DNA from: an uncultured Bacteroidota bacterium | Lineage (GTDB): Bacteria; Bacteroidota; Rhodothermia; Balneolales; HLUCCA01 | Assembly: GCA_947085565.1 (NCBI GenBank) | Contig: CAMTWZ010000002.1 | Location: 3,921 to 67,920, forward strand | DNA: 64,000 nt | Direction: 5' to 3' | Shown: piece after piece, positions 1-64,000 of the stretch | Numbering within the stretch: the first letter of the stretch is position 1 | Layout: the number at the start of each line of letters is the position of its first letter | Position numbers and translations under genes: made by a program | Notes under the pieces: generated by a model | What the model was told of the DNA's origin: nothing | The model's database searches: none | The model's input: only the letters and a program-made list of their open reading frames with translations

Positions 1-64
1 GGCGAAGACGCTCGGCGATGGATCGCCGTACAGAGTCGATGTTATGAGATAATATGGTATCCAT
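1..64 (-). CDS. Possible 5' end of a gene running off the window (MDTILSHNIDSVRRSIAERLR, YggS/PLP-binding-like N-terminus)
   Basis: Hand translation from ATG at 64; only 21 codons visible. Confidence 0.3.
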   Translation of the reverse strand, partial: MDTILSHNIDSVRRSIAERLR

Positions 65-223
65 TATGGGAATATATGGAGATAATAGATATTATGGTAG
101 ACGGTAGGCGGTAGACGGTATGACAGTGCGGCGTTTACCCCCTCTAACCCCCGGTTTAAACCGGGGGATAGAAGATGTCTCTTGTCTCTTTCCCCTTGTC
201 TCTGAATCGGGCCGCAGGCCCGA

Positions 224-709
224 TTAAAGAAACTCCGCCACCCTCCGCATCCATCCCTTCGCGAACACCGCCTGCCGCGGATCGTTCGTGATCAGTTCCC
301 CGAAGAAGATGATGCGTTTGGCAAGGATCGCCATCCTCACTTTTTGAGCTGTCGCCGCTGTCATCCTGAGGGAGGGCGCCTTGCGACCGACCGAAGGACC
401 TGACATCGCTTCCTCGAACCAGCGTTTGGCCCGCGACGGACCATGATGCACCGCGCAATCCAGCAGCAGGTCGCGCAGTTTCGCGTTCTTGATCTGGTCG
501 AAGCCCGGATCTTTGAGATAGCGCTTGGTGTAGATGGCCCGGGCTTCGCGCTCGGTCAGAGCCTTGACCTCCTCGCGGGAGGCAGGGCGGCCGAGGCCGC
601 GCCAATCGCCCAGCGTGGCGGCGGTGATGCCGAAGTTGGTTGCCCCGCCTCGATCGGCGGGATGATCGACGAAACCGCCTTCCCGGCGGAGGATGTCCTT
701 TAAAGACAT
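224..709 (-). CDS. Glycoside hydrolase family 108 (lysozyme-like peptidoglycan hydrolase)
   Basis: N-terminal EGGFVDHPADRGGATNFGIT signature and C-terminal FAKGWMRRV; carries an in-frame REP insert at 359-400. Confidence 0.85.
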   Translation of the reverse strand: MSLKDILRREGGFVDHPADRGGATNFGITAATLGDWRGLGRPASREEVKALTEREARAIYTKRYLKDPGFDQIKNAKLRDLLLDCAVHHGPSRAKRWFEEAMSGPSVGRKAPSLRMTAATAQKVRMAILAKRIIFFGELITNDPRQAVFAKGWMRRVAEFL

Positions 710-913
710 GGTAATTGGTAATTAGTAATTGGAAATTAGTACCCCTTAACATAATAACCAACTACCAACTACCAATTACCAATTACCAACTACCAACTAC
801 CAATTACCAACTACCAACTACCAACTACCAACTACCAACTACCAATTACCAACTACCAACTACCAACTACCAATTACCAATTACCAACTACCAACTACCA
901 ACTACCAACTACC
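710..913. repeat. Inverted heptamer arrays: (GGTAATT)n at 710-741 and about 22 x TACCAAC/TACCAAT at 756-913
   Basis: Read directly. Confidence 0.95.
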
Positions 914-1131
914 TCCAAGGCATCGCGATCACATGTTCTGACAGATGGACGGGTCTTTCGACCGCGCAGATGAGAAGGCCTTTTGCGACGGGCAGGTTCG
1001 GATGGGCCGCGCGAAAGGCATGAATGCCCGGCCAATGCGCCAGGTGAGGAGAGGAAGGCGGCATGTCCAGCGACTGGAAAGGCTACGCAAAGTTTGGTCA
1101 GACGGTCGGATAGGAGTTTTGGGGTGTACAT
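909..1131 (-). pseudogene. Collapsed remnant of an AAA ATPase (AAA_14/DUF4143-type) gene
   Basis: N-terminus MYTPKLLSDRLTKLCVAFPV, internal SSPGALAGH and, in another frame, C-terminus AFRAAHPNLPVAKGLLICAVERPVHLSEHVIAMPWR*; Walker motifs absent. Confidence 0.55.
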
Positions 1132-1250
1132 ACCTTGCATTATGATGACGATATCATCAAATTGCAAGGTATTTCAGCCGGGAAGGATTTGCTTGTGGGA
1201 GCTGGGATTATGGATGAGAATCATTCATTCACCGAGCACTTCAAGAGTTT

Positions 1251-1325
1251 ATGTACAGAAGAAGATCCGGATTAATCCTCGGCTTTCACGGCTGCGATGA
1301 GTCGGTCGCACAGGATGCTCTCGAC
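1251..1325 (+). pseudogene. N-terminal fragment of a conserved hypothetical gene (MYRRRSGLILGFHGCDESV), truncated by REP elements
   Basis: GFHGCD N-terminus recalled from a Bacteroidota hypothetical family; sequence turns into repeats at 1326. Confidence 0.45.
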
Positions 1326-1517
1326 GGGTCCTTCGGTCGCTACGCCTGCCTGCCGGCAGGCAAGCTCCCTCAGGATGAGGAGTTCACTTCAATCTTCCAC
1401 GGGGTGGGGCTTAAGCCCCACCCCGTTTTCGAAGGACCTTTGTTATTTGCCACGAAGCGCTGTCATCCTGACCCTGACCCTGAGCAGAGCGAAGGGGAAG
1501 GGGAAGGGGAAGGACCT
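1326..1517. repeat. Composite REP cluster: GTCATCCTGAG-family inverted pair with nested palindromes, including a perfect 28-bp palindrome at 1399-1426
   Basis: gggtccttcg...ctcaggatgag; acggggtggggcttaagccccaccccgt; tgtcatcctgaccctgaccctgagcagagcgaagggg...gaaggacc. Confidence 0.85.
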
Positions 1518-2535
1518 ACCTCAAACACCCCGCTACCACCTCAATCCCTTCCGCGCTCGGGTGCGGATCGGTGGGCAATTGTAGGTCCTTTGTATCGCCC
1601 CTTCTTTCAAGTCTCTTGTCTCTATCGCCTTGTCTCTCATTCGCGAAGCGAAGGACCTCACCACAATCCTTCCACGTCACTCCAAGTTCCGCGGCGATCG
1701 CCGCCATCGCCGCCATCAGGTAGCGCTGGTTCACATCCACCTGCTGAATGGCCGGGTAGCCGTTCGAGGCGAGCACCAACGTGCAGCCCGAGGCGGCGCA
1801 CAGGTCGCGCATCCGACCGAAAATCATCGTGTGAATCTGCGCGATGTACAGGCTGTCGCCGTTGCCCACCGGCGTGCTGAGGTCGTCGAAGTACCAGCGC
1901 GTCCAGGCGAACCGGATGAAGCCGTTGAGCAGGTAGCTGTGTTTCTGGGCGGCATGATAGCCGGGAATGGCTTCCATGGCCTCGCGGAAGGCGGTTTTAC
2001 GCCAACGCTGCGATTCTCCGTCGAGGCGGTAGAGGTCCTTGGCCAGGGTTCGGGTGGCGTCGTCGATGCTCAGAAGCACGATCAAAGTATCGGCTTCGAG
2101 CAGGTGCGGAAAGGTTTCGAGTTGCGCGAGGTAATCGGCCGGACCCGCGCCCCCCACCGCGAAATTCCGCCATCCCATGCGATGCGCCAGGGTTGATGAA
2201 TCGGGGAGATGCAGGCCGAAGGCGTAGGAGTCGCCGAGGAGGATGGTTGCAGGGGCCGGCCTATGTGCCGGCCCGTCTGCCAACGCATCCGCCCGAGGGA
2301 CGACACGCGGGTCGTCCCATGATACCCTGAACCGATCTCGATCAAACGTGTAGGTCACGACCACCCCATCAAGTTCGTGGATGGCCGTTCCTCCGGCGCG
2401 GTTCATCACGAAGCCGCGGTCGTGCATGTCGATCCACGTCTGCATCCGGTCGAAGGGATGCACCACGTGAAGCACGCCCTCGGCAAGCAGGAGGGAGACG
2501 ATCAACGAGCCGAGGAAGAGGAGGAGGTTGCGCAT
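1516..2535 (-). CDS. SGNH/GDSL hydrolase-like membrane-anchored protein
   Basis: N-terminal TM segment, LGDSYAFG, NFAVGGAG and C-terminal DPHPS motifs. Confidence 0.75.
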   Translation of the reverse strand: MRNLLLFLGSLIVSLLLAEGVLHVVHPFDRMQTWIDMHDRGFVMNRAGGTAIHELDGVVVTYTFDRDRFRVSWDDPRVVPRADALADGPAHRPAPATILLGDSYAFGLHLPDSSTLAHRMGWRNFAVGGAGPADYLAQLETFPHLLEADTLIVLLSIDDATRTLAKDLYRLDGESQRWRKTAFREAMEAIPGYHAAQKHSYLLNGFIRFAWTRWYFDDLSTPVGNGDSLYIAQIHTMIFGRMRDLCAASGCTLVLASNGYPAIQQVDVNQRYLMAAMAAIAAELGVTWKDCGEVLRFANERQGDRDKRLERRGDTKDLQLPTDPHPSAEGIEVVAGCLR

Positions 2536-2546
2536 GGGGGAAGATA

Positions 2547-2652
2547 GGAATCGGGAATCGGGAATCGGGAATCGGAAATCTTCCTATCTTCACGACGAAC
2601 GACGAACGACGAACGACGAACAACGAACAACGAACAACGAGCAACAGACAAC
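2547..2652. repeat. Heptamer arrays (GGAATCG)n and (ACGAACG/ACGAACA)n in a divergent promoter region
   Basis: Read directly; a CCTATCTTC box on each strand. Confidence 0.9.
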
Positions 2653-3678
2653 ATGAACATCCTCCTCACCGGTGGGGCCGGCTTCATCGGCTTCAATTTC
2701 GTCTCGTATTGGCTGGCCAACGACCCGTCGGTCCGTTTCGCGAACATCGACAAGCTTACCTACGCCGGAAATCCCGCTTCCTTGCAGCTTCTGGCCGCTT
2801 ATGGCGACCGCCACACCCATCACAAGGTGGATATATGCGACGGTGCGGCCGTGCGCGCGGTGTTCGAGAGCTTCAAGCCGGATGTGGTGATCCACTTCGC
2901 CGCGGAGAGTCATGTGGATCGGTCGATCGACGGACCCGGTGAATTCATTCAAACCAACATCAACGGCACATTCACGCTCTTGCAGGAAAGCCTGCGTCAT
3001 TTCGAGAGCTTGGATGAGGCTGGTAAAGCGAAATTCCGGTTTCATCATGTGTCCACCGACGAAGTCTTCGGCTCGCTGGGCGACACCGGCTATTTTTCGG
3101 AAACCACGGCATACGATCCGCGGAGCCCGTACTCGTCGTCGAAAGCCGCATCAGATCACCTCGTCCGCGCCTGGTATCACACCTATGGCTTGCCGGTGGT
3201 GCTTACGAACTGCTCGAACAACTACGGTGCGTTCCACTTTCCTGAGAAACTGATCCCTCTCATGATTCTGAAACTCCACAACGGAAAACCCTTACCGGTC
3301 TACGGCGACGGTTTGAACGTCCGCGATTGGCTCTATGTCGAAGACCATGTGCGCGCGCTGATGACCGTGCTCCGCGGCGGACGCTCCGGCGAGACCTACT
3401 GCGTGGGCGGCGGCGCCGAGATGAAGAACATCGACGTCGTGAAGACGCTGATTCAAGTGATGGATGAGGCTTATCCGCATCCCGAGATCAAAGACCGCAC
3501 CTCCCTCATCACATACGTCGAAGACCGGAAAGGCCACGACCGCCGCTACGCCATCGACGCGTCGAAACTGCACACCGAGCTCGGCTGGTCGCCGCAAGAA
3601 AGCTTCGAAAGCGGGATCCGCAAGACGGTGAAGTGGTATATGGAAAATGAAGCGTGGTGGAGGCCGTTGCTTCGCTAG
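2653..3678 (+). CDS. rfbB: dTDP-glucose 4,6-dehydratase
   Basis: TGGAGFIG, AAESHVDRSI, HVSTDEVFG, YSSSKA, GHDRRYAID. Confidence 0.97.
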   Translation: MNILLTGGAGFIGFNFVSYWLANDPSVRFANIDKLTYAGNPASLQLLAAYGDRHTHHKVDICDGAAVRAVFESFKPDVVIHFAAESHVDRSIDGPGEFIQTNINGTFTLLQESLRHFESLDEAGKAKFRFHHVSTDEVFGSLGDTGYFSETTAYDPRSPYSSSKAASDHLVRAWYHTYGLPVVLTNCSNNYGAFHFPEKLIPLMILKLHNGKPLPVYGDGLNVRDWLYVEDHVRALMTVLRGGRSGETYCVGGGAEMKNIDVVKTLIQVMDEAYPHPEIKDRTSLITYVEDRKGHDRRYAIDASKLHTELGWSPQESFESGIRKTVKWYMENEAWWRPLLR

Positions 3679-3688
3679 TCGCTCACTA

Positions 3689-3861
3689 AATTTTAAATTA
3701 TAAATTTTAAATGGTGGGTCTTGAGATCGAACCACGCAACGTGCTTCTAGCCAGGTACATCTCGGAGCCCATCATTTAAAATTGTCCATATAAAATTCAC
3801 ATTCGAGCTTTTAGCTAAGCACAGCTCCCCATTTATAATTAATAATTGTCAATTTAAAATT
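3689..3861. repeat. AT-rich AATTTTAAATG-family inverted repeats
   Basis: aaattttaaattataaattttaaatgg ... catttaaaattgtcc ... catttataattaataattgtcaatttaaaatt. Confidence 0.8.
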
Positions 3862-3903
3862 GGTGTATCTCGAAACGCGACTAAAACCTCTTAACCAAGT
3901 CCT

Positions 3904-4770
3904 ATGAAAGGAATTATTTTGGCCGGCGGTTCCGGCACCCGTCTGCATCCGCTCACGCTGGTCATGAGCAAGCAACTGTTGCCGGTCTATGATAAGCCGA
4001 TGATCTACTATCCGCTGAGCACGCTCATGATGGCCGGCATTCGCGACATCCTCATCATTTCCACGCCGCACGATCTGCCGCATTTCGAGCGCATTTTGGG
4101 GGATGGGAGCCGCATCGGATGTTCCTTCACGTACGCCGTTCAGCCCGAGCCGAAGGGCTTGGCGCAGGCGTTTACCATCGGCGCGGAGTTCATCGGCCGT
4201 GAAAAAGTGGCGCTGGTGCTCGGCGATAACATCTTTTACGGCGCCGGACTCGGTTCCCAACTCCGCAACTGCGCCGATCCGGATGGTGGCATCGTGTTCG
4301 CGTACCGGGTGAGCGATCCCGAGCGCTACGGCGTGGTGGAGTTCGACGCGGAGGGGCAAGTCCTTTCCATCGAAGAGAAGCCGGCCAAGCCGAAATCCAA
4401 TTATGCGGTTCCGGGTTTGTATTTCTATGACAACTCGGTCGTCGAAATCGCCCGCAACATCCAGCCGTCGCATCGCGGCGAGTTGGAAATCACCGATGTG
4501 AACCGGATGTACTTGGAAGCTGGCAAACTGAGCACGCGCATCCTTCCGCGCGGCACGGCCTGGCTGGATACCGGCACGTTCAACTCGCTGATGCAAGCGG
4601 GTCAGTTCATCCAAGTCATCGAAGACCGCCAAGGCTTCAAGATCGGCTGCATCGAAGAGATCGCGTGGAGGAACCATTGGATTGGTGATGCGGAGCTCGT
4701 GGCGCTGGGCGATCAGCTTGGGAAGAGCGGGTATGGGGCTTATCTGAAACGCTTGACGCTGGACGCTTGA
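3904..4770 (+). CDS. rfbA: Glucose-1-phosphate thymidylyltransferase
   Basis: [37 protein letters not shown]. Confidence 0.97.
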
Positions 4771-4818
4771 CGCCTGACGCTTGACGCTTGACGCCTGACG
4801 CTTGACGCCTGACGCTTA
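4749..4818. repeat. 10 x ACGCTTG/ACGCCTG array overlapping the stop codons of rfbA and the four-helix-bundle gene
   Basis: Read directly. Confidence 0.95.
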
Positions 4819-5169
4819 GGAGCGGACGCTTTTCATGTAATTGAGCAATGTCGCCCTGGTGTGGTTGACGTCGTTGTTCAGTGAGATAAATAGGGTTTCA
4901 TCGACATATCCCAGATCGTGAGCGATGATGAGATGGCATTCCACCTCATTGGCTGAGCCGAGGGCAATTTCTAAAAAGCGATAGAAATCTGCTTGAGATC
5001 GCCGAGATGCGCCTTCGGCGATGTTTGCCGCAATAGACACAACGGCTCTGCAAAGTTGATCGGTCAGTCGAAACCTCTCTTTCGAGGGAAAGGTGTCGGT
5101 TAGGGTATAGATGGCGACAGTCAATCTGCGTGATTTCTGCCACACTTCCATTTTCTTGAATTCTCTCAT
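4816..5169 (-). CDS. Four-helix-bundle protein (23S rRNA IVP/S23 family)
   Basis: FKKMEVWQKS, FPSKERFRLTDQLCRAVVSIAANIAEG, FLEIALGSANE. Confidence 0.93.
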   Translation of the reverse strand: MREFKKMEVWQKSRRLTVAIYTLTDTFPSKERFRLTDQLCRAVVSIAANIAEGASRRSQADFYRFLEIALGSANEVECHLIIAHDLGYVDETLFISLNNDVNHTRATLLNYMKSVRS

Positions 5170-5249
5170 GTTGCTTCTCCAAAGGTTATATTTGGATAGA
5201 GCTGATTTTCAGTGAATTCTTACAAACATTGCACAGATTTAGGACAAAA

Positions 5250-5277
5250 AGCGTCTAGCGTCTGGCGTCAAGCGTAA
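5250..5277. repeat. (AGCGTCN)x4 array, inverted partner of 4749-4818
   Basis: agcgtct agcgtct ggcgtca agcgtaa. Confidence 0.9.
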
Positions 5278-5281
5278 ACCC

Positions 5282-5806
5282 ATGCTCCTCCCCGGCCTCA
5301 TCCTCATCGAACCTCGCGTCTTCACCGATGCACGCGGCTATTTTTTCGAATCCTGGTCGAAGGCCAAGTACGATGAGCTCATCGGACCGGTCGATTTCAT
5401 CCAAGACAACGAATCGCAATCGGTGCGCGGCACCTTGCGCGGGCTGCATTATCAGCGCGAGCCCTTCGCCCAGTCGAAACTGGTGCGAGTGATCGCTGGA
5501 AGCGTGTTCGACGTGGCGGTGGACATCCGTCCCGGAAGCGCCACATTCGGCCAATGGTACGGCGTCGAGCTCTCGGCCGAAAACAAGCGCCAATTGTTCA
5601 TTCCGAAAGGGTTCGCCCACGGCTTTCTCGTGCTCAGCGACACCGCGATTTTCTCTTACAAGGTGGATGCGCCCTGGAACAAAGACTCGGAAGCGGCGAT
5701 CCGCTGGGACGACCCGAGCATCGGGATCGACTGGCCGATGAAGGAAGCCGAGTTGATTCTGAGTGAGAAAGATCGGAACGCGGGGCGTTTGACGCCTAAC
5801 GCTTGA
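5282..5806 (+). CDS. rfbC: dTDP-4-dehydrorhamnose 3,5-epimerase
   Basis: DARGYFFE, QDNES, RGLHYQ, GFAHGF. Confidence 0.96.
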   Translation: MLLPGLILIEPRVFTDARGYFFESWSKAKYDELIGPVDFIQDNESQSVRGTLRGLHYQREPFAQSKLVRVIAGSVFDVAVDIRPGSATFGQWYGVELSAENKRQLFIPKGFAHGFLVLSDTAIFSYKVDAPWNKDSEAAIRWDDPSIGIDWPMKEAELILSEKDRNAGRLTPNA

Positions 5807-5823
5807 CGCAAGAAGAGAAACGC

Positions 5824-6642
5824 ATGACGCAAGAACATCCTTCAGACAATGTCCTGCATAGAGCGTCTAGCGTTCAGCGTCCGGCGTTAAGCGTCCGGCG
5901 TCAAGCGTCCAGCGTTCCGCGCCTCACCGTCATCCTTCCCGCTTATAACGCCGCCAAGACCTTGCGTGCCACCGTCGCCGCCATTCCGATGGATGTGGTG
6001 CATGATGTGGTGTTGGTCGATGACCACAGTGGCGACGACACCTTCGCTCTCGCCCAGGAACTTGGCATCCACTGCGTTCGGCACGACGCGAACAAAGGAT
6101 ACGGCGCCAACCAGAAATCCTGCTACGACATCGCTCTCTCTCGAGGCGCCGATATCGTGATCATGCTCCATCCCGATTACCAGTACGAGCCGCGCCTGGT
6201 GCCCGCCATGGCCGCGATGATCACCTCGGGTGTGTACGATGTCTGTCTCGGATCACGCATTCTGGCGCAAGACGCGGTGGCCGGAGGGATGCCCGTCTAT
6301 AAGTACATCTCGAACCGCATCCTCACGCTCATCGAGAACCTGCTTCTCGGACAAAAACTGTCCGAGTACCACACCGGCTACCGCGCTTACAGCAGGAAGG
6401 CGCTCGAATCGGTCGATTATCATAAGAACAGCGACGATTTCATCTTCGACAACGAAATTCTCGCTCAGATGCAGCACAAGGGGATGCGGTTCGGGGAGAT
6501 CAGTTGTCCCACGAAGTACTTCGACGAGGCGTCGTCGATTAATTTCCGCCGCTCGGTGACCTATGGCTTCGGTGTTCTGCATACCGCGCTCCGATACCGG
6601 CTACACCGATGGAATCTGATGCGCTATGAGATCCTGGACTGA
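5824..6642 (+). CDS. Glycosyltransferase family 2 (DPM1-like)
   Basis: VILPAYN, VDDHSGD, NKGYGANQK, HPDYQY; N-terminus contains a translated heptamer array. Confidence 0.9.
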   Translation: MTQEHPSDNVLHRASSVQRPALSVRRQASSVPRLTVILPAYNAAKTLRATVAAIPMDVVHDVVLVDDHSGDDTFALAQELGIHCVRHDANKGYGANQKSCYDIALSRGADIVIMLHPDYQYEPRLVPAMAAMITSGVYDVCLGSRILAQDAVAGGMPVYKYISNRILTLIENLLLGQKLSEYHTGYRAYSRKALESVDYHKNSDDFIFDNEILAQMQHKGMRFGEISCPTKYFDEASSINFRRSVTYGFGVLHTALRYRLHRWNLMRYEILD

Positions 6643-8107
6643 GTCGCGATGGCTGCTGCCGCTGTGTTGGCTTGCGGCCGTGGTTGTGGTGAATCCGATC
6701 GGGAACTTCCCCCTGAACGACGACTGGAGCTACGCGTTGAACGTGCGCTCCTGGGTGGAAGGAGGCGTGTTCAAGTTCAACGACTGGGCGGCGATGACCC
6801 AACTCACACCCGTTCTGCTCGGCATCGGAGTGACGGAGGTGGTCGGATTTTCGCACACGGCGCTGCGGTTGGTGACGCTGGGGGTGGTGTTTTTCTTTGT
6901 TGTTGGGGCGCGCAGTACGGGCACATCATTGATGTGCCCGTACAATGCGCCCCTTCTGTTCAACCCCCTCTTCTTCTCCCTCTCGTTCACGTTCATGACG
7001 GATGTGTTTTTCCTGATTCTGTTTCTGGTGTCGATGGACCTGATCGTCCGGGAACGGTGGGGATGGGGCACGGTTTTCGCGGTGCTGGCCACCTTGACCC
7101 GGCAAACGGGCGTGGGACTGGGGTTGTCGTTGGTGGTGGGGTCCTTCTTTGGAGGCGCATATCATGCGCCTCTGCGGAGGTCGTTCTTGATGTCGATCAT
7201 TTTGGTCGGTGTTTTGATCGCCTATTCGGTCCTGATGTCCCATTTCGGGGTGATTTCGGGGAATTACAACACTTTGGGTGATTTGGCCTGGATATTAGGA
7301 CACGATCGCCCGCTGGCGCGGATGGGCGCGAACGCGGCGCTGGTGGTCACGTATTTGGGGCTGTTCACGTGGCCGGTGATTCCGCTGGCGTGGAGCCGGA
7401 TCCGGACGATGGCGCCGTGGTGGGTCTTCGCAGGCATCACGGTGGCGGTCGCCGCGCTGAGCTGGGGCCGGTTTCCGATGACGCACGACGGCAATCTGCT
7501 GGCAGGGTGGGGCATAGGTCCGCTGGTTCTGCCCGGCGGCCATGGGTTCGAAGGGCCGGGGCGATGGGTGGATGTCGTCTTAGGGCTTGGGGGCGCGGCG
7601 GGGGGCGGTGTGGTGATGGTAGCGGCGTGGAATGCCATGCGCAGTCACGATACTTCGCTATGGCTTCGGTGGGCGATTGTGATCTCCATCGGCTACACGC
7701 TTTTCATCCTTATCGGACGCTTTTTCTTCGATCGCTACATCCTGTTGCTGGTGCCCTTCGCGTTGCAGGTGGTCTTCGCACAGCAAGATGCCCCATCCAA
7801 GCCGGCCCGCTGGCTAAGTTATGCGCTGATGATCGCCATGGCCGCGTACTCCATCCTCGGAACGCGTCAGCTGATGGAGGTGAACCGCGCGCGGTGGGAA
7901 GCGGTTCGCTCGCTGACCCAAGCCGGCATCCCTACATCCGATATCGACGGCGGATTCGAAGTCAACGGCTGGCATCAGAACCCATCCCCCGAAACCGCGA
8001 CCTACGTGATCGGGCGAGTTCCTCCGCAAGGCGCGGTCATAGTGCGCAGGTTCGAGGAAGGGATCGTGGTTTGGAGACGGGACCTAATTTTAAATGATCA
8101 ATTTTAA
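6626..8107 (+). CDS. Polytopic membrane glycosyltransferase (GT-C, ArnT/PMT-like)
   Basis: NFPLNDDWSY loop, FMTDV, RQTG, FDRY, many TM segments. Confidence 0.75.
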   Translation: MRSWTESRWLLPLCWLAAVVVVNPIGNFPLNDDWSYALNVRSWVEGGVFKFNDWAAMTQLTPVLLGIGVTEVVGFSHTALRLVTLGVVFFFVVGARSTGTSLMCPYNAPLLFNPLFFSLSFTFMTDVFFLILFLVSMDLIVRERWGWGTVFAVLATLTRQTGVGLGLSLVVGSFFGGAYHAPLRRSFLMSIILVGVLIAYSVLMSHFGVISGNYNTLGDLAWILGHDRPLARMGANAALVVTYLGLFTWPVIPLAWSRIRTMAPWWVFAGITVAVAALSWGRFPMTHDGNLLAGWGIGPLVLPGGHGFEGPGRWVDVVLGLGGAAGGGVVMVAAWNAMRSHDTSLWLRWAIVISIGYTLFILIGRFFFDRYILLLVPFALQVVFAQQDAPSKPARWLSYALMIAMAAYSILGTRQLMEVNRARWEAVRSLTQAGIPTSDIDGGFEVNGWHQNPSPETATYVIGRVPPQGAVIVRRFEEGIVVWRRDLILNDQF

Positions 8108-8271
8108 ATGGGGTCCTTCGGGCCTTCGGCCCTCAGGATGACAGTGCCGTCGCTTTTTTGAATGGCGGCATAATGACACCCCAAGCGTACTTTTTATCTT
8201 GCTATGCCGCCTCTTCATTCATTTATTGACGCACTGTCATCCTGAGCGGAGCGAAGGACCCATTTATAATT
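8086..8271. repeat. Nested inverted-repeat element (AATTTTAAATG arms, GTCATCCTGAG arms, internal GCGGCATA/TATGCCGC hairpin)
   Basis: 8111-8147 pairs with 8231-8261; lies between convergent genes, so could also act as a terminator. Confidence 0.85.
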
Positions 8272-8779
8272 CCTTCCCACTTTCTACTTCTACCTTCTCA
8301 CTTAAAGAACTCCACCACACCCACATCGCGAAGATGACGATATAGAAGATCGCCGTGGTTGAATAATCATGCGTGACGGTGAAGATTGACGGCGCGTGCT
8401 TCTGCGTGATCACGAGCACCACCACACGGACGATGTTCACGAGGTAAATGAGAAAGAGTCCGAGCGGGATGAACCATGCGCGGTTTTTCCAGGTCCCTTT
8501 GAACGCCACCACAAAACCCACGAACAGGCCCAGCGCTTCGATGCCGTTGCACCCATCCACCATTTCGATGCCGTTCGCACCCGGGAGCGTGATCACACGG
8601 GCGTAAGTGATGATATCAAATCCCATCAGCTCCATAATCCATTTCGACACGGAAATGATGTGTAGCGAGAGGGCGTGGTCCACCCGCCCGTCGGGAAGGA
8701 TCCACAGGTCGTAAAGCAGATACCAGGCCACGAAGATGCCCAGTGATGTGATGATGAAGCGAGTGAGGTCTTTGTTCAC
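8264..8779 (-). CDS. Exosortase/archaeosortase family protein
   Basis: VDGCNG (Cys), NIVR (Arg), THDY (His) in a multi-TM protein. Confidence 0.85.
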   Translation of the reverse strand: MNKDLTRFIITSLGIFVAWYLLYDLWILPDGRVDHALSLHIISVSKWIMELMGFDIITYARVITLPGANGIEMVDGCNGIEALGLFVGFVVAFKGTWKNRAWFIPLGLFLIYLVNIVRVVVLVITQKHAPSIFTVTHDYSTTAIFYIVIFAMWVWWSSLSEKVEVESGKEL

Positions 8780-8780
8780 G

Positions 8781-8992
8781 AAAAGTAGGAAGTAGGAAGG
8801 TTGAAGTGGGAAGATAGGAATCAGGAATCAGGAATCGGAAATCAGGAATCAGGAAATCGGAAATCGGTAAATACCAGCGTACCAGCGTACCAGCGTACCA
8901 GCGTACCAGCGTACCAGCGTACCATCCTACCAGCGTACCAGCGTACCAGCGTACCAGCGTACCATCCTACCATCCTACCATCCTACCATCCT
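8781..8992. repeat. Stacked arrays: AAGTAGG, GGAATCA/G, ACCAGCGT and ACCATCCT
   Basis: Read directly. Confidence 0.95.
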
Positions 8993-9615
8993 CTTTGACC
9001 AATCAACGGCACGAACTTGAACCCGTCGTAGCGCTCCTCTTCGTACCCTGTCTCCGACATCCGCCATAGGCGAAGCATCTGTTGGGTTTCGTTGTCGCCA
9101 ACGGGGATCACGAGTCGCCCGCCGATTTTCAGTTGCTCCAACAGGCTTTCGGGCACCACCGGGGCTCCCGCCGTCACCACGATTCCGTCGTATGGAGCGT
9201 ACGCGCTCCATCCCAACGTGCCATCGCCGCATTTCAATTCAGGGCGGAACCCCATCCCACGCAGCAAATCCCGCGCTTTGAGATAGAGCGGCTCGTGTCG
9301 CTCGACGCTGAAGACCTTGTGTCCCATCTGGCACAACACTGCGCACTGATAACCCGATCCGGTTCCGATTTCCAACACGGTTTCGCCCGGATGCAGCTCC
9401 AACAACTCGGTCTGCCGCGCCACGGTGTACGGCTGCGAAATGGTCTGCTTCATGCCGATCGGCAGTGCGGTGTCCTCATACGCCCGATGCGCCAAGGCCG
9501 AATCGATGAACTGCTCGCGGGCCACAACCCCGATCGCACTCAAGACCCGCTCATCGAGGATGCCTTTGTCTCTGAGCTCTTGCACGAGCCGTGTTCTTGG
9601 GGCGGAGAAGCGCAT
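8983..9615 (-). CDS. pcm: Protein-L-isoaspartate O-methyltransferase
   Basis: QTISQP, VLEIGTGSGYQ, APYDGIVVTAG, FVPLIG. Confidence 0.96.
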   Translation of the reverse strand: MRFSAPRTRLVQELRDKGILDERVLSAIGVVAREQFIDSALAHRAYEDTALPIGMKQTISQPYTVARQTELLELHPGETVLEIGTGSGYQCAVLCQMGHKVFSVERHEPLYLKARDLLRGMGFRPELKCGDGTLGWSAYAPYDGIVVTAGAPVVPESLLEQLKIGGRLVIPVGDNETQQMLRLWRMSETGYEEERYDGFKFVPLIGQRGW

Positions 9616-9616
9616 G

Positions 9617-9857
9617 GGTAGGATGGTAGGATGGTAGGATGGTAGGATGGTAAAGATAGGAATCAGGAATCAGGAATCGGGATGGTCGAGGAAATGTTGA
9701 ATTTTAAATGTTGAATTTTAAATGAAGAGGTGCCACCTCGACATTCCGTAAAATCGCCATCTTACCGATTACCGATTACCGATTACCGATTACCGATTAC
9801 CGATTACCGATTACCGATTACCGATTACCGATTACCGATTACCGATTACCGATTACC
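9617..9857. repeat. Stacked arrays: (GGTAGGAT)n, GGAATCA, a 14-mer AATGTTGAATTTTA repeat and 13 x TTACCGA (9762-9852)
   Basis: Read directly. Confidence 0.95.
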
Positions 9858-9860
9858 ATC

Positions 9861-11168
9861 CTACCTAACCACCAACGGCAGCACATACACCCTGAACCTC
9901 GCATACCCCAGCGGACCTCCAAGCACGAGGAAATACGCGATCAACACGGTGAGCAGCACGAAGAGCTTGCGATCCTCGCTCCACAGTCGGTAGAAACCCC
10001 GCACCGCGAACATATACACTACGCACAGGAAGAGCACATACAGCACCAGGAAGGGGTAGGCCTTGACCAGCTTCCAAGCAGAACTCACGATTCCGTCTCT
10101 GGCCATGGTCTGAAGCAAACCGCCGGGATCCGCCTCCGACGCGCCGAAGGTGCGCACCCAGACTTCGCGTCCCGGATCGAACAACGTGTAGGCCACACCC
10201 TTGGCCATCTGGGCGACGAACGTGATCGGATACTCCGCCAGAATCTCTTTTGCGATGGCGGATTTGTTGGATGAAATCGTGTCGAACGTGTCGCCCTCGC
10301 GCTCCAGCAAGGTGTATCGAGCTCGAACCGTATCGATAGCTTGGGCATGGGTATAGCCTTCGGCGGCGGACAGCACAATCGCGGCATGACCCGTCATCAG
10401 ATTCTCCGCCGCGATGCTGGTGTAAGCGAAAGTCCCGTGCGAGGCGTAATTCCTCGCCTGCCACAGAAACGGCAGCCCCGCGGCGATCAGCACGAACCCG
10501 GCGATGCGCGACCATTTCCAGCCCAGGTAGCGAAGCACCGGAATCATCACCCACGGCAGGTAGAACGTGATGGGCTTTAGAAGCGTGGCGAGGCCGAGGA
10601 GGGTCCCGGCTCCGTAAGGGCGCATGGGAACGGGCGCATCATTGATGCGCCCCGCCCATGCGCCCCGAATCCAAACCACCATCCACACCATCAGCGGCGC
10701 GAAAATCATCTCCGTCAAGATCTCCTTCGAAAAGAGGAGGTGGCCGAGGTCGAAGAGGAGGACGAGGGCGGGCGCATTGTACGGGTGCATCACTGATGCA
10801 CCCGTGTCCATGCGCCCCACCCCCCACCAAAGTGCCACGCTCCCCGCAAGGTTCACAAGCAGCAAGCCCACCTTTCCCCAAAACCCCGTGCCGAACACCC
10901 AATACACCGCCGCGATGATAAGCGGGTAGCCCGGCGGACGGATCATATCCGCCATCGGGTCCGTGTCGGCCGAGCCGTAGCCTGGAGCCAGGTATTCGCC
11001 CGTCTCCAGCAACGACAGCGCGATCTGCTCATACAGGGCCGAATCGCCGTTGTACATCCTCGTCTCAGGGTCTTGCAGGGCCCAGAGGGCGATGCAAAGC
11101 CTGGAAACCAAATAGAGGCCGAATAACCAGGAGGGAAGAAATTTTAAATTGAAAATTTTAAATGGCAT
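9861..11168 (-). CDS. Polytopic membrane glycosyltransferase (GT-C-like); start uncertain
   Basis: DSALY, RPPGYP, ILTE, C-terminal ARFR, many TM segments. Confidence 0.75.
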   Translation of the reverse strand: MPFKIFNLKFLPSWLFGLYLVSRLCIALWALQDPETRMYNGDSALYEQIALSLLETGEYLAPGYGSADTDPMADMIRPPGYPLIIAAVYWVFGTGFWGKVGLLLVNLAGSVALWWGVGRMDTGASVMHPYNAPALVLLFDLGHLLFSKEILTEMIFAPLMVWMVVWIRGAWAGRINDAPVPMRPYGAGTLLGLATLLKPITFYLPWVMIPVLRYLGWKWSRIAGFVLIAAGLPFLWQARNYASHGTFAYTSIAAENLMTGHAAIVLSAAEGYTHAQAIDTVRARYTLLEREGDTFDTISSNKSAIAKEILAEYPITFVAQMAKGVAYTLFDPGREVWVRTFGASEADPGGLLQTMARDGIVSSAWKLVKAYPFLVLYVLFLCVVYMFAVRGFYRLWSEDRKLFVLLTVLIAYFLVLGGPLGYARFRVYVLPLVVR

Positions 11169-11237
11169 GCTTCACCACGTTCTGTGCAATGAAGAAAAGC
11201 CGCAAAACTCGAAATTCACACATTTAAAATTTCAAAT

Positions 11238-12239
11238 TTAAAATGTGTGCTGGCCATAAACCTGCCACATACTCTGGAGCAACGTCCTCAGATCCGAGTG
11301 CTGCGCTTTCCAGCCGAGTTTCTCTTCAGCGATGGTCGATGTGGCGTAGACGGTCGACGGATCCCCTTCGCGGCGACCCACGAACGTGAACGGAACCTTC
11401 TTGCCCGTGATCTCTTCTGTCATCGAAATCACATCCAGGATGGAATAGCCGACGCCAGTCGCCAGGTTGCATTTCAGGTTCTCGCCGGTGCGGGTGATGT
11501 AATCGACCGCCGCCACATGCGCCGTAGCCAGGTCGTTCACGTGGATGTAATCGCGAACGCAGGTACCGTCGTGCGTCGGATAATCATTGCCGTTCACCAC
11601 CATCGACGCGCGCGTTCCGTTGGCCACTTCCAGCACGATCGGGAGCAGGTTCGCCGGATTCTTCTCCAAGCCGCGCACGCGTCCTTTCACGTCATACCCC
11701 GCCGCGTTGAAATAGCGCAGCGCCGCAAATCGGATGCCTTTCAACTGCGAATACCAATCCAGATACCGCTCCACTTCCAGCTTCGTGAAGCCGTAATAAC
11801 TCATCGGCTGCTGCGGATGCGCCTCGTTCATCGGCAGATACTGCGGCTCGCCGTAGATGGCACTTGACGAGGAAAAGACGATGTTCTTGATGCCAGCTTC
11901 GCACATCGCATTCAGGATGTTCAAGGTGCCGATCAGGTTCGTCACGCTGTATTTCTCGGGCTTGGTCATGCTTTCACCCGCGTTCTTGAACGCGGCGAAA
12001 TGGACGACTGCGTCGTAGGGAGCTTGCCCTGAGCGAAGCGAAGGGTGGACCGAAAAGAGGGACTTCAAGTCGTTTTCGTTTAATATGTCGCCTTTGATGA
12101 AGGTTGCTTGAGGGGGGATGTTCTCCTCCCAGCCGGTGAGGAGGTTGTCGAAGATGGTGACTTCGTGTCCGTTTTCTATGAATTCGTAGGCTGTATGCGA
12201 ACCGATGTATCCGGCTCCACCGATGATGAGGATCTTCAT
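11238..12239 (-). CDS. galE: UDP-glucose 4-epimerase
   Basis: GGAGYIGSH, FSSS, YGFTK, LRYFNAAG, DGTCVRDYIHV. Confidence 0.95.
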   Translation of the reverse strand: MKILIIGGAGYIGSHTAYEFIENGHEVTIFDNLLTGWEENIPPQATFIKGDILNENDLKSLFSVHPSLRSGQAPYDAVVHFAAFKNAGESMTKPEKYSVTNLIGTLNILNAMCEAGIKNIVFSSSSAIYGEPQYLPMNEAHPQQPMSYYGFTKLEVERYLDWYSQLKGIRFAALRYFNAAGYDVKGRVRGLEKNPANLLPIVLEVANGTRASMVVNGNDYPTHDGTCVRDYIHVNDLATAHVAAVDYITRTGENLKCNLATGVGYSILDVISMTEEITGKKVPFTFVGRREGDPSTVYATSTIAEEKLGWKAQHSDLRTLLQSMWQVYGQHTF

Positions 12240-12315
12240 AAGTAGGAAGTAAGAAGGGTAAAGTAGGAAGATACGGGTACTGAGCGACGCTCAAACGGGA
12301 AGTCTGATCATGGTG

Positions 12316-12624
12316 AATTTTAAATGAACAATTTTAAATGAAGAGGTGCTTCGCATTAACACTCTGACCTCGCACCCTTCGCTTCGCTCAGGATGACAAC
12401 GCATCAACGTAAAAATAGAAGAGACGGCATAGCGCTTTTTAGGCGCACTTATGATCTCGCCATGCCGCCTCTTCATTATTTTCTAACTACGTACCCTCAT
12501 CCTGAGCGAAGCGAAGGACCTCTTCATTTAAAATTGTTCATTTAAAATTCAACATTCAGCACTGTCATCCTGAGCGAAGCGAAGGACCTCTTCATTTAAA
12601 ATTCAACATTTAAAATTCAACATT
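12316..12624. repeat. Nested inverted-repeat element (AATTTTAAATG and TCATCCTGAGCGAAGCGAAGG families)
   Basis: Multiple arms; same architecture as 8086-8271. Confidence 0.85.
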
Positions 12625-12649
12625 CTTCAATTTGGGATACCTTTAGCGC

Positions 12650-13573
12650 ATGAAAAGTCAATTCCTCCTCTATCTAAAAGGCTTCGCCATGGGTTCGGCC
12701 GATGTGGTCCCGGGTGTGAGCGGCGGAACCATGGCCCTGATCACCGGCATCTACACCCAACTGCTGGATTCGATCAAAAGCGTGGATGCCGCCGCGGTCA
12801 AACTCCTTGTCACATTCCAGTGGACATCCGCCTTTGAACGCATCCATTGGCGGTTCCTCGGGGTGCTTTTGGCCGGACTCTTTTCCGCCATCCTATTTTT
12901 CACTCGCGTGGTTCCGCTGCCCGAACTCATCCACTCTCATCCGGTTCAAGTGTACGGACTCTTTTTCGGACTCATCCTGGGTTCCGTGTTCATCGTGGGA
13001 AAGGAAGCGGCTCCATTCGATCTGCGAGCCATCGCATTCACTACGCTTGGTGTGGCGATCGGATTTTGGGTAGTGAATCTGGTGCCGACGGAGACTCCCG
13101 AACATCCGCTCTTCATCTTTTTCGCGGGTTCTATAGCCATTTGCGCGATGGTTCTGCCGGGGATTTCCGGCTCCTTCATCCTGCTCATCCTGCGCAAATA
13201 TGACTACGTACTCGGCCAGTTTGCCTTGCTCGGCGGACCCGAAACTCTCTCCGCCCTCGGCGTTTTGGTTCCCTTTGGCCTGGGTGTGCTCACCGGCATC
13301 GCGCTGTTCACCCGCTTTCTGAGCTGGTTGCTGCATCATTACGGAAAAGCCACCATGGCTGTGCTCATCGGGTTCATGATCGGGTCGCTTTGGGTGATCT
13401 GGCCCTGGCAGAGCCGCGTCTATGAAACCGTGCGTGGCCAAGAGAAACTCATCCACAGCGAGCCCATACTACCCGTGGTCGGAACTCCTGAATTCTATTG
13501 GGGAATCGGGATGATGGCGGTGGGGTTTTTCATTGTTCTAATATTGGAGAGCGCCGCACGTCGATCCCGTTAG
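12650..13573 (+). CDS. DUF368 family membrane protein (putative undecaprenyl-phosphate transporter)
   Basis: GFAMGSADVVPGVSGGT and AICAMVLPGISGS repeats. Confidence 0.92.
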   Translation: MKSQFLLYLKGFAMGSADVVPGVSGGTMALITGIYTQLLDSIKSVDAAAVKLLVTFQWTSAFERIHWRFLGVLLAGLFSAILFFTRVVPLPELIHSHPVQVYGLFFGLILGSVFIVGKEAAPFDLRAIAFTTLGVAIGFWVVNLVPTETPEHPLFIFFAGSIAICAMVLPGISGSFILLILRKYDYVLGQFALLGGPETLSALGVLVPFGLGVLTGIALFTRFLSWLLHHYGKATMAVLIGFMIGSLWVIWPWQSRVYETVRGQEKLIHSEPILPVVGTPEFYWGIGMMAVGFFIVLILESAARRSR

Positions 13574-13658
13574 AGTTCGTTAATTGTCGGAACAGTGGTG
13601 TAACATTGTGGTACTTTTAGACTCATTGAGGTAAACGTATCCAGGTTTCCCCTCACCC

Positions 13659-14078
13659 ATGTCTTCAGGTCAAGTTTTTCTCGCACTCGGTGCCATCATC
13701 CTGTTCAGCTTCACAGCGCTGAATGTGAACCGGACCTATATCTCCGCTTTGGAAGAGGCCATTCTGATTCAATCGGAACTCGATGCGGTTCAATACGGAC
13801 AAACCCTATCCGAAGAAGTCTCCTCCAACAGGGCGAATTACGCCACCCTTGAAACCATTTACGCGAATCTGGGGGATGTGTCAAACTCCGCAACCCGTCG
13901 CGTATTCGTCACACCGGCTTTGGATACCCTTTACGCCACGATTCAGGTAGCCGCAGAAGCGGAGACATTATATGATGTGATGGGAAAAATCGTCACCGTG
14001 ACGGTCTTCTCAAGGCAGGAAACCGGTGATTTCCGGATGCGCGCCACCTACTCCGTACCCATCATTCAACCTGATTAA
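13659..14078 (+). CDS. Pilin-like protein with a single N-terminal hydrophobic helix
   Basis: 139 aa, N-terminal TM helix, first of three tightly spaced genes. Confidence 0.55.
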   Translation: MSSGQVFLALGAIILFSFTALNVNRTYISALEEAILIQSELDAVQYGQTLSEEVSSNRANYATLETIYANLGDVSNSATRRVFVTPALDTLYATIQVAAEAETLYDVMGKIVTVTVFSRQETGDFRMRATYSVPIIQPD

Positions 14079-14087
14079 AGGACACCC

Positions 14088-14519
14088 ATGGGCTCACAAT
14101 TTGATTTGATCACGCCGGTTGTCATTCTTGGAATCCTGATGTTGCTGGTGGTCGGTTTGCAGCAATTCATGCAAACCTCATCCGCAGAAACCCGATTCAT
14201 CAACCGAAATCAAGCTGAAATCGGCATTGCCATGCAGGTGATGCAGGAAGAGTTGAAAGGTCTCACTTCGGTCATCGCCATCAACGACAGCGTGTTCCGC
14301 TATACCACCGCTACGAACGATACCGTCCGAGTTTTCCGCTTGAGCGCGCGTCTTGCGGTTCTCCGCAATGGCGACACCCTTTTCTATGATGTGGGCCTGA
14401 CCGACATCCAGTTCAACCTTATCAGTGATTCCGGAGAAGCTCCTTTTTTTCTGCGTTTGCGTCTGGACGCCGAAAATGCCGCGACTCAGCGAGAATTCTA
14501 TCTTCGAAATCTGGAGTAA
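14088..14519 (+). CDS. Pilin-like (PilW-like) protein
   Basis: N-terminal TM and amphipathic helix, C-terminal FYLRNL. Confidence 0.55.
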   Translation: MGSQFDLITPVVILGILMLLVVGLQQFMQTSSAETRFINRNQAEIGIAMQVMQEELKGLTSVIAINDSVFRYTTATNDTVRVFRLSARLAVLRNGDTLFYDVGLTDIQFNLISDSGEAPFFLRLRLDAENAATQREFYLRNLE

Positions 14520-14525
14520 ACCCCC

Positions 14526-15856
14526 ATGGGACGATATGCCATCATGGTTGTGATGTCCTTGACCTTCGGACTCATCGCCTACAATCACGGAATGGTCACC
14601 TCCACCTTGTATTCCAAGGCCGAAACCACATCCGAATTCAACCGGTCGCAAGCCCGATTCATCGCGATGAGTGTGGCTGAAATCGCAATTCAGCGACTCA
14701 ATGATGAGGACGACGACGTATTCACACCCTCTGCGGATGACACCATCTCGGTTCCCGCGAACGGATTTGAAAACTGGGGCGGTGTGGGTGGACAATACCG
14801 CGTCTTGGTGATCAATTCCGGCGATTCTCTCTTAAGCATGCAAGCGGAGGGGTTGTTCAACGAGACCACGTACACGGTGAATGTCAGTATGGAATTCGCT
14901 ACCGCGGATGACACTTGGGAGCCGGATTTGAGCAAGGCCGTATTCGCCGGCGAAACGATCAACCTCCAAGGAAGCGCTCGAATCCGCGGCCACGTGGCAA
15001 CCAATTCGACAGCGGTGAACGGTGTTCGGATGCAATGGTCCACCAAAATCGACAGCAGCCTGACCATCGGCCCCGGTGGCAACCCTGCCACAGTGGTGAA
15101 CCGCGCGAACCCAGCCGGTAACATCGGTCCACAAGGCATCAAGGTGGGGACCTCCGTGAAAACACATCCTATGCCTGTGTATCCGGCATATCCTGATATT
15201 GTCAGTTCGGTTGCGCCGTGGACGGTGGAAGGCGCATCAACAGTGACAATGAATCCAGCGCAATATTCCGGTAAATACGTTCCGTCCATCTCTGTATCTG
15301 CTAGTGGAAGGCTCAATATTCAGACGAACAATGTGGATCAGGTGATCCATACCAATTCCCTTTCCATTGCAGGATCCGGTCGGATCATCGTTCTTGGCAC
15401 CGGTCGGGTTACCTTGTACGTGGTCAACACCTTCTCGATCGCGGGAAGTGCCACCGTCAACCACACCAGAGCGGCAAATACCTTGCTGATGTATTATGGC
15501 GGCGCATCGATGAGTGTGTCCGGTTCCACCGCCTTCAGAGGAGACGTGTTCGCTGAAAGAGCGAACATCACCCTGACCGGATCGGGCGGGTTCCAAGGCC
15601 ATATCATCACCGGTGGAACGGCCGTGACAGTGACAGGTTCGGCTGACGCCCACTCACGAGTCATCTATGCCCCCAATGCCACCGTTTCGATGACGGGGTC
15701 AGGCAGGGTGACCGGAACCATCGTTGCCCGACATTATCTCGGAAGCGGATCTTCGGATGTGTATTTCGCCACAGGCTTGGATGAGAGCATCCCACCACTC
15801 AAAATCTCCGGTGGAGGTGGTGGTGGCGGCGGACCAAGAGTTCGGGTCAGGGCGTT

Positions 15857-15863
<7 letters not shown>
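14526..15863 (+). CDS. PilX-like protein with a Gly/Ser/Thr-rich beta-solenoid C-terminus
   Basis: QARFIAMSVAEIAI PilX-type helix, repeated xGSxxVxG units, IYAPNA. Confidence 0.6.
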
Positions 15864-18712
<2,849 letters not shown>

Positions 18713-18836
18713 TTACGCAATCTTCACTGTCTATGAGCCTGCCCTGAGCGAAGCGAAGGGGTCTTCGGTCTATGTAACCGGATTGTGTTGACTATAAAAC
18801 ACAAAAACAGTTCATTTGTTGATAATAGTCAACACA

Positions 18837-19121
18837 ATGAAGCCCAAAACGCTTCTCATCTTTCCTCAGCATCAGAAGATCTTTGCACAGGTCGGGGAGC
18901 AGATAAAACTAGCTCGCAAGCGGCGCAAACTCACGACCATTCAGGTGGCCGAGCGTGCCGGCATCGATCGAACCACGTTGTATCATATTGAAAAAGGAAA
19001 ACCAACCGTGGCGATGGGGGCCTATTTCCATGTGTTGCGTGTGCTCAATCTCCATGAAGACGTTCTGAAACTGGCCGCTGATGATGTGTTAGGACGCAAA
19101 CTGCAGGATCTGGAGCCTTGA
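18837..19121 (+). CDS. XRE family HTH regulator (HipB-like antitoxin)
   Basis: GEQIKLARKRR, VAERAGI, IEKG; directly upstream of a HipA-like N-terminus. Confidence 0.8.
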   Translation: MKPKTLLIFPQHQKIFAQVGEQIKLARKRRKLTTIQVAERAGIDRTTLYHIEKGKPTVAMGAYFHVLRVLNLHEDVLKLAADDVLGRKLQDLEP

Positions 19122-19124
19122 CCT

Positions 19125-19370
19125 ATGGCTGTGTCAAAAACTGGCATTTTTGTCTATGCGCAATGGGGATCCATGCTGGAGCCTCAAAAAATGGGAGTGC
19201 TTACTGCGCAAGAAATCCGAGGGGCGCTCATCTGGAGTTTCTACTACGATCGAGAGTGGCTTGCAGGGAAATCCACAATCCTATTGGATCCGGATCTTCA
19301 ATGGTTTTCGGGTCCACAATATGCTCAAATGTCAGAGCCGAATTTTGGACTCTTTATGGATACAAACCTG
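19125..19370 (+). pseudogene. Truncated HipA toxin (N-terminal domain only)
   Basis: SFYYDREWL, LDPDLQWFSGPQY, NFGLFMD, then loss of similarity; no kinase domain. Confidence 0.75.
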
Positions 19371-19440
19371 GTGATGGAAGTCACAATAAGTAAATGGAGA
19401 CTTGTCTTTATATCAAGGAAAACGATGATATCGCATTGGG

Positions 19441-20340
19441 TCATACATCCCTCCAAAGAGAGTGTTCGCGCCAGTTTGGTGGCATTCCCATCACATCAAG
19501 GGGTATAGACGGATGCTTTTTGACCAACTCGACGACACGATTCGCCCATTGGCTGTTGGGGGCGATGTGCATCATCAAGTGGCGGCAGATGGAAAGAACG
19601 CCGATCAAGCGATCATTTCGAATCGGGTAGGGCTCGTGCCATGTCGGCCATTTCTCCTGGCTTGGCATTTTGGGACGTAACGTGAACGCTCGGTTATACA
19701 TTCGGCTGTGGTGGGCGCAAAAATTGCGAACCGTATTCAGGCTCAGAATCCATGAATCAAGGAGGTAATGATTTACTCCAAGTTGACTGGAAATCTGTTT
19801 TTGAATGGAAAGCGGGCTTTTTCGATAGAGGGCAACGACCGTACCAAAGGACAGGACCTCTGTGGCAATCCATGTAGGGGGTAATGCATGATCCGCCCCA
19901 TATTTTGCTCTGAAATGATCCATGAAGGGTTCACGGCTTCTGTCCACATCTTTTCGGATCCATTCCATCAACTCGGGGCGATCCGGCTTTACTGGCATTG
20001 GTAAAGCATCCGGATTTTCAACATAACCGAAAGGCCCGAATTTTGCCGACTGATGATAGGCCATTTGGGTTCGAACGCAGACTTCGATCCGTTCAATGGC
20101 ATCCATCAACAAAAGACGAAGCATGCGATCGAACATGTATCGTCTCCAAACTTCTTCAATATCGGTTTCCGGCTTGAACGTATCGTCCGGATTGCGAAAT
20201 GGATACCAATAACCGCTAAGGCGGTAGTAATTGACGACCTTCAATCGTCGGGCGATGCGGGCTGGATCACCTCCCATCCCTCTGGATTGCAATAAAGCAA
20301 CCTGCTCATCGATGGTTAGTGGGGGTTTGGTGTACTTCAC
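19441..20340 (-). CDS. Abi family (Abi_2/AbiD/AbiF) HEPN RNase
   Basis: KPPLTIDEQ, NYYRLSGYW, YMFDRMLR, PTW...LSFG, HEPN motif RNFCAHH. Confidence 0.92.
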   Translation of the reverse strand: MKYTKPPLTIDEQVALLQSRGMGGDPARIARRLKVVNYYRLSGYWYPFRNPDDTFKPETDIEEVWRRYMFDRMLRLLLMDAIERIEVCVRTQMAYHQSAKFGPFGYVENPDALPMPVKPDRPELMEWIRKDVDRSREPFMDHFRAKYGADHALPPTWIATEVLSFGTVVALYRKSPLSIQKQISSQLGVNHYLLDSWILSLNTVRNFCAHHSRMYNRAFTLRPKMPSQEKWPTWHEPYPIRNDRLIGVLSICRHLMMHIAPNSQWANRVVELVKKHPSIPLDVMGMPPNWREHSLWRDV

Positions 20341-20354
20341 AGCTCAATCCCCGA

Positions 20355-20415
20355 AAAAGAAAAAGCCACCGTAAGATAGCATGTGTTTCCACAGAGGCCC
20401 GGCAGCTTTGATACT
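20355..20415 (-). ncRNA. abiF-like structured RNA upstream of the Abi gene
   Basis: Outer stem AAAGCUGCCG/CGGUGGCUUU, inner GCCUCU-GUGGAAACAC-AUGC, U tract, and a TATATTTG promoter box just upstream. Confidence 0.7.
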
Positions 20416-20466
20416 GCAAATATAATAACAGTTGTAACTAACAGCAAGTAAGTAATGTGGCTTGTG

Positions 20467-22065
20467 CTACTGGTCATACCCGAGCCCCTTCAAATTGGCA
20501 TCAATCACGGTATCCAATCGAGCGGCTTCCGCTTGCAGGGTTCGCCATTGCGAGCTTAGGCGCTGCATCTTGTCCACGAAGGCTTCATCGTCCTCTTCGG
20601 CGGCCTCGGATCCCACATATCGACCTGGGGTGAGCACGTGGCCATGCTTGCGGATCTCTTCAATACCCGCTGATTTGCAGAATCCGGGGACATCCTCATA
20701 TGTACCGGTCGAGGTCTCGCCCCTCCAGGCGTGGTAGGTATCGGCGATCTTTTGAATATCCTCGTCGGTGAGTTCCCGTCGGGTACGATCCACCAGTTGA
20801 CCCATATTGCGGGCATCGATGAACAAGACTTCACCACGTCGGTCACGCAACGTCTCGTTGCCACGTTTTCCATTGGATTTTTCGCGAGCCAGGAACCAGA
20901 GACAGGCAGGGATCTGTGTCGAATAAAACAGTTGACCCGGTAGAGCCACCATGCAATCGACGGCATCGGCTTCCACCATCGCCCTGCGGATCTCGCCTTC
21001 ACCGCTGCTGTTGGAGCTCATGGATCCGTTGGCAAGCACCACACCTGCCGCACCGAAGGGAGCTAGGTGCCAATGAATATGCTGTAACCACGCATAGTTG
21101 GCATTGGTGACGGGCGGAGTGCCGAATTGCCAGCGAGAGTCTTCCCTCAGGCGATCGCCACCCCAATCGGATATGTTGAACGGAGGGTTGGCCAGGATGT
21201 GATCGAAGCGAAGATCGCGCAATTCATCCTTATGAAAACTTCCCTCGTTGTTCCATCGGATGTCGGCGTCGATGCCACGCACAGCCAGGTTCATTTTGGC
21301 CAAACGCCAGGTCGTGTAATTGCTTTCCTGGCCATAGATCGCGATGTCGCCGAGGCGTCCACCTCGTTCGCGCACAAACTTCTCGCTCTGCACGAACATG
21401 CCGCCGGATCCACAGCAAGGGTCATACACACGTCCTTGATAGGGTTCGAGCATTTCCACCAAGACCCGGACCACCGAGCGTGGTGTATAGAACTCGCCAC
21501 CGCGTTTGCCCTCACTGCCTGCAAACTGTCCTAGGAAGTATTCATAGACACGACCGAGCACATCCTTTGATGAAGCGCCTTCCTCATTCAAGGCGATACC
21601 GGAGATCAGGTCGATCAGCTCACCAAGCATCACCTTATTGAGTGCTGGACGTGCGTAATCTTTGGGCAGCACACCTTTCAGGGATTCATTCTCCTTCTCG
21701 ATGGCTCTCATGGCATCATCGATCAGAATCCCGATTTCCGGACGTTTAGCATTGGCTCTGAGGTGCGACCAACGGGCTTCTTTCGGAACCCAGAAGATGT
21801 TGTCGGCCAAGTACTCGTCTTTGTCCTCAGCCACACTCGAATCCTCAGCGAGAAGAGTGGTGTGCCGGGCCTCAAACGCGTCAGAAATGTATTTAAGGAA
21901 GATCAACCCCAGCGCGACGTGCTTGTAGTCGCTCGGCTCCATATTGCCGCGCAGCTTATCGGCGGTTTTGAACAGCTCGGCTTCGAAGCCAAGGTTCGCG
22001 GCTGATTCGGAGGCTTTGTCGGATTTAGATGGTCGGCCAGGGCGTGGTGCGGATGAGATGTGCAT
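20467..22065 (-). CDS. hsdM: Type I restriction-modification methyltransferase subunit
   Basis: [33 protein letters not shown]. Confidence 0.95.
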
Positions 22066-22322
22066 GGGAAAGTGACTGCAGTCGCTATAAAATCTTTCAG
22101 CGGAATATAGGCGATGAGTCCGATTCGTCTATGGTAAATTCAATCGAGTTGGCTCACTCCATCAAATAAAGATCATCCATGCTGTACGTGTCCCAAAACT
22201 CCTGTCCCTAACCGCTTGAATTCTTGGACTGGTTTTTTGGCCTAACCAGGACACACCATGTATAGAAAGTGTCATTTAGTGACGATAACAACTTTTGGAG
22301 TAAAGTCTTAATTGGCTCAAGG

Positions 22323-22368
22323 ACATAAAAAAACCCGCTCTACGTGCACATAGAGCGGGTTTTTATGT
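22323..22368. terminator. Bidirectional intrinsic terminator downstream of the tRNA
   Basis: aaaaaaacccgctcta-cgtgcaca-tagagcgggttttt. Confidence 0.85.
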
Positions 22369-22370
22369 TG

Positions 22371-22444
22371 TGGGCCCAGAGGGACTTGAACCCCCGACCA
22401 AGCGATTATGAGTCGCCTGCTCTGACCAACTGAGCTATGGGCCC
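22371..22444 (-). tRNA. tRNA with CAT anticodon, probably tRNA-Ile2; CCA not encoded
   Basis: GGGCCCATAGCTCAGTTGGTCAGAGCAGGCGACTCATAATCGCTTGGTCGGGGGTTCAAGTCCCTCTGGGCCCA folds as a cloverleaf. Confidence 0.93.
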
Positions 22445-22460
22445 TTTATTCCTTAAAGCT

Positions 22461-22497
22461 AAAAAAAAAGCACCAAGCTTTCGCCCGGTGCTTTTTA
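22461..22497. terminator. Intrinsic terminator-like hairpin
   Basis: A9-gcacc-aagctttcgccc-ggtgc-ttttt. Confidence 0.6.
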
Positions 22498-22516
22498 ATA
22501 GTTGTACCGACGACTG

Positions 22517-22660
22517 TTAGTTAGCAGTGGTGGTGTCAGCTACGGTGGTGTCAACTACAGCAGTAGTATCAACAACTGCAGGAGCTTCGGTAGCAGGCGC
22601 TTCTTGGGAAGAGCACGCTACGCCGGCAACCACGAACAAGGCAAGGAGGATGGAGCGCAT
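22517..22660 (-). CDS. Small lipoprotein (47 aa) with VDTT repeats
   Basis: MRSILLALFVVAGVAC lipobox and acidic low-complexity tail. Confidence 0.7.
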   Translation of the reverse strand: MRSILLALFVVAGVACSSQEAPATEAPAVVDTTAVVDTTVADTTTAN

Positions 22661-22819
22661 ACGATTGGTTTGGTTTAGGATATGCTCCCGACAACGTTTC
22701 ATCGGAAGTGGACAAATTTACGACTATTTGCAAGCGATAGTCAATGATCATCTATTGTTTCTTAATGCTTTATGGAAGCGGTTTTCCAACCATCCCGTGA
22801 ATCTCCGTACCTTGCGCCC

Positions 22820-23581
22820 ATGAAATCATTCCGCACCCCTCTCTTTTTTTTGATGGTCCTGTTGGCGTCGACCTCATCTCTATCCGCCCAAGACGCCGAT
22901 GCCACCCGACTTTTCAAGGATATCGAATCCAAATCCAACGCCATCACCTATGAATCGGGTCGGGTGGTGATGACCATCTTCGACGCCCGCGGTCGTTCCC
23001 GCGTTCGCGAGATCGATTCCTGGAGCTATACCAAAGCTTCAGAATCTAAAGTATTGGTGAGGTTCCAGTCTCCGGCCGATGTGAAAGGCACTGCTCTGCT
23101 CACGCTTCAAGAGGGAGGAAGGGATTCCCAAAAACTGTACCTGCCATCGGTCGGACGCATCCAAACCGTTGGTTCGGCCCAGCTTTCGGATCGCTTCATG
23201 GGTTCCGATTTCCTATTCGATGATCTTCGTCCGGTCAGTTATGCCGATTTCAAGTTCGAAACGAAGGAGAAATCCGCCACGCGATGGCTTGTACGCGGCA
23301 CTCCGTCCACTTCCCGCACGTTCTCCTATGCCGATTATGTGGTTGATCCAGTCCGTTTGGTGCTGCTGGAAGCCACCTATTACAACGCCCAAGGCAAAGC
23401 CACCCGCAAACTCACGGTTTCGGAATTCAAAGAAGTGGTGAGCGGCGTGTGGCGCGGAAACACGCTGGTGATGCAAGATCTCATCGCGAATCGCCGCACG
23501 GAGCTGAAATGGTCCAACCGGGTGGTCGATAAGACCATTCCGGCATCGATGTTCACCGAACGCGAACTTACGAGGTTTTGA
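22820..23581 (+). CDS. Outer membrane lipoprotein-sorting (LolA-like) protein
   Basis: Signal peptide, FQSPADVKGTALL, LYLPS, FMGSDF. Confidence 0.85.
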   Translation: MKSFRTPLFFLMVLLASTSSLSAQDADATRLFKDIESKSNAITYESGRVVMTIFDARGRSRVREIDSWSYTKASESKVLVRFQSPADVKGTALLTLQEGGRDSQKLYLPSVGRIQTVGSAQLSDRFMGSDFLFDDLRPVSYADFKFETKEKSATRWLVRGTPSTSRTFSYADYVVDPVRLVLLEATYYNAQGKATRKLTVSEFKEVVSGVWRGNTLVMQDLIANRRTELKWSNRVVDKTIPASMFTERELTRF

Positions 23582-24542
23582 CGGGCCGCCAGGTCAGCAC
23601 CGGGATGTCCGTGGCATGAATCACGCGTTCGGTCGTCGATCCCAGGAAGAGGTGGTTCAGTCCGCTGCGACCGTGCGTGGTCATCACAATCATGTCGGCA
23701 TGTTCGTTGGCATACTCGGTCACTTCGTAATGGGCGGAAAGTCCTTTGGTGACTTTCACACGGATGGGGACTCTTCGCTCCTCCCCGCTTTTGGATAGAA
23801 CCAGATGCGAATGAGGCAGGCCTTCTTCGAAACGGATGTTCAGTTCGGGATGCCGGTCCAGCCAATTCGAGATCCGCTTGGTCAGATTCTCACGGATGCT
23901 TTCCAATTCATCGCGTCCGGCCAAACGGGGTTCATTTTCCGAAAGGCTTCCATACAGTTCCACGACGTGGAAAACCACGATTTCAGCGGAAAGGGAATCG
24001 GCCATCGACATGGCGCCTCGAAGGGCATGGAAGGAGGTTTCCGAATAATCGCTGGGCACCAGAATCAGATTCACATCGCCTGGAACGGCGTTTTTCGGGA
24101 TGGATAAGACCGGCGTGGATGCGATCCGGGTCACTTTTTCGGTGGTGGAACCGGTGAAACTCATATGGTTGCCCGTTCCGGTGGCACCCATCACGATCAC
24201 GTCGGCTTGCCGCTTTTCCGCTTCACGGGCGATGCAATCCGATGCCTTGAAATCCACTTTCACAATCACATCCCCTTGGTGGTTGGTGAGGATGTGGTGG
24301 GTCATGTCATCACGCAGTCGCGTCTGGGTTTCGGTAAGCAGATGCGGATAGATGTCTTTGTCCATGTTGATGGGCAGTCCCATCCGCGAAATGCTGTCGT
24401 TGAGATATCGGAACGACGGAATGACGTGGAGCAGGTCGATTTTGCCACCGTATTTGGAAGCCAGCGCATTGGCGAAAGGGTACGCCGCGCGTGAGTCTTC
24501 AGAGAAATCAGTGGCGACAAGGATGCGGTTCAGATGCAGCAT
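23568..24542 (-). CDS. Universal stress protein (two USP domains)
   Basis: ILVATDFS, HGRSGL...LGSTTERVI...PVL. Confidence 0.92.
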   Translation of the reverse strand: MLHLNRILVATDFSEDSRAAYPFANALASKYGGKIDLLHVIPSFRYLNDSISRMGLPINMDKDIYPHLLTETQTRLRDDMTHHILTNHQGDVIVKVDFKASDCIAREAEKRQADVIVMGATGTGNHMSFTGSTTEKVTRIASTPVLSIPKNAVPGDVNLILVPSDYSETSFHALRGAMSMADSLSAEIVVFHVVELYGSLSENEPRLAGRDELESIRENLTKRISNWLDRHPELNIRFEEGLPHSHLVLSKSGEERRVPIRVKVTKGLSAHYEVTEYANEHADMIVMTTHGRSGLNHLFLGSTTERVIHATDIPVLTWRPVKTS

Positions 24543-24604
24543 GGGTACCTCGGGAGGGATGATGTCTATAGGATAGTGTATCGCTTTATCCGCCCTTGCG
24601 CAAC

Positions 24605-26536
24605 TTACTTCAGATGCGTGTCGAACCAGCCCATCATCCGCAGATGGTAATCATAACGGGCTGTGGCGTTGCGGTTTCCGTGGCCTTCACCCGGATACAG
24701 CACCAGCTCAACAGGAAGCTTCGGTTTGCGCACTTTCAGGTGGCGGAAGAGTTCCAATGACTGACCCGGATGCACCCGCGTATCCTCCTTTCCATGAAGA
24801 ATCAGCAGCGGCGTGCGTGAGCGGTCCACATAATAGATCGGGCTGCGTTTGAGGTTGTCTTCCCAATTCTCCCAGAGGCGTTTGCGAGAATGAACCAGGT
24901 AAAGCTCTTCAGGGATGTCGCTCGTACCCCATTTGGAGATGTTGTTGCTGATTCCGACCGACATCACGCCCGCGGCGAAGCGATGCGAATAATAGGTGCT
25001 CATCCATGCGGTGGCGTATCCGCCGTAGGATCCTCCAGTGACGCCCACCCGGGCGCTGTCCACCAATCCGATTCGGATGAGATGGTCCACGCCATCCACG
25101 ATGTCATCGAATTCCTTGCCGGAGAGGTCGCCCTGCGAAGAAAACACAAACTCGATGCCGCGACCGGTGCTTCCGCGGTAGTTCGGATAGAAGACGGCGT
25201 ATCCGCGGGCCGCGGCGTACTGTCCGGGGTTGTTGTGGCCGGTCACCCAGCCGTTCGAGACGTGGGCTTCGGGTCCGCCGTGCACCACTGTGATCAGCGG
25301 ATAGCGTTTACCTGCGGTTTCGCCCGCCGGACGGATGAGGATGCCGGAAATGCTGCGTCCGTCGCGCGCGGCGTAGGTCACGACTTCCTGTTTGGCCATC
25401 GGGATGTCCTTGAGCCAAGGGTTGGAGTCGGTGAGGCGGCGGAGGGTGGTGCCGCGGAGCACATAGACCTCGTTCGGATGCGCCGAGGTGTTGGCCACGA
25501 AGGCGACCGTTCCGCTGGTGGAGGCGGAGAAGGAGGCGAAGATCGGTCCGCCGACCGGCAGCACTCGGGTGAAGTTGGATCCGTCGGGACGCACCGTTAC
25601 GAAGCTGGTTTCCCCGTTCTCGCTGGTGATGGCGTGGATGGTGGTGGCGCCGGTCCACGAGATGGCTTCGAAATCGCCGAGGAACTCGGGAAGCAAGGTT
25701 TTTGGCGCCGATTGGTTGCGCACGGGTACCACGCGAAGGCGGGCATCGCTCGGATCGTTGATGTTGTGTGCGCCGCGGATGGCCAGTGATTTGCCATCGG
25801 GACTGAATTGGATCGCAGAGAGTTTTCCGCGATGCAGGAGCGTGTCGGTCACGGTTTTCGTGCTGTGGGAAACGATGTAGATGGTTTGGGCCATGAGTTG
25901 GTCGTCGACAGTGGGGGTAGGGGCGACGGAAACAGCGATGGAGAGCACATCGGGACTCCAAGAGGTGAGCGTCACCGAGCCGGGAATGTCGATCAAGTGC
26001 GGTGTGTGGCCGACTTGGGTGACATTCTGAACATAGGCTTTGCGATGAGGGACGAACTGCTCGAAGAGCTCGGGCTGATAGGGCAGGTCGGATTTCGGTC
26101 GAGAACTGGGTTCATTGGCCACATAGACGATGTGGGAGCCGTCGGAGGCCCAAGAGTAGGATTGAATGGATGTGGGATGGGAGTGGAGGAGTTTGGGAGT
26201 TCCGCCGGAGGAGGGGATTTCGTAGAGTTGGGAGCCGGAGTCGCCGGGGCGTCGGGAAAGGAAGGTGATGGTTTGGGAGCGGGGCCGGATGGAGACTGCG
26301 GCGACGGAGGCGTCGGTCACGAGAGGTTGCGAGACCCCGGTGGCGGGAGAGGCTACGTACAGGTGGGTGGAGCTGGGGAGATTATGGGTGAGCGGGTTGG
26401 CGGGAACGGAGAGCGTATAGGCGAGGAAGGAGGCGTCGGGGGCGATGGCCACGGACGTGACCGAGCGCAGCGAGGCGAGGAGTTCCGGAGTGAAGCCCTG
26501 GAGCAGGAGAGGGAAGAGGAGGATGAGGAGATTCAT
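24605..26536 (-). CDS. S9 family peptidase (acylaminoacyl/prolyl oligopeptidase)
   Basis: HGGP, NYRGSTG, GGSYGG, HGKEDTRV, EGHG. Confidence 0.92.
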   Translation of the reverse strand: MNLLILLFPLLLQGFTPELLASLRSVTSVAIAPDASFLAYTLSVPANPLTHNLPSSTHLYVASPATGVSQPLVTDASVAAVSIRPRSQTITFLSRRPGDSGSQLYEIPSSGGTPKLLHSHPTSIQSYSWASDGSHIVYVANEPSSRPKSDLPYQPELFEQFVPHRKAYVQNVTQVGHTPHLIDIPGSVTLTSWSPDVLSIAVSVAPTPTVDDQLMAQTIYIVSHSTKTVTDTLLHRGKLSAIQFSPDGKSLAIRGAHNINDPSDARLRVVPVRNQSAPKTLLPEFLGDFEAISWTGATTIHAITSENGETSFVTVRPDGSNFTRVLPVGGPIFASFSASTSGTVAFVANTSAHPNEVYVLRGTTLRRLTDSNPWLKDIPMAKQEVVTYAARDGRSISGILIRPAGETAGKRYPLITVVHGGPEAHVSNGWVTGHNNPGQYAAARGYAVFYPNYRGSTGRGIEFVFSSQGDLSGKEFDDIVDGVDHLIRIGLVDSARVGVTGGSYGGYATAWMSTYYSHRFAAGVMSVGISNNISKWGTSDIPEELYLVHSRKRLWENWEDNLKRSPIYYVDRSRTPLLILHGKEDTRVHPGQSLELFRHLKVRKPKLPVELVLYPGEGHGNRNATARYDYHLRMMGWFDTHLK

Positions 26537-26561
26537 GCGATGAGTTAGTTAGTAAGTTGTA

Positions 26562-27469
26562 CTGTCCGCAAGTTGTTCTAAACACCCAACATACCTCATT
26601 CCGATCACCTGGGCAAGGTTTTTTCGCTTCGATTTGATGAAATCACGCACAGATTCCACAGATTTTTTTAGGAACGATTCCCTTTGGTTTTTGCCCGGCG
26701 AAGTGGCATACTCAAAGTGGCCGGGCAGCCTATCATCAACCCCCTAATCCCCCCCCCCTAAAAATGAAAGCCCTTTTGATTCCAAACACTATTTTTCATG
26801 TGTACACCCATGCCGTCGGATCCGACAATCTTTTCCGCGATCCGGATGATTACATCCGGTTTCTGACCACGCTTCCTTACCATACCCGCTATTTTTGCGA
26901 TATTCAGGCCTACTGCCTGATGCCCAATCATTTTCATCTGTTAATCCGGATCTGCAGCAAATCGGAGTTGCTTGAAAGGGCTCTTTTCGAAGATGTGAAG
27001 CGTATCAATCGCATTGATAAGACACGGTTTATGACTGATGAAGAGCTGGGCCGTTTCCTGTCTGGATGTTTGGGTCGCGCCTTCAGTTCGCATTCCCAGT
27101 ATGTGAATAAGCGATATGAACGGATGGGGAATCTCTTCATCTCGAATTTCAAGCGGAAAGTGATCACCGATGAAGAGTATCACAGAAATGTGGTGAAGTA
27201 CATCCATATGAATCCGGTAAATCATGGATTCGAAGTGTCGCCGCTGAACTGGGCGTTCAGTTCGTATTCCTACATGAGATTCATGCCGGAAAAACATCGT
27301 GAGGATGATGATATCCTTCGACTTTTCGGCGGACATTCTTCCTTCATCGCCGCCCACGAGGATTTTAAATCCGGAGCTGGATTTTCACCGGATTACAACA
27401 ACAAACCCATCAAGAAAAAAGACAACGAAGAGGATGCTAACGAATGAGTTAAGGGCAACTTGCGGACAG
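26562..27469 (+). mobile_element. Y1 tyrosine transposase cassette bounded by 14-bp inverted repeats
   Basis: ctgtccgcaagttg at 26562-26575 and caacttgcggacag at 27456-27469. Confidence 0.7.
26764..27447 (+). CDS. REP-associated tyrosine transposase (RAYT, IS200-like HUH)
   Basis: AYCLMPNHFHLL (HUH), RMGNLF, YIHMNPV, WAFSSY. Confidence 0.9.
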   Translation: MKALLIPNTIFHVYTHAVGSDNLFRDPDDYIRFLTTLPYHTRYFCDIQAYCLMPNHFHLLIRICSKSELLERALFEDVKRINRIDKTRFMTDEELGRFLSGCLGRAFSSHSQYVNKRYERMGNLFISNFKRKVITDEEYHRNVVKYIHMNPVNHGFEVSPLNWAFSSYSYMRFMPEKHREDDDILRLFGGHSSFIAAHEDFKSGAGFSPDYNNKPIKKKDNEEDANE

Positions 27470-27515
27470 CATCTCCCATTCCCATATATTCCCGTACTCT
27501 TAGTCTTCTATTGCC

Positions 27516-29645
27516 ATGTTCGCACTTCTTCTGCTGCTCTCGCTAAGCGTTCCGCCGCCGTTCGTCGTTTCCGACTCCCTGTTCAATCCCACAACGGGAT
27601 TGATTTTTCTTTCCGCTCGTGACGGATGGACCTACACCCCCGGCGACAACCCAGCCTATGCCGAACCGGATTTCGATGATTCGGCTTGGTTCCGGACCTC
27701 TCCCGCGCAAATCCTCCTAAACGCCGACGCTCCCGACTCGCTCCGCTGGTCGGGCATCGGCTGGTTCCGGTTCCGCTTCACCATCGATTCCACTCTCACA
27801 AACATCCCGCTGATGTGGCGAGTGGGCACCTGGGGCGGACTCACCCTCTTCATCGATGGCGTCGAGCAAGGTTCTTGGGGTCGTCCCAGCGCCGATCCCG
27901 ATTCCGTGATTCACGACCATCCGCTGAATCAGCTACCGCGACCCGGACCTACCCACCTCGAGGTGGGCCGCACCTACACCATGGCAGTTCGGTACGCCAA
28001 TATCCAAGAACCGGCGACGTTCAAGTGGATCAACTCGCCCACCGAGATCGATCCGCTCATCCGCCTTGCCAAACCCCAGTATGCTCAGTACATCTTAGAC
28101 ATTTCGCGCGTCAATTTGTATCAGAACATCACCTGGATCGCGGTGTTGTCGCTGCTGACGCTGGTCTTTCTCTTCTTCTGGATGCTGAACCGCTCGAACA
28201 AGCTCGTGGGTAGCACCCTGGTGTTCACCATCCTTCTTACTATCGCACAACTGGGCAACAGCTTGCCGGGCATCCTTCAACTCGAGCATATCCGATTCAC
28301 CCTCATTCAGCTGTTGTTCACGTTTGGGATTGGCTTTGCAGTACCGGTCATGATCATCATGATGCACCATGTGGTCGGGAAGCGTCCGCCGAAACTGGTC
28401 TATGGTCTCATGCTGTTCTACATCGGCCTCACAGCCTACGCTTTCCAAACCAACGACGCCCAATTCGGATTGATCGCCTACATCGCGTTGGCGGGCCTCC
28501 TCGTGTTGTGGAGGGTGATTCGCGATTGGGCGCAGATCAAGCGGGAAGGATGGGTGATCCTCGTGTCCATCATGATGGTGGTCGCCTCCATGCTCACGGT
28601 GTTGCTGGCGGAGAACACTGAATGGTACCAGCAAAATGTGTATGTGCCGTTCACAGTGGTTTCATTCATTTATTTGAGCATTCCGATCGGGATGCTCATC
28701 CACATCATCCTGAATTACACGCGGCTGAATAATGAGCGTAATCAGAAATTGGAGAAGGAAGTGGCCGAAGCCACCGCCCATCTCAAGCAGACCATGGCCC
28801 AGCTCGTGCAGCAGGAGAAGCTCGCCTCCCTCGGTCAGCTCACCGCCGGCATCGCGCACGAGATCAAGAACCCGCTTAACTTCGTGAACAATTTTGCCTC
28901 AGTGAGCCGGGAGTTAGTGTCGGAAGCGAAAGAAGAAGCGGATCGTCTTGTTTCAACATTCAACATTCAACCTTCAACATTGGGTGAGACACTCGGCGAT
29001 ATCGACCAGAATCTGCAAAAGATCGTCGAACACGGCACCCGCGCCGACAAGATCGTCAAGTCCATGCTGATGCATTCTCGCGGCGGAAGCGGCAAGAAAG
29101 AGCCTACCGATCTGAACGCCCTGCTTCGCGAGTACGGAAACTTGGCGTTCCACGGAATGCGCGCCGGAAAAAACCCCATCACGGTCGACATCCGCTACGA
29201 ACTGGACGAATCGGTGGGGAAAGTCCCTCTCGTGGCTGAAGACTTCTCCCGCGTGATCCTGAATCTGTGCAACAATGCCTTCGACGCCCTTCGGGAAAGC
29301 GCGATGCGCGATGTGCGAGGTAAAGAGCCTGCCCTGAGCGAAGCGAAGGGTGCGATGTCAGACTCCCCCAATTCAACATTCAACATTCAACCTTCAACAT
29401 TAATCCTGAGAACCAAGCGCACCCCAAGCGCGATCGTCATCGAAGTGGAGGACAACGGTCCCGGCATCCCCGACGAGATCAAAGCCCGCATTCTGGAGCC
29501 GTTTTTCACCACGAAGAAAGGCACGGAGGGCACCGGTTTGGGATTGAGCATCAGTATGGATATTATTACCGCACACGGAGGGTCGTTACGCATCGAAAAA
29601 GCGTCTCCTGGGGCCATTTTTTCAGTTTGTTTGCAATCTAAGTAA
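27516..29645 (+). CDS. Membrane sensor histidine kinase (jelly-roll-like domain, about 7 TM, HisKA, HATPase)
   Basis: PDFDDSAW, GIGWFR, AHEIKNPLNF, DNGPGI, GTGLGL. Confidence 0.9.
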   Translation: MFALLLLLSLSVPPPFVVSDSLFNPTTGLIFLSARDGWTYTPGDNPAYAEPDFDDSAWFRTSPAQILLNADAPDSLRWSGIGWFRFRFTIDSTLTNIPLMWRVGTWGGLTLFIDGVEQGSWGRPSADPDSVIHDHPLNQLPRPGPTHLEVGRTYTMAVRYANIQEPATFKWINSPTEIDPLIRLAKPQYAQYILDISRVNLYQNITWIAVLSLLTLVFLFFWMLNRSNKLVGSTLVFTILLTIAQLGNSLPGILQLEHIRFTLIQLLFTFGIGFAVPVMIIMMHHVVGKRPPKLVYGLMLFYIGLTAYAFQTNDAQFGLIAYIALAGLLVLWRVIRDWAQIKREGWVILVSIMMVVASMLTVLLAENTEWYQQNVYVPFTVVSFIYLSIPIGMLIHIILNYTRLNNERNQKLEKEVAEATAHLKQTMAQLVQQEKLASLGQLTAGIAHEIKNPLNFVNNFASVSRELVSEAKEEADRLVSTFNIQPSTLGETLGDIDQNLQKIVEHGTRADKIVKSMLMHSRGGSGKKEPTDLNALLREYGNLAFHGMRAGKNPITVDIRYELDESVGKVPLVAEDFSRVILNLCNNAFDALRESAMRDVRGKEPALSEAKGAMSDSPNSTFNIQPSTLILRTKRTPSAIVIEVEDNGPGIPDEIKARILEPFFTTKKGTEGTGLGLSISMDIITAHGGSLRIEKASPGAIFSVCLQSK

Positions 29646-29656
29646 GTACCGAAGGT

Positions 29657-30043
29657 ATGCTAAAGTTTCTGGTCGTCGATGACGAAGTGGATGTGGAAAT
29701 GCTGTTCCGCCAACATTTCCGCAAGGAGATCCGCAGTGGGGAATTGGTTTTGGAATTCGCCTTTTCTGGAGATGAGGCGCTTCAGATGCTACGCAACACG
29801 GATCCACCCGATGTGATGTACATTTTTTCCGACATCAACATGCCCGGTATGACCGGCATCGAATTGCTGGAGCGTGTGAAGGTAGAGTTCCCGTCAATCC
29901 ATGTGAGCATGATCTCCGCGTACGGGGACGAAGACAACATGCGTAGCGCCATGACCTCCGGAGCGAAGGAGTTTTTCACAAAACCCATCGATTTCGAAAA
30001 GCTGAAAGAGGAGATTCGTCAGTTTTCCGATAAGGAGGAGTGA
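29657..30043 (+). CDS. Single-domain response regulator
   Basis: VVDDE, SDINMP, FTKP. Confidence 0.93.
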   Translation: MLKFLVVDDEVDVEMLFRQHFRKEIRSGELVLEFAFSGDEALQMLRNTDPPDVMYIFSDINMPGMTGIELLERVKVEFPSIHVSMISAYGDEDNMRSAMTSGAKEFFTKPIDFEKLKEEIRQFSDKEE

Positions 30044-33000
30044 TGGCACGTAATGTAGTGGAGCTCGCAGCTTTGCTCGCTCAACGGGAAGCGGAGCTGG
30101 CTGTGATAGGAAGCGTGCAGGAAGCCTTGGCCGCGAAGCGGGAACTTTCTGAAATCTATACATTGGTTGGCGATCAGATCCGCGACCTGTTCGCTTCACC
30201 TGCCGCAGGAATCTATACCTTCGATCTGGAGACCGATACCGAGCATTTCCAATATCTGTTCGAAGATGGAGAGCGGGTTTATCCGCAACCGCGACCGTTG
30301 AACAAGCTCCGCAAATGGATCATCGCCAATAAATCGATCCTTCATGTGAATGAGAACGCGGCCGAAGAGATTCTGCGAATCACCGGTGATCCGCTCTCCT
30401 CCGTACCCGGAACCAGGCTGCCCAAATCCCTTCTCTTCGTTCCTCTCATTGTCGACAATGAGGTTCGCGGATGTGTGAGTCTGCAGAATCTCGACGAGGA
30501 GAATGCCTACAGCGAGTCGGATGTGCGCCTGCTCAGCACCCTGGTCAACAGCATGAACGTGGCATTGGAGAGCGCGAGGAATTTCAGCGAATCGGCTCGT
30601 CTATTGGCCGAGACCGTACAGCGCAACGCCGAGTTGGCTGTGATCAACAGCGTTCAGCGTGGCTTGGCCGATCAGATGGATCTGCAAGCGATCTATGATT
30701 TGGTGGGAGAGAAGATCCGTGATCTGTTCGATGCCCAGGTGGTGGTTGTCGCCACCTTCGATCATGAACATCAGTCAGAAATCTTCAAGTACACGTTTGA
30801 AGAAGGCCGCCGCCACTATCCGTCTCCACGTCGGCTCGACAAGATCCGTCAGCGCCTCATCAAGACTCAGAAAATGATTCTGATCAATGAGAATTCTTCG
30901 GAAGCGTATACGACCATCACGGGCGAAGCTCCGAAATCACTGCCCGGAACGCAGTTCCCCAAATCGATGATCTTTGTTCCTCTCTCCATCGGCAGCCATG
31001 TCCGGGGTTATGTGAGTCTTCAGAATCTGGATAAGGAAAACGCCTTCAGTGAATCGGATGTGCGCCTGCTCAATACCCTTGCCAATTCGATGAGCGTGGC
31101 CTTGGAGAATGCGCGCCTGTTCAATGAGACCGAACAACGCAATGCGGAGTTGGCGGTGATTAACAGCGTTCAAGACGGATTGGTCGCGGAAATGGACATG
31201 CAAGGCATTTACGAACTGGTTGGTGAGCGCATCCGAACTCTGTTCGATTCGCAGGTCACTGGAATCGTATCCTTCCTTCACGACGAGAAAAAAGAGCATT
31301 TCAATTATTACTTCGAAGACGGCGATAGGCTTTATCCGAGCGACCGCCTCTACGACAACTTGCGTCAAAAACTGATTGATGAGCGGGCGATTCAGCTTTT
31401 CAATGAGAACACGATGGAATTGGTTTCAAAGATCAATCATCAGCCGTTCAAAGCCATTCCTGGAACTCGGGTTCCTCAATCGGTTCTTTTGGTGCCGATG
31501 ATCGCTGGCGATCAGGTTCGTGGTTATGTCACGCTGCAAAACCTGGATCGTGAGCATGCCTTCAGTGAATCGGATGTGCGTTTGCTCAGCATGTTGACCA
31601 ACTCGATGAGTGTCGCCCTCGAGAATGCCCGCTTGTTCAACGAGACGGAGCAGCGAAACGCCGAGTTGGCGGTGATCAACAGTGTGCAAGATGGACTCGT
31701 GGCGGCCATGGACATGCAAGGCATCTACGAACTCGTTGGCGAACGCATCAGAGGCCTTTTCGACGCCCAAGTGACTGGGATTTACACATTTGACACATCT
31801 CGCGGACTCGAAATCTTTCAATACCTCTTCGAAGATGGCGAGAGATTGTATCCGGATCATCGCCCATTGAATCAGATCCGTCATTGGCTCATCAAGAATA
31901 AAACCATTCTGAATATCTCCGAGAATGCGGATGAGACGGTGGAAAAAATCACGGGCGAGCGTCACCTTCCTATTCCGGGCACTCGGCTTCCGAAATCATT
32001 GGTGTTCGTTCCGCTCATCGTGAATGATGAGGTGCGGGGATGTGTGACTCTGCAGAATCTGGATCGGGAGAACGCCTTCAGCGAGTCGGATGTGCGCCTG
32101 CTCAACACGTTAGCCACAACCATGAGCGTGGCCTTGGAAAACGCTCGGTTGTTCAGTGAAACGACCCGTTTGTTGGCCGAAACCGAGCAACGAAACGCCG
32201 AATTGGCCGTGATCAACAGCGTTCAGGACGGCCTGGTTCGAGAAATGGACATGCAAGCGATCTACGACCTGGTGGGCGAACGCATTTGCGACGTGCTGAA
32301 CACGCAAACCCTGATCATTCGCACGTTCAACCATCGGACCGGACTTGAGCATTGGCAATACGCCGTTGAAAAGGGGGTAAGAATTGAAGTGGATCCGCGT
32401 CCGCTGATCTGGGCGAACAAAATCCTCGTTGAAAAGAAAGATTTTTTGCTGATCAACGAGAAGTATGAGGAAACCGCCATCCGAATGCAGGGAACAGCAA
32501 TCACGAAAGGATTGGCGCCGAAATCCGCCATTTTCGTTCCGATGATCGTCGGGGATGTGGTGGTGGGCTCGGTGAGTCTCCAAAACGTGGAAAGAGAACA
32601 CGCCTTCAGCGAATCGGATGTGCGCTTGATCACCACGCTCACCAATTCGATGAGCGTTGCGTTGGAAAACGCCAGGTTGTTCGACGAGACGAACCGCTTG
32701 CTTCGCGAGACCAATCAGCGCGCCTCGGAATTGGATACCGTGAATCGGATCAGTAACGCGTTGGTCGCCCAGTTGGAATTCGATGCCCTTATCCATCTGG
32801 TCGGCGATATGATGCGCGACACGTTCAATGCGGATATCGTCTATCTGGCCATGCACGACAAGGAGGAGAACACGATCCACTTCCCCTATTATTTCGGGGA
32901 TGTGGGTAAATCACGTTTGTTTGGCAACGGCATCACTGAAAAAATCATCACAACCAAACTACCCATTTTGGTGAATGAGGACATTGACAAGGCGTATGAG

Positions 33001-34068
33001 ACGCTGAATGCCGTAAAACGTGGGAAAACCGTGGCGTCATTTCTTGGGGTTCCCATCATGTCGGGTGATGTAGCCATCGGTGTGATCAGTATCCAAAGCA
33101 CGACGGAGAAAAACCGATTCGGCGACAATGATCAACGTTTGTTGAACACCATCGCCGCGAACGTGGGCGTGGCTTTGGAAAACGCTGAAGCGTACAAGAA
33201 ACTTCGTTCCGCTTTGAATGAGCTCAAAGCTGCGCAAGAGCAGCTCGTGCAGCAGGAAAAACTCGCTTCGCTGGGTCAGCTTACCGCCGGTATCGCCCAC
33301 GAGATCAAAAACCCGCTCAATTTTGTCAACAATTTCGCCTCTGTGAGTTTGGAACTGATTGAAGAGGCCAGGCAGGATGTTGTCGGGTTTCAGTTCTCGG
33401 TTAACGGTGAAGACTCCTCGCGGAAAACCGAAAACGGAAAGCTCAAAACCCGTCTCGAAGAGACATTGTCTGACATCGCCCTGAATCTTAAGAAGATCCA
33501 CGAACACGGTACCCGCGCCGACAAAATCGTGAAGGGAATGCTGATGCACTCGCGCGGAAAATCGGGCGACATTCAGAAAACCTCCATTAATGGCTTGGTC
33601 GACGAGTATGTGAATCTGGCCTATCATGGCATGCGCGCAACGGATCCGTCGTTCTCGGTCGAGATCAAGACCCATCTGGATCCGGCAGTGGGTGATCTGA
33701 ACGTGGTTCCGCAAGACCTGAGCCGAGCGATTTTGAACATCGTGAACAACGCCTGCTACGCGGTGAACGAGCGCAAACGCGCCAAAGGCTATGCCGAGGG
33801 CGTGAAACCGACCGTTGTGGTTAAGACCAAGATGTTAAAAGACAGTGTACTGATCAGCATCCACGACAACGGAACCGGAATTCCGGACCATGTCCGCAAA
33901 AAGATCTTCGAGCCGTTTTACACGACAAAACCAACCGGGGAAGGTACAGGACTTGGATTATCCATGACCTACGACATCATCGTGCATACGTTAGGTGGTA
34001 GACTGGAGATCGAAACCATGGAGGGGGAGTTCACTGAATTCCTGATTCACTTACCTCATGCAAAATAG
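30040..34068 (+). CDS. Soluble histidine kinase with six tandem GAF domains
   Basis: Repeated FSESDVRLL...ALENARLF...QRNAELAVINSVQ units, then HisKA and HATPase. Confidence 0.92.
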   Translation: MMARNVVELAALLAQREAELAVIGSVQEALAAKRELSEIYTLVGDQIRDLFASPAAGIYTFDLETDTEHFQYLFEDGERVYPQPRPLNKLRKWIIANKSILHVNENAAEEILRITGDPLSSVPGTRLPKSLLFVPLIVDNEVRGCVSLQNLDEENAYSESDVRLLSTLVNSMNVALESARNFSESARLLAETVQRNAELAVINSVQRGLADQMDLQAIYDLVGEKIRDLFDAQVVVVATFDHEHQSEIFKYTFEEGRRHYPSPRRLDKIRQRLIKTQKMILINENSSEAYTTITGEAPKSLPGTQFPKSMIFVPLSIGSHVRGYVSLQNLDKENAFSESDVRLLNTLANSMSVALENARLFNETEQRNAELAVINSVQDGLVAEMDMQGIYELVGERIRTLFDSQVTGIVSFLHDEKKEHFNYYFEDGDRLYPSDRLYDNLRQKLIDERAIQLFNENTMELVSKINHQPFKAIPGTRVPQSVLLVPMIAGDQVRGYVTLQNLDREHAFSESDVRLLSMLTNSMSVALENARLFNETEQRNAELAVINSVQDGLVAAMDMQGIYELVGERIRGLFDAQVTGIYTFDTSRGLEIFQYLFEDGERLYPDHRPLNQIRHWLIKNKTILNISENADETVEKITGERHLPIPGTRLPKSLVFVPLIVNDEVRGCVTLQNLDRENAFSESDVRLLNTLATTMSVALENARLFSETTRLLAETEQRNAELAVINSVQDGLVREMDMQAIYDLVGERICDVLNTQTLIIRTFNHRTGLEHWQYAVEKGVRIEVDPRPLIWANKILVEKKDFLLINEKYEETAIRMQGTAITKGLAPKSAIFVPMIVGDVVVGSVSLQNVEREHAFSESDVRLITTLTNSMSVALENARLFDETNRLLRETNQRASELDTVNRISNALVAQLEFDALIHLVGDMMRDTFNADIVYLAMHDKEENTIHFPYYFGDVGKSRLFGNGITEKIITTKLPILVNEDIDKAYETLNAVKRGKTVASFLGVPIMSGDVAIGVISIQSTTEKNRFGDNDQRLLNTIAANVGVALENAEAYKKLRSALNELKAAQEQLVQQEKLASLGQLTAGIAHEIKNPLNFVNNFASVSLELIEEARQDVVGFQFSVNGEDSSRKTENGKLKTRLEETLSDIALNLKKIHEHGTRADKIVKGMLMHSRGKSGDIQKTSINGLVDEYVNLAYHGMRATDPSFSVEIKTHLDPAVGDLNVVPQDLSRAILNIVNNACYAVNERKRAKGYAEGVKPTVVVKTKMLKDSVLISIHDNGTGIPDHVRKKIFEPFYTTKPTGEGTGLGLSMTYDIIVHTLGGRLEIETMEGEFTEFLIHLPHAK

Positions 34069-34077
34069 GGACACCTT

Positions 34078-37000
34078 ATGGCGAATCTGATGGAAGTGAC
34101 GGCCATGTTGGCCCAACGGGAGGCTGAGTTGGCAGTTGTCGGTGTGGTTCAAGAGGCCTTGGTCTCGCGCAAAGAGTTGTCCGAGATTTACACGCTCATC
34201 GGCGAGCGCATTCGCGACCTCTTTGATGCGCAGGTGGTAGCCATCGCCACGTTCGATTTCAATGAGGGCGTGGAATTCTTCAATTTCACTTTCGAGGAGG
34301 GCAAGCAGTACTTCCCTTCCGAGCGACCTATCGACAATATCCGGAAGTTGCTTATCCAATCTGGTCAGATGATCCTGATTAATGAAAATGCGGATGAGCG
34401 TGTCACGGAGATCACAGGCAAACAAAGGGTGGTGGCCGTTCCTGGAACAAAACTCCCAAAATCACTCATTTTCATGCCCCTGATGGTGCAGGATGAGGTT
34501 CGCGGCTATGTGAGCCTTCAAAATCTGGATCGTGAACAGGCGTTTACGGATTCGGATGTGCGACTCCTATCCACTCTGGCCAACACGATGAGCGTCGCTC
34601 TTGAAAACGCCCGCCTGTTCAGCGAATCGACTCGGCTTCTTGCCGAGACCGAGCAACGCAACGCCGAACTGGCTGTGATCAACAGCGTGCAGCAGGGTCT
34701 TGTGGCCCAAATGGATCTTCAAAGCATTTATGATCTGGTTGGAGATCAGATCCGGGATTTGTTCAATGCCCAAGTGGTCGGCATTGCGACACTCGATGCC
34801 GATAATCAAACTGAAACCTTCGAATATGTGTTCGAAGACGGACGTCGTCATTTCCCCACATCACGACCTTTGGATAAGATCCGTCAACGCCTGGTCAAGA
34901 CCCGGCGCATGATCTTGATCAACGAGAATGCTGACGAGGCTTGGACCACCATTACTGGCGAGGTGCCGAAAGCTATTCCCGGCACAGCACTCGCAAAGTC
35001 CATGATTTTCGTGCCACTCGTGATCGGCGAGATGGTACGCGGGTATGTGAGTTTGCAGAATTTGGACCGCGAACAAGCCTTTTCAGATTCGGATGTGCGC
35101 CTTCTCAGCACCTTGGCCAACTCCATGACCGTGGCCTTGGAGAACGCCCGTTTGTTCAACGAAACCCAGCAACGCAATGCCGAGCTGGCCGTGATCAACT
35201 CGGTCCAGGACGGACTCGTTGCGGAAATGGACATGCAAGGCATCTACGAGCTGGTTGGCGAACGCATCCGCAGGCTGTTCGATTCGCAGGTGACGGCTAT
35301 CGTCACGTTCAACCACGAGACGAAAAGCGAGCATTTCAATTACTTGTATGAGGATGGCGATCGGCTCTATCCGCGCGACCGGTCTTATGACAAGGTCCGC
35401 CGCAAGATCATCGACGACCGCTCACCTTTGCTGTTCAATGAGAACGCAGCCGAAGAACTTTCCCTCATCAACGGTGAACCGCACAAGCCTGTGCCTGGAA
35501 CCCGGGTGGCGAAATCGGCATTGTATGTGCCTATGCTGGGTAGCGATTCGGTGCGCGGGTATGTGACGTTGCAGAACCTGGACCGCGAACAGGCCTTTTC
35601 AGAATCGGATGTGCGCCTTCTCACCATGCTCACCAACAGCATGAGCGTGGCCTTGGAAAACGCGCGGCTCTTCAGTGAAACCGCACGTTTGCTCACGGAA
35701 ACCGAGCAACGCAACGCCGAACTGGCCGTGATCAATAGCGTGCAAGACGGATTGGCGCGCGAAATGGACATGCAGGCCATTTATGCCCTCGTGGGTGAGC
35801 GGATTTACGATGTGTTGAAAACCACGCAAACGTTGATCATCCGCACCTTTAATCGCAACTCAGGGATGGAATATTGGCAGTATGCGGTGGAAAAAGGGAA
35901 GAAGATCGAGGTGGCGCCGCGTCCGCTCATCTGGGCGAACAAGATCCTGGTGGATACGAAAAAGTATCTGCTCATCAATCAGGATTATGAACTGACCGCC
36001 ATCCGCATGCAAGGAACGGCAATCACGAAAGGACTTCCCCCGAAATCGGCCATTTTCGTGCCGATGATGGTTGGGGATACGGTGGTGGGGTCGGTGAGTC
36101 TTCAGAATGTGGAAAAGGAAAACGCGTTCAGCGAATCGGATGTGCGTCTGCTCACCACGCTCACCAATTCGATGAGTGTGGCCTTGGAGAACGCGCGTCT
36201 GTTCAATGAAACCACGCAGCGTGCTCTGGAAATGGATACGGTGAACCGCATCAGCCGCGCTTTGGTGTCGCAGCTTGAACTCGACGCTTTGGTGAACCTG
36301 GTGGGTGAGCAGATGAGGGAGACGTTCCAAGCCGATATCGTGTATCTGGCCATGTATGACCGTGATTCGGGCATGATCACCTTTCCCTATGAATACGGCG
36401 ATAAGAACCAGCCTCGGAAATTCGGAAACGGGTTCACCGAGAAGATTCTCACTAGCAAAGAACCGCTGCTCATCAACAAGGATTTGTCGGAAGTGCGCGA
36501 ATCGCTCAAATCGAAGCGCATCGGCCGGGAAACCTCCTCGTTCATGGGTGTACCCATCATCTATGGCGATGAAGCCGTGGGTGTGATCAGCATTCAAAGC
36601 GTGGAAGAAGAGAACCGCTTCGATGAAGACGATCAGCGCCTTCTACCACCATCGCCGCCAACGTGAGCGTGGCCATGCAAAACGCCGAAGCCTATCGCAA
36701 GCTCAGTTCGGCCGTGTCGGACCTCAAAGCCGCGCAAGAGCAGCTTGTGCAGCAAGAAAAACTTGCTTCACTCGGGCAGCTTACCGCCGGCATCGCGCAC
36801 GAAATCAAAAACCCGCTCAACTTCGTGAACAATTTTGCAAGTGTGAGTCTGGAATTGATTGAGGAAGCGAAAGAAGAGGTTGACCGAATTTCTTCAACAT
36901 TCAACATTCAGCCTTCAACTTTAGGAGAGTCACTCGCCGACATCGGCATGAACCTGAAAAAGATCCACGAACACGGTACCCGCGCCGACAAAATCGTGAA

Positions 37001-37535
37001 AGGGATGCTGATGCACTCACGCACCAAATCAGGGGATATCCAGAAAACATCCATCAACGGTTTGGTCGATGAATATGTGAATCTGGCGTATCATGGCATG
37101 CGCGCAACAGATCCGTCGTTCTCGGTCGAGATCAAGACCGATCTGGATCCTACGGTGGGTGAGCTCAACTTGGTTCCGCAAGACCTGAGCCGAGCCATTC
37201 TGAACATCGTCAACAACGCCTGCTACGCCGTGAACGAGCGCAAACGCGCCAAAGGGTATGCCGACGACATGAAACCCACCGTGATCGTGAAAACCAAGTT
37301 GAAGAAAGACGGTGTGCAGATCAGCATCCACGACAACGGAACCGGCATTCCGGACCATGTCCGCAAAAAGATCTTTGAGCCGTTCTACACGACCAAACCC
37401 ACCGGGGAGGGGACTGGACTCGGATTATCCATGACCTACGACATCATCGTACACACTCTTGGTGGCAAACTCGATATCGTGACCGAAGAAGGGAAATTCA
37501 CTGAATTCCTGATTCATCTACCATTTTCAAAGTGA
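34078..37535 (+). pseudogene. Paralogous five-GAF histidine kinase split by a 1-bp frameshift near 36644 (real or sequencing error)
   Basis: ORFs 34078-36666 and 36663-37535 join as RLLTTIAANV if one base is restored. Confidence 0.8.
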
Positions 37536-37542
37536 GGACTTC

Positions 37543-38706
37543 ATGAGTAATCGCATTTTAGTTGTCGACGACGAACCCGATTTGCAGATGCTGGTGCTTC
37601 AGAAGTTCCGCCATCAGATCCGCGAAGGCGTCTATCAGTTCGAATTCGCCGAAAACGGCGCGGTGGCCTTGAAAATGGTGGAAGAGAATCCTGACTATTC
37701 GCTTGTGCTCACCGACATCAACATGCCCGAAATGGATGGCCTCACTCTGCTCGGACATTTGGGCGACCGAAAGCGTGCCGACCTGAAAACCGTGGTCGTC
37801 TCCGCCTACGGCGACATGGACAACATCCGCACCGCCATGAACCGCGGCGCATTCGATTTCATCACCAAGCCCATCGACTTCGCCGATCTGGAAACCACGA
37901 TGCTCAAAACCATCGACGAGGTGGGCCGCATCCGTGATGCGATGAAAGCCAAAGAGCAGCTCACCGGCATCCGTTTCGAGCTCGACACCGCCGCTCGCAT
38001 CCAGCAGAAGATCCTCAAGCGTGAGTACCCGCCCTATCCGAATCAGAAAGGCTTCGATATCTATGCGAGCATGGTCGCGGCGAAAGATGTGGGCGGAGAT
38101 CTGTTCGATTTCTTCTATCTGGACGACGACCGCCTCGCCTTTCTCATCGGGGATGTGAGCGGGAAGGGGATTCCGGCCGCGATTTACATGGCGGTCTGCC
38201 GGACCATGATCCGTGCCGTGGCTTCGCAGGTGGTGGATCCGGGCGAATGTCTGCGCAGAGTGAATGCCATGCTCATCCCTGAAAGTGAGATGACGACCTT
38301 TGTGACGGTGTTTTACGGCGTGTACAACACACGGACGGGGGAAGTCCGCTATTGCAACGGGGGGCATAATCTGCCCTATGTTCGGCGGGCCGATGCGTCG
38401 GTGGAAATGTTGGAGGCGACCGAAGGGCTGCTTTTAGGGAAGATTCCCAACATCGAATACGATGTGAAGAAAGTGAAGCTGGCCAAGGGCGATATGATCG
38501 TGCTGTTCACGGATGGGGTCACCGAAGCGATGGATCCGGATGGCGAGATGTACGAAGAGCCGCGCTTCGAGAAGTTTTTGGCCAAGCTGACCCATAGCGG
38601 ACCCGAAAATCTTGTGAAAGGCGCCATGGCCGATGTGCTTTCCTTTACTCGAGGTGCCGAACCATCGGACGATATCACGCTGTTGGCGTTACAGCATCTG
38701 GCGTAA
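37543..38706 (+). CDS. Response regulator with SpoIIE/PP2C phosphatase domain (RsbU-like)
   Basis: REC domain, VGGD, GDVSGKG, FTDGVTEA, DDITL. Confidence 0.92.
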   Translation: MSNRILVVDDEPDLQMLVLQKFRHQIREGVYQFEFAENGAVALKMVEENPDYSLVLTDINMPEMDGLTLLGHLGDRKRADLKTVVVSAYGDMDNIRTAMNRGAFDFITKPIDFADLETTMLKTIDEVGRIRDAMKAKEQLTGIRFELDTAARIQQKILKREYPPYPNQKGFDIYASMVAAKDVGGDLFDFFYLDDDRLAFLIGDVSGKGIPAAIYMAVCRTMIRAVASQVVDPGECLRRVNAMLIPESEMTTFVTVFYGVYNTRTGEVRYCNGGHNLPYVRRADASVEMLEATEGLLLGKIPNIEYDVKKVKLAKGDMIVLFTDGVTEAMDPDGEMYEEPRFEKFLAKLTHSGPENLVKGAMADVLSFTRGAEPSDDITLLALQHLA

Positions 38707-39327
38707 GACCCACTGCTGGCGTCCGCGTACGTAAGGCCCCGGCCGGTCCAGCTTCATCCGCTTCGGATTGGGCAGAACCACGGCCATTAACGCGGCTTGT
38801 GAAGAGGTCAACTTCACCGCAGGTCTGTCGAAATAACGCTGCGCCGCGGCTTCCGCACCATACACACCGTAACCGAACTCGGCGATGTTCATGTAGATTT
38901 CCAAGATGCGCTCCTTGGGAAGCACGAGCTCGAGCCATAACGTGTAACCGGCTTCCAGTCCTTTGCGGATCCAGCTTTGTCCGGGCCAGAGGAACAGATT
39001 CTTCACCACCTGCTGACTGATGGTGCTCGCGCCGCGCACCCGGCGGCCGCGTTCACGGTCTTTGAGCGCTTTCTGGACCGCTTCCACATCAAATCCAAAA
39101 TGGTCCCAGAATTTCTGGTCTTCCGAAGCCACAACCGCCTTCCCGACCCACTTCGAAATGTTCTCAGACGGTTCCCAGTCGTACGAATAGGTGGTCTGAT
39201 ACATCACCGCATGACGGATCATGAACGCGGTGGTAGGGACGGGAATCCAACGGTACAGAACCATCAGAACAAGAGGGGAAATCAGCAGGATGCCGACCAA
39301 CTGCAAAACCCGCTTAAGGAATCTCAT
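38689..39327 (-). CDS. mtgA: Monofunctional peptidoglycan transglycosylase
   Basis: SEDQKFWDHFGFD, GASTISQQ, KNLF, RKGLE. Confidence 0.93.
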   Translation of the reverse strand: MRFLKRVLQLVGILLISPLVLMVLYRWIPVPTTAFMIRHAVMYQTTYSYDWEPSENISKWVGKAVVASEDQKFWDHFGFDVEAVQKALKDRERGRRVRGASTISQQVVKNLFLWPGQSWIRKGLEAGYTLWLELVLPKERILEIYMNIAEFGYGVYGAEAAAQRYFDRPAVKLTSSQAALMAVVLPNPKRMKLDRPGPYVRGRQQWVLRQML

Positions 39328-39339
39328 TTATGGGGGATC

Positions 39340-40473
39340 TTAATACCCGCGACGAGTTCCGGTTCTGCCGATCGGCTTGACGTTCGCATGGCGACGGCCG
39401 TTCACTTCGAACACGCGAACAGGCTCTTTTTTGCCGACCATTTCGAGAGCGTCGATTTCGGTGAGGTCGAACACGTCTTCGACTTCCACCATGGTGCTTT
39501 CGCTGATGAAGATGGAATTCGGCTTTTGCTTGGTCATCGTTTCGATGCGTGAAGCCACGTTCACGGCGTCGCCGATCACGGTGTATTCGATGTAATCGGC
39601 GGTTCCGATGTTGCCGACGACCACTTCACCGGTGTTGATGCCGATACCGATCTTGATTTCCTCTCCGAGCACATCCTGATACATGATGTTCACCTTTTTC
39701 AAGGCTTCCATCATATCCAACGCGCACTGTACGGCGTTCTGTTGGTTTTCCAGATAGCTGTTAGGAGCGCCGAAGACCGCCAACACGCCATCGCCGATGA
39801 GTTTGTTCACCGAACCGAAGTTTTTGCGCACGGGCTCGGTCATGATTGCCCAGAAATCATTGAGGAAGGAGACCACATCGGTCGGACTCACTCGCGCAGC
39901 GAAGCGGGTGAAATTGCGGATATCCGCGAAAAGGATGGAAACGACCCGCGTCTCGCCCACAAGCACATCGTCGGTATTGCGATACAGGGTTTGAGACACG
40001 ACCTGCTCGGGAACGTAGCGTTTGAAGAGTTCCAGGATGCGGGTCTGCTCATCGACGGAGCGTTTGAGTTCCAGCGACAAGGATTTGTTGTCGTCGAGCA
40101 GGCGGACCTGCTGCACAGCCAAGGAAAGGACGGCTTGTGCCTCGTCGAAATCGAACCCGGCTTTGAGATAGGTGAACAGGCGTTTCGATTTTACGGCAGC
40201 CTTCACCGCATGCATGTCTTGTCCGGAAGTCATTAACACAGACAGCAATTGCGGGAAGGTGGCGTGCACGCTTTCGCAGAATTGGAGGCCGCTCATGTTC
40301 GGGAGCCGATCGGCGACCAAGGCCACATCCATGTCGAATTCTTTCAGGATGCGGGCGGCGGTTCGGGTATCGCTGGCGGTGAACACATTGAAATAGGGAA
40401 CGAGGCCGTCGCGCAGTTCACCCAGCGAGACTTCGTCCGTATTCAGGATCAATATGTTACCGTTGTTTTTCAT
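39340..40473 (-). CDS. Class III adenylate/guanylate cyclase with N-terminal receiver-like domain
   Basis: LFADIRNFT, KLIGDG, GINTG, IGDAVNVASR. Confidence 0.9.
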   Translation of the reverse strand: MKNNGNILILNTDEVSLGELRDGLVPYFNVFTASDTRTAARILKEFDMDVALVADRLPNMSGLQFCESVHATFPQLLSVLMTSGQDMHAVKAAVKSKRLFTYLKAGFDFDEAQAVLSLAVQQVRLLDDNKSLSLELKRSVDEQTRILELFKRYVPEQVVSQTLYRNTDDVLVGETRVVSILFADIRNFTRFAARVSPTDVVSFLNDFWAIMTEPVRKNFGSVNKLIGDGVLAVFGAPNSYLENQQNAVQCALDMMEALKKVNIMYQDVLGEEIKIGIGINTGEVVVGNIGTADYIEYTVIGDAVNVASRIETMTKQKPNSIFISESTMVEVEDVFDLTEIDALEMVGKKEPVRVFEVNGRRHANVKPIGRTGTRRGY

Positions 40474-40538
40474 TGGTATACACCAAATCACAACTTAGTG
40501 ATAGATACCGCTAAATGCAATACCTCAGAGACTTAGCG

Positions 40539-41177
40539 TCATGAGTTCTTGCCCAGGTACTTGATAACTGCCTCGGTTCGAGACCGGACGTGCAGCTTTT
40601 CATACACACGGCGAAGGTGGGTTCGCACTGTTTCGATGCTGATGAATAGCACATCGGCGATTTCCTGGTACCGGTAGCCCTTGGCAAGGTACCTCAAGAT
40701 GTCAAACTCCCGGGCGGTCAGGCTGTGCAGCTCATTTCCGGAGTCGGGTTGGGTTTCGCTCTGCGAAAAGAAGGAGACCACTTTTCGAGCGATTTGACTG
40801 GTCATGGGAGAACCTCCGGCATAGACGTCCCGGATAGATGTCAGAATCTGGCTGGGCTCGGTTCGTTTAAGCAGGTAGCCGCTGGCTCCGGCTTTCAAGG
40901 AGCGGAATATCTTGTCTGTGTCATCATACACGGTGAGCATGATGATCTGCAAGTTCGGAATCCTCTGTTTGAGGATTGCCGCGCATTCGATTCCACTCTG
41001 ATCGGGCAGGTTGATATCCATCAAAACCACATCCACCATGTCTGTTTTCCACTCTGAGATGGCCTGTTCTGCGGAAGAGAACAGATGGTGGCAACACAAG
41101 TCGTGGGTTTGGTTGATCAGATCTCGAAGACTGATGCGGATGTCTTCGTCGTCCTCAATAATGGCGATATGAATCAT
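40539..41177 (-). CDS. NarL/LuxR family response regulator
   Basis: MDINLP, GASGYLLK, LTARE, ETVRTH. Confidence 0.93.
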   Translation of the reverse strand: MIHIAIIEDDEDIRISLRDLINQTHDLCCHHLFSSAEQAISEWKTDMVDVVLMDINLPDQSGIECAAILKQRIPNLQIIMLTVYDDTDKIFRSLKAGASGYLLKRTEPSQILTSIRDVYAGGSPMTSQIARKVVSFFSQSETQPDSGNELHSLTAREFDILRYLAKGYRYQEIADVLFISIETVRTHLRRVYEKLHVRSRTEAVIKYLGKNS

Positions 41178-41208
41178 GGTGGTAAGATAAAATGGCAACG
41201 TGCCCGAT

Positions 41209-41257
41209 GGTATCCCCCGAACATGTGACTCGCAATATCACATATTCGGGGGATACC
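41209..41257. promoter_or_regulatory. Inverted pair of a 20-bp motif (TCACATRTTCGGGGGATACC)
   Basis: 41209-41228 (reverse) and 41238-41257; third copy at 41991-42010. Confidence 0.75.
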
Positions 41258-41328
41258 GCCGGCTGCGGCCGACTGCTATTTTAGTGCTTTGAAGGGCTCG
41301 TCAAAATCACGCGAAATCAATCATAAGC

Positions 41329-41949
41329 ATGAAAAGACTGTTTATCGCCATCATCCCGGCTCTATTGATTTATTTATTGACCGCAGAAACCCTTACGGCT
41401 AAGCCACCCGACGCAAGAATCGGAAATAACTTCCTCGTCTACGGAGGCACGTTGAGTGGGAGTGATTTGTTTATGGGCTTAGAATTTGATTACGACTGGA
41501 ACAACTACGGATACATTGAAAAACATAAACTTGATATCCGGATTTATTCTTTGCATGAGATTGGAGCGGGTACAAGAACTGACAATAGCGCTATTGGAGT
41601 TCGATTGAGAGAAGGATTTGGTGTTCAAGTTGCAAGAGCCACCACTTTTTACGACCTGCATGTCAGTCTCGGCTATCTCCCATTGGATGCTAACCTTTCC
41701 AATACTGCGATTTACTTCGGTTCTTCATTGGCATTAGGGGTACATGGTGAGGATTTCTCCCTTCATTATGAGCGAGGTGGGCATGGATTTGCAACCGGTT
41801 TTATCATTGCCTCTGAGGAAAATTCGTCTATCGTCAACAGTTTATTCGTACGCTATAAGTTGCCAAGGCGACACATGAAAATTCAAGCAAAAATAGTTGA
41901 GTCGTATGGTCAAATGAACATGTTTGCTGGAGCATGTCTTTTTTTCTGA
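41329..41949 (+). CDS. Exported hypothetical protein, probable small outer-membrane beta-barrel
   Basis: Signal peptide, alternating beta pattern, C-terminal Phe; AT-richer than flanks. Confidence 0.55.
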   Translation: MKRLFIAIIPALLIYLLTAETLTAKPPDARIGNNFLVYGGTLSGSDLFMGLEFDYDWNNYGYIEKHKLDIRIYSLHEIGAGTRTDNSAIGVRLREGFGVQVARATTFYDLHVSLGYLPLDANLSNTAIYFGSSLALGVHGEDFSLHYERGGHGFATGFIIASEENSSIVNSLFVRYKLPRRHMKIQAKIVESYGQMNMFAGACLFF

Positions 41950-41990
41950 TGCATTTCATTCAATGCATCGCTCATTTTTAAACCTCAAGT

Positions 41991-42010
41991 TCACATGTTC
42001 GGGGGATACC
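41991..42010 (+). promoter_or_regulatory. Third copy of the 20-bp motif
   Basis: tcacatgttcgggggatacc, followed about 15 nt later by tatagt. Confidence 0.75.
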
Positions 42011-42077
42011 GTATGACGGGTCTCTATAGTACATTCTTGGCTTGAGGGGTTTAACTACAGTCAAAAGGAGCCAATAC

Positions 42078-42929
42078 ATGATTCAATCAGTTAAAAAACA
42101 AGCCGTTCTTATGGCGCTGCTGTCAGTCGGACTAAGCGGATGCGTGGGGGCGATGAGAAAGCCGGATGACCGGTTCCGTGCGAAGAACAACTATACCTAT
42201 CTGCAAAATGCGAAAGAGATTCAGAACACTCAGAAGGGCATCGTCATCGGAAAAATTGACATCGATCCCGGACGTGCAGTCGGTTTGATTGGTTCCATGG
42301 TCACTAGCTATTATGAGACAGATGCCAACGCAGGGTCGATTTTCAGGATTAGCCGCATCGAGAACGGGCGCGTCACTCCGGAGACATTCAGCGTTCAATA
42401 CCACTATTCAAAGAATTACGGCATCATACCGTTGGGAACCGATGTCAAGACAGTGCCTACCAGAGACGTGTTTGCCGGGAATCTTCCAAAGAGCCGAGAC
42501 AAGGATTTCAAAGAGCTAGGCTCTGTAGGTATGTTGACTTCCGATCTGTTTCTTGGCACCACGCGCACCCGGCGAGCCCTGGCGTATAATACCAATTATC
42601 CTCCTGGCTGGTTCATTGTCCAATTGTCTCCTGGCCGCTACAAGATTCATGATATTCAGCATGAGTATACCAAAATCAAAAAGATTTCAAATACCATGGA
42701 TGAGCTAACTACCCGCACGTTCACCGTTCTATCCGATCAAAGTGTCGAATTCGAGGTTGTCGCAGGTAATGTGAACTACATCGGCAATTACAGGTATTCG
42801 TTTACAAACAATCAGGATTATGAGCTCATCCGAACGGTCAATGAAAACGACGCGGCATCGGTGCTGAATGTTGAAATGAAGCGTCGTGGCATCTCCGGGT
42901 TCAACTGGCCGAGGATTGTGTCGAAGTGA
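42078..42929 (+). CDS. Hypothetical lipoprotein
   Basis: LSGC lipobox, LSPGRY, VVAGNVNYIGN. Confidence 0.65.
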   Translation: MIQSVKKQAVLMALLSVGLSGCVGAMRKPDDRFRAKNNYTYLQNAKEIQNTQKGIVIGKIDIDPGRAVGLIGSMVTSYYETDANAGSIFRISRIENGRVTPETFSVQYHYSKNYGIIPLGTDVKTVPTRDVFAGNLPKSRDKDFKELGSVGMLTSDLFLGTTRTRRALAYNTNYPPGWFIVQLSPGRYKIHDIQHEYTKIKKISNTMDELTTRTFTVLSDQSVEFEVVAGNVNYIGNYRYSFTNNQDYELIRTVNENDAASVLNVEMKRRGISGFNWPRIVSK

Positions 42930-45900
42930 TCGGCAGATCAAGCATGATGCGGACGATCGTACCGGGGTTCTGCCCGGATTCAAAGGCGATCGTTCCGCCA
43001 TGCCGGGAAACGCGGTATTCCATGTTGCGGATGCCGTTGGAACCGGATGGGGCTTGGCCACTCATCCCGATGCCGTCGTCCTCGATCGAAATCATCAGCG
43101 TTCGACCAGTTTCGACCCCGATATGAAGTCGGACCGTCTTGGCTGCGGAGTGCTTCATCACATTGGCCAACGCCTCACTGATGCAAAGGTACAGGTCGTG
43201 CCTGATCTCGGATGAAATCCGAACATCCGGGATGGGATCGACAATGTCGAAACGGCATCGGATGGGGGAGTCCCGGAAAAAGTCGGTCGTGTATTCGATC
43301 ATGTATTCCACAAAACGCTCAAGCGTGTCGTTCTGAGGGTTCGTAGTCCAAACGATTTCATCCAGCTGGGTGATCACCTCGCGGGTGGATTTGTAGATCT
43401 CGTTGATGTGATCGGTTCTTTTGGCTTTTCCTTTGCTGGTCCTGATCAGTTCGGATAACAATGAGATGCGCGTGAGTCTGGCACCTACCTTGTCGTGGAG
43501 GTCCGATGAGATGCGGTTGCGTTCCTGGTTGATTTCATTCTCGCGTTCCAGTTGCAACATCCGTTGCCGCCATTTCACCGTGGTCGCACGGTAAACCGTG
43601 AATCCGATACCCAGCAATAGTCCCAAAAAGGACAACACTCTGAACCAAGTCGTTTCCCAATAGGGTGTCAAAATCAGGATGCTTATCCGGGTTTCATCCC
43701 CTTCCCAAAAATCAGCGCTTGAGGAAGCCATGACTCTGAATGTGTAGCTGCCAGGCTCGAGATTGATGAAGCGCACGTAGGTCCTTGCTTCATTGTACAC
43801 CCAGTCGGTATCGATGGGATCAAGTCTGTACCGGTAGTGGACTTCTTTGTCCGGCCGAAACGATAGAACGTTGTACTCGAATGCGATCTCGTTCTGATGA
43901 GGCTTCAGTACGATGTCTTTGAGATAAGGATGGGATACGCTGGCGGCCAAAGGCTCGAAATGATGAGTGATGCTCGAGATGTACACCGGCAACGATTCGC
44001 GCGTTTTTCGCACCTGATCCGGATAAAAGAGATTGATCCCGTTGATGCCGCCGAATGCCATCAACCCGTCGGATCTTCGCGAGTAGGCACCGGTGTTGAA
44101 CTCGAGCGATTGAAGTCCTTCGCGCGGGGTGAAATTCTGAGCACTCAGATGGCTTTCTTCAGTGATCCTGACCTTGCTCAAACCGCCGTTCGAACTCACC
44201 CACATGTTCCCGGATCCGTCCGGCTGGATACCGTAAATGAAATTGTTGGGCAAACCATGCCAAGTGGTAAAGTGACGCACGTTCCAAGTTCGTGAATCGA
44301 TAACCCTTAAGCCTGAATTCGTACCCGCCCAGATCAGGCCGCTATCATCCGCATGAAGCGACCTGATCGTGTTCTCCTGATACCTGCTTTCGGATGGATT
44401 CTCGAAAAGGATCCACTCTGTGGTTCCCGTCTGCTTGTGCCATTTCAGGATTCCCGAGCCATAGGTGCCGAAATACAGATGCTCTTTGTCGGCCGCTATG
44501 CTGAGAGTTGAACTTTTGCTGAAGTCGAGCCGAAGCGAAGAGGGCAGTGGGACGAGTCGCTTTTCGTTGAGATCGAAGAGTAACACTCCGTTCAGGGTTC
44601 CGATCCAAATCCGGCGACCTTCCGGAAGAAGGGAATTCACTGCGAAATCGTGCCTCGGTACCGCTTGAGTCGCCCCTGTGAGTGAAAACGTCTCCATGAC
44701 TCCGGTATTGAGATCAAGCAGATGCAAGCTGCCATTTCCACCGAAGAGCATCTTTTCGGATTCCAGGCGGGTTATGCTCCACACACCGAATGTGGCGATG
44801 TCTTTCCAAGGATGCCAGATCTTGACATTCCCATTCGATAGCTCATACCGCCCCAGTCCATTGCCGGCGGTGCCGTACCACAAATATCGGTCATCCAGGA
44901 ACAGAGATTTGATCAGTCCCTCATGGATGTTTCTCGGAAAGGGCAAGGAGTTGTTGACCAGGCTCAATGGGTTCGGCTGCAGTGTGGATGTGGCCAATCC
45001 GCCGGCATCCGTACCGATAAGGTAGGTTCCGTCTTTGCTTCTGTGAATACTTGTGATGTTATCCGATGGAAGTGAACGCGTATCGGAAACTTGGTGCCTG
45101 TATCGGGCTGTGATGCCCTCATTCATGCGGAATCGAATCAATCCGTTACCGATGGTGGCGGCAAAGAAATCGTCTTTTCCCTTTTCATAGAGGGCATGAA
45201 CACGGATTCCATCCGCCTTCGATATGGAAATGCCCGGTGATGTCCATTTTGGAACAAGGGAATGGACATCCCGATACAATAGCCTCCCTTTGCTTAGTGC
45301 GATCCATAAGCGCCCCGATCGATCCAATAGAAGTGGTTTAGGGTAATCCTCTTCGGCGCCTTCATAAGTAACCGAACTTTGGCCGGATTTGATGTTGTAT
45401 TCAAGGATTCGTGAACGCAGCCCCAGATAAAGCAGCGAATCGCCTGCTCCAAAGACATGATAAATGGCATCAGTGAGCGGTTTGCCGTCAACCATGATGC
45501 CAATGTTTTCGAGGGATTCCCCGCCTGCTTCCAGTAGAAAGAGTCCGCTCCAACCACAGATCCAAGCATTTCCACGAGTATCCAGGTGGATGTTCTGAAA
45601 TCCGTGGCTGACCTGCTTCCATCGGGCATCCCGAAAACCGATCCGGTTGATTTTTTCGGTTTTCGTATGAAGTCTCGAAACTTGGTTTGATGTCAGTACA
45701 AACAGATTGCCATTGGCGTGGCCCAAGTCCATGATGAAATTGTCGGGCAGAGACTGTTCGCTGCCGAGCTCGTTGCGGAAGACTTTGAAGGTTTTGCCAT
45801 CGAAACGGTTCAGTCCATCGGCAGTTGCAAGCCATGCAAAACCAAGCGAATCTTCAGTGATCGAAAACACTGAACTCTGACTAAGTCCGTCAGAGATGCC

Positions 45901-45984
45901 GAATGTGTAAAAGGAGATCGATGTGTATTGGGCTGAAGCCTGATAGCAGATGGACTGAAAAGCCACCGCCATCAGGCACAGCAT
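42901..45984 (-). CDS. Sensor histidine kinase with beta-propeller and Y_Y_Y domains (HisKA_3 type); start uncertain
   Basis: DGLSQSSV, GLNRFDG, YRYRL, NLEPGSY, ERNRISSDLHD, EALANVMKHS. Confidence 0.9.
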   Translation of the reverse strand: MLCLMAVAFQSICYQASAQYTSISFYTFGISDGLSQSSVFSITEDSLGFAWLATADGLNRFDGKTFKVFRNELGSEQSLPDNFIMDLGHANGNLFVLTSNQVSRLHTKTEKINRIGFRDARWKQVSHGFQNIHLDTRGNAWICGWSGLFLLEAGGESLENIGIMVDGKPLTDAIYHVFGAGDSLLYLGLRSRILEYNIKSGQSSVTYEGAEEDYPKPLLLDRSGRLWIALSKGRLLYRDVHSLVPKWTSPGISISKADGIRVHALYEKGKDDFFAATIGNGLIRFRMNEGITARYRHQVSDTRSLPSDNITSIHRSKDGTYLIGTDAGGLATSTLQPNPLSLVNNSLPFPRNIHEGLIKSLFLDDRYLWYGTAGNGLGRYELSNGNVKIWHPWKDIATFGVWSITRLESEKMLFGGNGSLHLLDLNTGVMETFSLTGATQAVPRHDFAVNSLLPEGRRIWIGTLNGVLLFDLNEKRLVPLPSSLRLDFSKSSTLSIAADKEHLYFGTYGSGILKWHKQTGTTEWILFENPSESRYQENTIRSLHADDSGLIWAGTNSGLRVIDSRTWNVRHFTTWHGLPNNFIYGIQPDGSGNMWVSSNGGLSKVRITEESHLSAQNFTPREGLQSLEFNTGAYSRRSDGLMAFGGINGINLFYPDQVRKTRESLPVYISSITHHFEPLAASVSHPYLKDIVLKPHQNEIAFEYNVLSFRPDKEVHYRYRLDPIDTDWVYNEARTYVRFINLEPGSYTFRVMASSSADFWEGDETRISILILTPYWETTWFRVLSFLGLLLGIGFTVYRATTVKWRQRMLQLERENEINQERNRISSDLHDKVGARLTRISLLSELIRTSKGKAKRTDHINEIYKSTREVITQLDEIVWTTNPQNDTLERFVEYMIEYTTDFFRDSPIRCRFDIVDPIPDVRISSEIRHDLYLCISEALANVMKHSAAKTVRLHIGVETGRTLMISIEDDGIGMSGQAPSGSNGIRNMEYRVSRHGGTIAFESGQNPGTIVRIMLDLPITSTQSSAS

Positions 45985-46015
45985 CCGAAAATGTCTGAGT
46001 GTCGACGAATTCGGT

Positions 46016-47620
46016 TTACTCGACACCCGTCCGCAATTTAAGTCTCTCAAGCTCTTTCGACAGCTGCTCGATCTGCTGCTGTTGTTCCTGGATGGCCTTG
46101 ATCAGCACCGGAATCATTTCCGTGTAATTCACCGATTTGAAATCGATGGAAGTGGTGCTGACCGAAGGACCCGCATTCGACGCTTCGATATTCGGAATGC
46201 GTGCGGTGTTCTGATTTACCAGCTCAGGAAACAGTGGCTCGAGCTCTTGCGCGATCACGCCGTAATGCGTGCCGGAGGGCAGGTACAGGCCGGTGTCTTG
46301 GCGGTATTGGTACGACACCACATTCATGGCCAGAAGTTTCGACAAGGTCGATTCCAGCGGAGCGATGCCTTCTTTGAGCAAACGATCGGACGGGTTGCTG
46401 AGTGTGCCGCTGACAGTCAGGTTGCCGTTCACATTCACGTTTCCGTTGGAGATGATCGCGGTCGCGTTGTTGCCATTGGCGTTCACGATCAGTCCGATGT
46501 TGTTGCCTGAAGCGTTGTTCACGGAGATGTCCGCACCGATGTTGTCGCCGGCGGTTTGTCTGTTAGCGCGCGCGTTGATGCCGATGTTGCGCACGGATGA
46601 GTTCCACGCCGAGGCGACGACCCCCAGATTGTTGGTGTTTCCGGTTGTGAACGATTGTCCCTCAACCCCGACATTGCCACGGTTAGCTCCAACGTTTCCG
46701 CCGGCGGTTCCGAACACGCCGATGTTGAGGTTGTTGTTCAAGCGGGACACACCGTAGATGCCATAATTGGCGGAACCGAAGTTGTTTTGGGCTTCGCGCG
46801 GGTCGCCGAAAGGTACGATTTCACCAGATCCGGCTCCGATGGCGAATCCGATGGAACCAACGGTAATTTTGGATGTGCCCTCAGCCACATTGTAGCCGGC
46901 GTAGTTTCCGGTACCCGTCGGCGAACCCGGATTGTTCTGACCGGTTACCCGGCTGTACGTTCCGTAGATGAATGTGGGAGTGGTTCCGGCAGGTGTCACA
47001 TGGGTGAACGTGCCACCGGCAGTAGGGGAGTTGGTGGTGATGTAGTTCTGATAGGCCAAGGCGTTGCGGTTGCCGCTGATGCGGGTCACGATGGCTGAAT
47101 CGCCCTGATCCGAGTTGATGATGCGCGGTATTCTCGGATCGAACGCATTGCCTGCGGCCAAGGCGAAGGGAACCGACCATACACGGCTCGCGCCCAGATC
47201 GGTGTAAGTGGTTCCGCCGGAGAAATCGGCTTCAAGTTTCACGAACACGGATTCGCCTTTCCAGTTGATGTTCGAGAAGGCGCCGACCGATGGTGTTCCA
47301 CCGCCGATGACGAAGCTAAGCACCCCGAAGGCGTTGCTGGTCAATGAATGGGTCTCGGTGTAAAGCACGGTTCCGGTTTCGGAATTCGCCAAGATGGAAA
47401 CACGCAAACCCACCGCTTGGTTGGCAAGGATGTCGCCATTGGTGTTTCTGGCCACGGCCTGATAACTCACGCCCTGTGGGACATTCGTGGATGCGGTTTC
47501 AATGCGTCCGGAATTGGATTTGAACGCATTGGATTCACCGATGAGAATCGGTTCTGCGTGTTGGGCGGAAAGAGAAAAAGCGAAAAGGGTGGACACACCC
47601 AGTGACAGGAGTCTTTTCAT
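46016..47620 (-). CDS. Secreted fibre-like protein with C-terminal peptidase S74 intramolecular chaperone
   Basis: PQGVSYQAVARN, SVPFA, Gly/Asn-rich repeats, SDRLLK, GVIAQELE, KAIQEQQ coiled coil. Confidence 0.85.
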   Translation of the reverse strand: MKRLLSLGVSTLFAFSLSAQHAEPILIGESNAFKSNSGRIETASTNVPQGVSYQAVARNTNGDILANQAVGLRVSILANSETGTVLYTETHSLTSNAFGVLSFVIGGGTPSVGAFSNINWKGESVFVKLEADFSGGTTYTDLGASRVWSVPFALAAGNAFDPRIPRIINSDQGDSAIVTRISGNRNALAYQNYITTNSPTAGGTFTHVTPAGTTPTFIYGTYSRVTGQNNPGSPTGTGNYAGYNVAEGTSKITVGSIGFAIGAGSGEIVPFGDPREAQNNFGSANYGIYGVSRLNNNLNIGVFGTAGGNVGANRGNVGVEGQSFTTGNTNNLGVVASAWNSSVRNIGINARANRQTAGDNIGADISVNNASGNNIGLIVNANGNNATAIISNGNVNVNGNLTVSGTLSNPSDRLLKEGIAPLESTLSKLLAMNVVSYQYRQDTGLYLPSGTHYGVIAQELEPLFPELVNQNTARIPNIEASNAGPSVSTTSIDFKSVNYTEMIPVLIKAIQEQQQQIEQLSKELERLKLRTGVE

Positions 47621-47643
47621 GATAGAGTGGTATTGACGTTGAA

Positions 47644-48171
47644 TTATTTGACTAAGGTCATGCGGCGCGTGGCGATCACGTTGCCATTCACCTGAAAGCG
47701 ATACAGATACACGCCGGAACTGAGTCCTGTGGCGTTGAAAGCGACCTGATATCGGCCTGCGGTGCGTTCCTGGTTCACCAACACGGCGACCTCGCGACCA
47801 AGGATATCGTACACGGCCAAGCGTACGGCCCCAGCCGATGATAACTGATACCCGATCACCGTGGATGGGTTGAACGGATTCGGATAATTCCCATCCAAAC
47901 GCGTTTCCAACGGAAGTTCAGAGTGCGATGGATTGTCGATAGAGACGACCGTACCCGGCGTCACATAAGCGAAACCGCCGCTGAGCGAACCTCCTGCACC
48001 GCTGGCGTTGCCGATGTTCACTCCGCTGATCACTCCGCTCAAGGAGCGCCCGGCACCTGAGAACGTCCCAGGCAAGGGATTGAATGTGCCACTGGACAAT
48101 GTTTGTGCATGCGATTCTGAAAAGCAGAACGCCAGCGCAAACAACCCGAACACATAGAGTTGTTTGGTCAT
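47644..48171 (-). CDS. Small T9SS type A sorting-domain protein
   Basis: Signal peptide, NYPNPFNPST, YDILGREV, LSSGVYLYR, MTLVK. Confidence 0.9.
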   Translation of the reverse strand: MTKQLYVFGLFALAFCFSESHAQTLSSGTFNPLPGTFSGAGRSLSGVISGVNIGNASGAGGSLSGGFAYVTPGTVVSIDNPSHSELPLETRLDGNYPNPFNPSTVIGYQLSSAGAVRLAVYDILGREVAVLVNQERTAGRYQVAFNATGLSSGVYLYRFQVNGNVIATRRMTLVK

Positions 48172-48230
48172 GGTTTTTTATTCGGTTGATGTTGCAAGAC
48201 CAAGGAAGATACTATCGAGTTCCCTAATGC

Positions 48231-50438
48231 TTACAAGTGTTTCTTCAGGTAATCTATGTAAAGATTCATCAAATACAGGTTGCTGGCCCGATTATAAGCC
48301 ACTCCATGCGCTCCTGGTGGGAAAATGCGCAAGTCGTGGTCGATGCGATGGTCGATTAGCGCCTTGACGAATTGGAAGGTGTGTTGCACGTGCACATTCT
48401 CATCCATGGTGGAATGGACGATCAAGAGTTTTCCTTTCAGTCGGTCGGCCCGTGTGGTCGGACTGCTTTTCACATACCCCTGAAGATTGTTCCCGATCAA
48501 TCCCATGTAGCGTTCCGTGTAGATGGTGTCGTACAACCTCCAATCGGAAACCGGAGCTCCGCAGATTCCGACAGAAAAGCGGTCGGGATGGGCGGTCATG
48601 GCATAGAGCACCATGTAACCGCCATAGCTGTGGCCTTTGATGGCGATCCGGTTTCCATCCACATATCGGAGGGAGGCCAGATAATCGGCGGTTTCCTTGA
48701 AATCGCGCGCTTCCAACTCGCCAAGGTTCAGATAGACCTGTTTCTCGAACTTCCGACCGTAGCCGCTCGATCCGCGGTTGTTCACTCCCACCACGATGTA
48801 CCCTTGTTGGGTCATGTATTGGCGGAAATTGCCGCTTTCCCATTGGTTGTACACCGATTGCGAGCTGGGACCGCCGTACACTTCCATCACCACCGGATAG
48901 CGCTTGGTGGAGTCGAAATCCGCCGGATAGAGAATCATAGCGTCCAGATCGATTCCTTCGCTGGTTTTGAAGCGGAACAGATTCCGTTTCGCGTACAGAT
49001 TCGTCTTCACCGCCTGTTTCACGGCTTCGTTCGTTTCCAGGGTTTTCACCACCCGACCGCGACGGTCTTTCAGCAAAACCTGGGTCGGTGTGTCGATATT
49101 CGAATATCGGTCGATGAAATACGCCGCATTCGGTCCCATGTCGATGGTATGGCGGCCCGCTTCCGTAGTGAGCTTCTGCTTGCCACGTCCGTTCGTACCG
49201 ATCACGTACAGATGCCGTTCCAAGGGCGATGCCTCGGTCGATGCGTAGAAAATCTGCTTCGATCGGGCATCGTACGCATACAGATTGGTGACTTCCCAAT
49301 TGCCGCTGGTGACTTGCCGAATCAGTTTCCCATCGTAATCAAAATGGTAGATGTGCCGGTAGCCGTCGCGGTCCGACATCCAGAAAAAGGCTTTCGAATC
49401 GGTCGGAAACAGGAAGTGATGATCGATGCGCTCGAAGAAATTGAAGACGTCGATCCACACTTCGGAACGCTCTTCCATCACCAATTTGCGGGCGCCCGTC
49501 TTCACGTCGAAGAAAAACAGCTTGAGGTGGTTCTGCTCGCGGTTCATCCAAACCACTGCCAACTGACCCGGCACCGAGGTCCAGTAAATCCGTGGAATGA
49601 GGCTGTCGTCGGATTCTCCCGTTTCCAAGAAGGTGCGATCACCGGTCTGTATATCGACCACTCCGATCCGCATGGTTGGATTGATGTCGCCCACTTTCGG
49701 ATATTTCAGGGTGACGTATTCGGGGTGTCCGGCGCCTTCGTAATCCGTCATCTGGAAAATCGGAACCGCGGATTCATTCTCCTGCCAGAAAGCGATGTGT
49801 CGGCTGTCGTTCGACCAGCTCCAAGCCTGTGCCAAGCCGAATTCCTCTTCATACACCCATCCGAATCGGCCGTTGAACAGGTGCTCGGAACCATCGTGAG
49901 TGAGGCGTTTTTCCGTTCCGGTGGCGAAGGAATACAGATACAGATCACCTCCGCGCTCCATCCCGACATGCTTTCCATCGGGGGAGAGTTGAGCGGTTCC
50001 GGCATCTTTCGCCACCAATTGAAGCGTTTTGGATTGCAGGTTGTACAGATAATGGTCGGATATGCCCGAGCGGCGGAAGATCGGTCTGAAATTGGCGGAG
50101 AAGAAGAGATGCTTGGAGTCGTCGGTCCAGCCGAAATCGTCATAATCGAACGGAGTGCTGGTTCCTGGGAAGGTGAGCCCTTTGCCGTCGAAAACCAAGG
50201 CGTCTTCACCGGAAGCGGGATTGAACGATCGGATTTCCAGGGTATTGGTCGCGCGGTTGAACAGCGAATAAGAGTACCGGTTGCCGCCGTCCATCCATAA
50301 GATGTTCTGCGGACCCGATGCCCCACTGAACATCGCTCCCGACATGAGGGCTTGGTCGAGGCTGGTGAATCGCTGCTGAGCGCTCAGCGATGGAATGAAA
50401 AACAGGACTGCGATGAGCAAATACAAGGTCTGGCGCAT
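48231..50438 (-). CDS. Dipeptidyl peptidase IV family (S9B)
   Basis: WVYEEE, YGGP, GHSYGG, YDTIYTERYM, DENVH. Confidence 0.92.
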   Translation of the reverse strand: MRQTLYLLIAVLFFIPSLSAQQRFTSLDQALMSGAMFSGASGPQNILWMDGGNRYSYSLFNRATNTLEIRSFNPASGEDALVFDGKGLTFPGTSTPFDYDDFGWTDDSKHLFFSANFRPIFRRSGISDHYLYNLQSKTLQLVAKDAGTAQLSPDGKHVGMERGGDLYLYSFATGTEKRLTHDGSEHLFNGRFGWVYEEEFGLAQAWSWSNDSRHIAFWQENESAVPIFQMTDYEGAGHPEYVTLKYPKVGDINPTMRIGVVDIQTGDRTFLETGESDDSLIPRIYWTSVPGQLAVVWMNREQNHLKLFFFDVKTGARKLVMEERSEVWIDVFNFFERIDHHFLFPTDSKAFFWMSDRDGYRHIYHFDYDGKLIRQVTSGNWEVTNLYAYDARSKQIFYASTEASPLERHLYVIGTNGRGKQKLTTEAGRHTIDMGPNAAYFIDRYSNIDTPTQVLLKDRRGRVVKTLETNEAVKQAVKTNLYAKRNLFRFKTSEGIDLDAMILYPADFDSTKRYPVVMEVYGGPSSQSVYNQWESGNFRQYMTQQGYIVVGVNNRGSSGYGRKFEKQVYLNLGELEARDFKETADYLASLRYVDGNRIAIKGHSYGGYMVLYAMTAHPDRFSVGICGAPVSDWRLYDTIYTERYMGLIGNNLQGYVKSSPTTRADRLKGKLLIVHSTMDENVHVQHTFQFVKALIDHRIDHDLRIFPPGAHGVAYNRASNLYLMNLYIDYLKKHL

Positions 50439-50493
50439 GGCTTGGGTTCGATTGGAGTTGGAGAATGAACGCGCAAGATAGTAGTTTGCGCAC

Positions 50494-51519
50494 ATGCAAC
50501 AACCCGTCATCGCCGAACTGATTTCCGGAAAACCGAACTGGAGCGTGCTCGTTTCCCATCCGCCCGTAAGGTTGACCGAAGCTGAGGAACGGGTGGTGGA
50601 AGGCCGCATCGATGATGTGTGCCTTACTCGAGATGTATCCCACGAGCAGATCGGTCTGTCTTCTCTTCGCTCGGAAGTGGCCAGTGAGGCGGTGGTTCGC
50701 TTGGTCTCGGCTTCGGTGGATTTGGTTCCTTTACACATGCAACCTTTGGCGCAACTCACAGGAATAGCGAAAATGGCACTCCGGGCCGCATCGAATGTGG
50801 CGGTGTCGAAGCCGGCATCCGATCATCAGCTGCGCTTGGGGCGGATGGCCGGACGCATCTGGATTCTTGATTCGATACGCCGACTTTGCCTGCCATGGCC
50901 GGCGCCTTCGTATGTGGAACAGGTGGCCATCACACTAATGAGCGAGATCCTCCATGAAGCGGATGTTTTTTTCGCCCGGGATGTGGACCTATCCGCGCTT
51001 TCAGGCTCATGGAAAACCCGTGTGGATGCCCTCAAACCTGAAAACGAAGACGTGGTCTGGGATGGATCTCGCCATAGCAACGGGATTTCGCATGCGATCC
51101 GATATGCCTTGATCCGGGCGAGCGGCGGTGTCCTGGTTCCAGTTCCCATCGGAGGCCCGTCTCGGACCTATCTGCAGCTGATCAGCCAGACTTCGGCCAG
51201 AATGGCTTGGAAGCGTGATTTCGCCGCTCTGCCTTGGCTGTTCGCGGCAACCGCGGTGATCCATCATTTCGAGCATTCCCATCGTCCCAAAGAGCATCGA
51301 CCGTTGTTTGTCTGGTCGATGTACCACCTTTTTGGAAGAATCAAAGCGATCAAGGAGATAGAGAGTGATAGCTCATCTCGGCGGATCGGGCTGCAAATGC
51401 TCAGGCCAGTGGGTATCCGAGAGGCGCTCACCGCCGGCATCCATGTGCCCACCTCATCGTCGGATCCCATCGGTCGGCTCGAGCTGCGATTCGCTGAACA
51501 TCACCGCGGAAGAAACTAA
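50494..51519 (+). CDS. Hypothetical protein, probably co-transcribed with the downstream kinase
   Basis: 341-aa ORF filling the gap and ending 5 nt before the next ATG. Confidence 0.55.
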   Translation: MQQPVIAELISGKPNWSVLVSHPPVRLTEAEERVVEGRIDDVCLTRDVSHEQIGLSSLRSEVASEAVVRLVSASVDLVPLHMQPLAQLTGIAKMALRAASNVAVSKPASDHQLRLGRMAGRIWILDSIRRLCLPWPAPSYVEQVAITLMSEILHEADVFFARDVDLSALSGSWKTRVDALKPENEDVVWDGSRHSNGISHAIRYALIRASGGVLVPVPIGGPSRTYLQLISQTSARMAWKRDFAALPWLFAATAVIHHFEHSHRPKEHRPLFVWSMYHLFGRIKAIKEIESDSSSRRIGLQMLRPVGIREALTAGIHVPTSSSDPIGRLELRFAEHHRGRN

Positions 51520-51524
51520 CAGTC

Positions 51525-53783
51525 GTGAGTCAACCCACCGCACGTATTCTCATCGTCGAAGATGAGATGATTTTGGCCAAAGAGCTGGAAATGCGCTTGA
51601 AGAAGCGCGATTGGGAGGTGGTGGGCATCGCCCGGACCTCGCAACGCGCGATCGAACTGGCGGCGACCGAGAAGCCGGATCTGGTGATGATGGACATCCA
51701 CATCGAGGGTTCGCCCGACGGCATCGATACGGCACGTCAGATCTGGCAGCAGTTCTCCATCGGATCGGTGTTTCTGACCGGATATGGAGACGAGGCCACC
51801 ATCGCGCGGGCGAAGTCGGCCGAACCTCTCGGCTACATCCTCAAGCCTTTCGGCGACAGAGACCTGCAGACCACCGTGGAAATGGCCTTGGTCAAGAGCC
51901 GGCTCCAGCAGAAATTGAAAGAGAGCGAGCAATGGCTGTCTGTCACCTTGAACAGCGTGGCTGAAGGCCTCATCGCCACCGACGCGCAAGGACACATCCG
52001 CCTGATGAACAAACCTGCCGCAGATCTTACCGGATGGAACGCTGCGGATGTGATCGGCTACGATTTCGATGATGTGTGGCGGGCGGTGGGCGTGGCCGAT
52101 CCGGTTCAGGAAGTGATACGGTCGCGTCGGCGTGTGGGTGCCGATGAGAACGATGTGATGCTGAAATCACTCACGGGTGTGCTCACTCCGGTCCAGTATT
52201 CAGCCCAGCCCATCAAAACGGACAAAGGGGCACTGCTCGGAGTGGTGGTCACCTTCGCCGACATGACCCGACACCGCAAACTCGAAGATACGCTTCGGGA
52301 AAACGAGCTCACATTCCGCCAACTCATTCAGAACAGCAGCGACATCCTGTGGTTGGTGGATGCTGAAGGCCGTATTTCATTCGCCAACCCCGCATCCCAA
52401 CGGCTCATCGGCTACAACCCGGACTACCTCAAAGGCCGGGAACTCTTCGCGTTCGTACATCCCGACGATCGTCCCGATCTGCGTGTGTTATTGAGCCAAG
52501 CGTTCCGCAAAGAGGAGGTCTCCAAGCCCCACAGCATCCGCTTTCAACATCGGAACAAGTCGGTGGTGAATCTGGAGACCATCGCCACCGTGAACCGTTG
52601 GGGCGACGAGCGCATCGGCGTGATTCTGAACGCACGCGATATTTCGGGTCAGGAGCGCGTCGAAGACGTTCTGGCCAAAGCGGAAGAGAAAGCGCGGCAA
52701 GTGAACAAATTCAAAGCCGGTTTCTTGGCCAGTCTGAGCCATGAGATGCGCACTCCGCTTTCCGGCATCCTGGGAATGGCGTCGATGTTGGAGATGGATC
52801 TGGAAGGCGAGCCTTTGGAAATGGCTCAGAACATCATCCTGAGCGGTAAGCGGCTTTTGTCCACCATGGAGGCCGTGGTGGATCTGGCGAAAGTGGAATC
52901 GGGACAGATCAAGCCCCAACCCGAACGCATCGACGTGGTGACCTTGGTGAACGATACGGTGCGCACCTTCGTGCCGGTGGCGGAGGAGAAAGAGCTTCGC
53001 TTGAAGGTTCAGGTGAAACAGAACCCGGGCATCGCTTTTTTCGACAGCCGGTGGACCAAGCAAGCCTTGCTTCACATCCTCCGGTTCCATATCCAGAACA
53101 CGATGAAGGGCGGTATCACGGTGACCGTGGGCCACGATCTCGAAAAAGAGCTCGCTGTGGTGACGATCGCCGACACCGGTTTCGGTTTCTCCGACGACAA
53201 GCTCGCCACCATGCTCGATTCTCCGGACGTGGACATGGGGCTGTCGATCGCCACGGGGGTCATCCGTCTGTTGGGCGGGGATGTGGCCATCGCCTCGACC
53301 ATCGGCAAGGGCACCACGGTGACCGTGCGCCTGCCGCTGAACCGCGACGCCGAAATCCAAGACAAACGCGCCGCATACAAAGCCGTGGACGAAGCCTTCA
53401 AGAGCATTACCGAGCGCGCCTATATCTTGGTGGTGGACGATGACGCCGACGCCCGCCACACCCTGTCGAAATTCCTGAATCCGATTTGCGATATCCGCGT
53501 GGCTTCAACCTTGGCCCAAGCCTTGGAGATCGTTCCGGTCGAGCCGATCGACATGGTGCTGGCCGACATCCGCATGGAAACCGAAGATGCCGGCTTCCGC
53601 CTGTTGGAGCGCGTTCAGAACCTTCCCAAATTGCTCAAACCCTCGGTGATCGCCATCACGGCGCATGCCGAATCGAGCGATCGCGACCGTTTTCTGAACG
53701 CCGGTTTTGATGGATATGTGTCCAAACCGTTCTCCAAAGAAGACCTGCTTCATGAAGTGAAACGATTGTTGCTGAAGCGCTGA
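51525..53783 (+). CDS. Hybrid histidine kinase (REC-PAS-PAS-HisKA-HATPase-REC)
   Basis: IVEDE, MMDI, HPDD, SHEMRTPL, GKGTT, YVSKPF. Confidence 0.92.
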   Translation: MSQPTARILIVEDEMILAKELEMRLKKRDWEVVGIARTSQRAIELAATEKPDLVMMDIHIEGSPDGIDTARQIWQQFSIGSVFLTGYGDEATIARAKSAEPLGYILKPFGDRDLQTTVEMALVKSRLQQKLKESEQWLSVTLNSVAEGLIATDAQGHIRLMNKPAADLTGWNAADVIGYDFDDVWRAVGVADPVQEVIRSRRRVGADENDVMLKSLTGVLTPVQYSAQPIKTDKGALLGVVVTFADMTRHRKLEDTLRENELTFRQLIQNSSDILWLVDAEGRISFANPASQRLIGYNPDYLKGRELFAFVHPDDRPDLRVLLSQAFRKEEVSKPHSIRFQHRNKSVVNLETIATVNRWGDERIGVILNARDISGQERVEDVLAKAEEKARQVNKFKAGFLASLSHEMRTPLSGILGMASMLEMDLEGEPLEMAQNIILSGKRLLSTMEAVVDLAKVESGQIKPQPERIDVVTLVNDTVRTFVPVAEEKELRLKVQVKQNPGIAFFDSRWTKQALLHILRFHIQNTMKGGITVTVGHDLEKELAVVTIADTGFGFSDDKLATMLDSPDVDMGLSIATGVIRLLGGDVAIASTIGKGTTVTVRLPLNRDAEIQDKRAAYKAVDEAFKSITERAYILVVDDDADARHTLSKFLNPICDIRVASTLAQALEIVPVEPIDMVLADIRMETEDAGFRLLERVQNLPKLLKPSVIAITAHAESSDRDRFLNAGFDGYVSKPFSKEDLLHEVKRLLLKR

Positions 53784-53791
53784 TTCCGCGC

Positions 53792-53820
53792 TTGATATAT
53801 GTGCGGAATATGTGTAAGAT
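53792..53820 (+). promoter_or_regulatory. Sigma70-like promoter TTGATA-N17-TAAGAT with an ATATGTG direct repeat in the spacer
   Basis: Read directly. Confidence 0.55.
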
Positions 53821-53897
53821 AGCGAAGGACGTGGGACGTGGGACGTAGAACGAAAGGCGTTTTCGTCCCACGTTTTTCGTCTCACGTCCTTCGTCTT

Positions 53898-54191
53898 ATG
53901 CAACACTCCTCCCTCGAAAAGATCAATGTCATCGCCTCTTTCGCGGCGTTCGTCACCGACAAGCAGAAGCGCCGCCTGGTGCCTCACCGCTTCATGATGC
54001 GCAACGGCGATGTGCACGTGGTGGCCTCGGTTCGCAAGAGTTACACCGAAGTGGTGGGCGATTCCAAACACGTCCATTTCGTGGTAAAAACCAGCGAGAA
54101 CCGCTATTTCGACATCGTGTACGACAGCAAGGAGATGGCCTGGCTTTGCGTGCTGGAGATCGAGGAAGGATTTTTGATAGAGACAAGGTGA
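53898..54191 (+). CDS. Small beta-rich protein upstream of dinB (DUF6504-like)
   Basis: PHRF...V..V...F.V...YFDIVYD...W pattern. Confidence 0.6.
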   Translation: MQHSSLEKINVIASFAAFVTDKQKRRLVPHRFMMRNGDVHVVASVRKSYTEVVGDSKHVHFVVKTSENRYFDIVYDSKEMAWLCVLEIEEGFLIETR

Positions 54192-54302
54192 AAGAGACAA
54201 GGTGAAAGAGACAAGGTGAAAGAGACAAGAGACAAGGAAGAGTTAATTAGGGAGTTCTCTTGTCTCTTGTCTCTTGTCTCTTAACCCTTGTCTCTTGTCT
54301 CT
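54179..54302. repeat. Inverted GAGACAA(GGTGAAA)/TTGTCTC arrays
   Basis: Read directly; same family at 174-202, 1610-1637 and 57452-57483. Confidence 0.9.
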
Positions 54303-54310
54303 GCCCCCTT

Positions 54311-55621
54311 ATGCCTTATGACTTAATTCGGAACGTTCACCGCATCACGCTGTACAACACCATTTCGGCGGGGCAGCAGCATGTGGATTCGCGTCCGAGG
54401 TTGTACCTGCATCTGGACATGAACTGCTTCTACGCTCAGGTGGAGCAGCTGTCGTACGATCTGTACGGCATCCCCATCATCGTGGGCGGGTGGCGCAAGG
54501 AGAACGGCACCGCGCGCGGCATCGTGGCCACATCCAGCTATGAAGCGCGCAAATTGGGCATCAAAACCGCCATGAGCGCGTTCGAAGCCACGCAGATCTG
54601 TCCGTATATCGTGTTCATGCAGGTGCATTATGAGAAGTATCAGGCCATCTCCAAGCAGATCCGCGCCGCGTTGGACACGTTCTCTCCGGATGTGGAAGGC
54701 TATTCGATGGATGAGTTTTTCTTGGATGTGACCCATTGGCGCAAGTTTTCGCCGCAGGAGATCGGTCGGCTGGCCGACGAGGTCAAGAACACCGTGTACC
54801 GGCAGACCGGCCTCATCAGCTCCGTCGGCGTCTCGTTCTCCAAGACCTACGCCAAGCTCGCTTCCGACCTTCGCAAACCGAACGGCCGCGTCTTGGTGCT
54901 CACCGACGACGATGCCCGCGCCTTGCTGCATCCGCTCCAACTCAAAGAGGTCTGGGGTGTGGGTTCCAAGCGCTTCGCGAAGCTTCAAGCCCGCGGATTG
55001 TCCACCATCGCCGATGCCATCAGTCAGGGTCCGGGTGCGTTCATCGACCTCTTCGGCGCCTACTTCGGGAAGATGCTGTTCGAAACCGTTGCTGGGCAAG
55101 ATCGGGCCAAGGTGGTGGACCCCGCCGAGCACGTTCCCAAGGAAATCAGCTACATGCACACCTTCTCCGACTGGACCAATGACCCCCTCCAGATCGAAGG
55201 CGAGATCAACAAGGCTGTGACCCAACTCTGCTACCGTATGCGTGGTTACGATCGCAAAGCCATCAAATATGCGGGCTACATCCGGTTTCAGGACATCGGC
55301 TGGAAAGGCGTCTCTTTCGTGTTCAACACGCCCGGGCACACCAATCTCGACGATTACGTGCTGGATGGATGTCTTCGGGGCGCCATGCCATTGGTGCACC
55401 GTTTCCTGAAAGAAGGGATGAGGATCCGCGGCATCGGGCTGCATACCATCGAACTGACGATGGGTCGGCAGACCGATCTCTTTTTCCGCGAAGACGAGAA
55501 AATCGCCGGCTTATACCAAGCCATCGACGGAATCAACAACCGCTATGGAATCGATACGATCATCCGCGCCGCCAATGAGCACGACGTGAGTGGAAAGACG
55601 CATTTTTTTGAAAGGGGATGA
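54311..55621 (+). CDS. dinB: Y-family DNA polymerase IV
   Basis: HLDMNCFYAQVE, SYEAR, SMDE, AKLASDLRKPNG. Confidence 0.9.
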   Translation: MPYDLIRNVHRITLYNTISAGQQHVDSRPRLYLHLDMNCFYAQVEQLSYDLYGIPIIVGGWRKENGTARGIVATSSYEARKLGIKTAMSAFEATQICPYIVFMQVHYEKYQAISKQIRAALDTFSPDVEGYSMDEFFLDVTHWRKFSPQEIGRLADEVKNTVYRQTGLISSVGVSFSKTYAKLASDLRKPNGRVLVLTDDDARALLHPLQLKEVWGVGSKRFAKLQARGLSTIADAISQGPGAFIDLFGAYFGKMLFETVAGQDRAKVVDPAEHVPKEISYMHTFSDWTNDPLQIEGEINKAVTQLCYRMRGYDRKAIKYAGYIRFQDIGWKGVSFVFNTPGHTNLDDYVLDGCLRGAMPLVHRFLKEGMRIRGIGLHTIELTMGRQTDLFFREDEKIAGLYQAIDGINNRYGIDTIIRAANEHDVSGKTHFFERG

Positions 55622-55623
55622 TC

Positions 55624-55684
55624 CGTAGGCGGTAGACCGTAGACCGTAGGTCGGTCTTCCCGGTCTACGGTCTACGACCCACGG
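55624..55684. repeat. Inverted AGACCGT/ACGGTCT heptamer hairpin between convergent genes
   Basis: Read directly; possible terminator. Confidence 0.75.
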
Positions 55685-55685
55685 T

Positions 55686-57311
55686 TTACCAGAATACCGT
55701 GTACAAAAGTGCCAGAACCACCATCAGCACATACGATCCGATGGCGAAGCCTTTGGTGGTGCGGAAGGTTTCCGAGGTGAGGCGGATGGCCTTCTCGTCG
55801 TCGTCATCCGGATTGGTGGTGAGGCTGATGCCCACCATCAGTACCATGGTCAGAATGGCGGTGTAGAACATCTGGTCGAGGAAAGGAAGCGCCACGGCCG
55901 GAAGCTTGAGCAGGAAGGCGATGAAGATGGAGGCGATCACACCGATCACTGCGGCTTTGGCGGTGGTTTTTTTCCAGAACAGACCCATCAGGAACACAGC
56001 CAGAATACCCGGACTCACCAACCCCGTGTATTCCTGGATGTATTGGAAGATCTGGGCTTGTCCGGCGAGAAGCGGTGCGATGACACTGGCGACGACCAAA
56101 GCGACCGCGGCCGTGGTGCGACCCGTGAACAGCATCTGCTTGTCGGTAGCATCGGGACGGATGTACGCTTGGTAGATATCCATCGTGAAGATGGTGGATA
56201 CCGAGTTGAGCATGGATGCCAACGATGAGACGATGGCGGCCACAAGAGCGGCGATCACCAAGCCTTTGAGTCCGGCTGGAATGAAACTCTTCACCAGCCA
56301 AGGGTAGGAATTGTCATACTGGATGCTTCCGTCGCTGTTCAGAAACGCGCCCTGAACCCCATCGATCACAGCGGTGCCTTCAGGTGCGGTGAACATCACA
56401 TAGGCGATGATGCCCGGAACCACGACGAGAATCGGAAGGATCATTTTGAGTCCGGCCGCGAAAAGAAGTCCTTTTTGGGCTTCCTGCAGAGATTTTGCGG
56501 CCAGCGCGCGCTGGATGATGTATTGGTTGAAGCCCCAGTAGTACACGTTGGCAACCCACATGCCCCCGATCAGCACGCCGATGCCGGGAAGGTTGGAGAA
56601 CTGGGGATGATCTTTGGGCAGAATCATGTGGAACTTGTCGCCGGCCACATCCATCATGTGTGTGAACCCCGCCAATACGCCGCCATTGGGCGTGAGAGCG
56701 TCAAGGGCAATGAAGCAGGTGAGCAGGCCGCCGATGACGAGAAGAACGACTTGGACCACATCCGTCCAGGCCACCGCAGCCAAGCCGCCATAGAGCGAAT
56801 ACGAGGCCGCGAGCACTCCGAGGAAGATGATGCCCGGAATCACATAGGATCCGTCGCCGATGCCGACGATGGTGTCGATGGCTTTGGAACCCAGATACAG
56901 CACCGAAGTCAGATTCACGAAGATGAACAGCGCGATCCAGAACACGGCGAGGATGGTTTTGAGCGTGCCGTTGAACCGTTGCTCGATGAATTGGGGGATG
57001 GTGTACAAGCCTTTCTCGATGAAGATCGGGAGCAAGAATTTGGCCACGAGGATGAGTGTGAGAGCGGCCATCCATTCATAGGAGGCGATGGCCAACCCGA
57101 TGGCGAAACCTGAACCCGACATGCCGATGAACTGCTCGGCGGAGATGTTCGCAGCGATGAGCGAGGCGCCGATGGCCCACCAGGGCAGCGTCTTACCGGC
57201 GAGGAAATAATCGTTGGCGTTGGTCTGGTGACCTTTCTTGGTGCGGGATACCCACAATCCCAATCCGATGATGGTCAGGATGTAAAGGGTGAAAATGACG
57301 ATGTCAATCAT
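55686..57311 (-). CDS. Sodium:solute (sugar) symporter, SSS family
   Basis: DYFLAG, ANISAEQFIG, GGLAAVAWTD, NQYIIQR. Confidence 0.93.
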   Translation of the reverse strand: MIDIVIFTLYILTIIGLGLWVSRTKKGHQTNANDYFLAGKTLPWWAIGASLIAANISAEQFIGMSGSGFAIGLAIASYEWMAALTLILVAKFLLPIFIEKGLYTIPQFIEQRFNGTLKTILAVFWIALFIFVNLTSVLYLGSKAIDTIVGIGDGSYVIPGIIFLGVLAASYSLYGGLAAVAWTDVVQVVLLVIGGLLTCFIALDALTPNGGVLAGFTHMMDVAGDKFHMILPKDHPQFSNLPGIGVLIGGMWVANVYYWGFNQYIIQRALAAKSLQEAQKGLLFAAGLKMILPILVVVPGIIAYVMFTAPEGTAVIDGVQGAFLNSDGSIQYDNSYPWLVKSFIPAGLKGLVIAALVAAIVSSLASMLNSVSTIFTMDIYQAYIRPDATDKQMLFTGRTTAAVALVVASVIAPLLAGQAQIFQYIQEYTGLVSPGILAVFLMGLFWKKTTAKAAVIGVIASIFIAFLLKLPAVALPFLDQMFYTAILTMVLMVGISLTTNPDDDDEKAIRLTSETFRTTKGFAIGSYVLMVVLALLYTVFW

Positions 57312-57321
57312 GGTGATTTTG

Positions 57322-57483
57322 GTGCGAAGTGCGATGGGTGAGGTGCGAGGTTCGAATCGCAATGTATGGAAAAAGTACGTGGACCGTGGACCGTAGACCG
57401 GAAATAGGAAATCAGGAATCGGAAATCAGGAATCGGAAATCGAACTATCTTTCTTGTCTCTTGTCTCTTGTCTCTTGTCTCTC
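57322..57483. repeat. Stacked heptamer arrays (GTGCGAN, GGACCGT, GGAAATC, TTGTCTC) in a divergent region
   Basis: Read directly. Confidence 0.85.
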
Positions 57484-57502
57484 AACCCTTGCCTCTATCC
57501 CC

Positions 57503-58171
57503 GTGTGCGGCCGATACACCTTCTTCACCACTCAAGATGATCTCGAAGCCTACTTCGAGGCGCTGGTCTCGCAGCAGGGATCCATTTTCCCGAATTACAA
57601 TGTGACCCCTGGCGCTAAGATGCCGGTGGTGGCCATCGGTCGCGACAAGGCGCCTGTGATTCCGATCTTCCGATGGGGACTGATTCCTTCCTGGGCCAAG
57701 GAAGCCTCGATCGGATACAAGATGATCAATGCCCGCCGCGAAACGCTTCATGAGAAACCCGCATTCAGCCGCTTGCTGGAACGACGTAGATGCCTGATTC
57801 CGACGAACGGATTCTTCGAATGGAAACCCGACGACAAGGCCAAGGAACCGGTGTACATCCATCAGCCCGGAAACGGAATCATGCCCTTCGCCGGAGTATG
57901 GGATCGCTGGAAGTCGCCCACGGGCGAAGATGTGTTCTCTTACAGCATCATCACGACGGAGGCGGATGAATCGATGTCGCACTGGCATCACCGGATGCCG
58001 GTAGTGCTACCGAAATCGCGTCACAAGGATTGGCTTGACGACGCCATTTCGGTGCGCGACCATCTGGATATGCTTCTCGACTGCGATACGTCGCGCCTCA
58101 TCCTGACTCCGGCCGACAAACGCCTAAACAAACCTTCCGAGAACGACTCAAGAATAATACCCCTTGAATAA
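57503..58171 (+). CDS. SOS response-associated peptidase (SRAP/YedK)
   Basis: GTG start giving MCGRY, WGLIP, INARRE, GFFEW, HHRMP. Confidence 0.92.
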   Translation: MCGRYTFFTTQDDLEAYFEALVSQQGSIFPNYNVTPGAKMPVVAIGRDKAPVIPIFRWGLIPSWAKEASIGYKMINARRETLHEKPAFSRLLERRRCLIPTNGFFEWKPDDKAKEPVYIHQPGNGIMPFAGVWDRWKSPTGEDVFSYSIITTEADESMSHWHHRMPVVLPKSRHKDWLDDAISVRDHLDMLLDCDTSRLILTPADKRLNKPSENDSRIIPLE

Positions 58172-58846
58172 GACGTCCAATTCATCGAGCAGTCCGTCTT
58201 CGATGGTGATCGCGGTGTATTGAGCCATGCAATTCAGTACCACGAGGGCGTTCACATTGGCATCTTCCTCGAAATGGGCTCGCATCCGATTGCTCATGGC
58301 ATGGTTCACATCCGAAACGGATTCATAAATGTCCATGAGTCCGGAGAGGTCGTAGCGGGTATCCAATCCTTTCCGTTCGCGCACATGCTGCGACAGGATG
58401 TACATGGATACGGCCCGATACAGGTTTTCGCGTAATGAAGCGAAGGGCAGATGGGTCCGAACCATGGGCCTGAGTTTGTCGAGGATCGGACATCCGCTGC
58501 TGGCCATGATGATTCCCAATAATGCCCCGAGTCCTTCCTGAACACCGCATTCCTTGATGTAGGTACGCTCTTCTGTGCGGATGGCGACCACCGCGTTCCG
58601 GTGCGAAACCGTGTCTTTGAACAAGTCCGACACATGGACCAGATTCACAGCTACCGGACAATACGTCGTGGTTTCCTTGGAGAGCGGGCAGCTCGGGCAT
58701 TGCAGATACTCCAAGCGCGTCCATTCAGGCAGATCGCTGGGCGGAGGATTCTTGAACGACAGATCCACATCGTCGAGCGAGACATCCATTCCGATCCGAC
58801 TGCCATCATCAAACGAAAAGGAGTAATGATAGGTGCTTGTCGACAT
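58148..58846 (-). CDS. Conserved hypothetical protein (DUF6901-like)
   Basis: PEWTRL..QCPSCPL...CP, MASSGCP, HLPFA. Confidence 0.7.
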   Translation of the reverse strand: MSTSTYHYSFSFDDGSRIGMDVSLDDVDLSFKNPPPSDLPEWTRLEYLQCPSCPLSKETTTYCPVAVNLVHVSDLFKDTVSHRNAVVAIRTEERTYIKECGVQEGLGALLGIIMASSGCPILDKLRPMVRTHLPFASLRENLYRAVSMYILSQHVRERKGLDTRYDLSGLMDIYESVSDVNHAMSNRMRAHFEEDANVNALVVLNCMAQYTAITIEDGLLDELDVLFKGYYS

Positions 58847-58849
58847 GCG

Positions 58850-59866
58850 TTAACGCACCACCCAGGTTTCGTCACCTTCCAGCAATTTGTCCAGATTCGG
58901 TGCGCCATAACGCTGTTTGGCGGCGGACATCTGCGCGGCGACTTGCTTGTCGTAGGCTTCGCGCTTGTTTTCGTAAAGCACACCGAATGGACGTGGAAGT
59001 CCGTCTTCGTTGCCTACGGTAAAGAAACGCGACAATATGTAGGCTTTCACCGCATCGTGTTCATCGTGGATCCACAGGTCATCGGCGGAAACGTCATCGG
59101 CCAGCTCTACCACTTCCGGGCGCAAGCCGACCAAACGCACACCCTTGTCGTTGTTCTCACCGAAAATCATCGGTTTGCCATGCTCCAGATACAGCGCGGA
59201 TGCGGGTCGGGTCTGTTTGTCGGTGTAGAGTTCGAACGCCCCATCATTGAACACCACGCAATTCTGATAGATCTCCAAGAATGATGTCCCTTCGTGCTGG
59301 GCGCTGCGCAGCAGCATCTGATTGAGGTGTTTCGGATCGCGGTCCATCGCGCGGGCCACGAATCCGGAGTCGGCGCCAAGCGCCAGCGCCAGAGGATTGA
59401 ACGGGTGATCGAGAGATCCCAGCGGGGTGGATTTCGTGACCGAACCCTGTTTCGAGGTCGGTGAATACTGGCCTTTGGTGAGACCGTAAATCTCGTTGTT
59501 GAACAGCAGCACGTTCATGTCCACATTCCGCCGGAGCAGATGGATGATGTGGTTGCCGCCGATGGAGAGCGCATCGCCGTCGCCCGTCACCATCCAGATG
59601 CTCAAATCGGGACGGGAGATTTTGAGTCCGGTGGCGATGGCCGGAGCCCGACCATGGATGGTGTGCATACCATAGGTGTTCATGTAATAGGGAAATCGGC
59701 TCGAGCAACCGATTCCCGCCACAAACACGATGTTCTCGCGCGGTACTCCCAACTCTGGCATCACCGACTGCACTTGTTTGAGGATGGTGTAATCGCCGCA
59801 ACCGGGGCACCAACGCACATCCTGATCGGATGCGAAATCTTTGCTGGTTAGTGTGGTGGTTTCCAT
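58850..59866 (-). CDS. korB: 2-oxoacid:ferredoxin oxidoreductase beta subunit
   Basis: WCPGCGD, GIGCSSR, GDGD, YGLTKGQYSPT. Confidence 0.93.
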   Translation of the reverse strand: METTTLTSKDFASDQDVRWCPGCGDYTILKQVQSVMPELGVPRENIVFVAGIGCSSRFPYYMNTYGMHTIHGRAPAIATGLKISRPDLSIWMVTGDGDALSIGGNHIIHLLRRNVDMNVLLFNNEIYGLTKGQYSPTSKQGSVTKSTPLGSLDHPFNPLALALGADSGFVARAMDRDPKHLNQMLLRSAQHEGTSFLEIYQNCVVFNDGAFELYTDKQTRPASALYLEHGKPMIFGENNDKGVRLVGLRPEVVELADDVSADDLWIHDEHDAVKAYILSRFFTVGNEDGLPRPFGVLYENKREAYDKQVAAQMSAAKQRYGAPNLDKLLEGDETWVVR

Positions 59867-61713
59867 CAGATCACCTCGCTGATAAATGCGTTCTTAAGTT
59901 CTTCGACGGTGAAGGGCACTCCTCTCACTCGGTTGTAGCCTTTGGCTGGCACCATGTATTGGTCGCGTAGCAGACGTACAAGCTGGCCGTTGTTGATTTC
60001 GGGAACCAGGATTTTCTTGAATCGACTCATGATCTCGCCCAAGTTCCGCGGAAAGGGAGCCAGATGGCGGATGTGGATCTGCGAGATCTTGTGTCCTTCG
60101 GATCGGGCTTCCATCACGGCTTGTTTGATGGAGCCGAATGTGCCACCCCATCCGATCACAAGAAGATCTCCGGTCGGGTCGCCTTCTTCGATTTCGAGAA
60201 GGGGGAGCCGATCGGCCACGGCATTGCGCTTGTTTTCGCGCATCATGGTCATGAAATGGTGGTTGTCGGAATCGTAACTGATGTTACCCGTGCCATGCTC
60301 TTTTTCCAATCCGCCGATGCGGTGCTCGAGTCCGCGGGTTCCGGGCAATGCCCATGGCCGCACATGGAACTCGTTCCGGCTGTAGGGCATGAAGGGAGCG
60401 TCGTCTTCTTTGCGCGGTTTGGAGAATTCGACCGTGATTGGAGACAGTTCGGCGGTTGTAGGGAATTTCCAGGGCTCCGCGCCGTTGGCGATGTAGCCGT
60501 CGGAGAGGAACATCACCGGAATCATGTGTTCGGCGGCGATCTGGCAGGCTTGGTACACGATGTCGAAACAGTCGGCCGGGGATGCGGGCGCCACGACCAC
60601 GACCGGACACTCGCCGGCGCGTCCATACACCGCTTGCAGCAAGTCGGCCTGCTCGGTTTTTGTGGGCATTCCCGTGCTCGGACCTGCTCGCTGCACGTTG
60701 ATCACCACCAAAGGCAGTTCATACATGGTGGCCAGGGCGATGGCTTCGGTTTTGAGAGCCACACCGGGTCCCGAGCTCGTGGTGATGGCCAAACTTCCAC
60801 CATAGGCCGCACCGATGGCGGAAGTGACCGCCGCGATTTCGTCTTCAGCCTGAAATGTGGTGATTCCGAAATGCTTCAGCTTCGACAGACCGTGAAGAAT
60901 GTCGGACGCCGGAGTGATCGGGTAAGAGCCGAGGAAGACTGGCAGTTTCGAGGTTTGTCCGGCAGCGGCGATGCCCAACACCGTGGCTTCGTTGCCCGTG
61001 ATGTTGCGATAGGTGCCGGGCTGGATGCTGGCCGGCTCGAGCATGTAGCGCTCGGAAAACAGTTGCGTGGCATTGCCGAAGGTGAAACCGTCTTTCAAGG
61101 CCTTGATGTTGGCATCGGCCAGATCCAGACGCTTTGAGAATTTCTTGCTCAGGAAATCGATCGTCGGTTCCAACGATCGGCTGTACAGCCAATACACGAT
61201 GCCCAGAACGAACATGTTCTTGCATCGGTCGATGTCTTTGACGGTGAGTCCGGATTCGGCGAGACTCGCCCGGGTGAGTTTGGTCACATCCACCGGAACC
61301 ACGGTGTAGCCGGTGGTTTGAACCTCGTGCAAAGGATCGGCTTCGGGAGAGTACTTCGCCAGCGACAAATCTTTTTTACCGAATCCGTCGATGTTGGCGA
61401 TGATGATGCCACCTGCGCGCAGATGTTTGATGTTGGCTTTGAGAGCGGCGGCGTTCATGGCCACAAGCACATCGCAGGAATCGCCTGGTGAGTGGATGGC
61501 TCTGCTGCCGAACTGGATCTGGAAGCCGGAAACGCCGGCCACCGTGCCCGCCGGAGCGCGGATTTCAGCGGGAAAATCTGGGAATGTGCTGAGGTCGTTA
61601 CCTAACAGAGCGGTGGTGTTTGTGAACTGGGATCCGGTTAGTTGCATGCCGTCTCCGGAATCGCCAGCGAACCGGATGGTCGCTGTCTCCCGGGCAATCT
61701 GCGCGTGGCTCAT
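59866..61713 (-). CDS. korA: 2-oxoacid:acceptor oxidoreductase alpha subunit
   Basis: AGDSGDG, YPITPAS, QAEDEI, SGPG, GPSTGMPT. Confidence 0.93.
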   Translation of the reverse strand: MSHAQIARETATIRFAGDSGDGMQLTGSQFTNTTALLGNDLSTFPDFPAEIRAPAGTVAGVSGFQIQFGSRAIHSPGDSCDVLVAMNAAALKANIKHLRAGGIIIANIDGFGKKDLSLAKYSPEADPLHEVQTTGYTVVPVDVTKLTRASLAESGLTVKDIDRCKNMFVLGIVYWLYSRSLEPTIDFLSKKFSKRLDLADANIKALKDGFTFGNATQLFSERYMLEPASIQPGTYRNITGNEATVLGIAAAGQTSKLPVFLGSYPITPASDILHGLSKLKHFGITTFQAEDEIAAVTSAIGAAYGGSLAITTSSGPGVALKTEAIALATMYELPLVVINVQRAGPSTGMPTKTEQADLLQAVYGRAGECPVVVVAPASPADCFDIVYQACQIAAEHMIPVMFLSDGYIANGAEPWKFPTTAELSPITVEFSKPRKEDDAPFMPYSRNEFHVRPWALPGTRGLEHRIGGLEKEHGTGNISYDSDNHHFMTMMRENKRNAVADRLPLLEIEEGDPTGDLLVIGWGGTFGSIKQAVMEARSEGHKISQIHIRHLAPFPRNLGEIMSRFKKILVPEINNGQLVRLLRDQYMVPAKGYNRVRGVPFTVEELKNAFISEVI

Positions 61714-61775
61714 GGTGCCAAAGTTTAGGTGGTTACATACCGCATAATAACCATGAATCCTCTATCTTGGCAAAG

Positions 61776-63293
61776 ATGAAACATGCTTTGTTGCAGGACG
61801 CCCTCGCGTTCCTGACCGGTACCACCGGCGCCATTCTGATCTTGCTCATCTATGCGGTAGGCGTGTTCATCATCACCGCCTATTCGGTGATGCAATTTCA
61901 TCTTCTCTACCTGCATTTCAAGCTCCGACGTCGCGCCGATTGCCATCCATCGCTGCCGGTACCCAGTGATTCAGACTGGCCCATGGTCACTGTTCAGATT
62001 CCGATGTACAACGAGCGTTATGTGGCCGCCGATGTGATCAAAGCCTGCGCCGAGTTGGAGTATCCGCGCGACCGGTTCGAAATCCAGGTTCTCGACGACT
62101 CCACCGACGATACCAGCGCCATCATCGACGACTGCGCCGAATATTGGAAATCGAATGGGGTGGATGTGAGTGTGCTGCGGCGCCCGGAGCGGGTCGGATA
62201 CAAAGCCGGCGCCCTCGCCCATGCCACACCTCTGGCGAAGGGCTCCATCCTGTCGATCTTCGACGCTGATTTTCGTCCACAAGCCGATTTCCTGCGCCGA
62301 ACCGTACCCTATTTCATGGATCCGGCCGTAGGCATGGTGCAAGCCCGTTGGGGGCACATCAATCGGAATTACTCGTTGCTCACCCGGGCGCAAAGCCTGC
62401 TGCACGATGCGTTTTTCCTGGTGGAGCAACAAACCCGCCATTTGGCAGGGCTGTTCATCCGTTTCAACGGCTCGGCCGGGTTGTGGCGCAAAACCGCGAT
62501 TCTGGATTCCGGTGGATGGCAGCACGACACCATATCCGAAGACATGGATCTTTGTCTGCGCGGCCAGTTGAGGGGCTGGAAGTTCCTCTTTGTCAAGGAT
62601 GTGGTGGCGCCGGCGGAATTGCCCGTCACCATGCACGATTACAAAGTGCAGCAATACCGATGGGTGAAGGGTCGCATCCAGGTGGTGCGGAAAATCCTGC
62701 CGATGTTGTGGAAATCCGACTTCAAGCCCATGGTCAAAGCCCACGCCATGCACGACATGCTCAATGTGTTTGTGATTCCCAGTGCCTTGCTGATCGGCAT
62801 TTCCAGCCTCTGGTTCCTGATGGCACTCGACCGAAATCCTTGGATGATGGCTTGGGTGCTTGCCTTCGGTATTTCCCAGATCAATGTCGTCTTGTTTCCG
62901 ATGATGGCTTGGCTCGCTTTGCGGACCTACGGAGTGACCTTCGCCGGAACCCTTCGTGAATTCGGCAGACAGTTCCTCCCCTTCCTGATCCTGATGATCG
63001 GATCATCACTGATGATGTGTACCGCGATTGTGGCGGGATTCACAAAAAGCAAGCCCATTTTCCACCGAACCGCCAAGTATAACATCGTGAGTCGCACGGA
63101 TACCTGGCGATCGAAAGTCTATTCACCGAAACAGATTCCAGCCCTCACATGGTTCGAAGGCGCATTCGCTTTGTATTTTTGCGGAGCCGTTCTGTTTGAT
63201 GTGGTCACATCGACGTATGGTTTTCTACCATTCCATACATCCATGTCGCTCGGATTCGCTATCATGTTCACGGCTTCCATTCTCAAATCCTGA
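61776..63293 (+). CDS. Membrane glycosyltransferase family 2 (cellulose-synthase-like)
   Basis: VLDDSTD, GYKAGAL, FDAD, SEDMD, QQYRW. Confidence 0.9.
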   Translation: MKHALLQDALAFLTGTTGAILILLIYAVGVFIITAYSVMQFHLLYLHFKLRRRADCHPSLPVPSDSDWPMVTVQIPMYNERYVAADVIKACAELEYPRDRFEIQVLDDSTDDTSAIIDDCAEYWKSNGVDVSVLRRPERVGYKAGALAHATPLAKGSILSIFDADFRPQADFLRRTVPYFMDPAVGMVQARWGHINRNYSLLTRAQSLLHDAFFLVEQQTRHLAGLFIRFNGSAGLWRKTAILDSGGWQHDTISEDMDLCLRGQLRGWKFLFVKDVVAPAELPVTMHDYKVQQYRWVKGRIQVVRKILPMLWKSDFKPMVKAHAMHDMLNVFVIPSALLIGISSLWFLMALDRNPWMMAWVLAFGISQINVVLFPMMAWLALRTYGVTFAGTLREFGRQFLPFLILMIGSSLMMCTAIVAGFTKSKPIFHRTAKYNIVSRTDTWRSKVYSPKQIPALTWFEGAFALYFCGAVLFDVVTSTYGFLPFHTSMSLGFAIMFTASILKS

Positions 63294-63296
63294 TCA

Positions 63297-64000
63297 ATGT
63301 TTGATTTCATCGCCTCTTGGAATTGGTTCGATTGGCTCATCGGCACATGGGTCTGTTTTTACTTCGTGTTGATGTGGTTCCTCGTGCTCGGACTTTCCCG
63401 GTTGAAGCGCTCCGTGCGTTTAGCTGATGAGGATTGCATGCCGGTTACCGTTCTGGTGAGCGCACGCAATGAAGAGCAGGATCTGCAGAAATGCCTGGAT
63501 GCCTTGGTGAGATTGGATTATCCGGCAGACAAGCTTCAAGTGATCTTGGTGAACGATTTTTCGACCGATTCCACCGGCGACATCATGGAGAGGGTGGCAC
63601 GGGAGCATGCGAATATCCTGGTGTTGCATTCCGATGCGATGCCACCCAACGGACTTGAGGCGAAGGCGCGCGGCATCGCGAACGGATTTACCCGAGCCAC
63701 CGGCGAATGGGTGATCATCACCGATGCCGATGCGTCGGTGCATCCGCAATGGATCCGCAACACGCTCGGCCGGGTGACGCCCGAAACCGGCATGGCTGGC
63801 GGGTCGCTCGTGGTACGGGCCGATTCGTGGTTTGGGGTGATCGAACGCGTCTCCTGGGGCTTCGTCCAGATGTTCAACATGGGAATGGCCGGTTGGGGAG
63901 TGCCATTCGTCTGCCTCGGACCGAATATGGCGATCCGCCGCTCCGTCTATGAAAAAGCGGGTGGGCTGCAGAATGTGAAATTCAAAGTCGCCGAAGATCT
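63297..64000 (+). CDS. Glycosyltransferase family 2, runs off the window end
   Basis: Hand translation: VSARNEE, NDFSTD, TDAD, VAED. Confidence 0.85.
   Translation, partial: MFDFIASWNWFDWLIGTWVCFYFVLMWFLVLGLSRLKRSVRLADEDCMPVTVLVSARNEEQDLQKCLDALVRLDYPADKLQVILVNDFSTDSTGDIMERVAREHANILVLHSDAMPPNGLEAKARGIANGFTRATGEWVIITDADASVHPQWIRNTLGRVTPETGMAGGSLVVRADSWFGVIERVSWGFVQMFNMGMAGWGVPFVCLGPNMAIRRSVYEKAGGLQNVKFKVAED

Follow-up and report, generated by a model that had tools for sequence, protein, structure and literature searches.

The window analyzed here, a stretch of 64,000 nucleotides from an uncultured Bacteroidota bacterium of the order Balneolales, contains many short tandem arrays in and around its genes. 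Tandem Repeats Finder (TRF) returned 70 rows in the window, including 31 with a period of 7, 13 with a period of 14, 5 with a period of 21 and 3 with a period of 8. The arrays and the genes associated with them are as follows (positions of the whole stretch).

709-741: short TGGTAAT arm abutting the start codon of a GH108 gene (224-709, minus strand)
757-913: TACCAAC/TACCAAT, 22.4 copies (TRF), inverted to the TGGTAAT arm with a 15-nt spacer between
2547-2580: GGAATCG, 4.9 copies (TRF), first of two arrays nearly filling the divergent spacer 2547..2652
2592-2652: ACGAACG/ACAACGA (ACGAACR; TRF), running up to the ATG at 2653, the Pfam-confirmed start of a dehydratase gene
4749-4817, plus strand: ACGCTTG (ACGCYTG), 9.9 copies (TRF), left arm of the IVP cassette, including the stops of a nucleotidyl-transferase (rmlA-like) gene and of the IVP gene
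4816..5169, minus strand: four-helix-bundle (IVP) gene (23S_rRNA_IVP, TIGR02436; Pfam 4.3e-38, NCBIfam 2.3e-37) with inverted arrays on either side
5250..5275, minus strand: AGCGTCT, 3.7 copies, shared by the IVP cassette (right arm) and the rmlC bracket (left arm), stopping 6 nt ahead of the rmlC start
5282..5806, plus strand: rmlC (dTDP-4-dehydrorhamnose 3,5-epimerase), inverted arms 5251-5274 and 5786-5809 (83% complementary)
5774..5919: predicted hairpin in the gap between rmlC and a GT2 gene, ACGCTTG-type units at 5786-5830 and AGCGTCC, 7.7 copies, at 5862-5916
8264..8813, minus strand: exosortase-like gene (8264-8779) and its bracket, a degenerate CTTCCYA arm at 8273-8303 and AAGTAGG at 8783-8813 (71% complementary)
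8783..8988, plus strand: stack of four arrays, AAGTAGG (5.3 copies; TRF 8783-8820), AGGAATC (5.7 copies), ACCAGCGT with interspersed ACCATCCT (14.6 copies) and a final ACCATCCT (4 copies); TRF places ACCAGCGT/ACCATCCT at 8872-8988 and 9617-9652
8983..9652, minus strand: PCMT gene (8983-9615) and its bracket, ACCATCCT (to 8988) and the inverse GGTAGGAT (4.5 copies, 9617-9652), the latter 1 nt from the PCMT start codon
9658..9857, plus strand: stack of AGGAATC (3.6 copies), the 14-mer AAATGTTGAATTTT (2.4 copies; TRF 9692-9724) and TTACCGA (13.7 copies; TRF 9762-9857), ending 3 nt short of the stop of the next gene
12316..12625: arrays of the 14-mer AATTTTAAATGAAC and of its inverse, continuous with CCTGAGCGAAGCGAAGG motif copies; one unit here is 68 bp long (1.9 copies)
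18666..18709, plus strand: GGGAATC, 6.3 copies, 1 nt away from the start codon of a minus-strand gene for monomeric isocitrate dehydrogenase, on whose sense strand it reads GATTCCC
26764..27447, plus strand: RAYT-like ORF (NF047646, 52.7 bits, below the cut-off of 80) with a 16-nt inverted repeat of its own on either side (about 26560 and 27457)
28952-28981 and 29371-29401, plus strand: two in-frame TTCAACA inserts within one histidine-kinase gene, each coding STFNIQPSTL, the second after a CCTGAGCGAAGCGAAGG motif
36893..36919, plus strand: a further copy of the TTCAACA insert, in another histidine-kinase gene; kept in congener G001
53827..53895: GGACGTG (TRF 53827-53846) and its inverse, a predicted hairpin after the stop of a hybrid kinase gene
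54175..54310: AGAGACA-type array and inverted TCTCTTG (6.7 copies), a long predicted hairpin upstream of a Y-family polymerase gene; TRF places TTGTCTC at 54256-54302 and 57452-57482
55623..55676: AGACCGT array (TRF) made of CCGTAGA (3.9 copies) and CGGTCTA (2.3 copies), a predicted hairpin between convergent genes
57378..57482, plus strand: stack of CGTGGAC, CGGAAAT/AATCAGG and TCTTGTC (TRF) in a divergent spacer

A first-pass annotation of this DNA had named 14 repeat units, 13 of which TRF recovers as arrays at or close to the positions it gave; the other, GTGCGAN, is a two-copy match only (57322-57334), with 4 loose matches against 0.55 expected, a number equalled in 1 of 100 shuffles. The shared period of about 7 bp that it had read from the window also characterizes the genome (2.75 Mb in 25 contigs; TRF score of at least 50), where the 7-bp excess in the period histogram is far above chance. 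TRF counts at periods 7, 14, 21, 8 and 6 were 85, 47, 19, 19 and 5, against 0, 1, 2, 0 and 0 in the order-3 Markov sequence that served as the control. Exact runs of at least three copies numbered 106 at period 7 (1 in the control), 19 at period 8 (0 in the control) and 17 at period 6 (0 in the control), with 0 at periods 9-11. The window, which is 2.3% of the genome, contains 12 of the 106 period-7 and 4 of the 19 period-8 runs. The total set comprises 316 arrays covering 12,962 bp, and copy numbers show a steadily falling distribution in which four units are not preferred. The arrays are almost certainly not assembly artefacts of a metagenome-assembled genome, an outcome that the first-pass annotation had allowed for. 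Two relatives assembled as one contig (G015 and G028) carry such arrays, as do independently assembled congeners, at the corresponding junctions, and named isolates of other taxa; variant units within arrays provide unique anchors. In favor of an artefact, the k=31 contigs from four public runs are all interrupted within arrays, and the copy numbers of the longest arrays may therefore be inexact.

The arrays had been described as stacked at gene junctions, abutting start or stop codons and often occurring as inverted arms, and these descriptions hold. The counts of location and polarity all use a crude set of longest ORFs whose starts were trimmed past arrays. By this set, 232 of the 316 arrays lie entirely outside ORFs, 44 on an edge and 40 inside; 16.7% of array bases fall within ORFs as compared with 91.6% for the genome as a whole. 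Arrays after stop codons (147) and before starts (144) are equally common in the genome. At seven window genes with Pfam-confirmed starts, the distance from the array end to the start codon is 0-11 nt. The TTCAACA arrays, for which a junction placement had also been claimed, are instead in-frame inserts of 30 nt within histidine-kinase genes. For 117 arrays an inverted 11-mer partner lies no more than 3 kb away, and for 68 of these no more than 100 nt. Inverted arrays, neighbouring or gene-bracketing, can pair as long predicted hairpins. Folding of five array pairs gave energies of -25 to -66 kcal/mol and z values of -4.3 to -8.0, namely -25.4 kcal/mol (z -5.1) for 700-800 with the TGGTAAT/TACCAAC arms, -66.5 (z -6.0) for 5774..5919, -48.7 (z -8.0) for 53827..53895, -61.8 (z -5.6) for 54175..54310 and -42 (z -4.3) for 55623..55676.

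The strand of an array tracks gene direction, being G-poor ahead of starts and G-rich past stops. On the sense strand, C exceeds G in 50 arrays of divergent spacers with 18 opposite (p 1e-4), G exceeds C in 36 arrays of convergent spacers with 8 opposite (p 2.5e-5), and tandem spacers are split 63 vs 73. The polarity remains after dropping arrays with a G-run (39 vs 16 and 31 vs 6). Leader arrays, whose sense strand is rich in pyrimidines and poor in G, reach up to the start codon, and trailer arrays start at or within the stop codon. A G-run is present in just 65 of the 316 arrays, and quadruplex formation therefore cannot be a property common to them. The period could in principle be set by a reader, that is, a general single-strand-binding protein with a footprint of ~7 nt (cold-shock or S1-type OB fold) for each unit, with arrays retained for tuning translation or RNA stability. 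The proximity of array ends to verified start codons and the base composition of the leaders are in line with such a protein. According to PMC4679880, B. subtilis CspB binds heptamer repeats with one protein per heptamer, and S1, Csp or Csr are proposed there to read TAACTGA repeats just upstream of start codons. However, ~50 units on a strand that varies with position speak against one sequence-specific reader, period-8 arrays exist alongside period-7 arrays, and for the many arrays past stops or within hairpins, binding as single strands is improbable. Overall, a reader appears a rather unlikely source of the period.

The repeat families had been called unrelated, but 42 of the 51 units are joined in a single component of a one-substitution network, which has 60 links as compared with 22.9 +/- 4.7 in random sets (maximum 38, 300 trials). 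The units are mutationally linked, and the period can therefore be inherited. AAGTAGG occurs at 24 TRF loci and GGGAATC, the second commonest family, at 19; the latter also forms 75 doublets and 11 exact runs of at least three copies genome-wide. Flanking sequence is not conserved among the loci of a family, which leaves no element termini. Congeners with ~75-85% gene identity carry arrays at matching junctions with different units; at junction 57378..57482, for example, congener G001 has CGGGAAT and CTTCCTA in place of the local units. Variation of this kind in units and lengths, the promoter and leader positions of arrays and the several cell-envelope or polysaccharide genes among the window neighbours would all suit contingency loci, in which a change of copy number switches or grades the expression of adjoining genes and for which the heptanucleotide repeats of Haemophilus hmw promoters are a model. 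That role is nevertheless distinctly improbable, as housekeeping genes are flanked too (isocitrate dehydrogenase, PCMT and a sodium:solute symporter), arrays are as frequent after stops as before starts, and the loci number in the hundreds.

From the shared period the first-pass annotation had concluded that a dedicated machinery may exist, with the four-helix-bundle IVP and the in-window RAYT as candidates. That conclusion is not supported: the units are linked, and a heptamer preference has already been reported across phyla. A dedicated enzyme or element writing the arrays, whether IVP, a RAYT-type transposase or a telomerase-like template-copying polymerase adding 7-nt units, would agree with the sharp period peak and with the same units at many loci. 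IVP is indeed tied physically to arrays: 9 of the 10 IVP genes in this genome lie between inverted arrays, and in other taxa arrays are found no more than 250 bp away at 76 of 80 IVP loci. In addition, relatives G008, G014, G035 and G026, which are IVP-free, and G006, with one broken IVP, have 0 arrays in 80-276 kb each. Of five relatives lacking an intact IVP match, four had no array in 96-276 kb, as would be expected from some link of IVP with arrays or from joint loss. Across the 16 relatives sampled, however, array load does not track IVP or Y1_Tnp counts. Relative G022 has 8 arrays in 120 kb although neither IVP nor Y1_Tnp was matched in it, and one inverted pair there encloses an ordinary 163-aa membrane protein gene; G032 and G040, with 6 and 4 IVP matches, have 0 arrays in 100 kb each, and G036, with 19 IVP matches, has just 1 array per 100 kb. 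In the genome under study at most ~20 of the 316 arrays adjoin IVP genes, and the unit differs from one IVP cassette to the next. At 65 Flavobacteriia-type loci the IVP arms have periods of 8 (33), 9 (11) and 16 (19) and none of 7, whereas arrays far from IVP have periods of 7 (29), 14 (28), 21 (9) and 8 (10). Arrays far from IVP at 15 loci of other taxa have periods of 7 (19), 14 (14) and 21 (8), and the Markov control for such arrays gave 0 at periods 7 and 8. The candidate RAYT is a sub-threshold RAYT-like ORF that has an inverted repeat of its own but no adjacent heptamer array, and no RVT_1 reverse transcriptase was found in this 99%-complete genome. A writer of any of the three kinds is highly unlikely; IVP genes look like passengers in inverted-array brackets rather than array makers.

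Ordinary genes are also enclosed by such brackets. Among 13 aligned segments, the two that are inverted in congener G001 (rmlC and the exosortase-like gene) are both bracketed by inverted arrays in this genome. The orientation of rmlC is reversed in G001 in both paralogous regions and that of the exosortase-like gene in G001 and G003; in a second region compared, 0 of 9 segments are inverted. Eight bracketed non-IVP genes or segments were checked: 4 are unchanged, 2 have the opposite orientation and the other 2 are not present at the matching place. The IVP gene at 4816..5169 is likewise absent at the matching place in G001. At the 2 flipped genes the arms seen here are not shared by the congeners, and in these 2 events the arrays may be markers of fragile junctions instead of the cause of inversion. 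Arrays apparently mark sites of single-gene inversion or exchange.

Several known repeat systems resemble these arrays. REP/BIME elements with their RAYT are also intergenic, hairpin-forming and very numerous, and the hairpins of E. coli REPs between genes of one operon can stabilise upstream mRNA. A REP, however, is a single imperfect palindrome of conserved sequence recognised by RAYT, unlike the tandem arrays of varied units found here, and the RAYT-like ORF of this genome has no array next to it, while Y1_Tnp counts across relatives do not track array load. The likeness to cyanobacterial STRRs that had been pointed out is sound, with several intergenic heptamer families in both and a genome-wide 7-bp excess here. 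The STRR hosts are heterocystous cyanobacteria, and none of the three classical STRR units, in what we take to be their sequences, is tandem in this Balneolales genome. As summarized in PMC4679880 and PMC4692102, STRR heptamers also form several families dispersed in intergenic DNA; gene bracketing and gene flips, seen here, do not feature in what these two accounts say of them. Both sources also cite Mrazek 2007 for heptamers as the dominant class of long SSRs, for a heptamer preference in unrelated phyla explained by polymerase slippage, and for the conjecture that a 7-nt polymerase contact favors slippage.

Rehm et al. (2015, PMC4692102) have described GGGAATC repeats in Xanthomonas and GGGGA(T/C)T repeats in Nostoc, which, as here, occupy hundreds of intergenic loci. 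The Xanthomonas unit itself is the second commonest family in this genome. It is reported at most 50 bp upstream of ORFs in antisense or past stops in sense, often as inverted pairs; in all three cases the G-rich strand is antisense before ORFs and sense after stops, close inverted pairs are many, and matching junctions in related species vary in length and sequence. In contrast to that account, the present genome belongs to a different phylum, has ~50 unit families with few G-runs, lacks the four-unit preference and has bracketed genes flipped or replaced where the paper describes neighbourhoods as more stable. MacGregor (2015, PMC4679880) has reported TAACTGA repeats in marine Beggiatoaceae, some Cyanobacteria and five Bacteroidetes. 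Like the arrays here, they are mostly intergenic, end a few nt from the start codon and have a fixed orientation. That study deals with one unit, related heptamers being rarely repeated and inverted pairs rare (one), whereas many related units and common inverted pairs are found here; it also suggests a part in rearrangement for longer arrays and notes mixed heptamer-repeat assemblages in one Bacteroidetes genome. In this genome TAACTGA has 124 single copies and 0 doublets and is never tandem. The ORF-bearing intervening sequences of 23S rRNA (S23p/IVP), as described in PMC4990558, likewise hold a four-helix-bundle gene within a stem of inverted flanks, but this likeness covers at most ~20 of the 316 arrays, ordinary genes are bracketed too, and the IVP-free G022 still has arrays.

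Overall, the arrays are a known kind of bacterial repeat, and what is new here is the lineage (Balneolales), in which they occur in ~50 unit variants. They are probably heptanucleotide simple-sequence arrays akin to the STRR, GGGAATC and TAACTGA repeats, with an origin in slippage and exchange, a polarity kept at the RNA level and a possible role in gene flips. Replication slippage and unequal exchange would grow, shrink and homogenise arrays and preserve the period even as single substitutions alter the units. Slippage alone gives no explanation for the choice of 7 over 5, 6 or 9, and the presence of a single unit at 19-24 loci requires a copying route; exchange between arrays could replace and stack them where they are tolerated, at gene junctions. 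Selection on RNA may maintain the polarity: an unstructured, G-poor leader would suit initiation without a Shine-Dalgarno sequence, and trailer hairpins, judging from the predicted folds, may serve as 3' end, processing or stabilising structures. Inverted arrays, as the two flipped genes suggest in part, may act as, or mark, recombination substrates by which single genes are flipped or replaced.

The tandem repeats of this genome are dominated by a period of 7 nt. Among the 70 rows returned by Tandem Repeats Finder (TRF) for the 64-kb window, 31 had period 7, 13 period 14, five period 21 and three period 8. The genome-wide excess anticipated in the first-pass annotation was confirmed by the TRF period histogram of the whole assembly (2.75 Mb, 25 contigs, 54% G+C, 99% completeness), in which arrays with a score of at least 50 numbered 85, 47, 19, 19 and 5 at periods 7, 14, 21, 8 and 6, versus 0, 1, 2, 0 and 0 in an order-3 Markov control. 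A threshold-free count of exact runs of at least three copies gave 106 at period 7, 19 at period 8 and 17 at period 6 (control: 1, 0 and 0), and none genome-wide at periods 9–11. The window holds 12 of these 106 period-7 runs and 4 of the 19 period-8 runs, about five times the share expected from its size. At a TRF score of at least 40 the genome has 203 period-7 arrays in 51 unit classes, with at most 24 copies, and 40 period-8 arrays. Exact period-7 runs by copy number amount to 360 with two copies, 56 with three, 18 with four and 7 with five, followed by a long tail. The units are dispersed: TRF finds AAGTAGG on 11 contigs, at 24 loci in all, and GGGAATC on 13, at 19 loci. Thirteen of the 14 units named at first pass are TRF arrays; the remaining one, GTGCGAN, is a two-copy match only. 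In public sequencing data, window 2400-10000 is represented in five runs, all in the form of k=31 Logan contigs, by at least half of the words sampled from it, and in one RNA run by a share of 0.06. The k=31 contigs match window 1-20000 identically between arrays and end inside them, and are uninformative on copy number, inversion and expression; apparent joints between them are false links through units common to several arrays.

The units had been described as unrelated, a view that did not survive their comparison. With rotation and strand allowed, 60 one-substitution links join the 51 heptamer classes, against 22.9 ± 4.7 (maximum 38) in 300 trials of composition-matched random unit sets, and a single component holds 42 of the 51 (random mean 8.8, maximum 26). 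One chain runs from GGGAATC through GGTAATC (= TTACCGA) and GGTAATT (= TACCAAT) to GGTAGTT (= TACCAAC), and mixed arrays display substitution steps from unit to unit in place. A mobile element with defined ends was rejected as a source: the aligned flanks of the GGAATCR and AAGTAGG families have no conserved termini, and arrays whose flanks are not conserved within one family are not elements with fixed ends. In the reading favoured here, heptamer arrays are slippage-prone, with the period inherited while the units drift.

The window genes are ordinary chromosomal genes, including those for rhamnose-nucleotide synthesis, glycosyltransferases, PCMT, a monomeric isocitrate dehydrogenase, many two-component proteins and a T9SS sorting domain; such a gene set speaks against a cyanobacterial host. 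The early claim that arrays sit at gene junctions, abutting start or stop codons, holds. In a crude longest-ORF set that covers 91.6% of the genome, ORFs contain 16.7% of array bases, and 232 of 316 arrays lie wholly outside ORFs, 44 on an edge and 40 inside. At seven window genes with starts fixed by Pfam, an array ends 0–11 nt from the start codon, and the stop codon of an rmlA-like gene falls within ACGCTTG x9.9. In the favoured reading, arrays are restricted to gene ends. The TTCAACA arrays are an exception to the intergenic rule, being in-frame 30-nt inserts that encode STFNIQPSTL in histidine kinases.

Arrays at gene junctions and within genes (window coordinates)
2536-2652: divergent spacer with GGAATCG x5, then ACGAACG-type units reaching the ATG
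8780-8988: array stack of AAGTAGG, AGGAATC, ACCAGCGT and ACCATCCT
9616-9857: array-rich spacer with GGTAGGAT, AGGAATC, a 14-mer and TTACCGA x13.7
28952-28981 and 29371-29401: STFNIQPSTL inserts in one histidine kinase
36893-36919: STFNIQPSTL insert in another histidine kinase, kept in a congener

This repeat-derived 10-residue insert is tolerated in the two kinases, one copy lying just past the phospho-acceptor helix region. Other elements share the window with the arrays.

Other elements (window coordinates)
1479, 8241, 12028, 12376, 12501, 12569, 18743 and 29333: 17-nt motif CCTGAGCGAAGCGAAGG
8105-8265, 12370-12480 and 12497-12625: palindromic element of about 150 nt, with ends GGGTCCTTCG...CCTCAGGATGACAG and inverse

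The 17-nt motif has 48 copies in the genome, 13 of them within crude ORFs; the 8 copies in the window compare with 0.02 expected. It is often found between short arrays, is arranged at 149-152 kb of contig C6 in tandem clusters of about 47 bp, and in the kinase gene encodes LSEAKG directly before the TTCAACA insert. The palindromic element folds at -75.6 kcal/mol (z -8.1), has many copies at about 72% identity in the congener G001, and resembles a MITE or REP-like family, distinct from the heptamer arrays. At 18816-22065, genes for an HTH protein, an Abi_2 (abortive-infection-like) protein and a type I restriction-modification HsdM methylase stand together, possibly as a small defence island.

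The arrays also have a strand polarity, set by the direction in which the genes run. In the crude longest-ORF set, the sense strand has C>G in 101 arrays versus 36 upstream of ORFs, and G>C in 91 versus 50 downstream. On the sense strand, the arm closer to the start has C>G in 50 divergent-spacer arrays versus 18 (p 1e-4), and the arm closer to the stop has G>C in 36 convergent-spacer arrays versus 8 (p 2.5e-5); in tandem spacers, where the start and stop rules conflict, the counts are 63 versus 73. G-quadruplex formation was rejected as the common cause, since a unit with GGG or CCC is found in only 65 of the 316 arrays and the polarity persists in the 251 arrays without G-runs (39 versus 16 divergent, 31 versus 6 convergent). 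In the favoured reading, selection on the RNA maintains array orientation.

Many arrays are inverted arms of one another, as had been seen at first pass: within 3 kb, an inverted 11-mer partner is present for 117 of the 316 and a direct one for 60, and 173 lack both. The inverted partner is less than 100 nt away for 68 arrays, and a second cluster of 17 arrays lies at 400–600 nt. Partners closer than 100 nt would make hairpins, and five such window pairs have predicted folding energies between -25 and -66 kcal/mol, with z between -4.3 and -8.0. The 400–600-nt class consists mostly of IVP genes (23S_rRNA_IVP, a small four-helix-bundle protein) bracketed by inverted arrays. Ordinary genes are likewise bracketed, PCMT for instance by ACCATCCT and the inverse GGTAGGAT. 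Because a bracket with its C-rich arm first is the same on both strands, we infer from this geometry that a bracketed gene would have a leader poor in G and a trailer rich in G whichever strand it is on.

A dedicated machinery, with the IVP protein or a RAYT as the candidate, had been proposed to explain the fixed period. Nine of the genome's ten IVP genes, the one at window locus 4749-5275 among them, are enclosed by inverted arrays whose unit differs from gene to gene, and the closest named relative of the IVP protein comes from a Balneolales MAG. This repeat-armed cassette pattern does not fit the other approximately 300 arrays. Each of 40 relatives in the order has between 0 and 19 IVP matches, and array load was sampled in 16 of these relatives, with Markov controls of 0 throughout; the densities are rough, since 80–300 kb was covered per relative and some samples (G014, G035, G022) include contig starts.

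IVP matches and period-7/8 arrays (score at least 40) in this genome and in genomes of relatives (G labels)
G008, G014, G035, G026: IVP 0; arrays 0 each; 96-276 kb each
G006: IVP 1 (broken); arrays 0; 80 kb
G022: IVP 0, Y1_Tnp 0; arrays 8; 120 kb
G032: IVP 6; arrays 0; 100 kb
G040: IVP 4; arrays 0; 100 kb
G036: IVP 19; arrays 3; 300 kb
This genome: IVP 10; about 9 arrays per 100 kb

Presence and absence agreed in the first nine relatives, an agreement broken by seven more, and IVP was rejected as the generator. Among the 16 sampled relatives array load has no dose relation to IVP count, with counter-examples both ways, and the expected correlation of heptamer load with IVP and RAYT copy number was not found. 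The dedicated machinery is likewise unsupported, as G022 has arrays with neither candidate and G032 and G040 have IVP genes and no arrays in the 100 kb sampled from each. An inverted array pair in G022 encloses a 163-aa membrane protein. In other taxa, arrays lie within 250 bp of the IVP gene at 76 of 80 loci, a set drawn from a four-protein alignment and biased toward one IVP subfamily and Flavobacteriia. In the 65 Flavobacteriia-type loci the IVP arms have period 8 (33), 9 (11) or 16 (19) and never 7, whereas the other arrays of these loci show period 7 (29), 14 (28) or 21 (9), so that IVP arms and general arrays are different populations. IVP genes ride in brackets, and the arrays do not need IVP.

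At E ≤0.001, the three genomic matches to Pfam Y1_Tnp all lie outside the window. The RAYT-like ORF of the window (26764-27447, 227 aa) is sub-threshold, at 52.7 bits versus a cut-off of 80, and its flanks (26560-27471) carry the inverted 16-mers TACTGTCCGCAAGTTG and CAACTTGCGGACAGCA and no arrays. With an inverted repeat of its own and no arrays beside it, it was rejected as the array maker. In REP/BIME systems the RAYT recognises a conserved imperfect palindrome, copies of which flank its gene, in contrast to the many units, unconserved array flanks and array-free RAYT-like ORF found here. Weak Y1_Tnp matches with similar open-frame lengths (181–202 aa) occur once each in several relatives, and the ORF may be a conserved single-copy, perhaps domesticated, gene. 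A reverse-transcriptase writer, telomerase-like or of the DGR kind, was rejected because the 99%-complete genome has no RVT_1 match.

To our knowledge, heptamer arrays have been reported for decades from cyanobacteria, Xanthomonas and Beggiatoaceae, and their origin and role have never been agreed. The arrays described here resemble the STRR type in being head-to-tail 7-nt units, longer and commoner than chance, mainly intergenic and dispersed over many loci; the units that we take to be the classical STRR sequences are not tandem in this genome. According to PMC4679880, Mrazek et al. (2007) have reported heptanucleotide repeats as the commonest class in most repeat-rich genomes and have proposed a 7-nt polymerase contact that favours slippage, and CspB binds one heptamer per protein. 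The same paper places the ends of TAACTGA repeats a few nt ahead of start codons; the hosts are Beggiatoaceae, cyanobacteria and five Bacteroidetes. As with TAACTGA (MacGregor, 2015), arrays here end 0–11 nt from the start codon in one orientation, but TAACTGA itself is present as 124 single copies and no doublets. In Xanthomonas campestris, PMC4692102 describes 186 arrays of the GGGAATC type, placed either on the antisense strand no more than 50 bp upstream of an ORF or on the sense strand no more than 50 bp beyond a stop; 70 are paired inverted sites, which recur with varying length at the same junctions of a sister species. Repeats of this type have the unit GGGAATC or GGGANTN. This genome shares the GGGAATC unit (75 doublets and 11 exact runs of at least three copies, as one of about 50 families) and has the G-rich strand antisense before ORFs and sense after stops, but the preference for four units, whose four G-tracts could form a quadruplex (Rehm, 2015), is absent, with no peak at four copies. 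The polarity, inverted pairs, junction conservation and GGGAATC unit are already published for another phylum, and this genome extends a known kind of repeat to a new host lineage. A limited search, which leaves absence unproven, found no literature linking Balneolales to tandem repeats or heptamers.

The congeners G001 and G003 (about 75–85% gene identity) have arrays at matching junctions, but with other units and lengths. The exosortase-PCMT junction, with AAGTAGG, AGGAATC, ACCAGCGT and ACCATCCT here, has ATCGGGA, AATCAGT and TTCCCGC x18.6 in G001. Gene order is kept in G001, and 2 of 13 aligned segments are inverted, namely rmlC (5282-5806) and the exosortase-like gene (8264-8779), the latter inverted in G003 too. 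Here, each flipped gene sits in a bracket of inverted arrays (rmlC, 24 nt with 83% complementarity; exosortase-like gene, 31 nt with 71%). None of nine segments in a second 28-kb stretch is inverted relative to G001. Of six further bracketed genes or segments, four are unchanged in G001 and two are absent from the matching place (E-value cut-off 1e-30); the one on contig C20 is also absent in G003, and the one on contig C7 matches another G003 contig. The IVP cassette is absent from its matching place in G001. The sample is small, and since the congeners do not carry the same arms, the arrays are indistinguishable as cause or marker of the flips. At the place of the IVP cassette, G001 has 58-bp x1.9 and 161-bp x2.3 repeats (locus L179, 8254-8818). 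On contig C7 of G000 (138782-139560; locus L231, 1782-2561), a 117-aa gene adjoins two direct GGAAGTA arrays. In G001 this gene stands across its 2-kb neighbour, so that a small gene has transposed within an array-rich zone.

In the favoured reading, inverted array pairs form hairpins and mark, or drive, single-gene rearrangements. It is a bolder and rather doubtful proposal that inverted heptamer arrays make single genes into invertible and exchangeable cassettes. Bracket polarity would then be fixed, with the C-rich arm first and the G-rich arm last on either strand; the arms would recombine through some or the general recombination system and flip the gene; and exchange between brackets would shift genes in and out, IVP genes above all. 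If true, genes would be shuffled by simple repeats instead of a site-specific recombinase.

Overall, this compact genome of 2.75 Mb is a very dense case of heptamer arrays in another lineage. The strand polarity and the GGGAATC unit in common with Xanthomonas point to a property general to bacteria, in how they replicate DNA or handle RNA, and not to a device of one lineage. The results also narrow the role of the IVP genes, which are widespread, to that of passengers in brackets, unnecessary for the arrays. The abundance of related units, their fast turnover between congeners and the flipping of bracketed genes make three ideas testable: slippage with an inherited period, selection on RNA for polarity, and arrays as substrates of recombination.

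Follow-up and report, generated by a model that had tools for sequence, protein, structure and literature searches.

A repeat-armed four-helix-bundle gene cassette in the rfb operon of a Balneolales bacterium

What is a small four-helix-bundle gene, bracketed by arrays of heptamers, doing in antisense orientation between two genes of a polysaccharide operon? The window in which this arrangement was found is a stretch of 64,000 nucleotides (G000:C2:3921-67920) of a 99%-complete Balneolales genome of 2.75 Mb in 25 contigs. On its plus strand lie rfbB (2653-3678), rfbA (3904-4770; glucose-1-phosphate thymidylyltransferase; PF00483, E 6.7e-75), rfbC (5282-5806; dTDP-4-dehydrorhamnose 3,5-epimerase; PF00908, E 7.5e-71) and a GT2 glycosyltransferase gene that ends at 6642 and begins at 5824 if the ATG at that position is its start. 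In the spacer between rfbA and rfbC, on the minus strand (4816-5169), a gene encodes a 117-aa protein of the PF05635/TIGR02436 four-helix-bundle family (PF05635, E 4.3e-38), with scores of 130.2 bits for PF05635 (cut-off 33.8) and 127.5 bits for TIGR02436 (cut-off 24). The G+C content of this gene is 48.0% and that of its 80-nt leader 33.8%, against 58.7% in rfbA and 58.9% in rfbC. The original prediction, made from the letters of the DNA, had placed an AT-richer antisense gene of the IVP/S23 type between rfbA and rfbC, and profiles, coordinates and base composition all bear this out.

To our knowledge, the family of intervening-sequence (IVS) proteins to which the 117-aa protein belongs has solved structures and no known function. 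The closest solved homologue is PDB 2gsc (E 8.9e-22), which was deposited with five chains; the 117-aa protein is linked to this putative pentamer by sequence similarity. The motif R-x3-S-x3-N-x2-E, given as the consensus of the PF05635 family in the relevant passages of PMC3936711, is present as R41, S45, N49 and E52, and N49 and E52 are invariant across the ten PF05635 paralogues of the genome. Excerpts of another report equate PF05635 with Avd-like proteins (PMC10053308), and the Avd protein of diversity-generating retroelements and the rfb-locus protein share a related four-helix-bundle fold family. A search of the 99%-complete genome for the reverse transcriptase family PF00078 gave 0 matches, and the Avd equivalog model scored 21.5 bits on the 117-aa protein (cut-off 80); we therefore rejected a diversity-generating retroelement as an explanation of the locus. 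The absence of PF00078 also removes the only obvious partner for an addition of the arrays by a reverse transcriptase or a telomerase-like activity. No defence-system model was matched by PADLOC. An Rfam search of 4600-6000, with E values up to 1, returned no rRNA and two sub-threshold matches to miRNA families, which we take to be chance.

The spacer holds more than this gene. To the left of the gene, at 4749-4817, TRF reports 9.9 copies of a heptamer that reads ACGCYTG (TRF unit ACGCTTG, 87% matches, score 110), and to its right, at 5250-5275, there are 3.7 copies of AGCGTCN (TRF unit AGCGTCT, 84% matches), the reverse complement of the left unit. The right array ends 6 nt short of the rfbC ATG, and the cassette occupies the entire rfbA-rfbC spacer. 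Two stop codons fall within the left array, namely the TGA of rfbA (4768-4770) and, on the minus strand, the TAA of the four-helix-bundle gene (4816-4818). Accordingly, both the brackets of ten ACGCYTG and four AGCGTCN units and the role of the left array as the source of the two stops are as originally described. The final six codons of rfbA (RLTLDA) are array-coded together with its stop, which gives the C-terminus ...YLKRLTLDA* here as opposed to ...YLKGLV* in congeners. The unit itself consists of a fixed 5-nt core and two variable positions, at this locus GACGC+NN.

The complementarity of the two arms was assessed by aligning the 250 nt upstream to the reverse complement of the 200 nt downstream, with 74 shifted windows as decoys. 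At this locus, the left and right arrays align over 27 nt with 25 matches and a score of 22, compared with 11.5 for the best decoy. Local alignment against decoys took the place of RNAduplex on 150-200-nt flanks, which was dropped when pairing proved to be spread everywhere and the arms performed like shuffles. An AAA direct repeat outside the arms was considered as a target-site duplication and rejected, 3 nt being too short.

Two more arrays, which the original prediction did not mention, lie downstream. The third, about three units of ACGCYTN in the plus sense (5789-5810, read from the sequence), codes for the C-terminal tail and the stop of rfbC. The fourth, 7.7 copies of AGCGTCC in the reverse sense (5862-5916, by TRF and from the sequence), is in frame within an N-terminal extension of about 30 aa of the GT2 gene, if the ATG at 5824 is the start; no start codon of the GT2 gene was found 3' of this array. 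The four arrays of the locus thus succeed one another in the order +, -, +, -.

Read in the sense of the four-helix-bundle gene, the right array is the 5' arm and the left array the 3' arm, and the cassette comprises a 5' arm of four heptamers, the 80-nt AT-rich leader, the 117-aa gene and a 3' arm of ten heptamers. The leader (5170-5249, minus strand) lies within the arms and contains CCTAAATCTGTGC, then TGTAAGAA, then about 19 nt, and then CTCTAT. Most copies of the genus carry, just inside the 5' arm, CGTTCCTAAATCTGTGC followed by TGTAAGAA, about 19 nt and CTCTATA. The block AATCTGTGC adjoins 6 of the 10 cassettes of the genome and has 57 occurrences genome-wide, and leader blocks are also found upstream of a few unrelated genes. 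A scan for the sigma-70 consensus gave no site in the leader; the conservation of the blocks suggests that they represent a promoter. With a putative promoter so placed within the arms, the mRNA of the four-helix-bundle gene would carry the 3' arm only, and both arms would be present only on transcripts that start outside the cassette. No intrinsic-terminator-like site was detected in 4600-6000, so that read-through of the rfb transcript is possible.

This architecture has a parallel in the S23p-type IVS of 23S rRNA. In Coxiella burnetii, according to the passages of PMC4990558 on this element, the IVS forms a stem of 28-bp terminal repeats, RNase III cuts at the first repeat, and the 5' part of the stem contains three to four tandem GACAGAT heptamers, the number of which varies among strains; the same passages describe 2gsc as a homopentameric toroid. 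As far as this source goes, the S23p-type IVS and the rfb cassette have in common a terminal-repeat stem of about 25-28 bp whose loop encloses a gene of this protein family, tandem heptamers in the stem, and a unit size of about 430-530 nt. Whereas the S23p-type IVS resides in helix 25/45 of 23S rRNA, the rfb cassette lies between protein-coding genes and in antisense, its arms, degenerate arrays of 4 and 10 units, are longer, and its leader contains a promoter-like motif. The S23p-type IVS is excised by RNase III, which for the rfb cassette would be a putative step. By analogy, the rfb cassette may be viewed as an S23p-type intervening sequence in a protein-coding operon.

Zhang and Ye (2013) reported such genes within cas operons, for example between cmr3 and cmr2, and, in the passages on these copies, read them as associated with CRISPR-Cas (PMC3936711). 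The cas-operon copies and the rfb copy share the placement of a PF05635 gene between adjacent operon genes, but flanking repeats, which distinguish the rfb cassette, are absent from those passages (PMC3936711). The cas-operon copies would fit an operon-invading cassette. A full-text search of the literature, with subscription journals, supplements and a 1993 Leptospira paper outside its scope, found no description of a unit of gene plus inverted heptamers outside rRNA, and the unit seems to be undescribed outside rRNA genes.

Is the cassette a constant part of this operon? The comparison of rfbA-rfbC junctions among relatives, which the original prediction had put forward, revealed both presence/absence and rearrangement. 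In a genome of the same genus (G002; RfbA 95% identical), rfbA ends ...YLKGLV* and is followed by a 210-nt spacer and rfbC; this spacer contains a terminator-like hairpin within a different inverted element and neither a four-helix-bundle gene nor an ACGCYTG array. A second congener (G001; RfbA 92% identical) has a run of roughly 100-nt repeats and then rfbC in inverted orientation. In G005, a member of the same family, the stop codon of rfbA and the start of GT2 overlap, with no rfbC and no cassette between them, and the GT2 orthologue begins MSARVLVILPAYN, without the N-terminal extension; in G003, no close rfbA was found. The best homologues of the 117-aa protein in the genomes of the family are 65-67% identical. 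This site variation, combined with the distance of the best homologues, points to a cassette acquired, by gain or exchange, in this lineage alone; it probably took the place of the spacer and of the three terminal rfbA codons. A second site is informative in the same respect. At dsbD, where the arms of G000 are of the CCATCCTA type, G002 has a cassette with GGTACGCT arms next to remnant CCATCCTA units, which suggests replacement within old arms.

The arrays might nevertheless be generic intergenic hairpins (slippage products, insulators or terminator-like structures), with the gene sitting in a permissive loop and no functional link between the two. TRF over the whole genome yields 396 period-7 arrays of 127 distinct units. 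Merging the arrays of period 6-9 leaves 780, among which 75 inverted pairs lie within 3 kb; in 40 of the 75, less than 150 nt separates the two arrays, and these are gene-less hairpins built from the same unit families as the cassette arms. The short-loop pairs of the genome are polar: whichever strand is read, the G-rich arm is the 5' one in 36 of 38. This polarity cannot be scored at the rfb locus, where the unit has as many G as C. Moreover, convergent pairs of this kind have been described with no PF05635 family in view: in the excerpts of Rehm et al. 2015 (PMC4692102), Xanthomonas GGGAATC heptamers form convergent intergenic pairs with the G-rich strand inward, G-quadruplexes are discussed, and there is no mention of S23, four-helix, intervening, or a gene between the pairs. 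The present genome resembles Xanthomonas in having GGGAATC among its arrays and the same pair polarity, and the rfb locus, too, is a convergent pair of tandem 7-nt arrays; the rfb-locus unit, in contrast to the G-rich Xanthomonas unit, is not G-rich.

Against generic hairpins stands the content of the larger loops. In ten inverted pairs of the genome, 400-600 nt separate the two arrays, and 7 of these ten loops contain a gene of PF05635, a family that makes up about 0.16% of the genome. The reverse comparison agrees: when the flanks of all ten four-helix-bundle genes of the genome were examined, as the original prediction had proposed, nine had inverted arrays with arms above the best decoy (11.5), the exception being C14:117146. 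The units differ from copy to copy and are 7-8 nt long (GGTAATT, ACGCTTG, GTAGGATG, GGGATGC, AGTAGGA, GTGAAAGC, GGACGTG, GTTGTTT and AATTTTA); the other PF05635 proteins of the genome are 20-67% identical to the 117-aa protein, and all their arm units are different. The association recurs in phyla whose genomes were not picked for arrays, and the G002 spacer lacks the ACGCYTG array along with the gene. On balance, we give very little credence to generic hairpins as the full account of the cassettes.

The occurrence of heptamer arrays and short-loop inverted pairs throughout this genome is, in itself, an observation that speaks against arms specific to PF05635. With regard to the genomic setting, a Pfam check of the flanking genes, in which one neighbour at each of two sites had no Pfam match, places 7 of the 10 cassettes between co-directional genes (antisense in 5, including the rfb copy, and sense in 2) and 3 of the 10 between convergent genes.

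The same arrangement extends well beyond this genome. PF05635 is present in 48 of the 61 Balneolales genomes searched, and arms score above every decoy at 23 of 29 loci, one top locus being taken from each of 29 other Balneolales genomes. For a broader sample, a pattern scan with one genome per species gave 80 loci from Acidobacteriota, Bacteroidota, Planctomycetota, Chloroflexota, Pseudomonadota, Saccharimonadota, Verrucomicrobiota, Actinomycetota and other groups. Arms exceed the best of 143 decoys (13) at 62 of the 75 loci with enough flank; they are mostly of period 7, and period 7-8 is seen in nearly all sampled phyla. The 13 loci below the best decoy include those of Elizabethkingia, a Dehalococcoidia MAG, an archaeal MAG and some Prevotella loci. 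In a plasmid copy of Nostoc punctiforme PCC 73102 (pNPUN01, NPUN_RS33770), CAGGAGT arms directly abut the start and stop codons, and the flanks of the plasmid copy of Nostoc PCC 7120 are not complementary. The G-rich arm is 5' in 28 of 31 Balneolales cassettes; of the 55 cross-phylum cassettes in which G and C are unequal, 37 show this polarity. Together with the inverted arrays at other copies, the presence/absence and rearrangement at the rfb junction uphold the original prediction of a repeat-delimited unit. Taking the architecture, its generality and the site variation into account, we consider it very probable that 4749-5275 is one complete repeat-armed four-helix-bundle cassette and an inserted member of this class.

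Arm type and protein clade are inherited jointly. On a tree of 90 proteins, arm class undergoes 29 changes compared with a mean of 47 for shuffled labels, and 0 of 200 shuffles is as low, although this tree is quick and poorly resolved and relatives share labels. Furthermore, 14 of the 16 'CAGC' arms fall in one clade, together with one betaproteobacterial and one Balneolales member. As far as these sequences go, the correspondence establishes no more than that arm and gene are inherited together.

A bolder interpretation would take the arms to be binding sites of the cassette's own pentameric ring, which, like TRAP, would bind successive heptamers of an RNA or a single-stranded DNA; every paralogue would then have its own arm 'address' for autoregulation or array maintenance. 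Several observations are in accord with this idea: the unit is a fixed core with two variable positions, and its period is 7-8 in nearly all phyla; ten paralogues have ten units, and arm class follows protein clade; and 2gsc has five chains, with a homopentameric toroid described in passages of the Coxiella paper (PMC4990558). Array density is suggestive as well. In four hand-chosen windows per genome, 68-80 kb in all, from 16 related and hence not independent Balneolales genomes, the five genomes that lack PF05635 have 1 period-7/8 array of at least 4 copies in 388 kb, the three with 1-4 PF05635 copies have 0 in 240 kb, and the eight with 9-13 PF05635 copies have 32 in 640 kb; for all period-7/8 arrays, the Spearman correlation with PF05635 gene count is 0.61. 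We treat this relationship as a lead and not as a test, and the relatedness of the 16 genomes and the choice of windows by hand weigh against its use in support of self-binding. Likewise, co-inheritance suffices to link arm class with clade, the genome has far more arrays (396) than PF05635 genes (10), and the binding is a candidate only. We consider self-binding improbable. More ambitious still is the proposal that PF05635 cassettes constitute a single phylum-spanning class of self-addressed elements, in which a pentameric ring would read its own arm, one heptamer per subunit, and would seed or maintain the heptamer arrays found in bacterial genomes; the 23S rRNA IVS would then be a copy that landed in rRNA, and for copies in operons such as rfb the arms would enable RNase III to excise the element from read-through transcripts. 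This proposal we regard as a long shot.

If the arms serve the host transcript, they should be able to pair on it. In the predicted fold of the rfb-sense RNA of 4735-5290, the left and right arrays pair in both the MFE and the centroid structure (z = -3.1). In the predicted fold of 4735-5930, however, all ten left units pair over their full length with the fourth array, and the right array pairs with the third. The stem on the rfb mRNA that the original prediction envisaged therefore stands for the shorter RNA and gives way, in the longer one, to pairing of the left array with 5862-5916, which would loop out rfbC too. By these predicted folds, an mRNA-level intervening sequence at the rfb locus is only plausible. 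The genome encodes RNase III (rnc). A cut by this enzyme would sever two cistrons, not splice them.

Selection on an RNA helix might be expected to leave wobble pairs among the mismatches of the arms. Across 31 distinct cassettes, we counted 158 transversions; of the transitions, 50 would make G:U pairs in the sense strand and 40 in the antisense strand (binomial p = 0.34). This looks like a random 2:1 mix and gives, at the level of sequence, no sign of selection for an RNA helix on either strand. Frequent homogenisation of arms could mask such selection.

The mismatches, random and with no wobble excess, are what might be seen if the arms acted at the DNA level only, as the terminal inverted repeats that bound a unit able to be inserted or replaced, serving as substrates for recombination or for hairpin or cruciform formation that host enzymes or enzymes acting in trans would handle, with no RNA role. 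The coming and going of the cassette at the rfb and other sites, along with the dsbD site of G002, agrees with this, as does the fact that arm type travels with protein clade across phyla. So do the copies on plasmids: PF05635 homologues are found on 32 plasmid records, mostly of cyanobacteria, and on 1 phage record. On the other hand, the unit has no transposase or recombinase inside, and the ten copies, with 20-67% identity to the rfb copy and ten different arms, imply that there was no recent transposition burst. A transposon or MITE was rejected on similar grounds: the cassette has a single ORF of a non-enzymatic fold and no near-identical copies (20-67%), and there are ten arm units. Contigs from four DNA runs contained no empty or flipped form and no strand-switch joint, a weak test given that contigs break inside the left array. 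Finally, the rRNA version, in the passages of PMC4990558 that describe it, is processed as RNA. Arms with a purely DNA-level role thus appear rather unlikely to us.

RNA processing is the leading function of the arms, as a candidate that is still unproven. Under this model, the four-helix-bundle gene would be transcribed leftwards from its own promoter, and on rfb read-through RNA over the cassette the two arms would fold into a helix of about 25 bp, which RNase III would cut as in the rRNA version. Cleavage would leave rfbB-rfbA and rfbC-GT2 on separate messages and would also remove RNA that is antisense to the passenger gene. That the purpose of the arms is such RNase III-type processing of the host transcript we hold tentatively, as a possibility that falls somewhat short of an even chance; the whole statement, an inserted cassette together with RNase III processing of rfb read-through RNA, we judge to be evenly balanced.

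The cassette would turn three long-standing puzzles, namely the purpose of the IVS protein family, the ORF-bearing stem-loops of some 23S rRNA genes and the tandem heptamers, often in inverted pairs, of many bacterial genomes, into one testable object. At the rfb locus, it lies within a polysaccharide operon and has rewritten the ends of three neighbouring proteins. In addition, the GT2 reading frame contains a 7-nt repeat near its 5' end, which may affect the expression of surface sugars.

Among the related Balneolales, heptamer and octamer arrays of at least four units are almost confined to genomes rich in PF05635, the four-helix-bundle family of the cassette between rfbA and rfbC. In the windows sampled from 16 genomes (L164-L223; four chosen windows, 68-80 kb in all, per genome), we found 32 such arrays in 640 kb from genomes with 9-13 PF05635 copies, none in 240 kb from those with 1-4 copies and a single one in 388 kb from those with no copy. 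Across the genome under study, short-loop inverted array pairs show a polarity, with the G-rich arm 5' on both strands in 36 of 38 cases; avoidance of C-rich nascent RNA, which would attract Rho, is one possible reason.

The window holds further very long arrays, namely the near-perfect ACCAACT (22.4 units, 757-913), partnered by an inverted TGGTAAT array at 709-741, the similarly near-perfect TACCAGCG (14.6 units, 8872-8988), and TTACCGA (13.7 units with 100% matches, 9762-9857). On contig C1, at least eight AGTAGGA/CTTCCTA arrays of alternating orientation surround several ORFs within 3 kb (49400-52520); one small ORF there is flanked in the manner of a cassette, with a spacing of 449 nt, and is not a PF05635 gene.

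Two other repeat families were also detected. Genome-wide, AAAAAATCTGTGGAATCTGTGC followed after about 85 nt by CTTGCGGACAG occurs in about 17 copies (for example, at C10:38498, C10:41331, C16:57663 and C21:1038), and the leaders of the four-helix-bundle cassettes share half of this motif. The TGTCATCCTGAG...GGACC repeat and its complement, found both as inverted copies and as tandem repeats of about 100 nt, are present at 12497-12625 and in the rfbA-rfbC spacers L012 and L013; in the same-genus genome G001, inverted copies flank an inverted rfbC.

Within the polysaccharide cluster, a GT2 glycosyltransferase gene carries an N-terminal extension (5824-5926), missing from the orthologue in the same-family genome G005, that contains in frame a degenerate 7-nt array of 7.7 units (5862-5916). 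Because gain or loss of one unit would shift the frame, this array is a candidate phase-variable switch.
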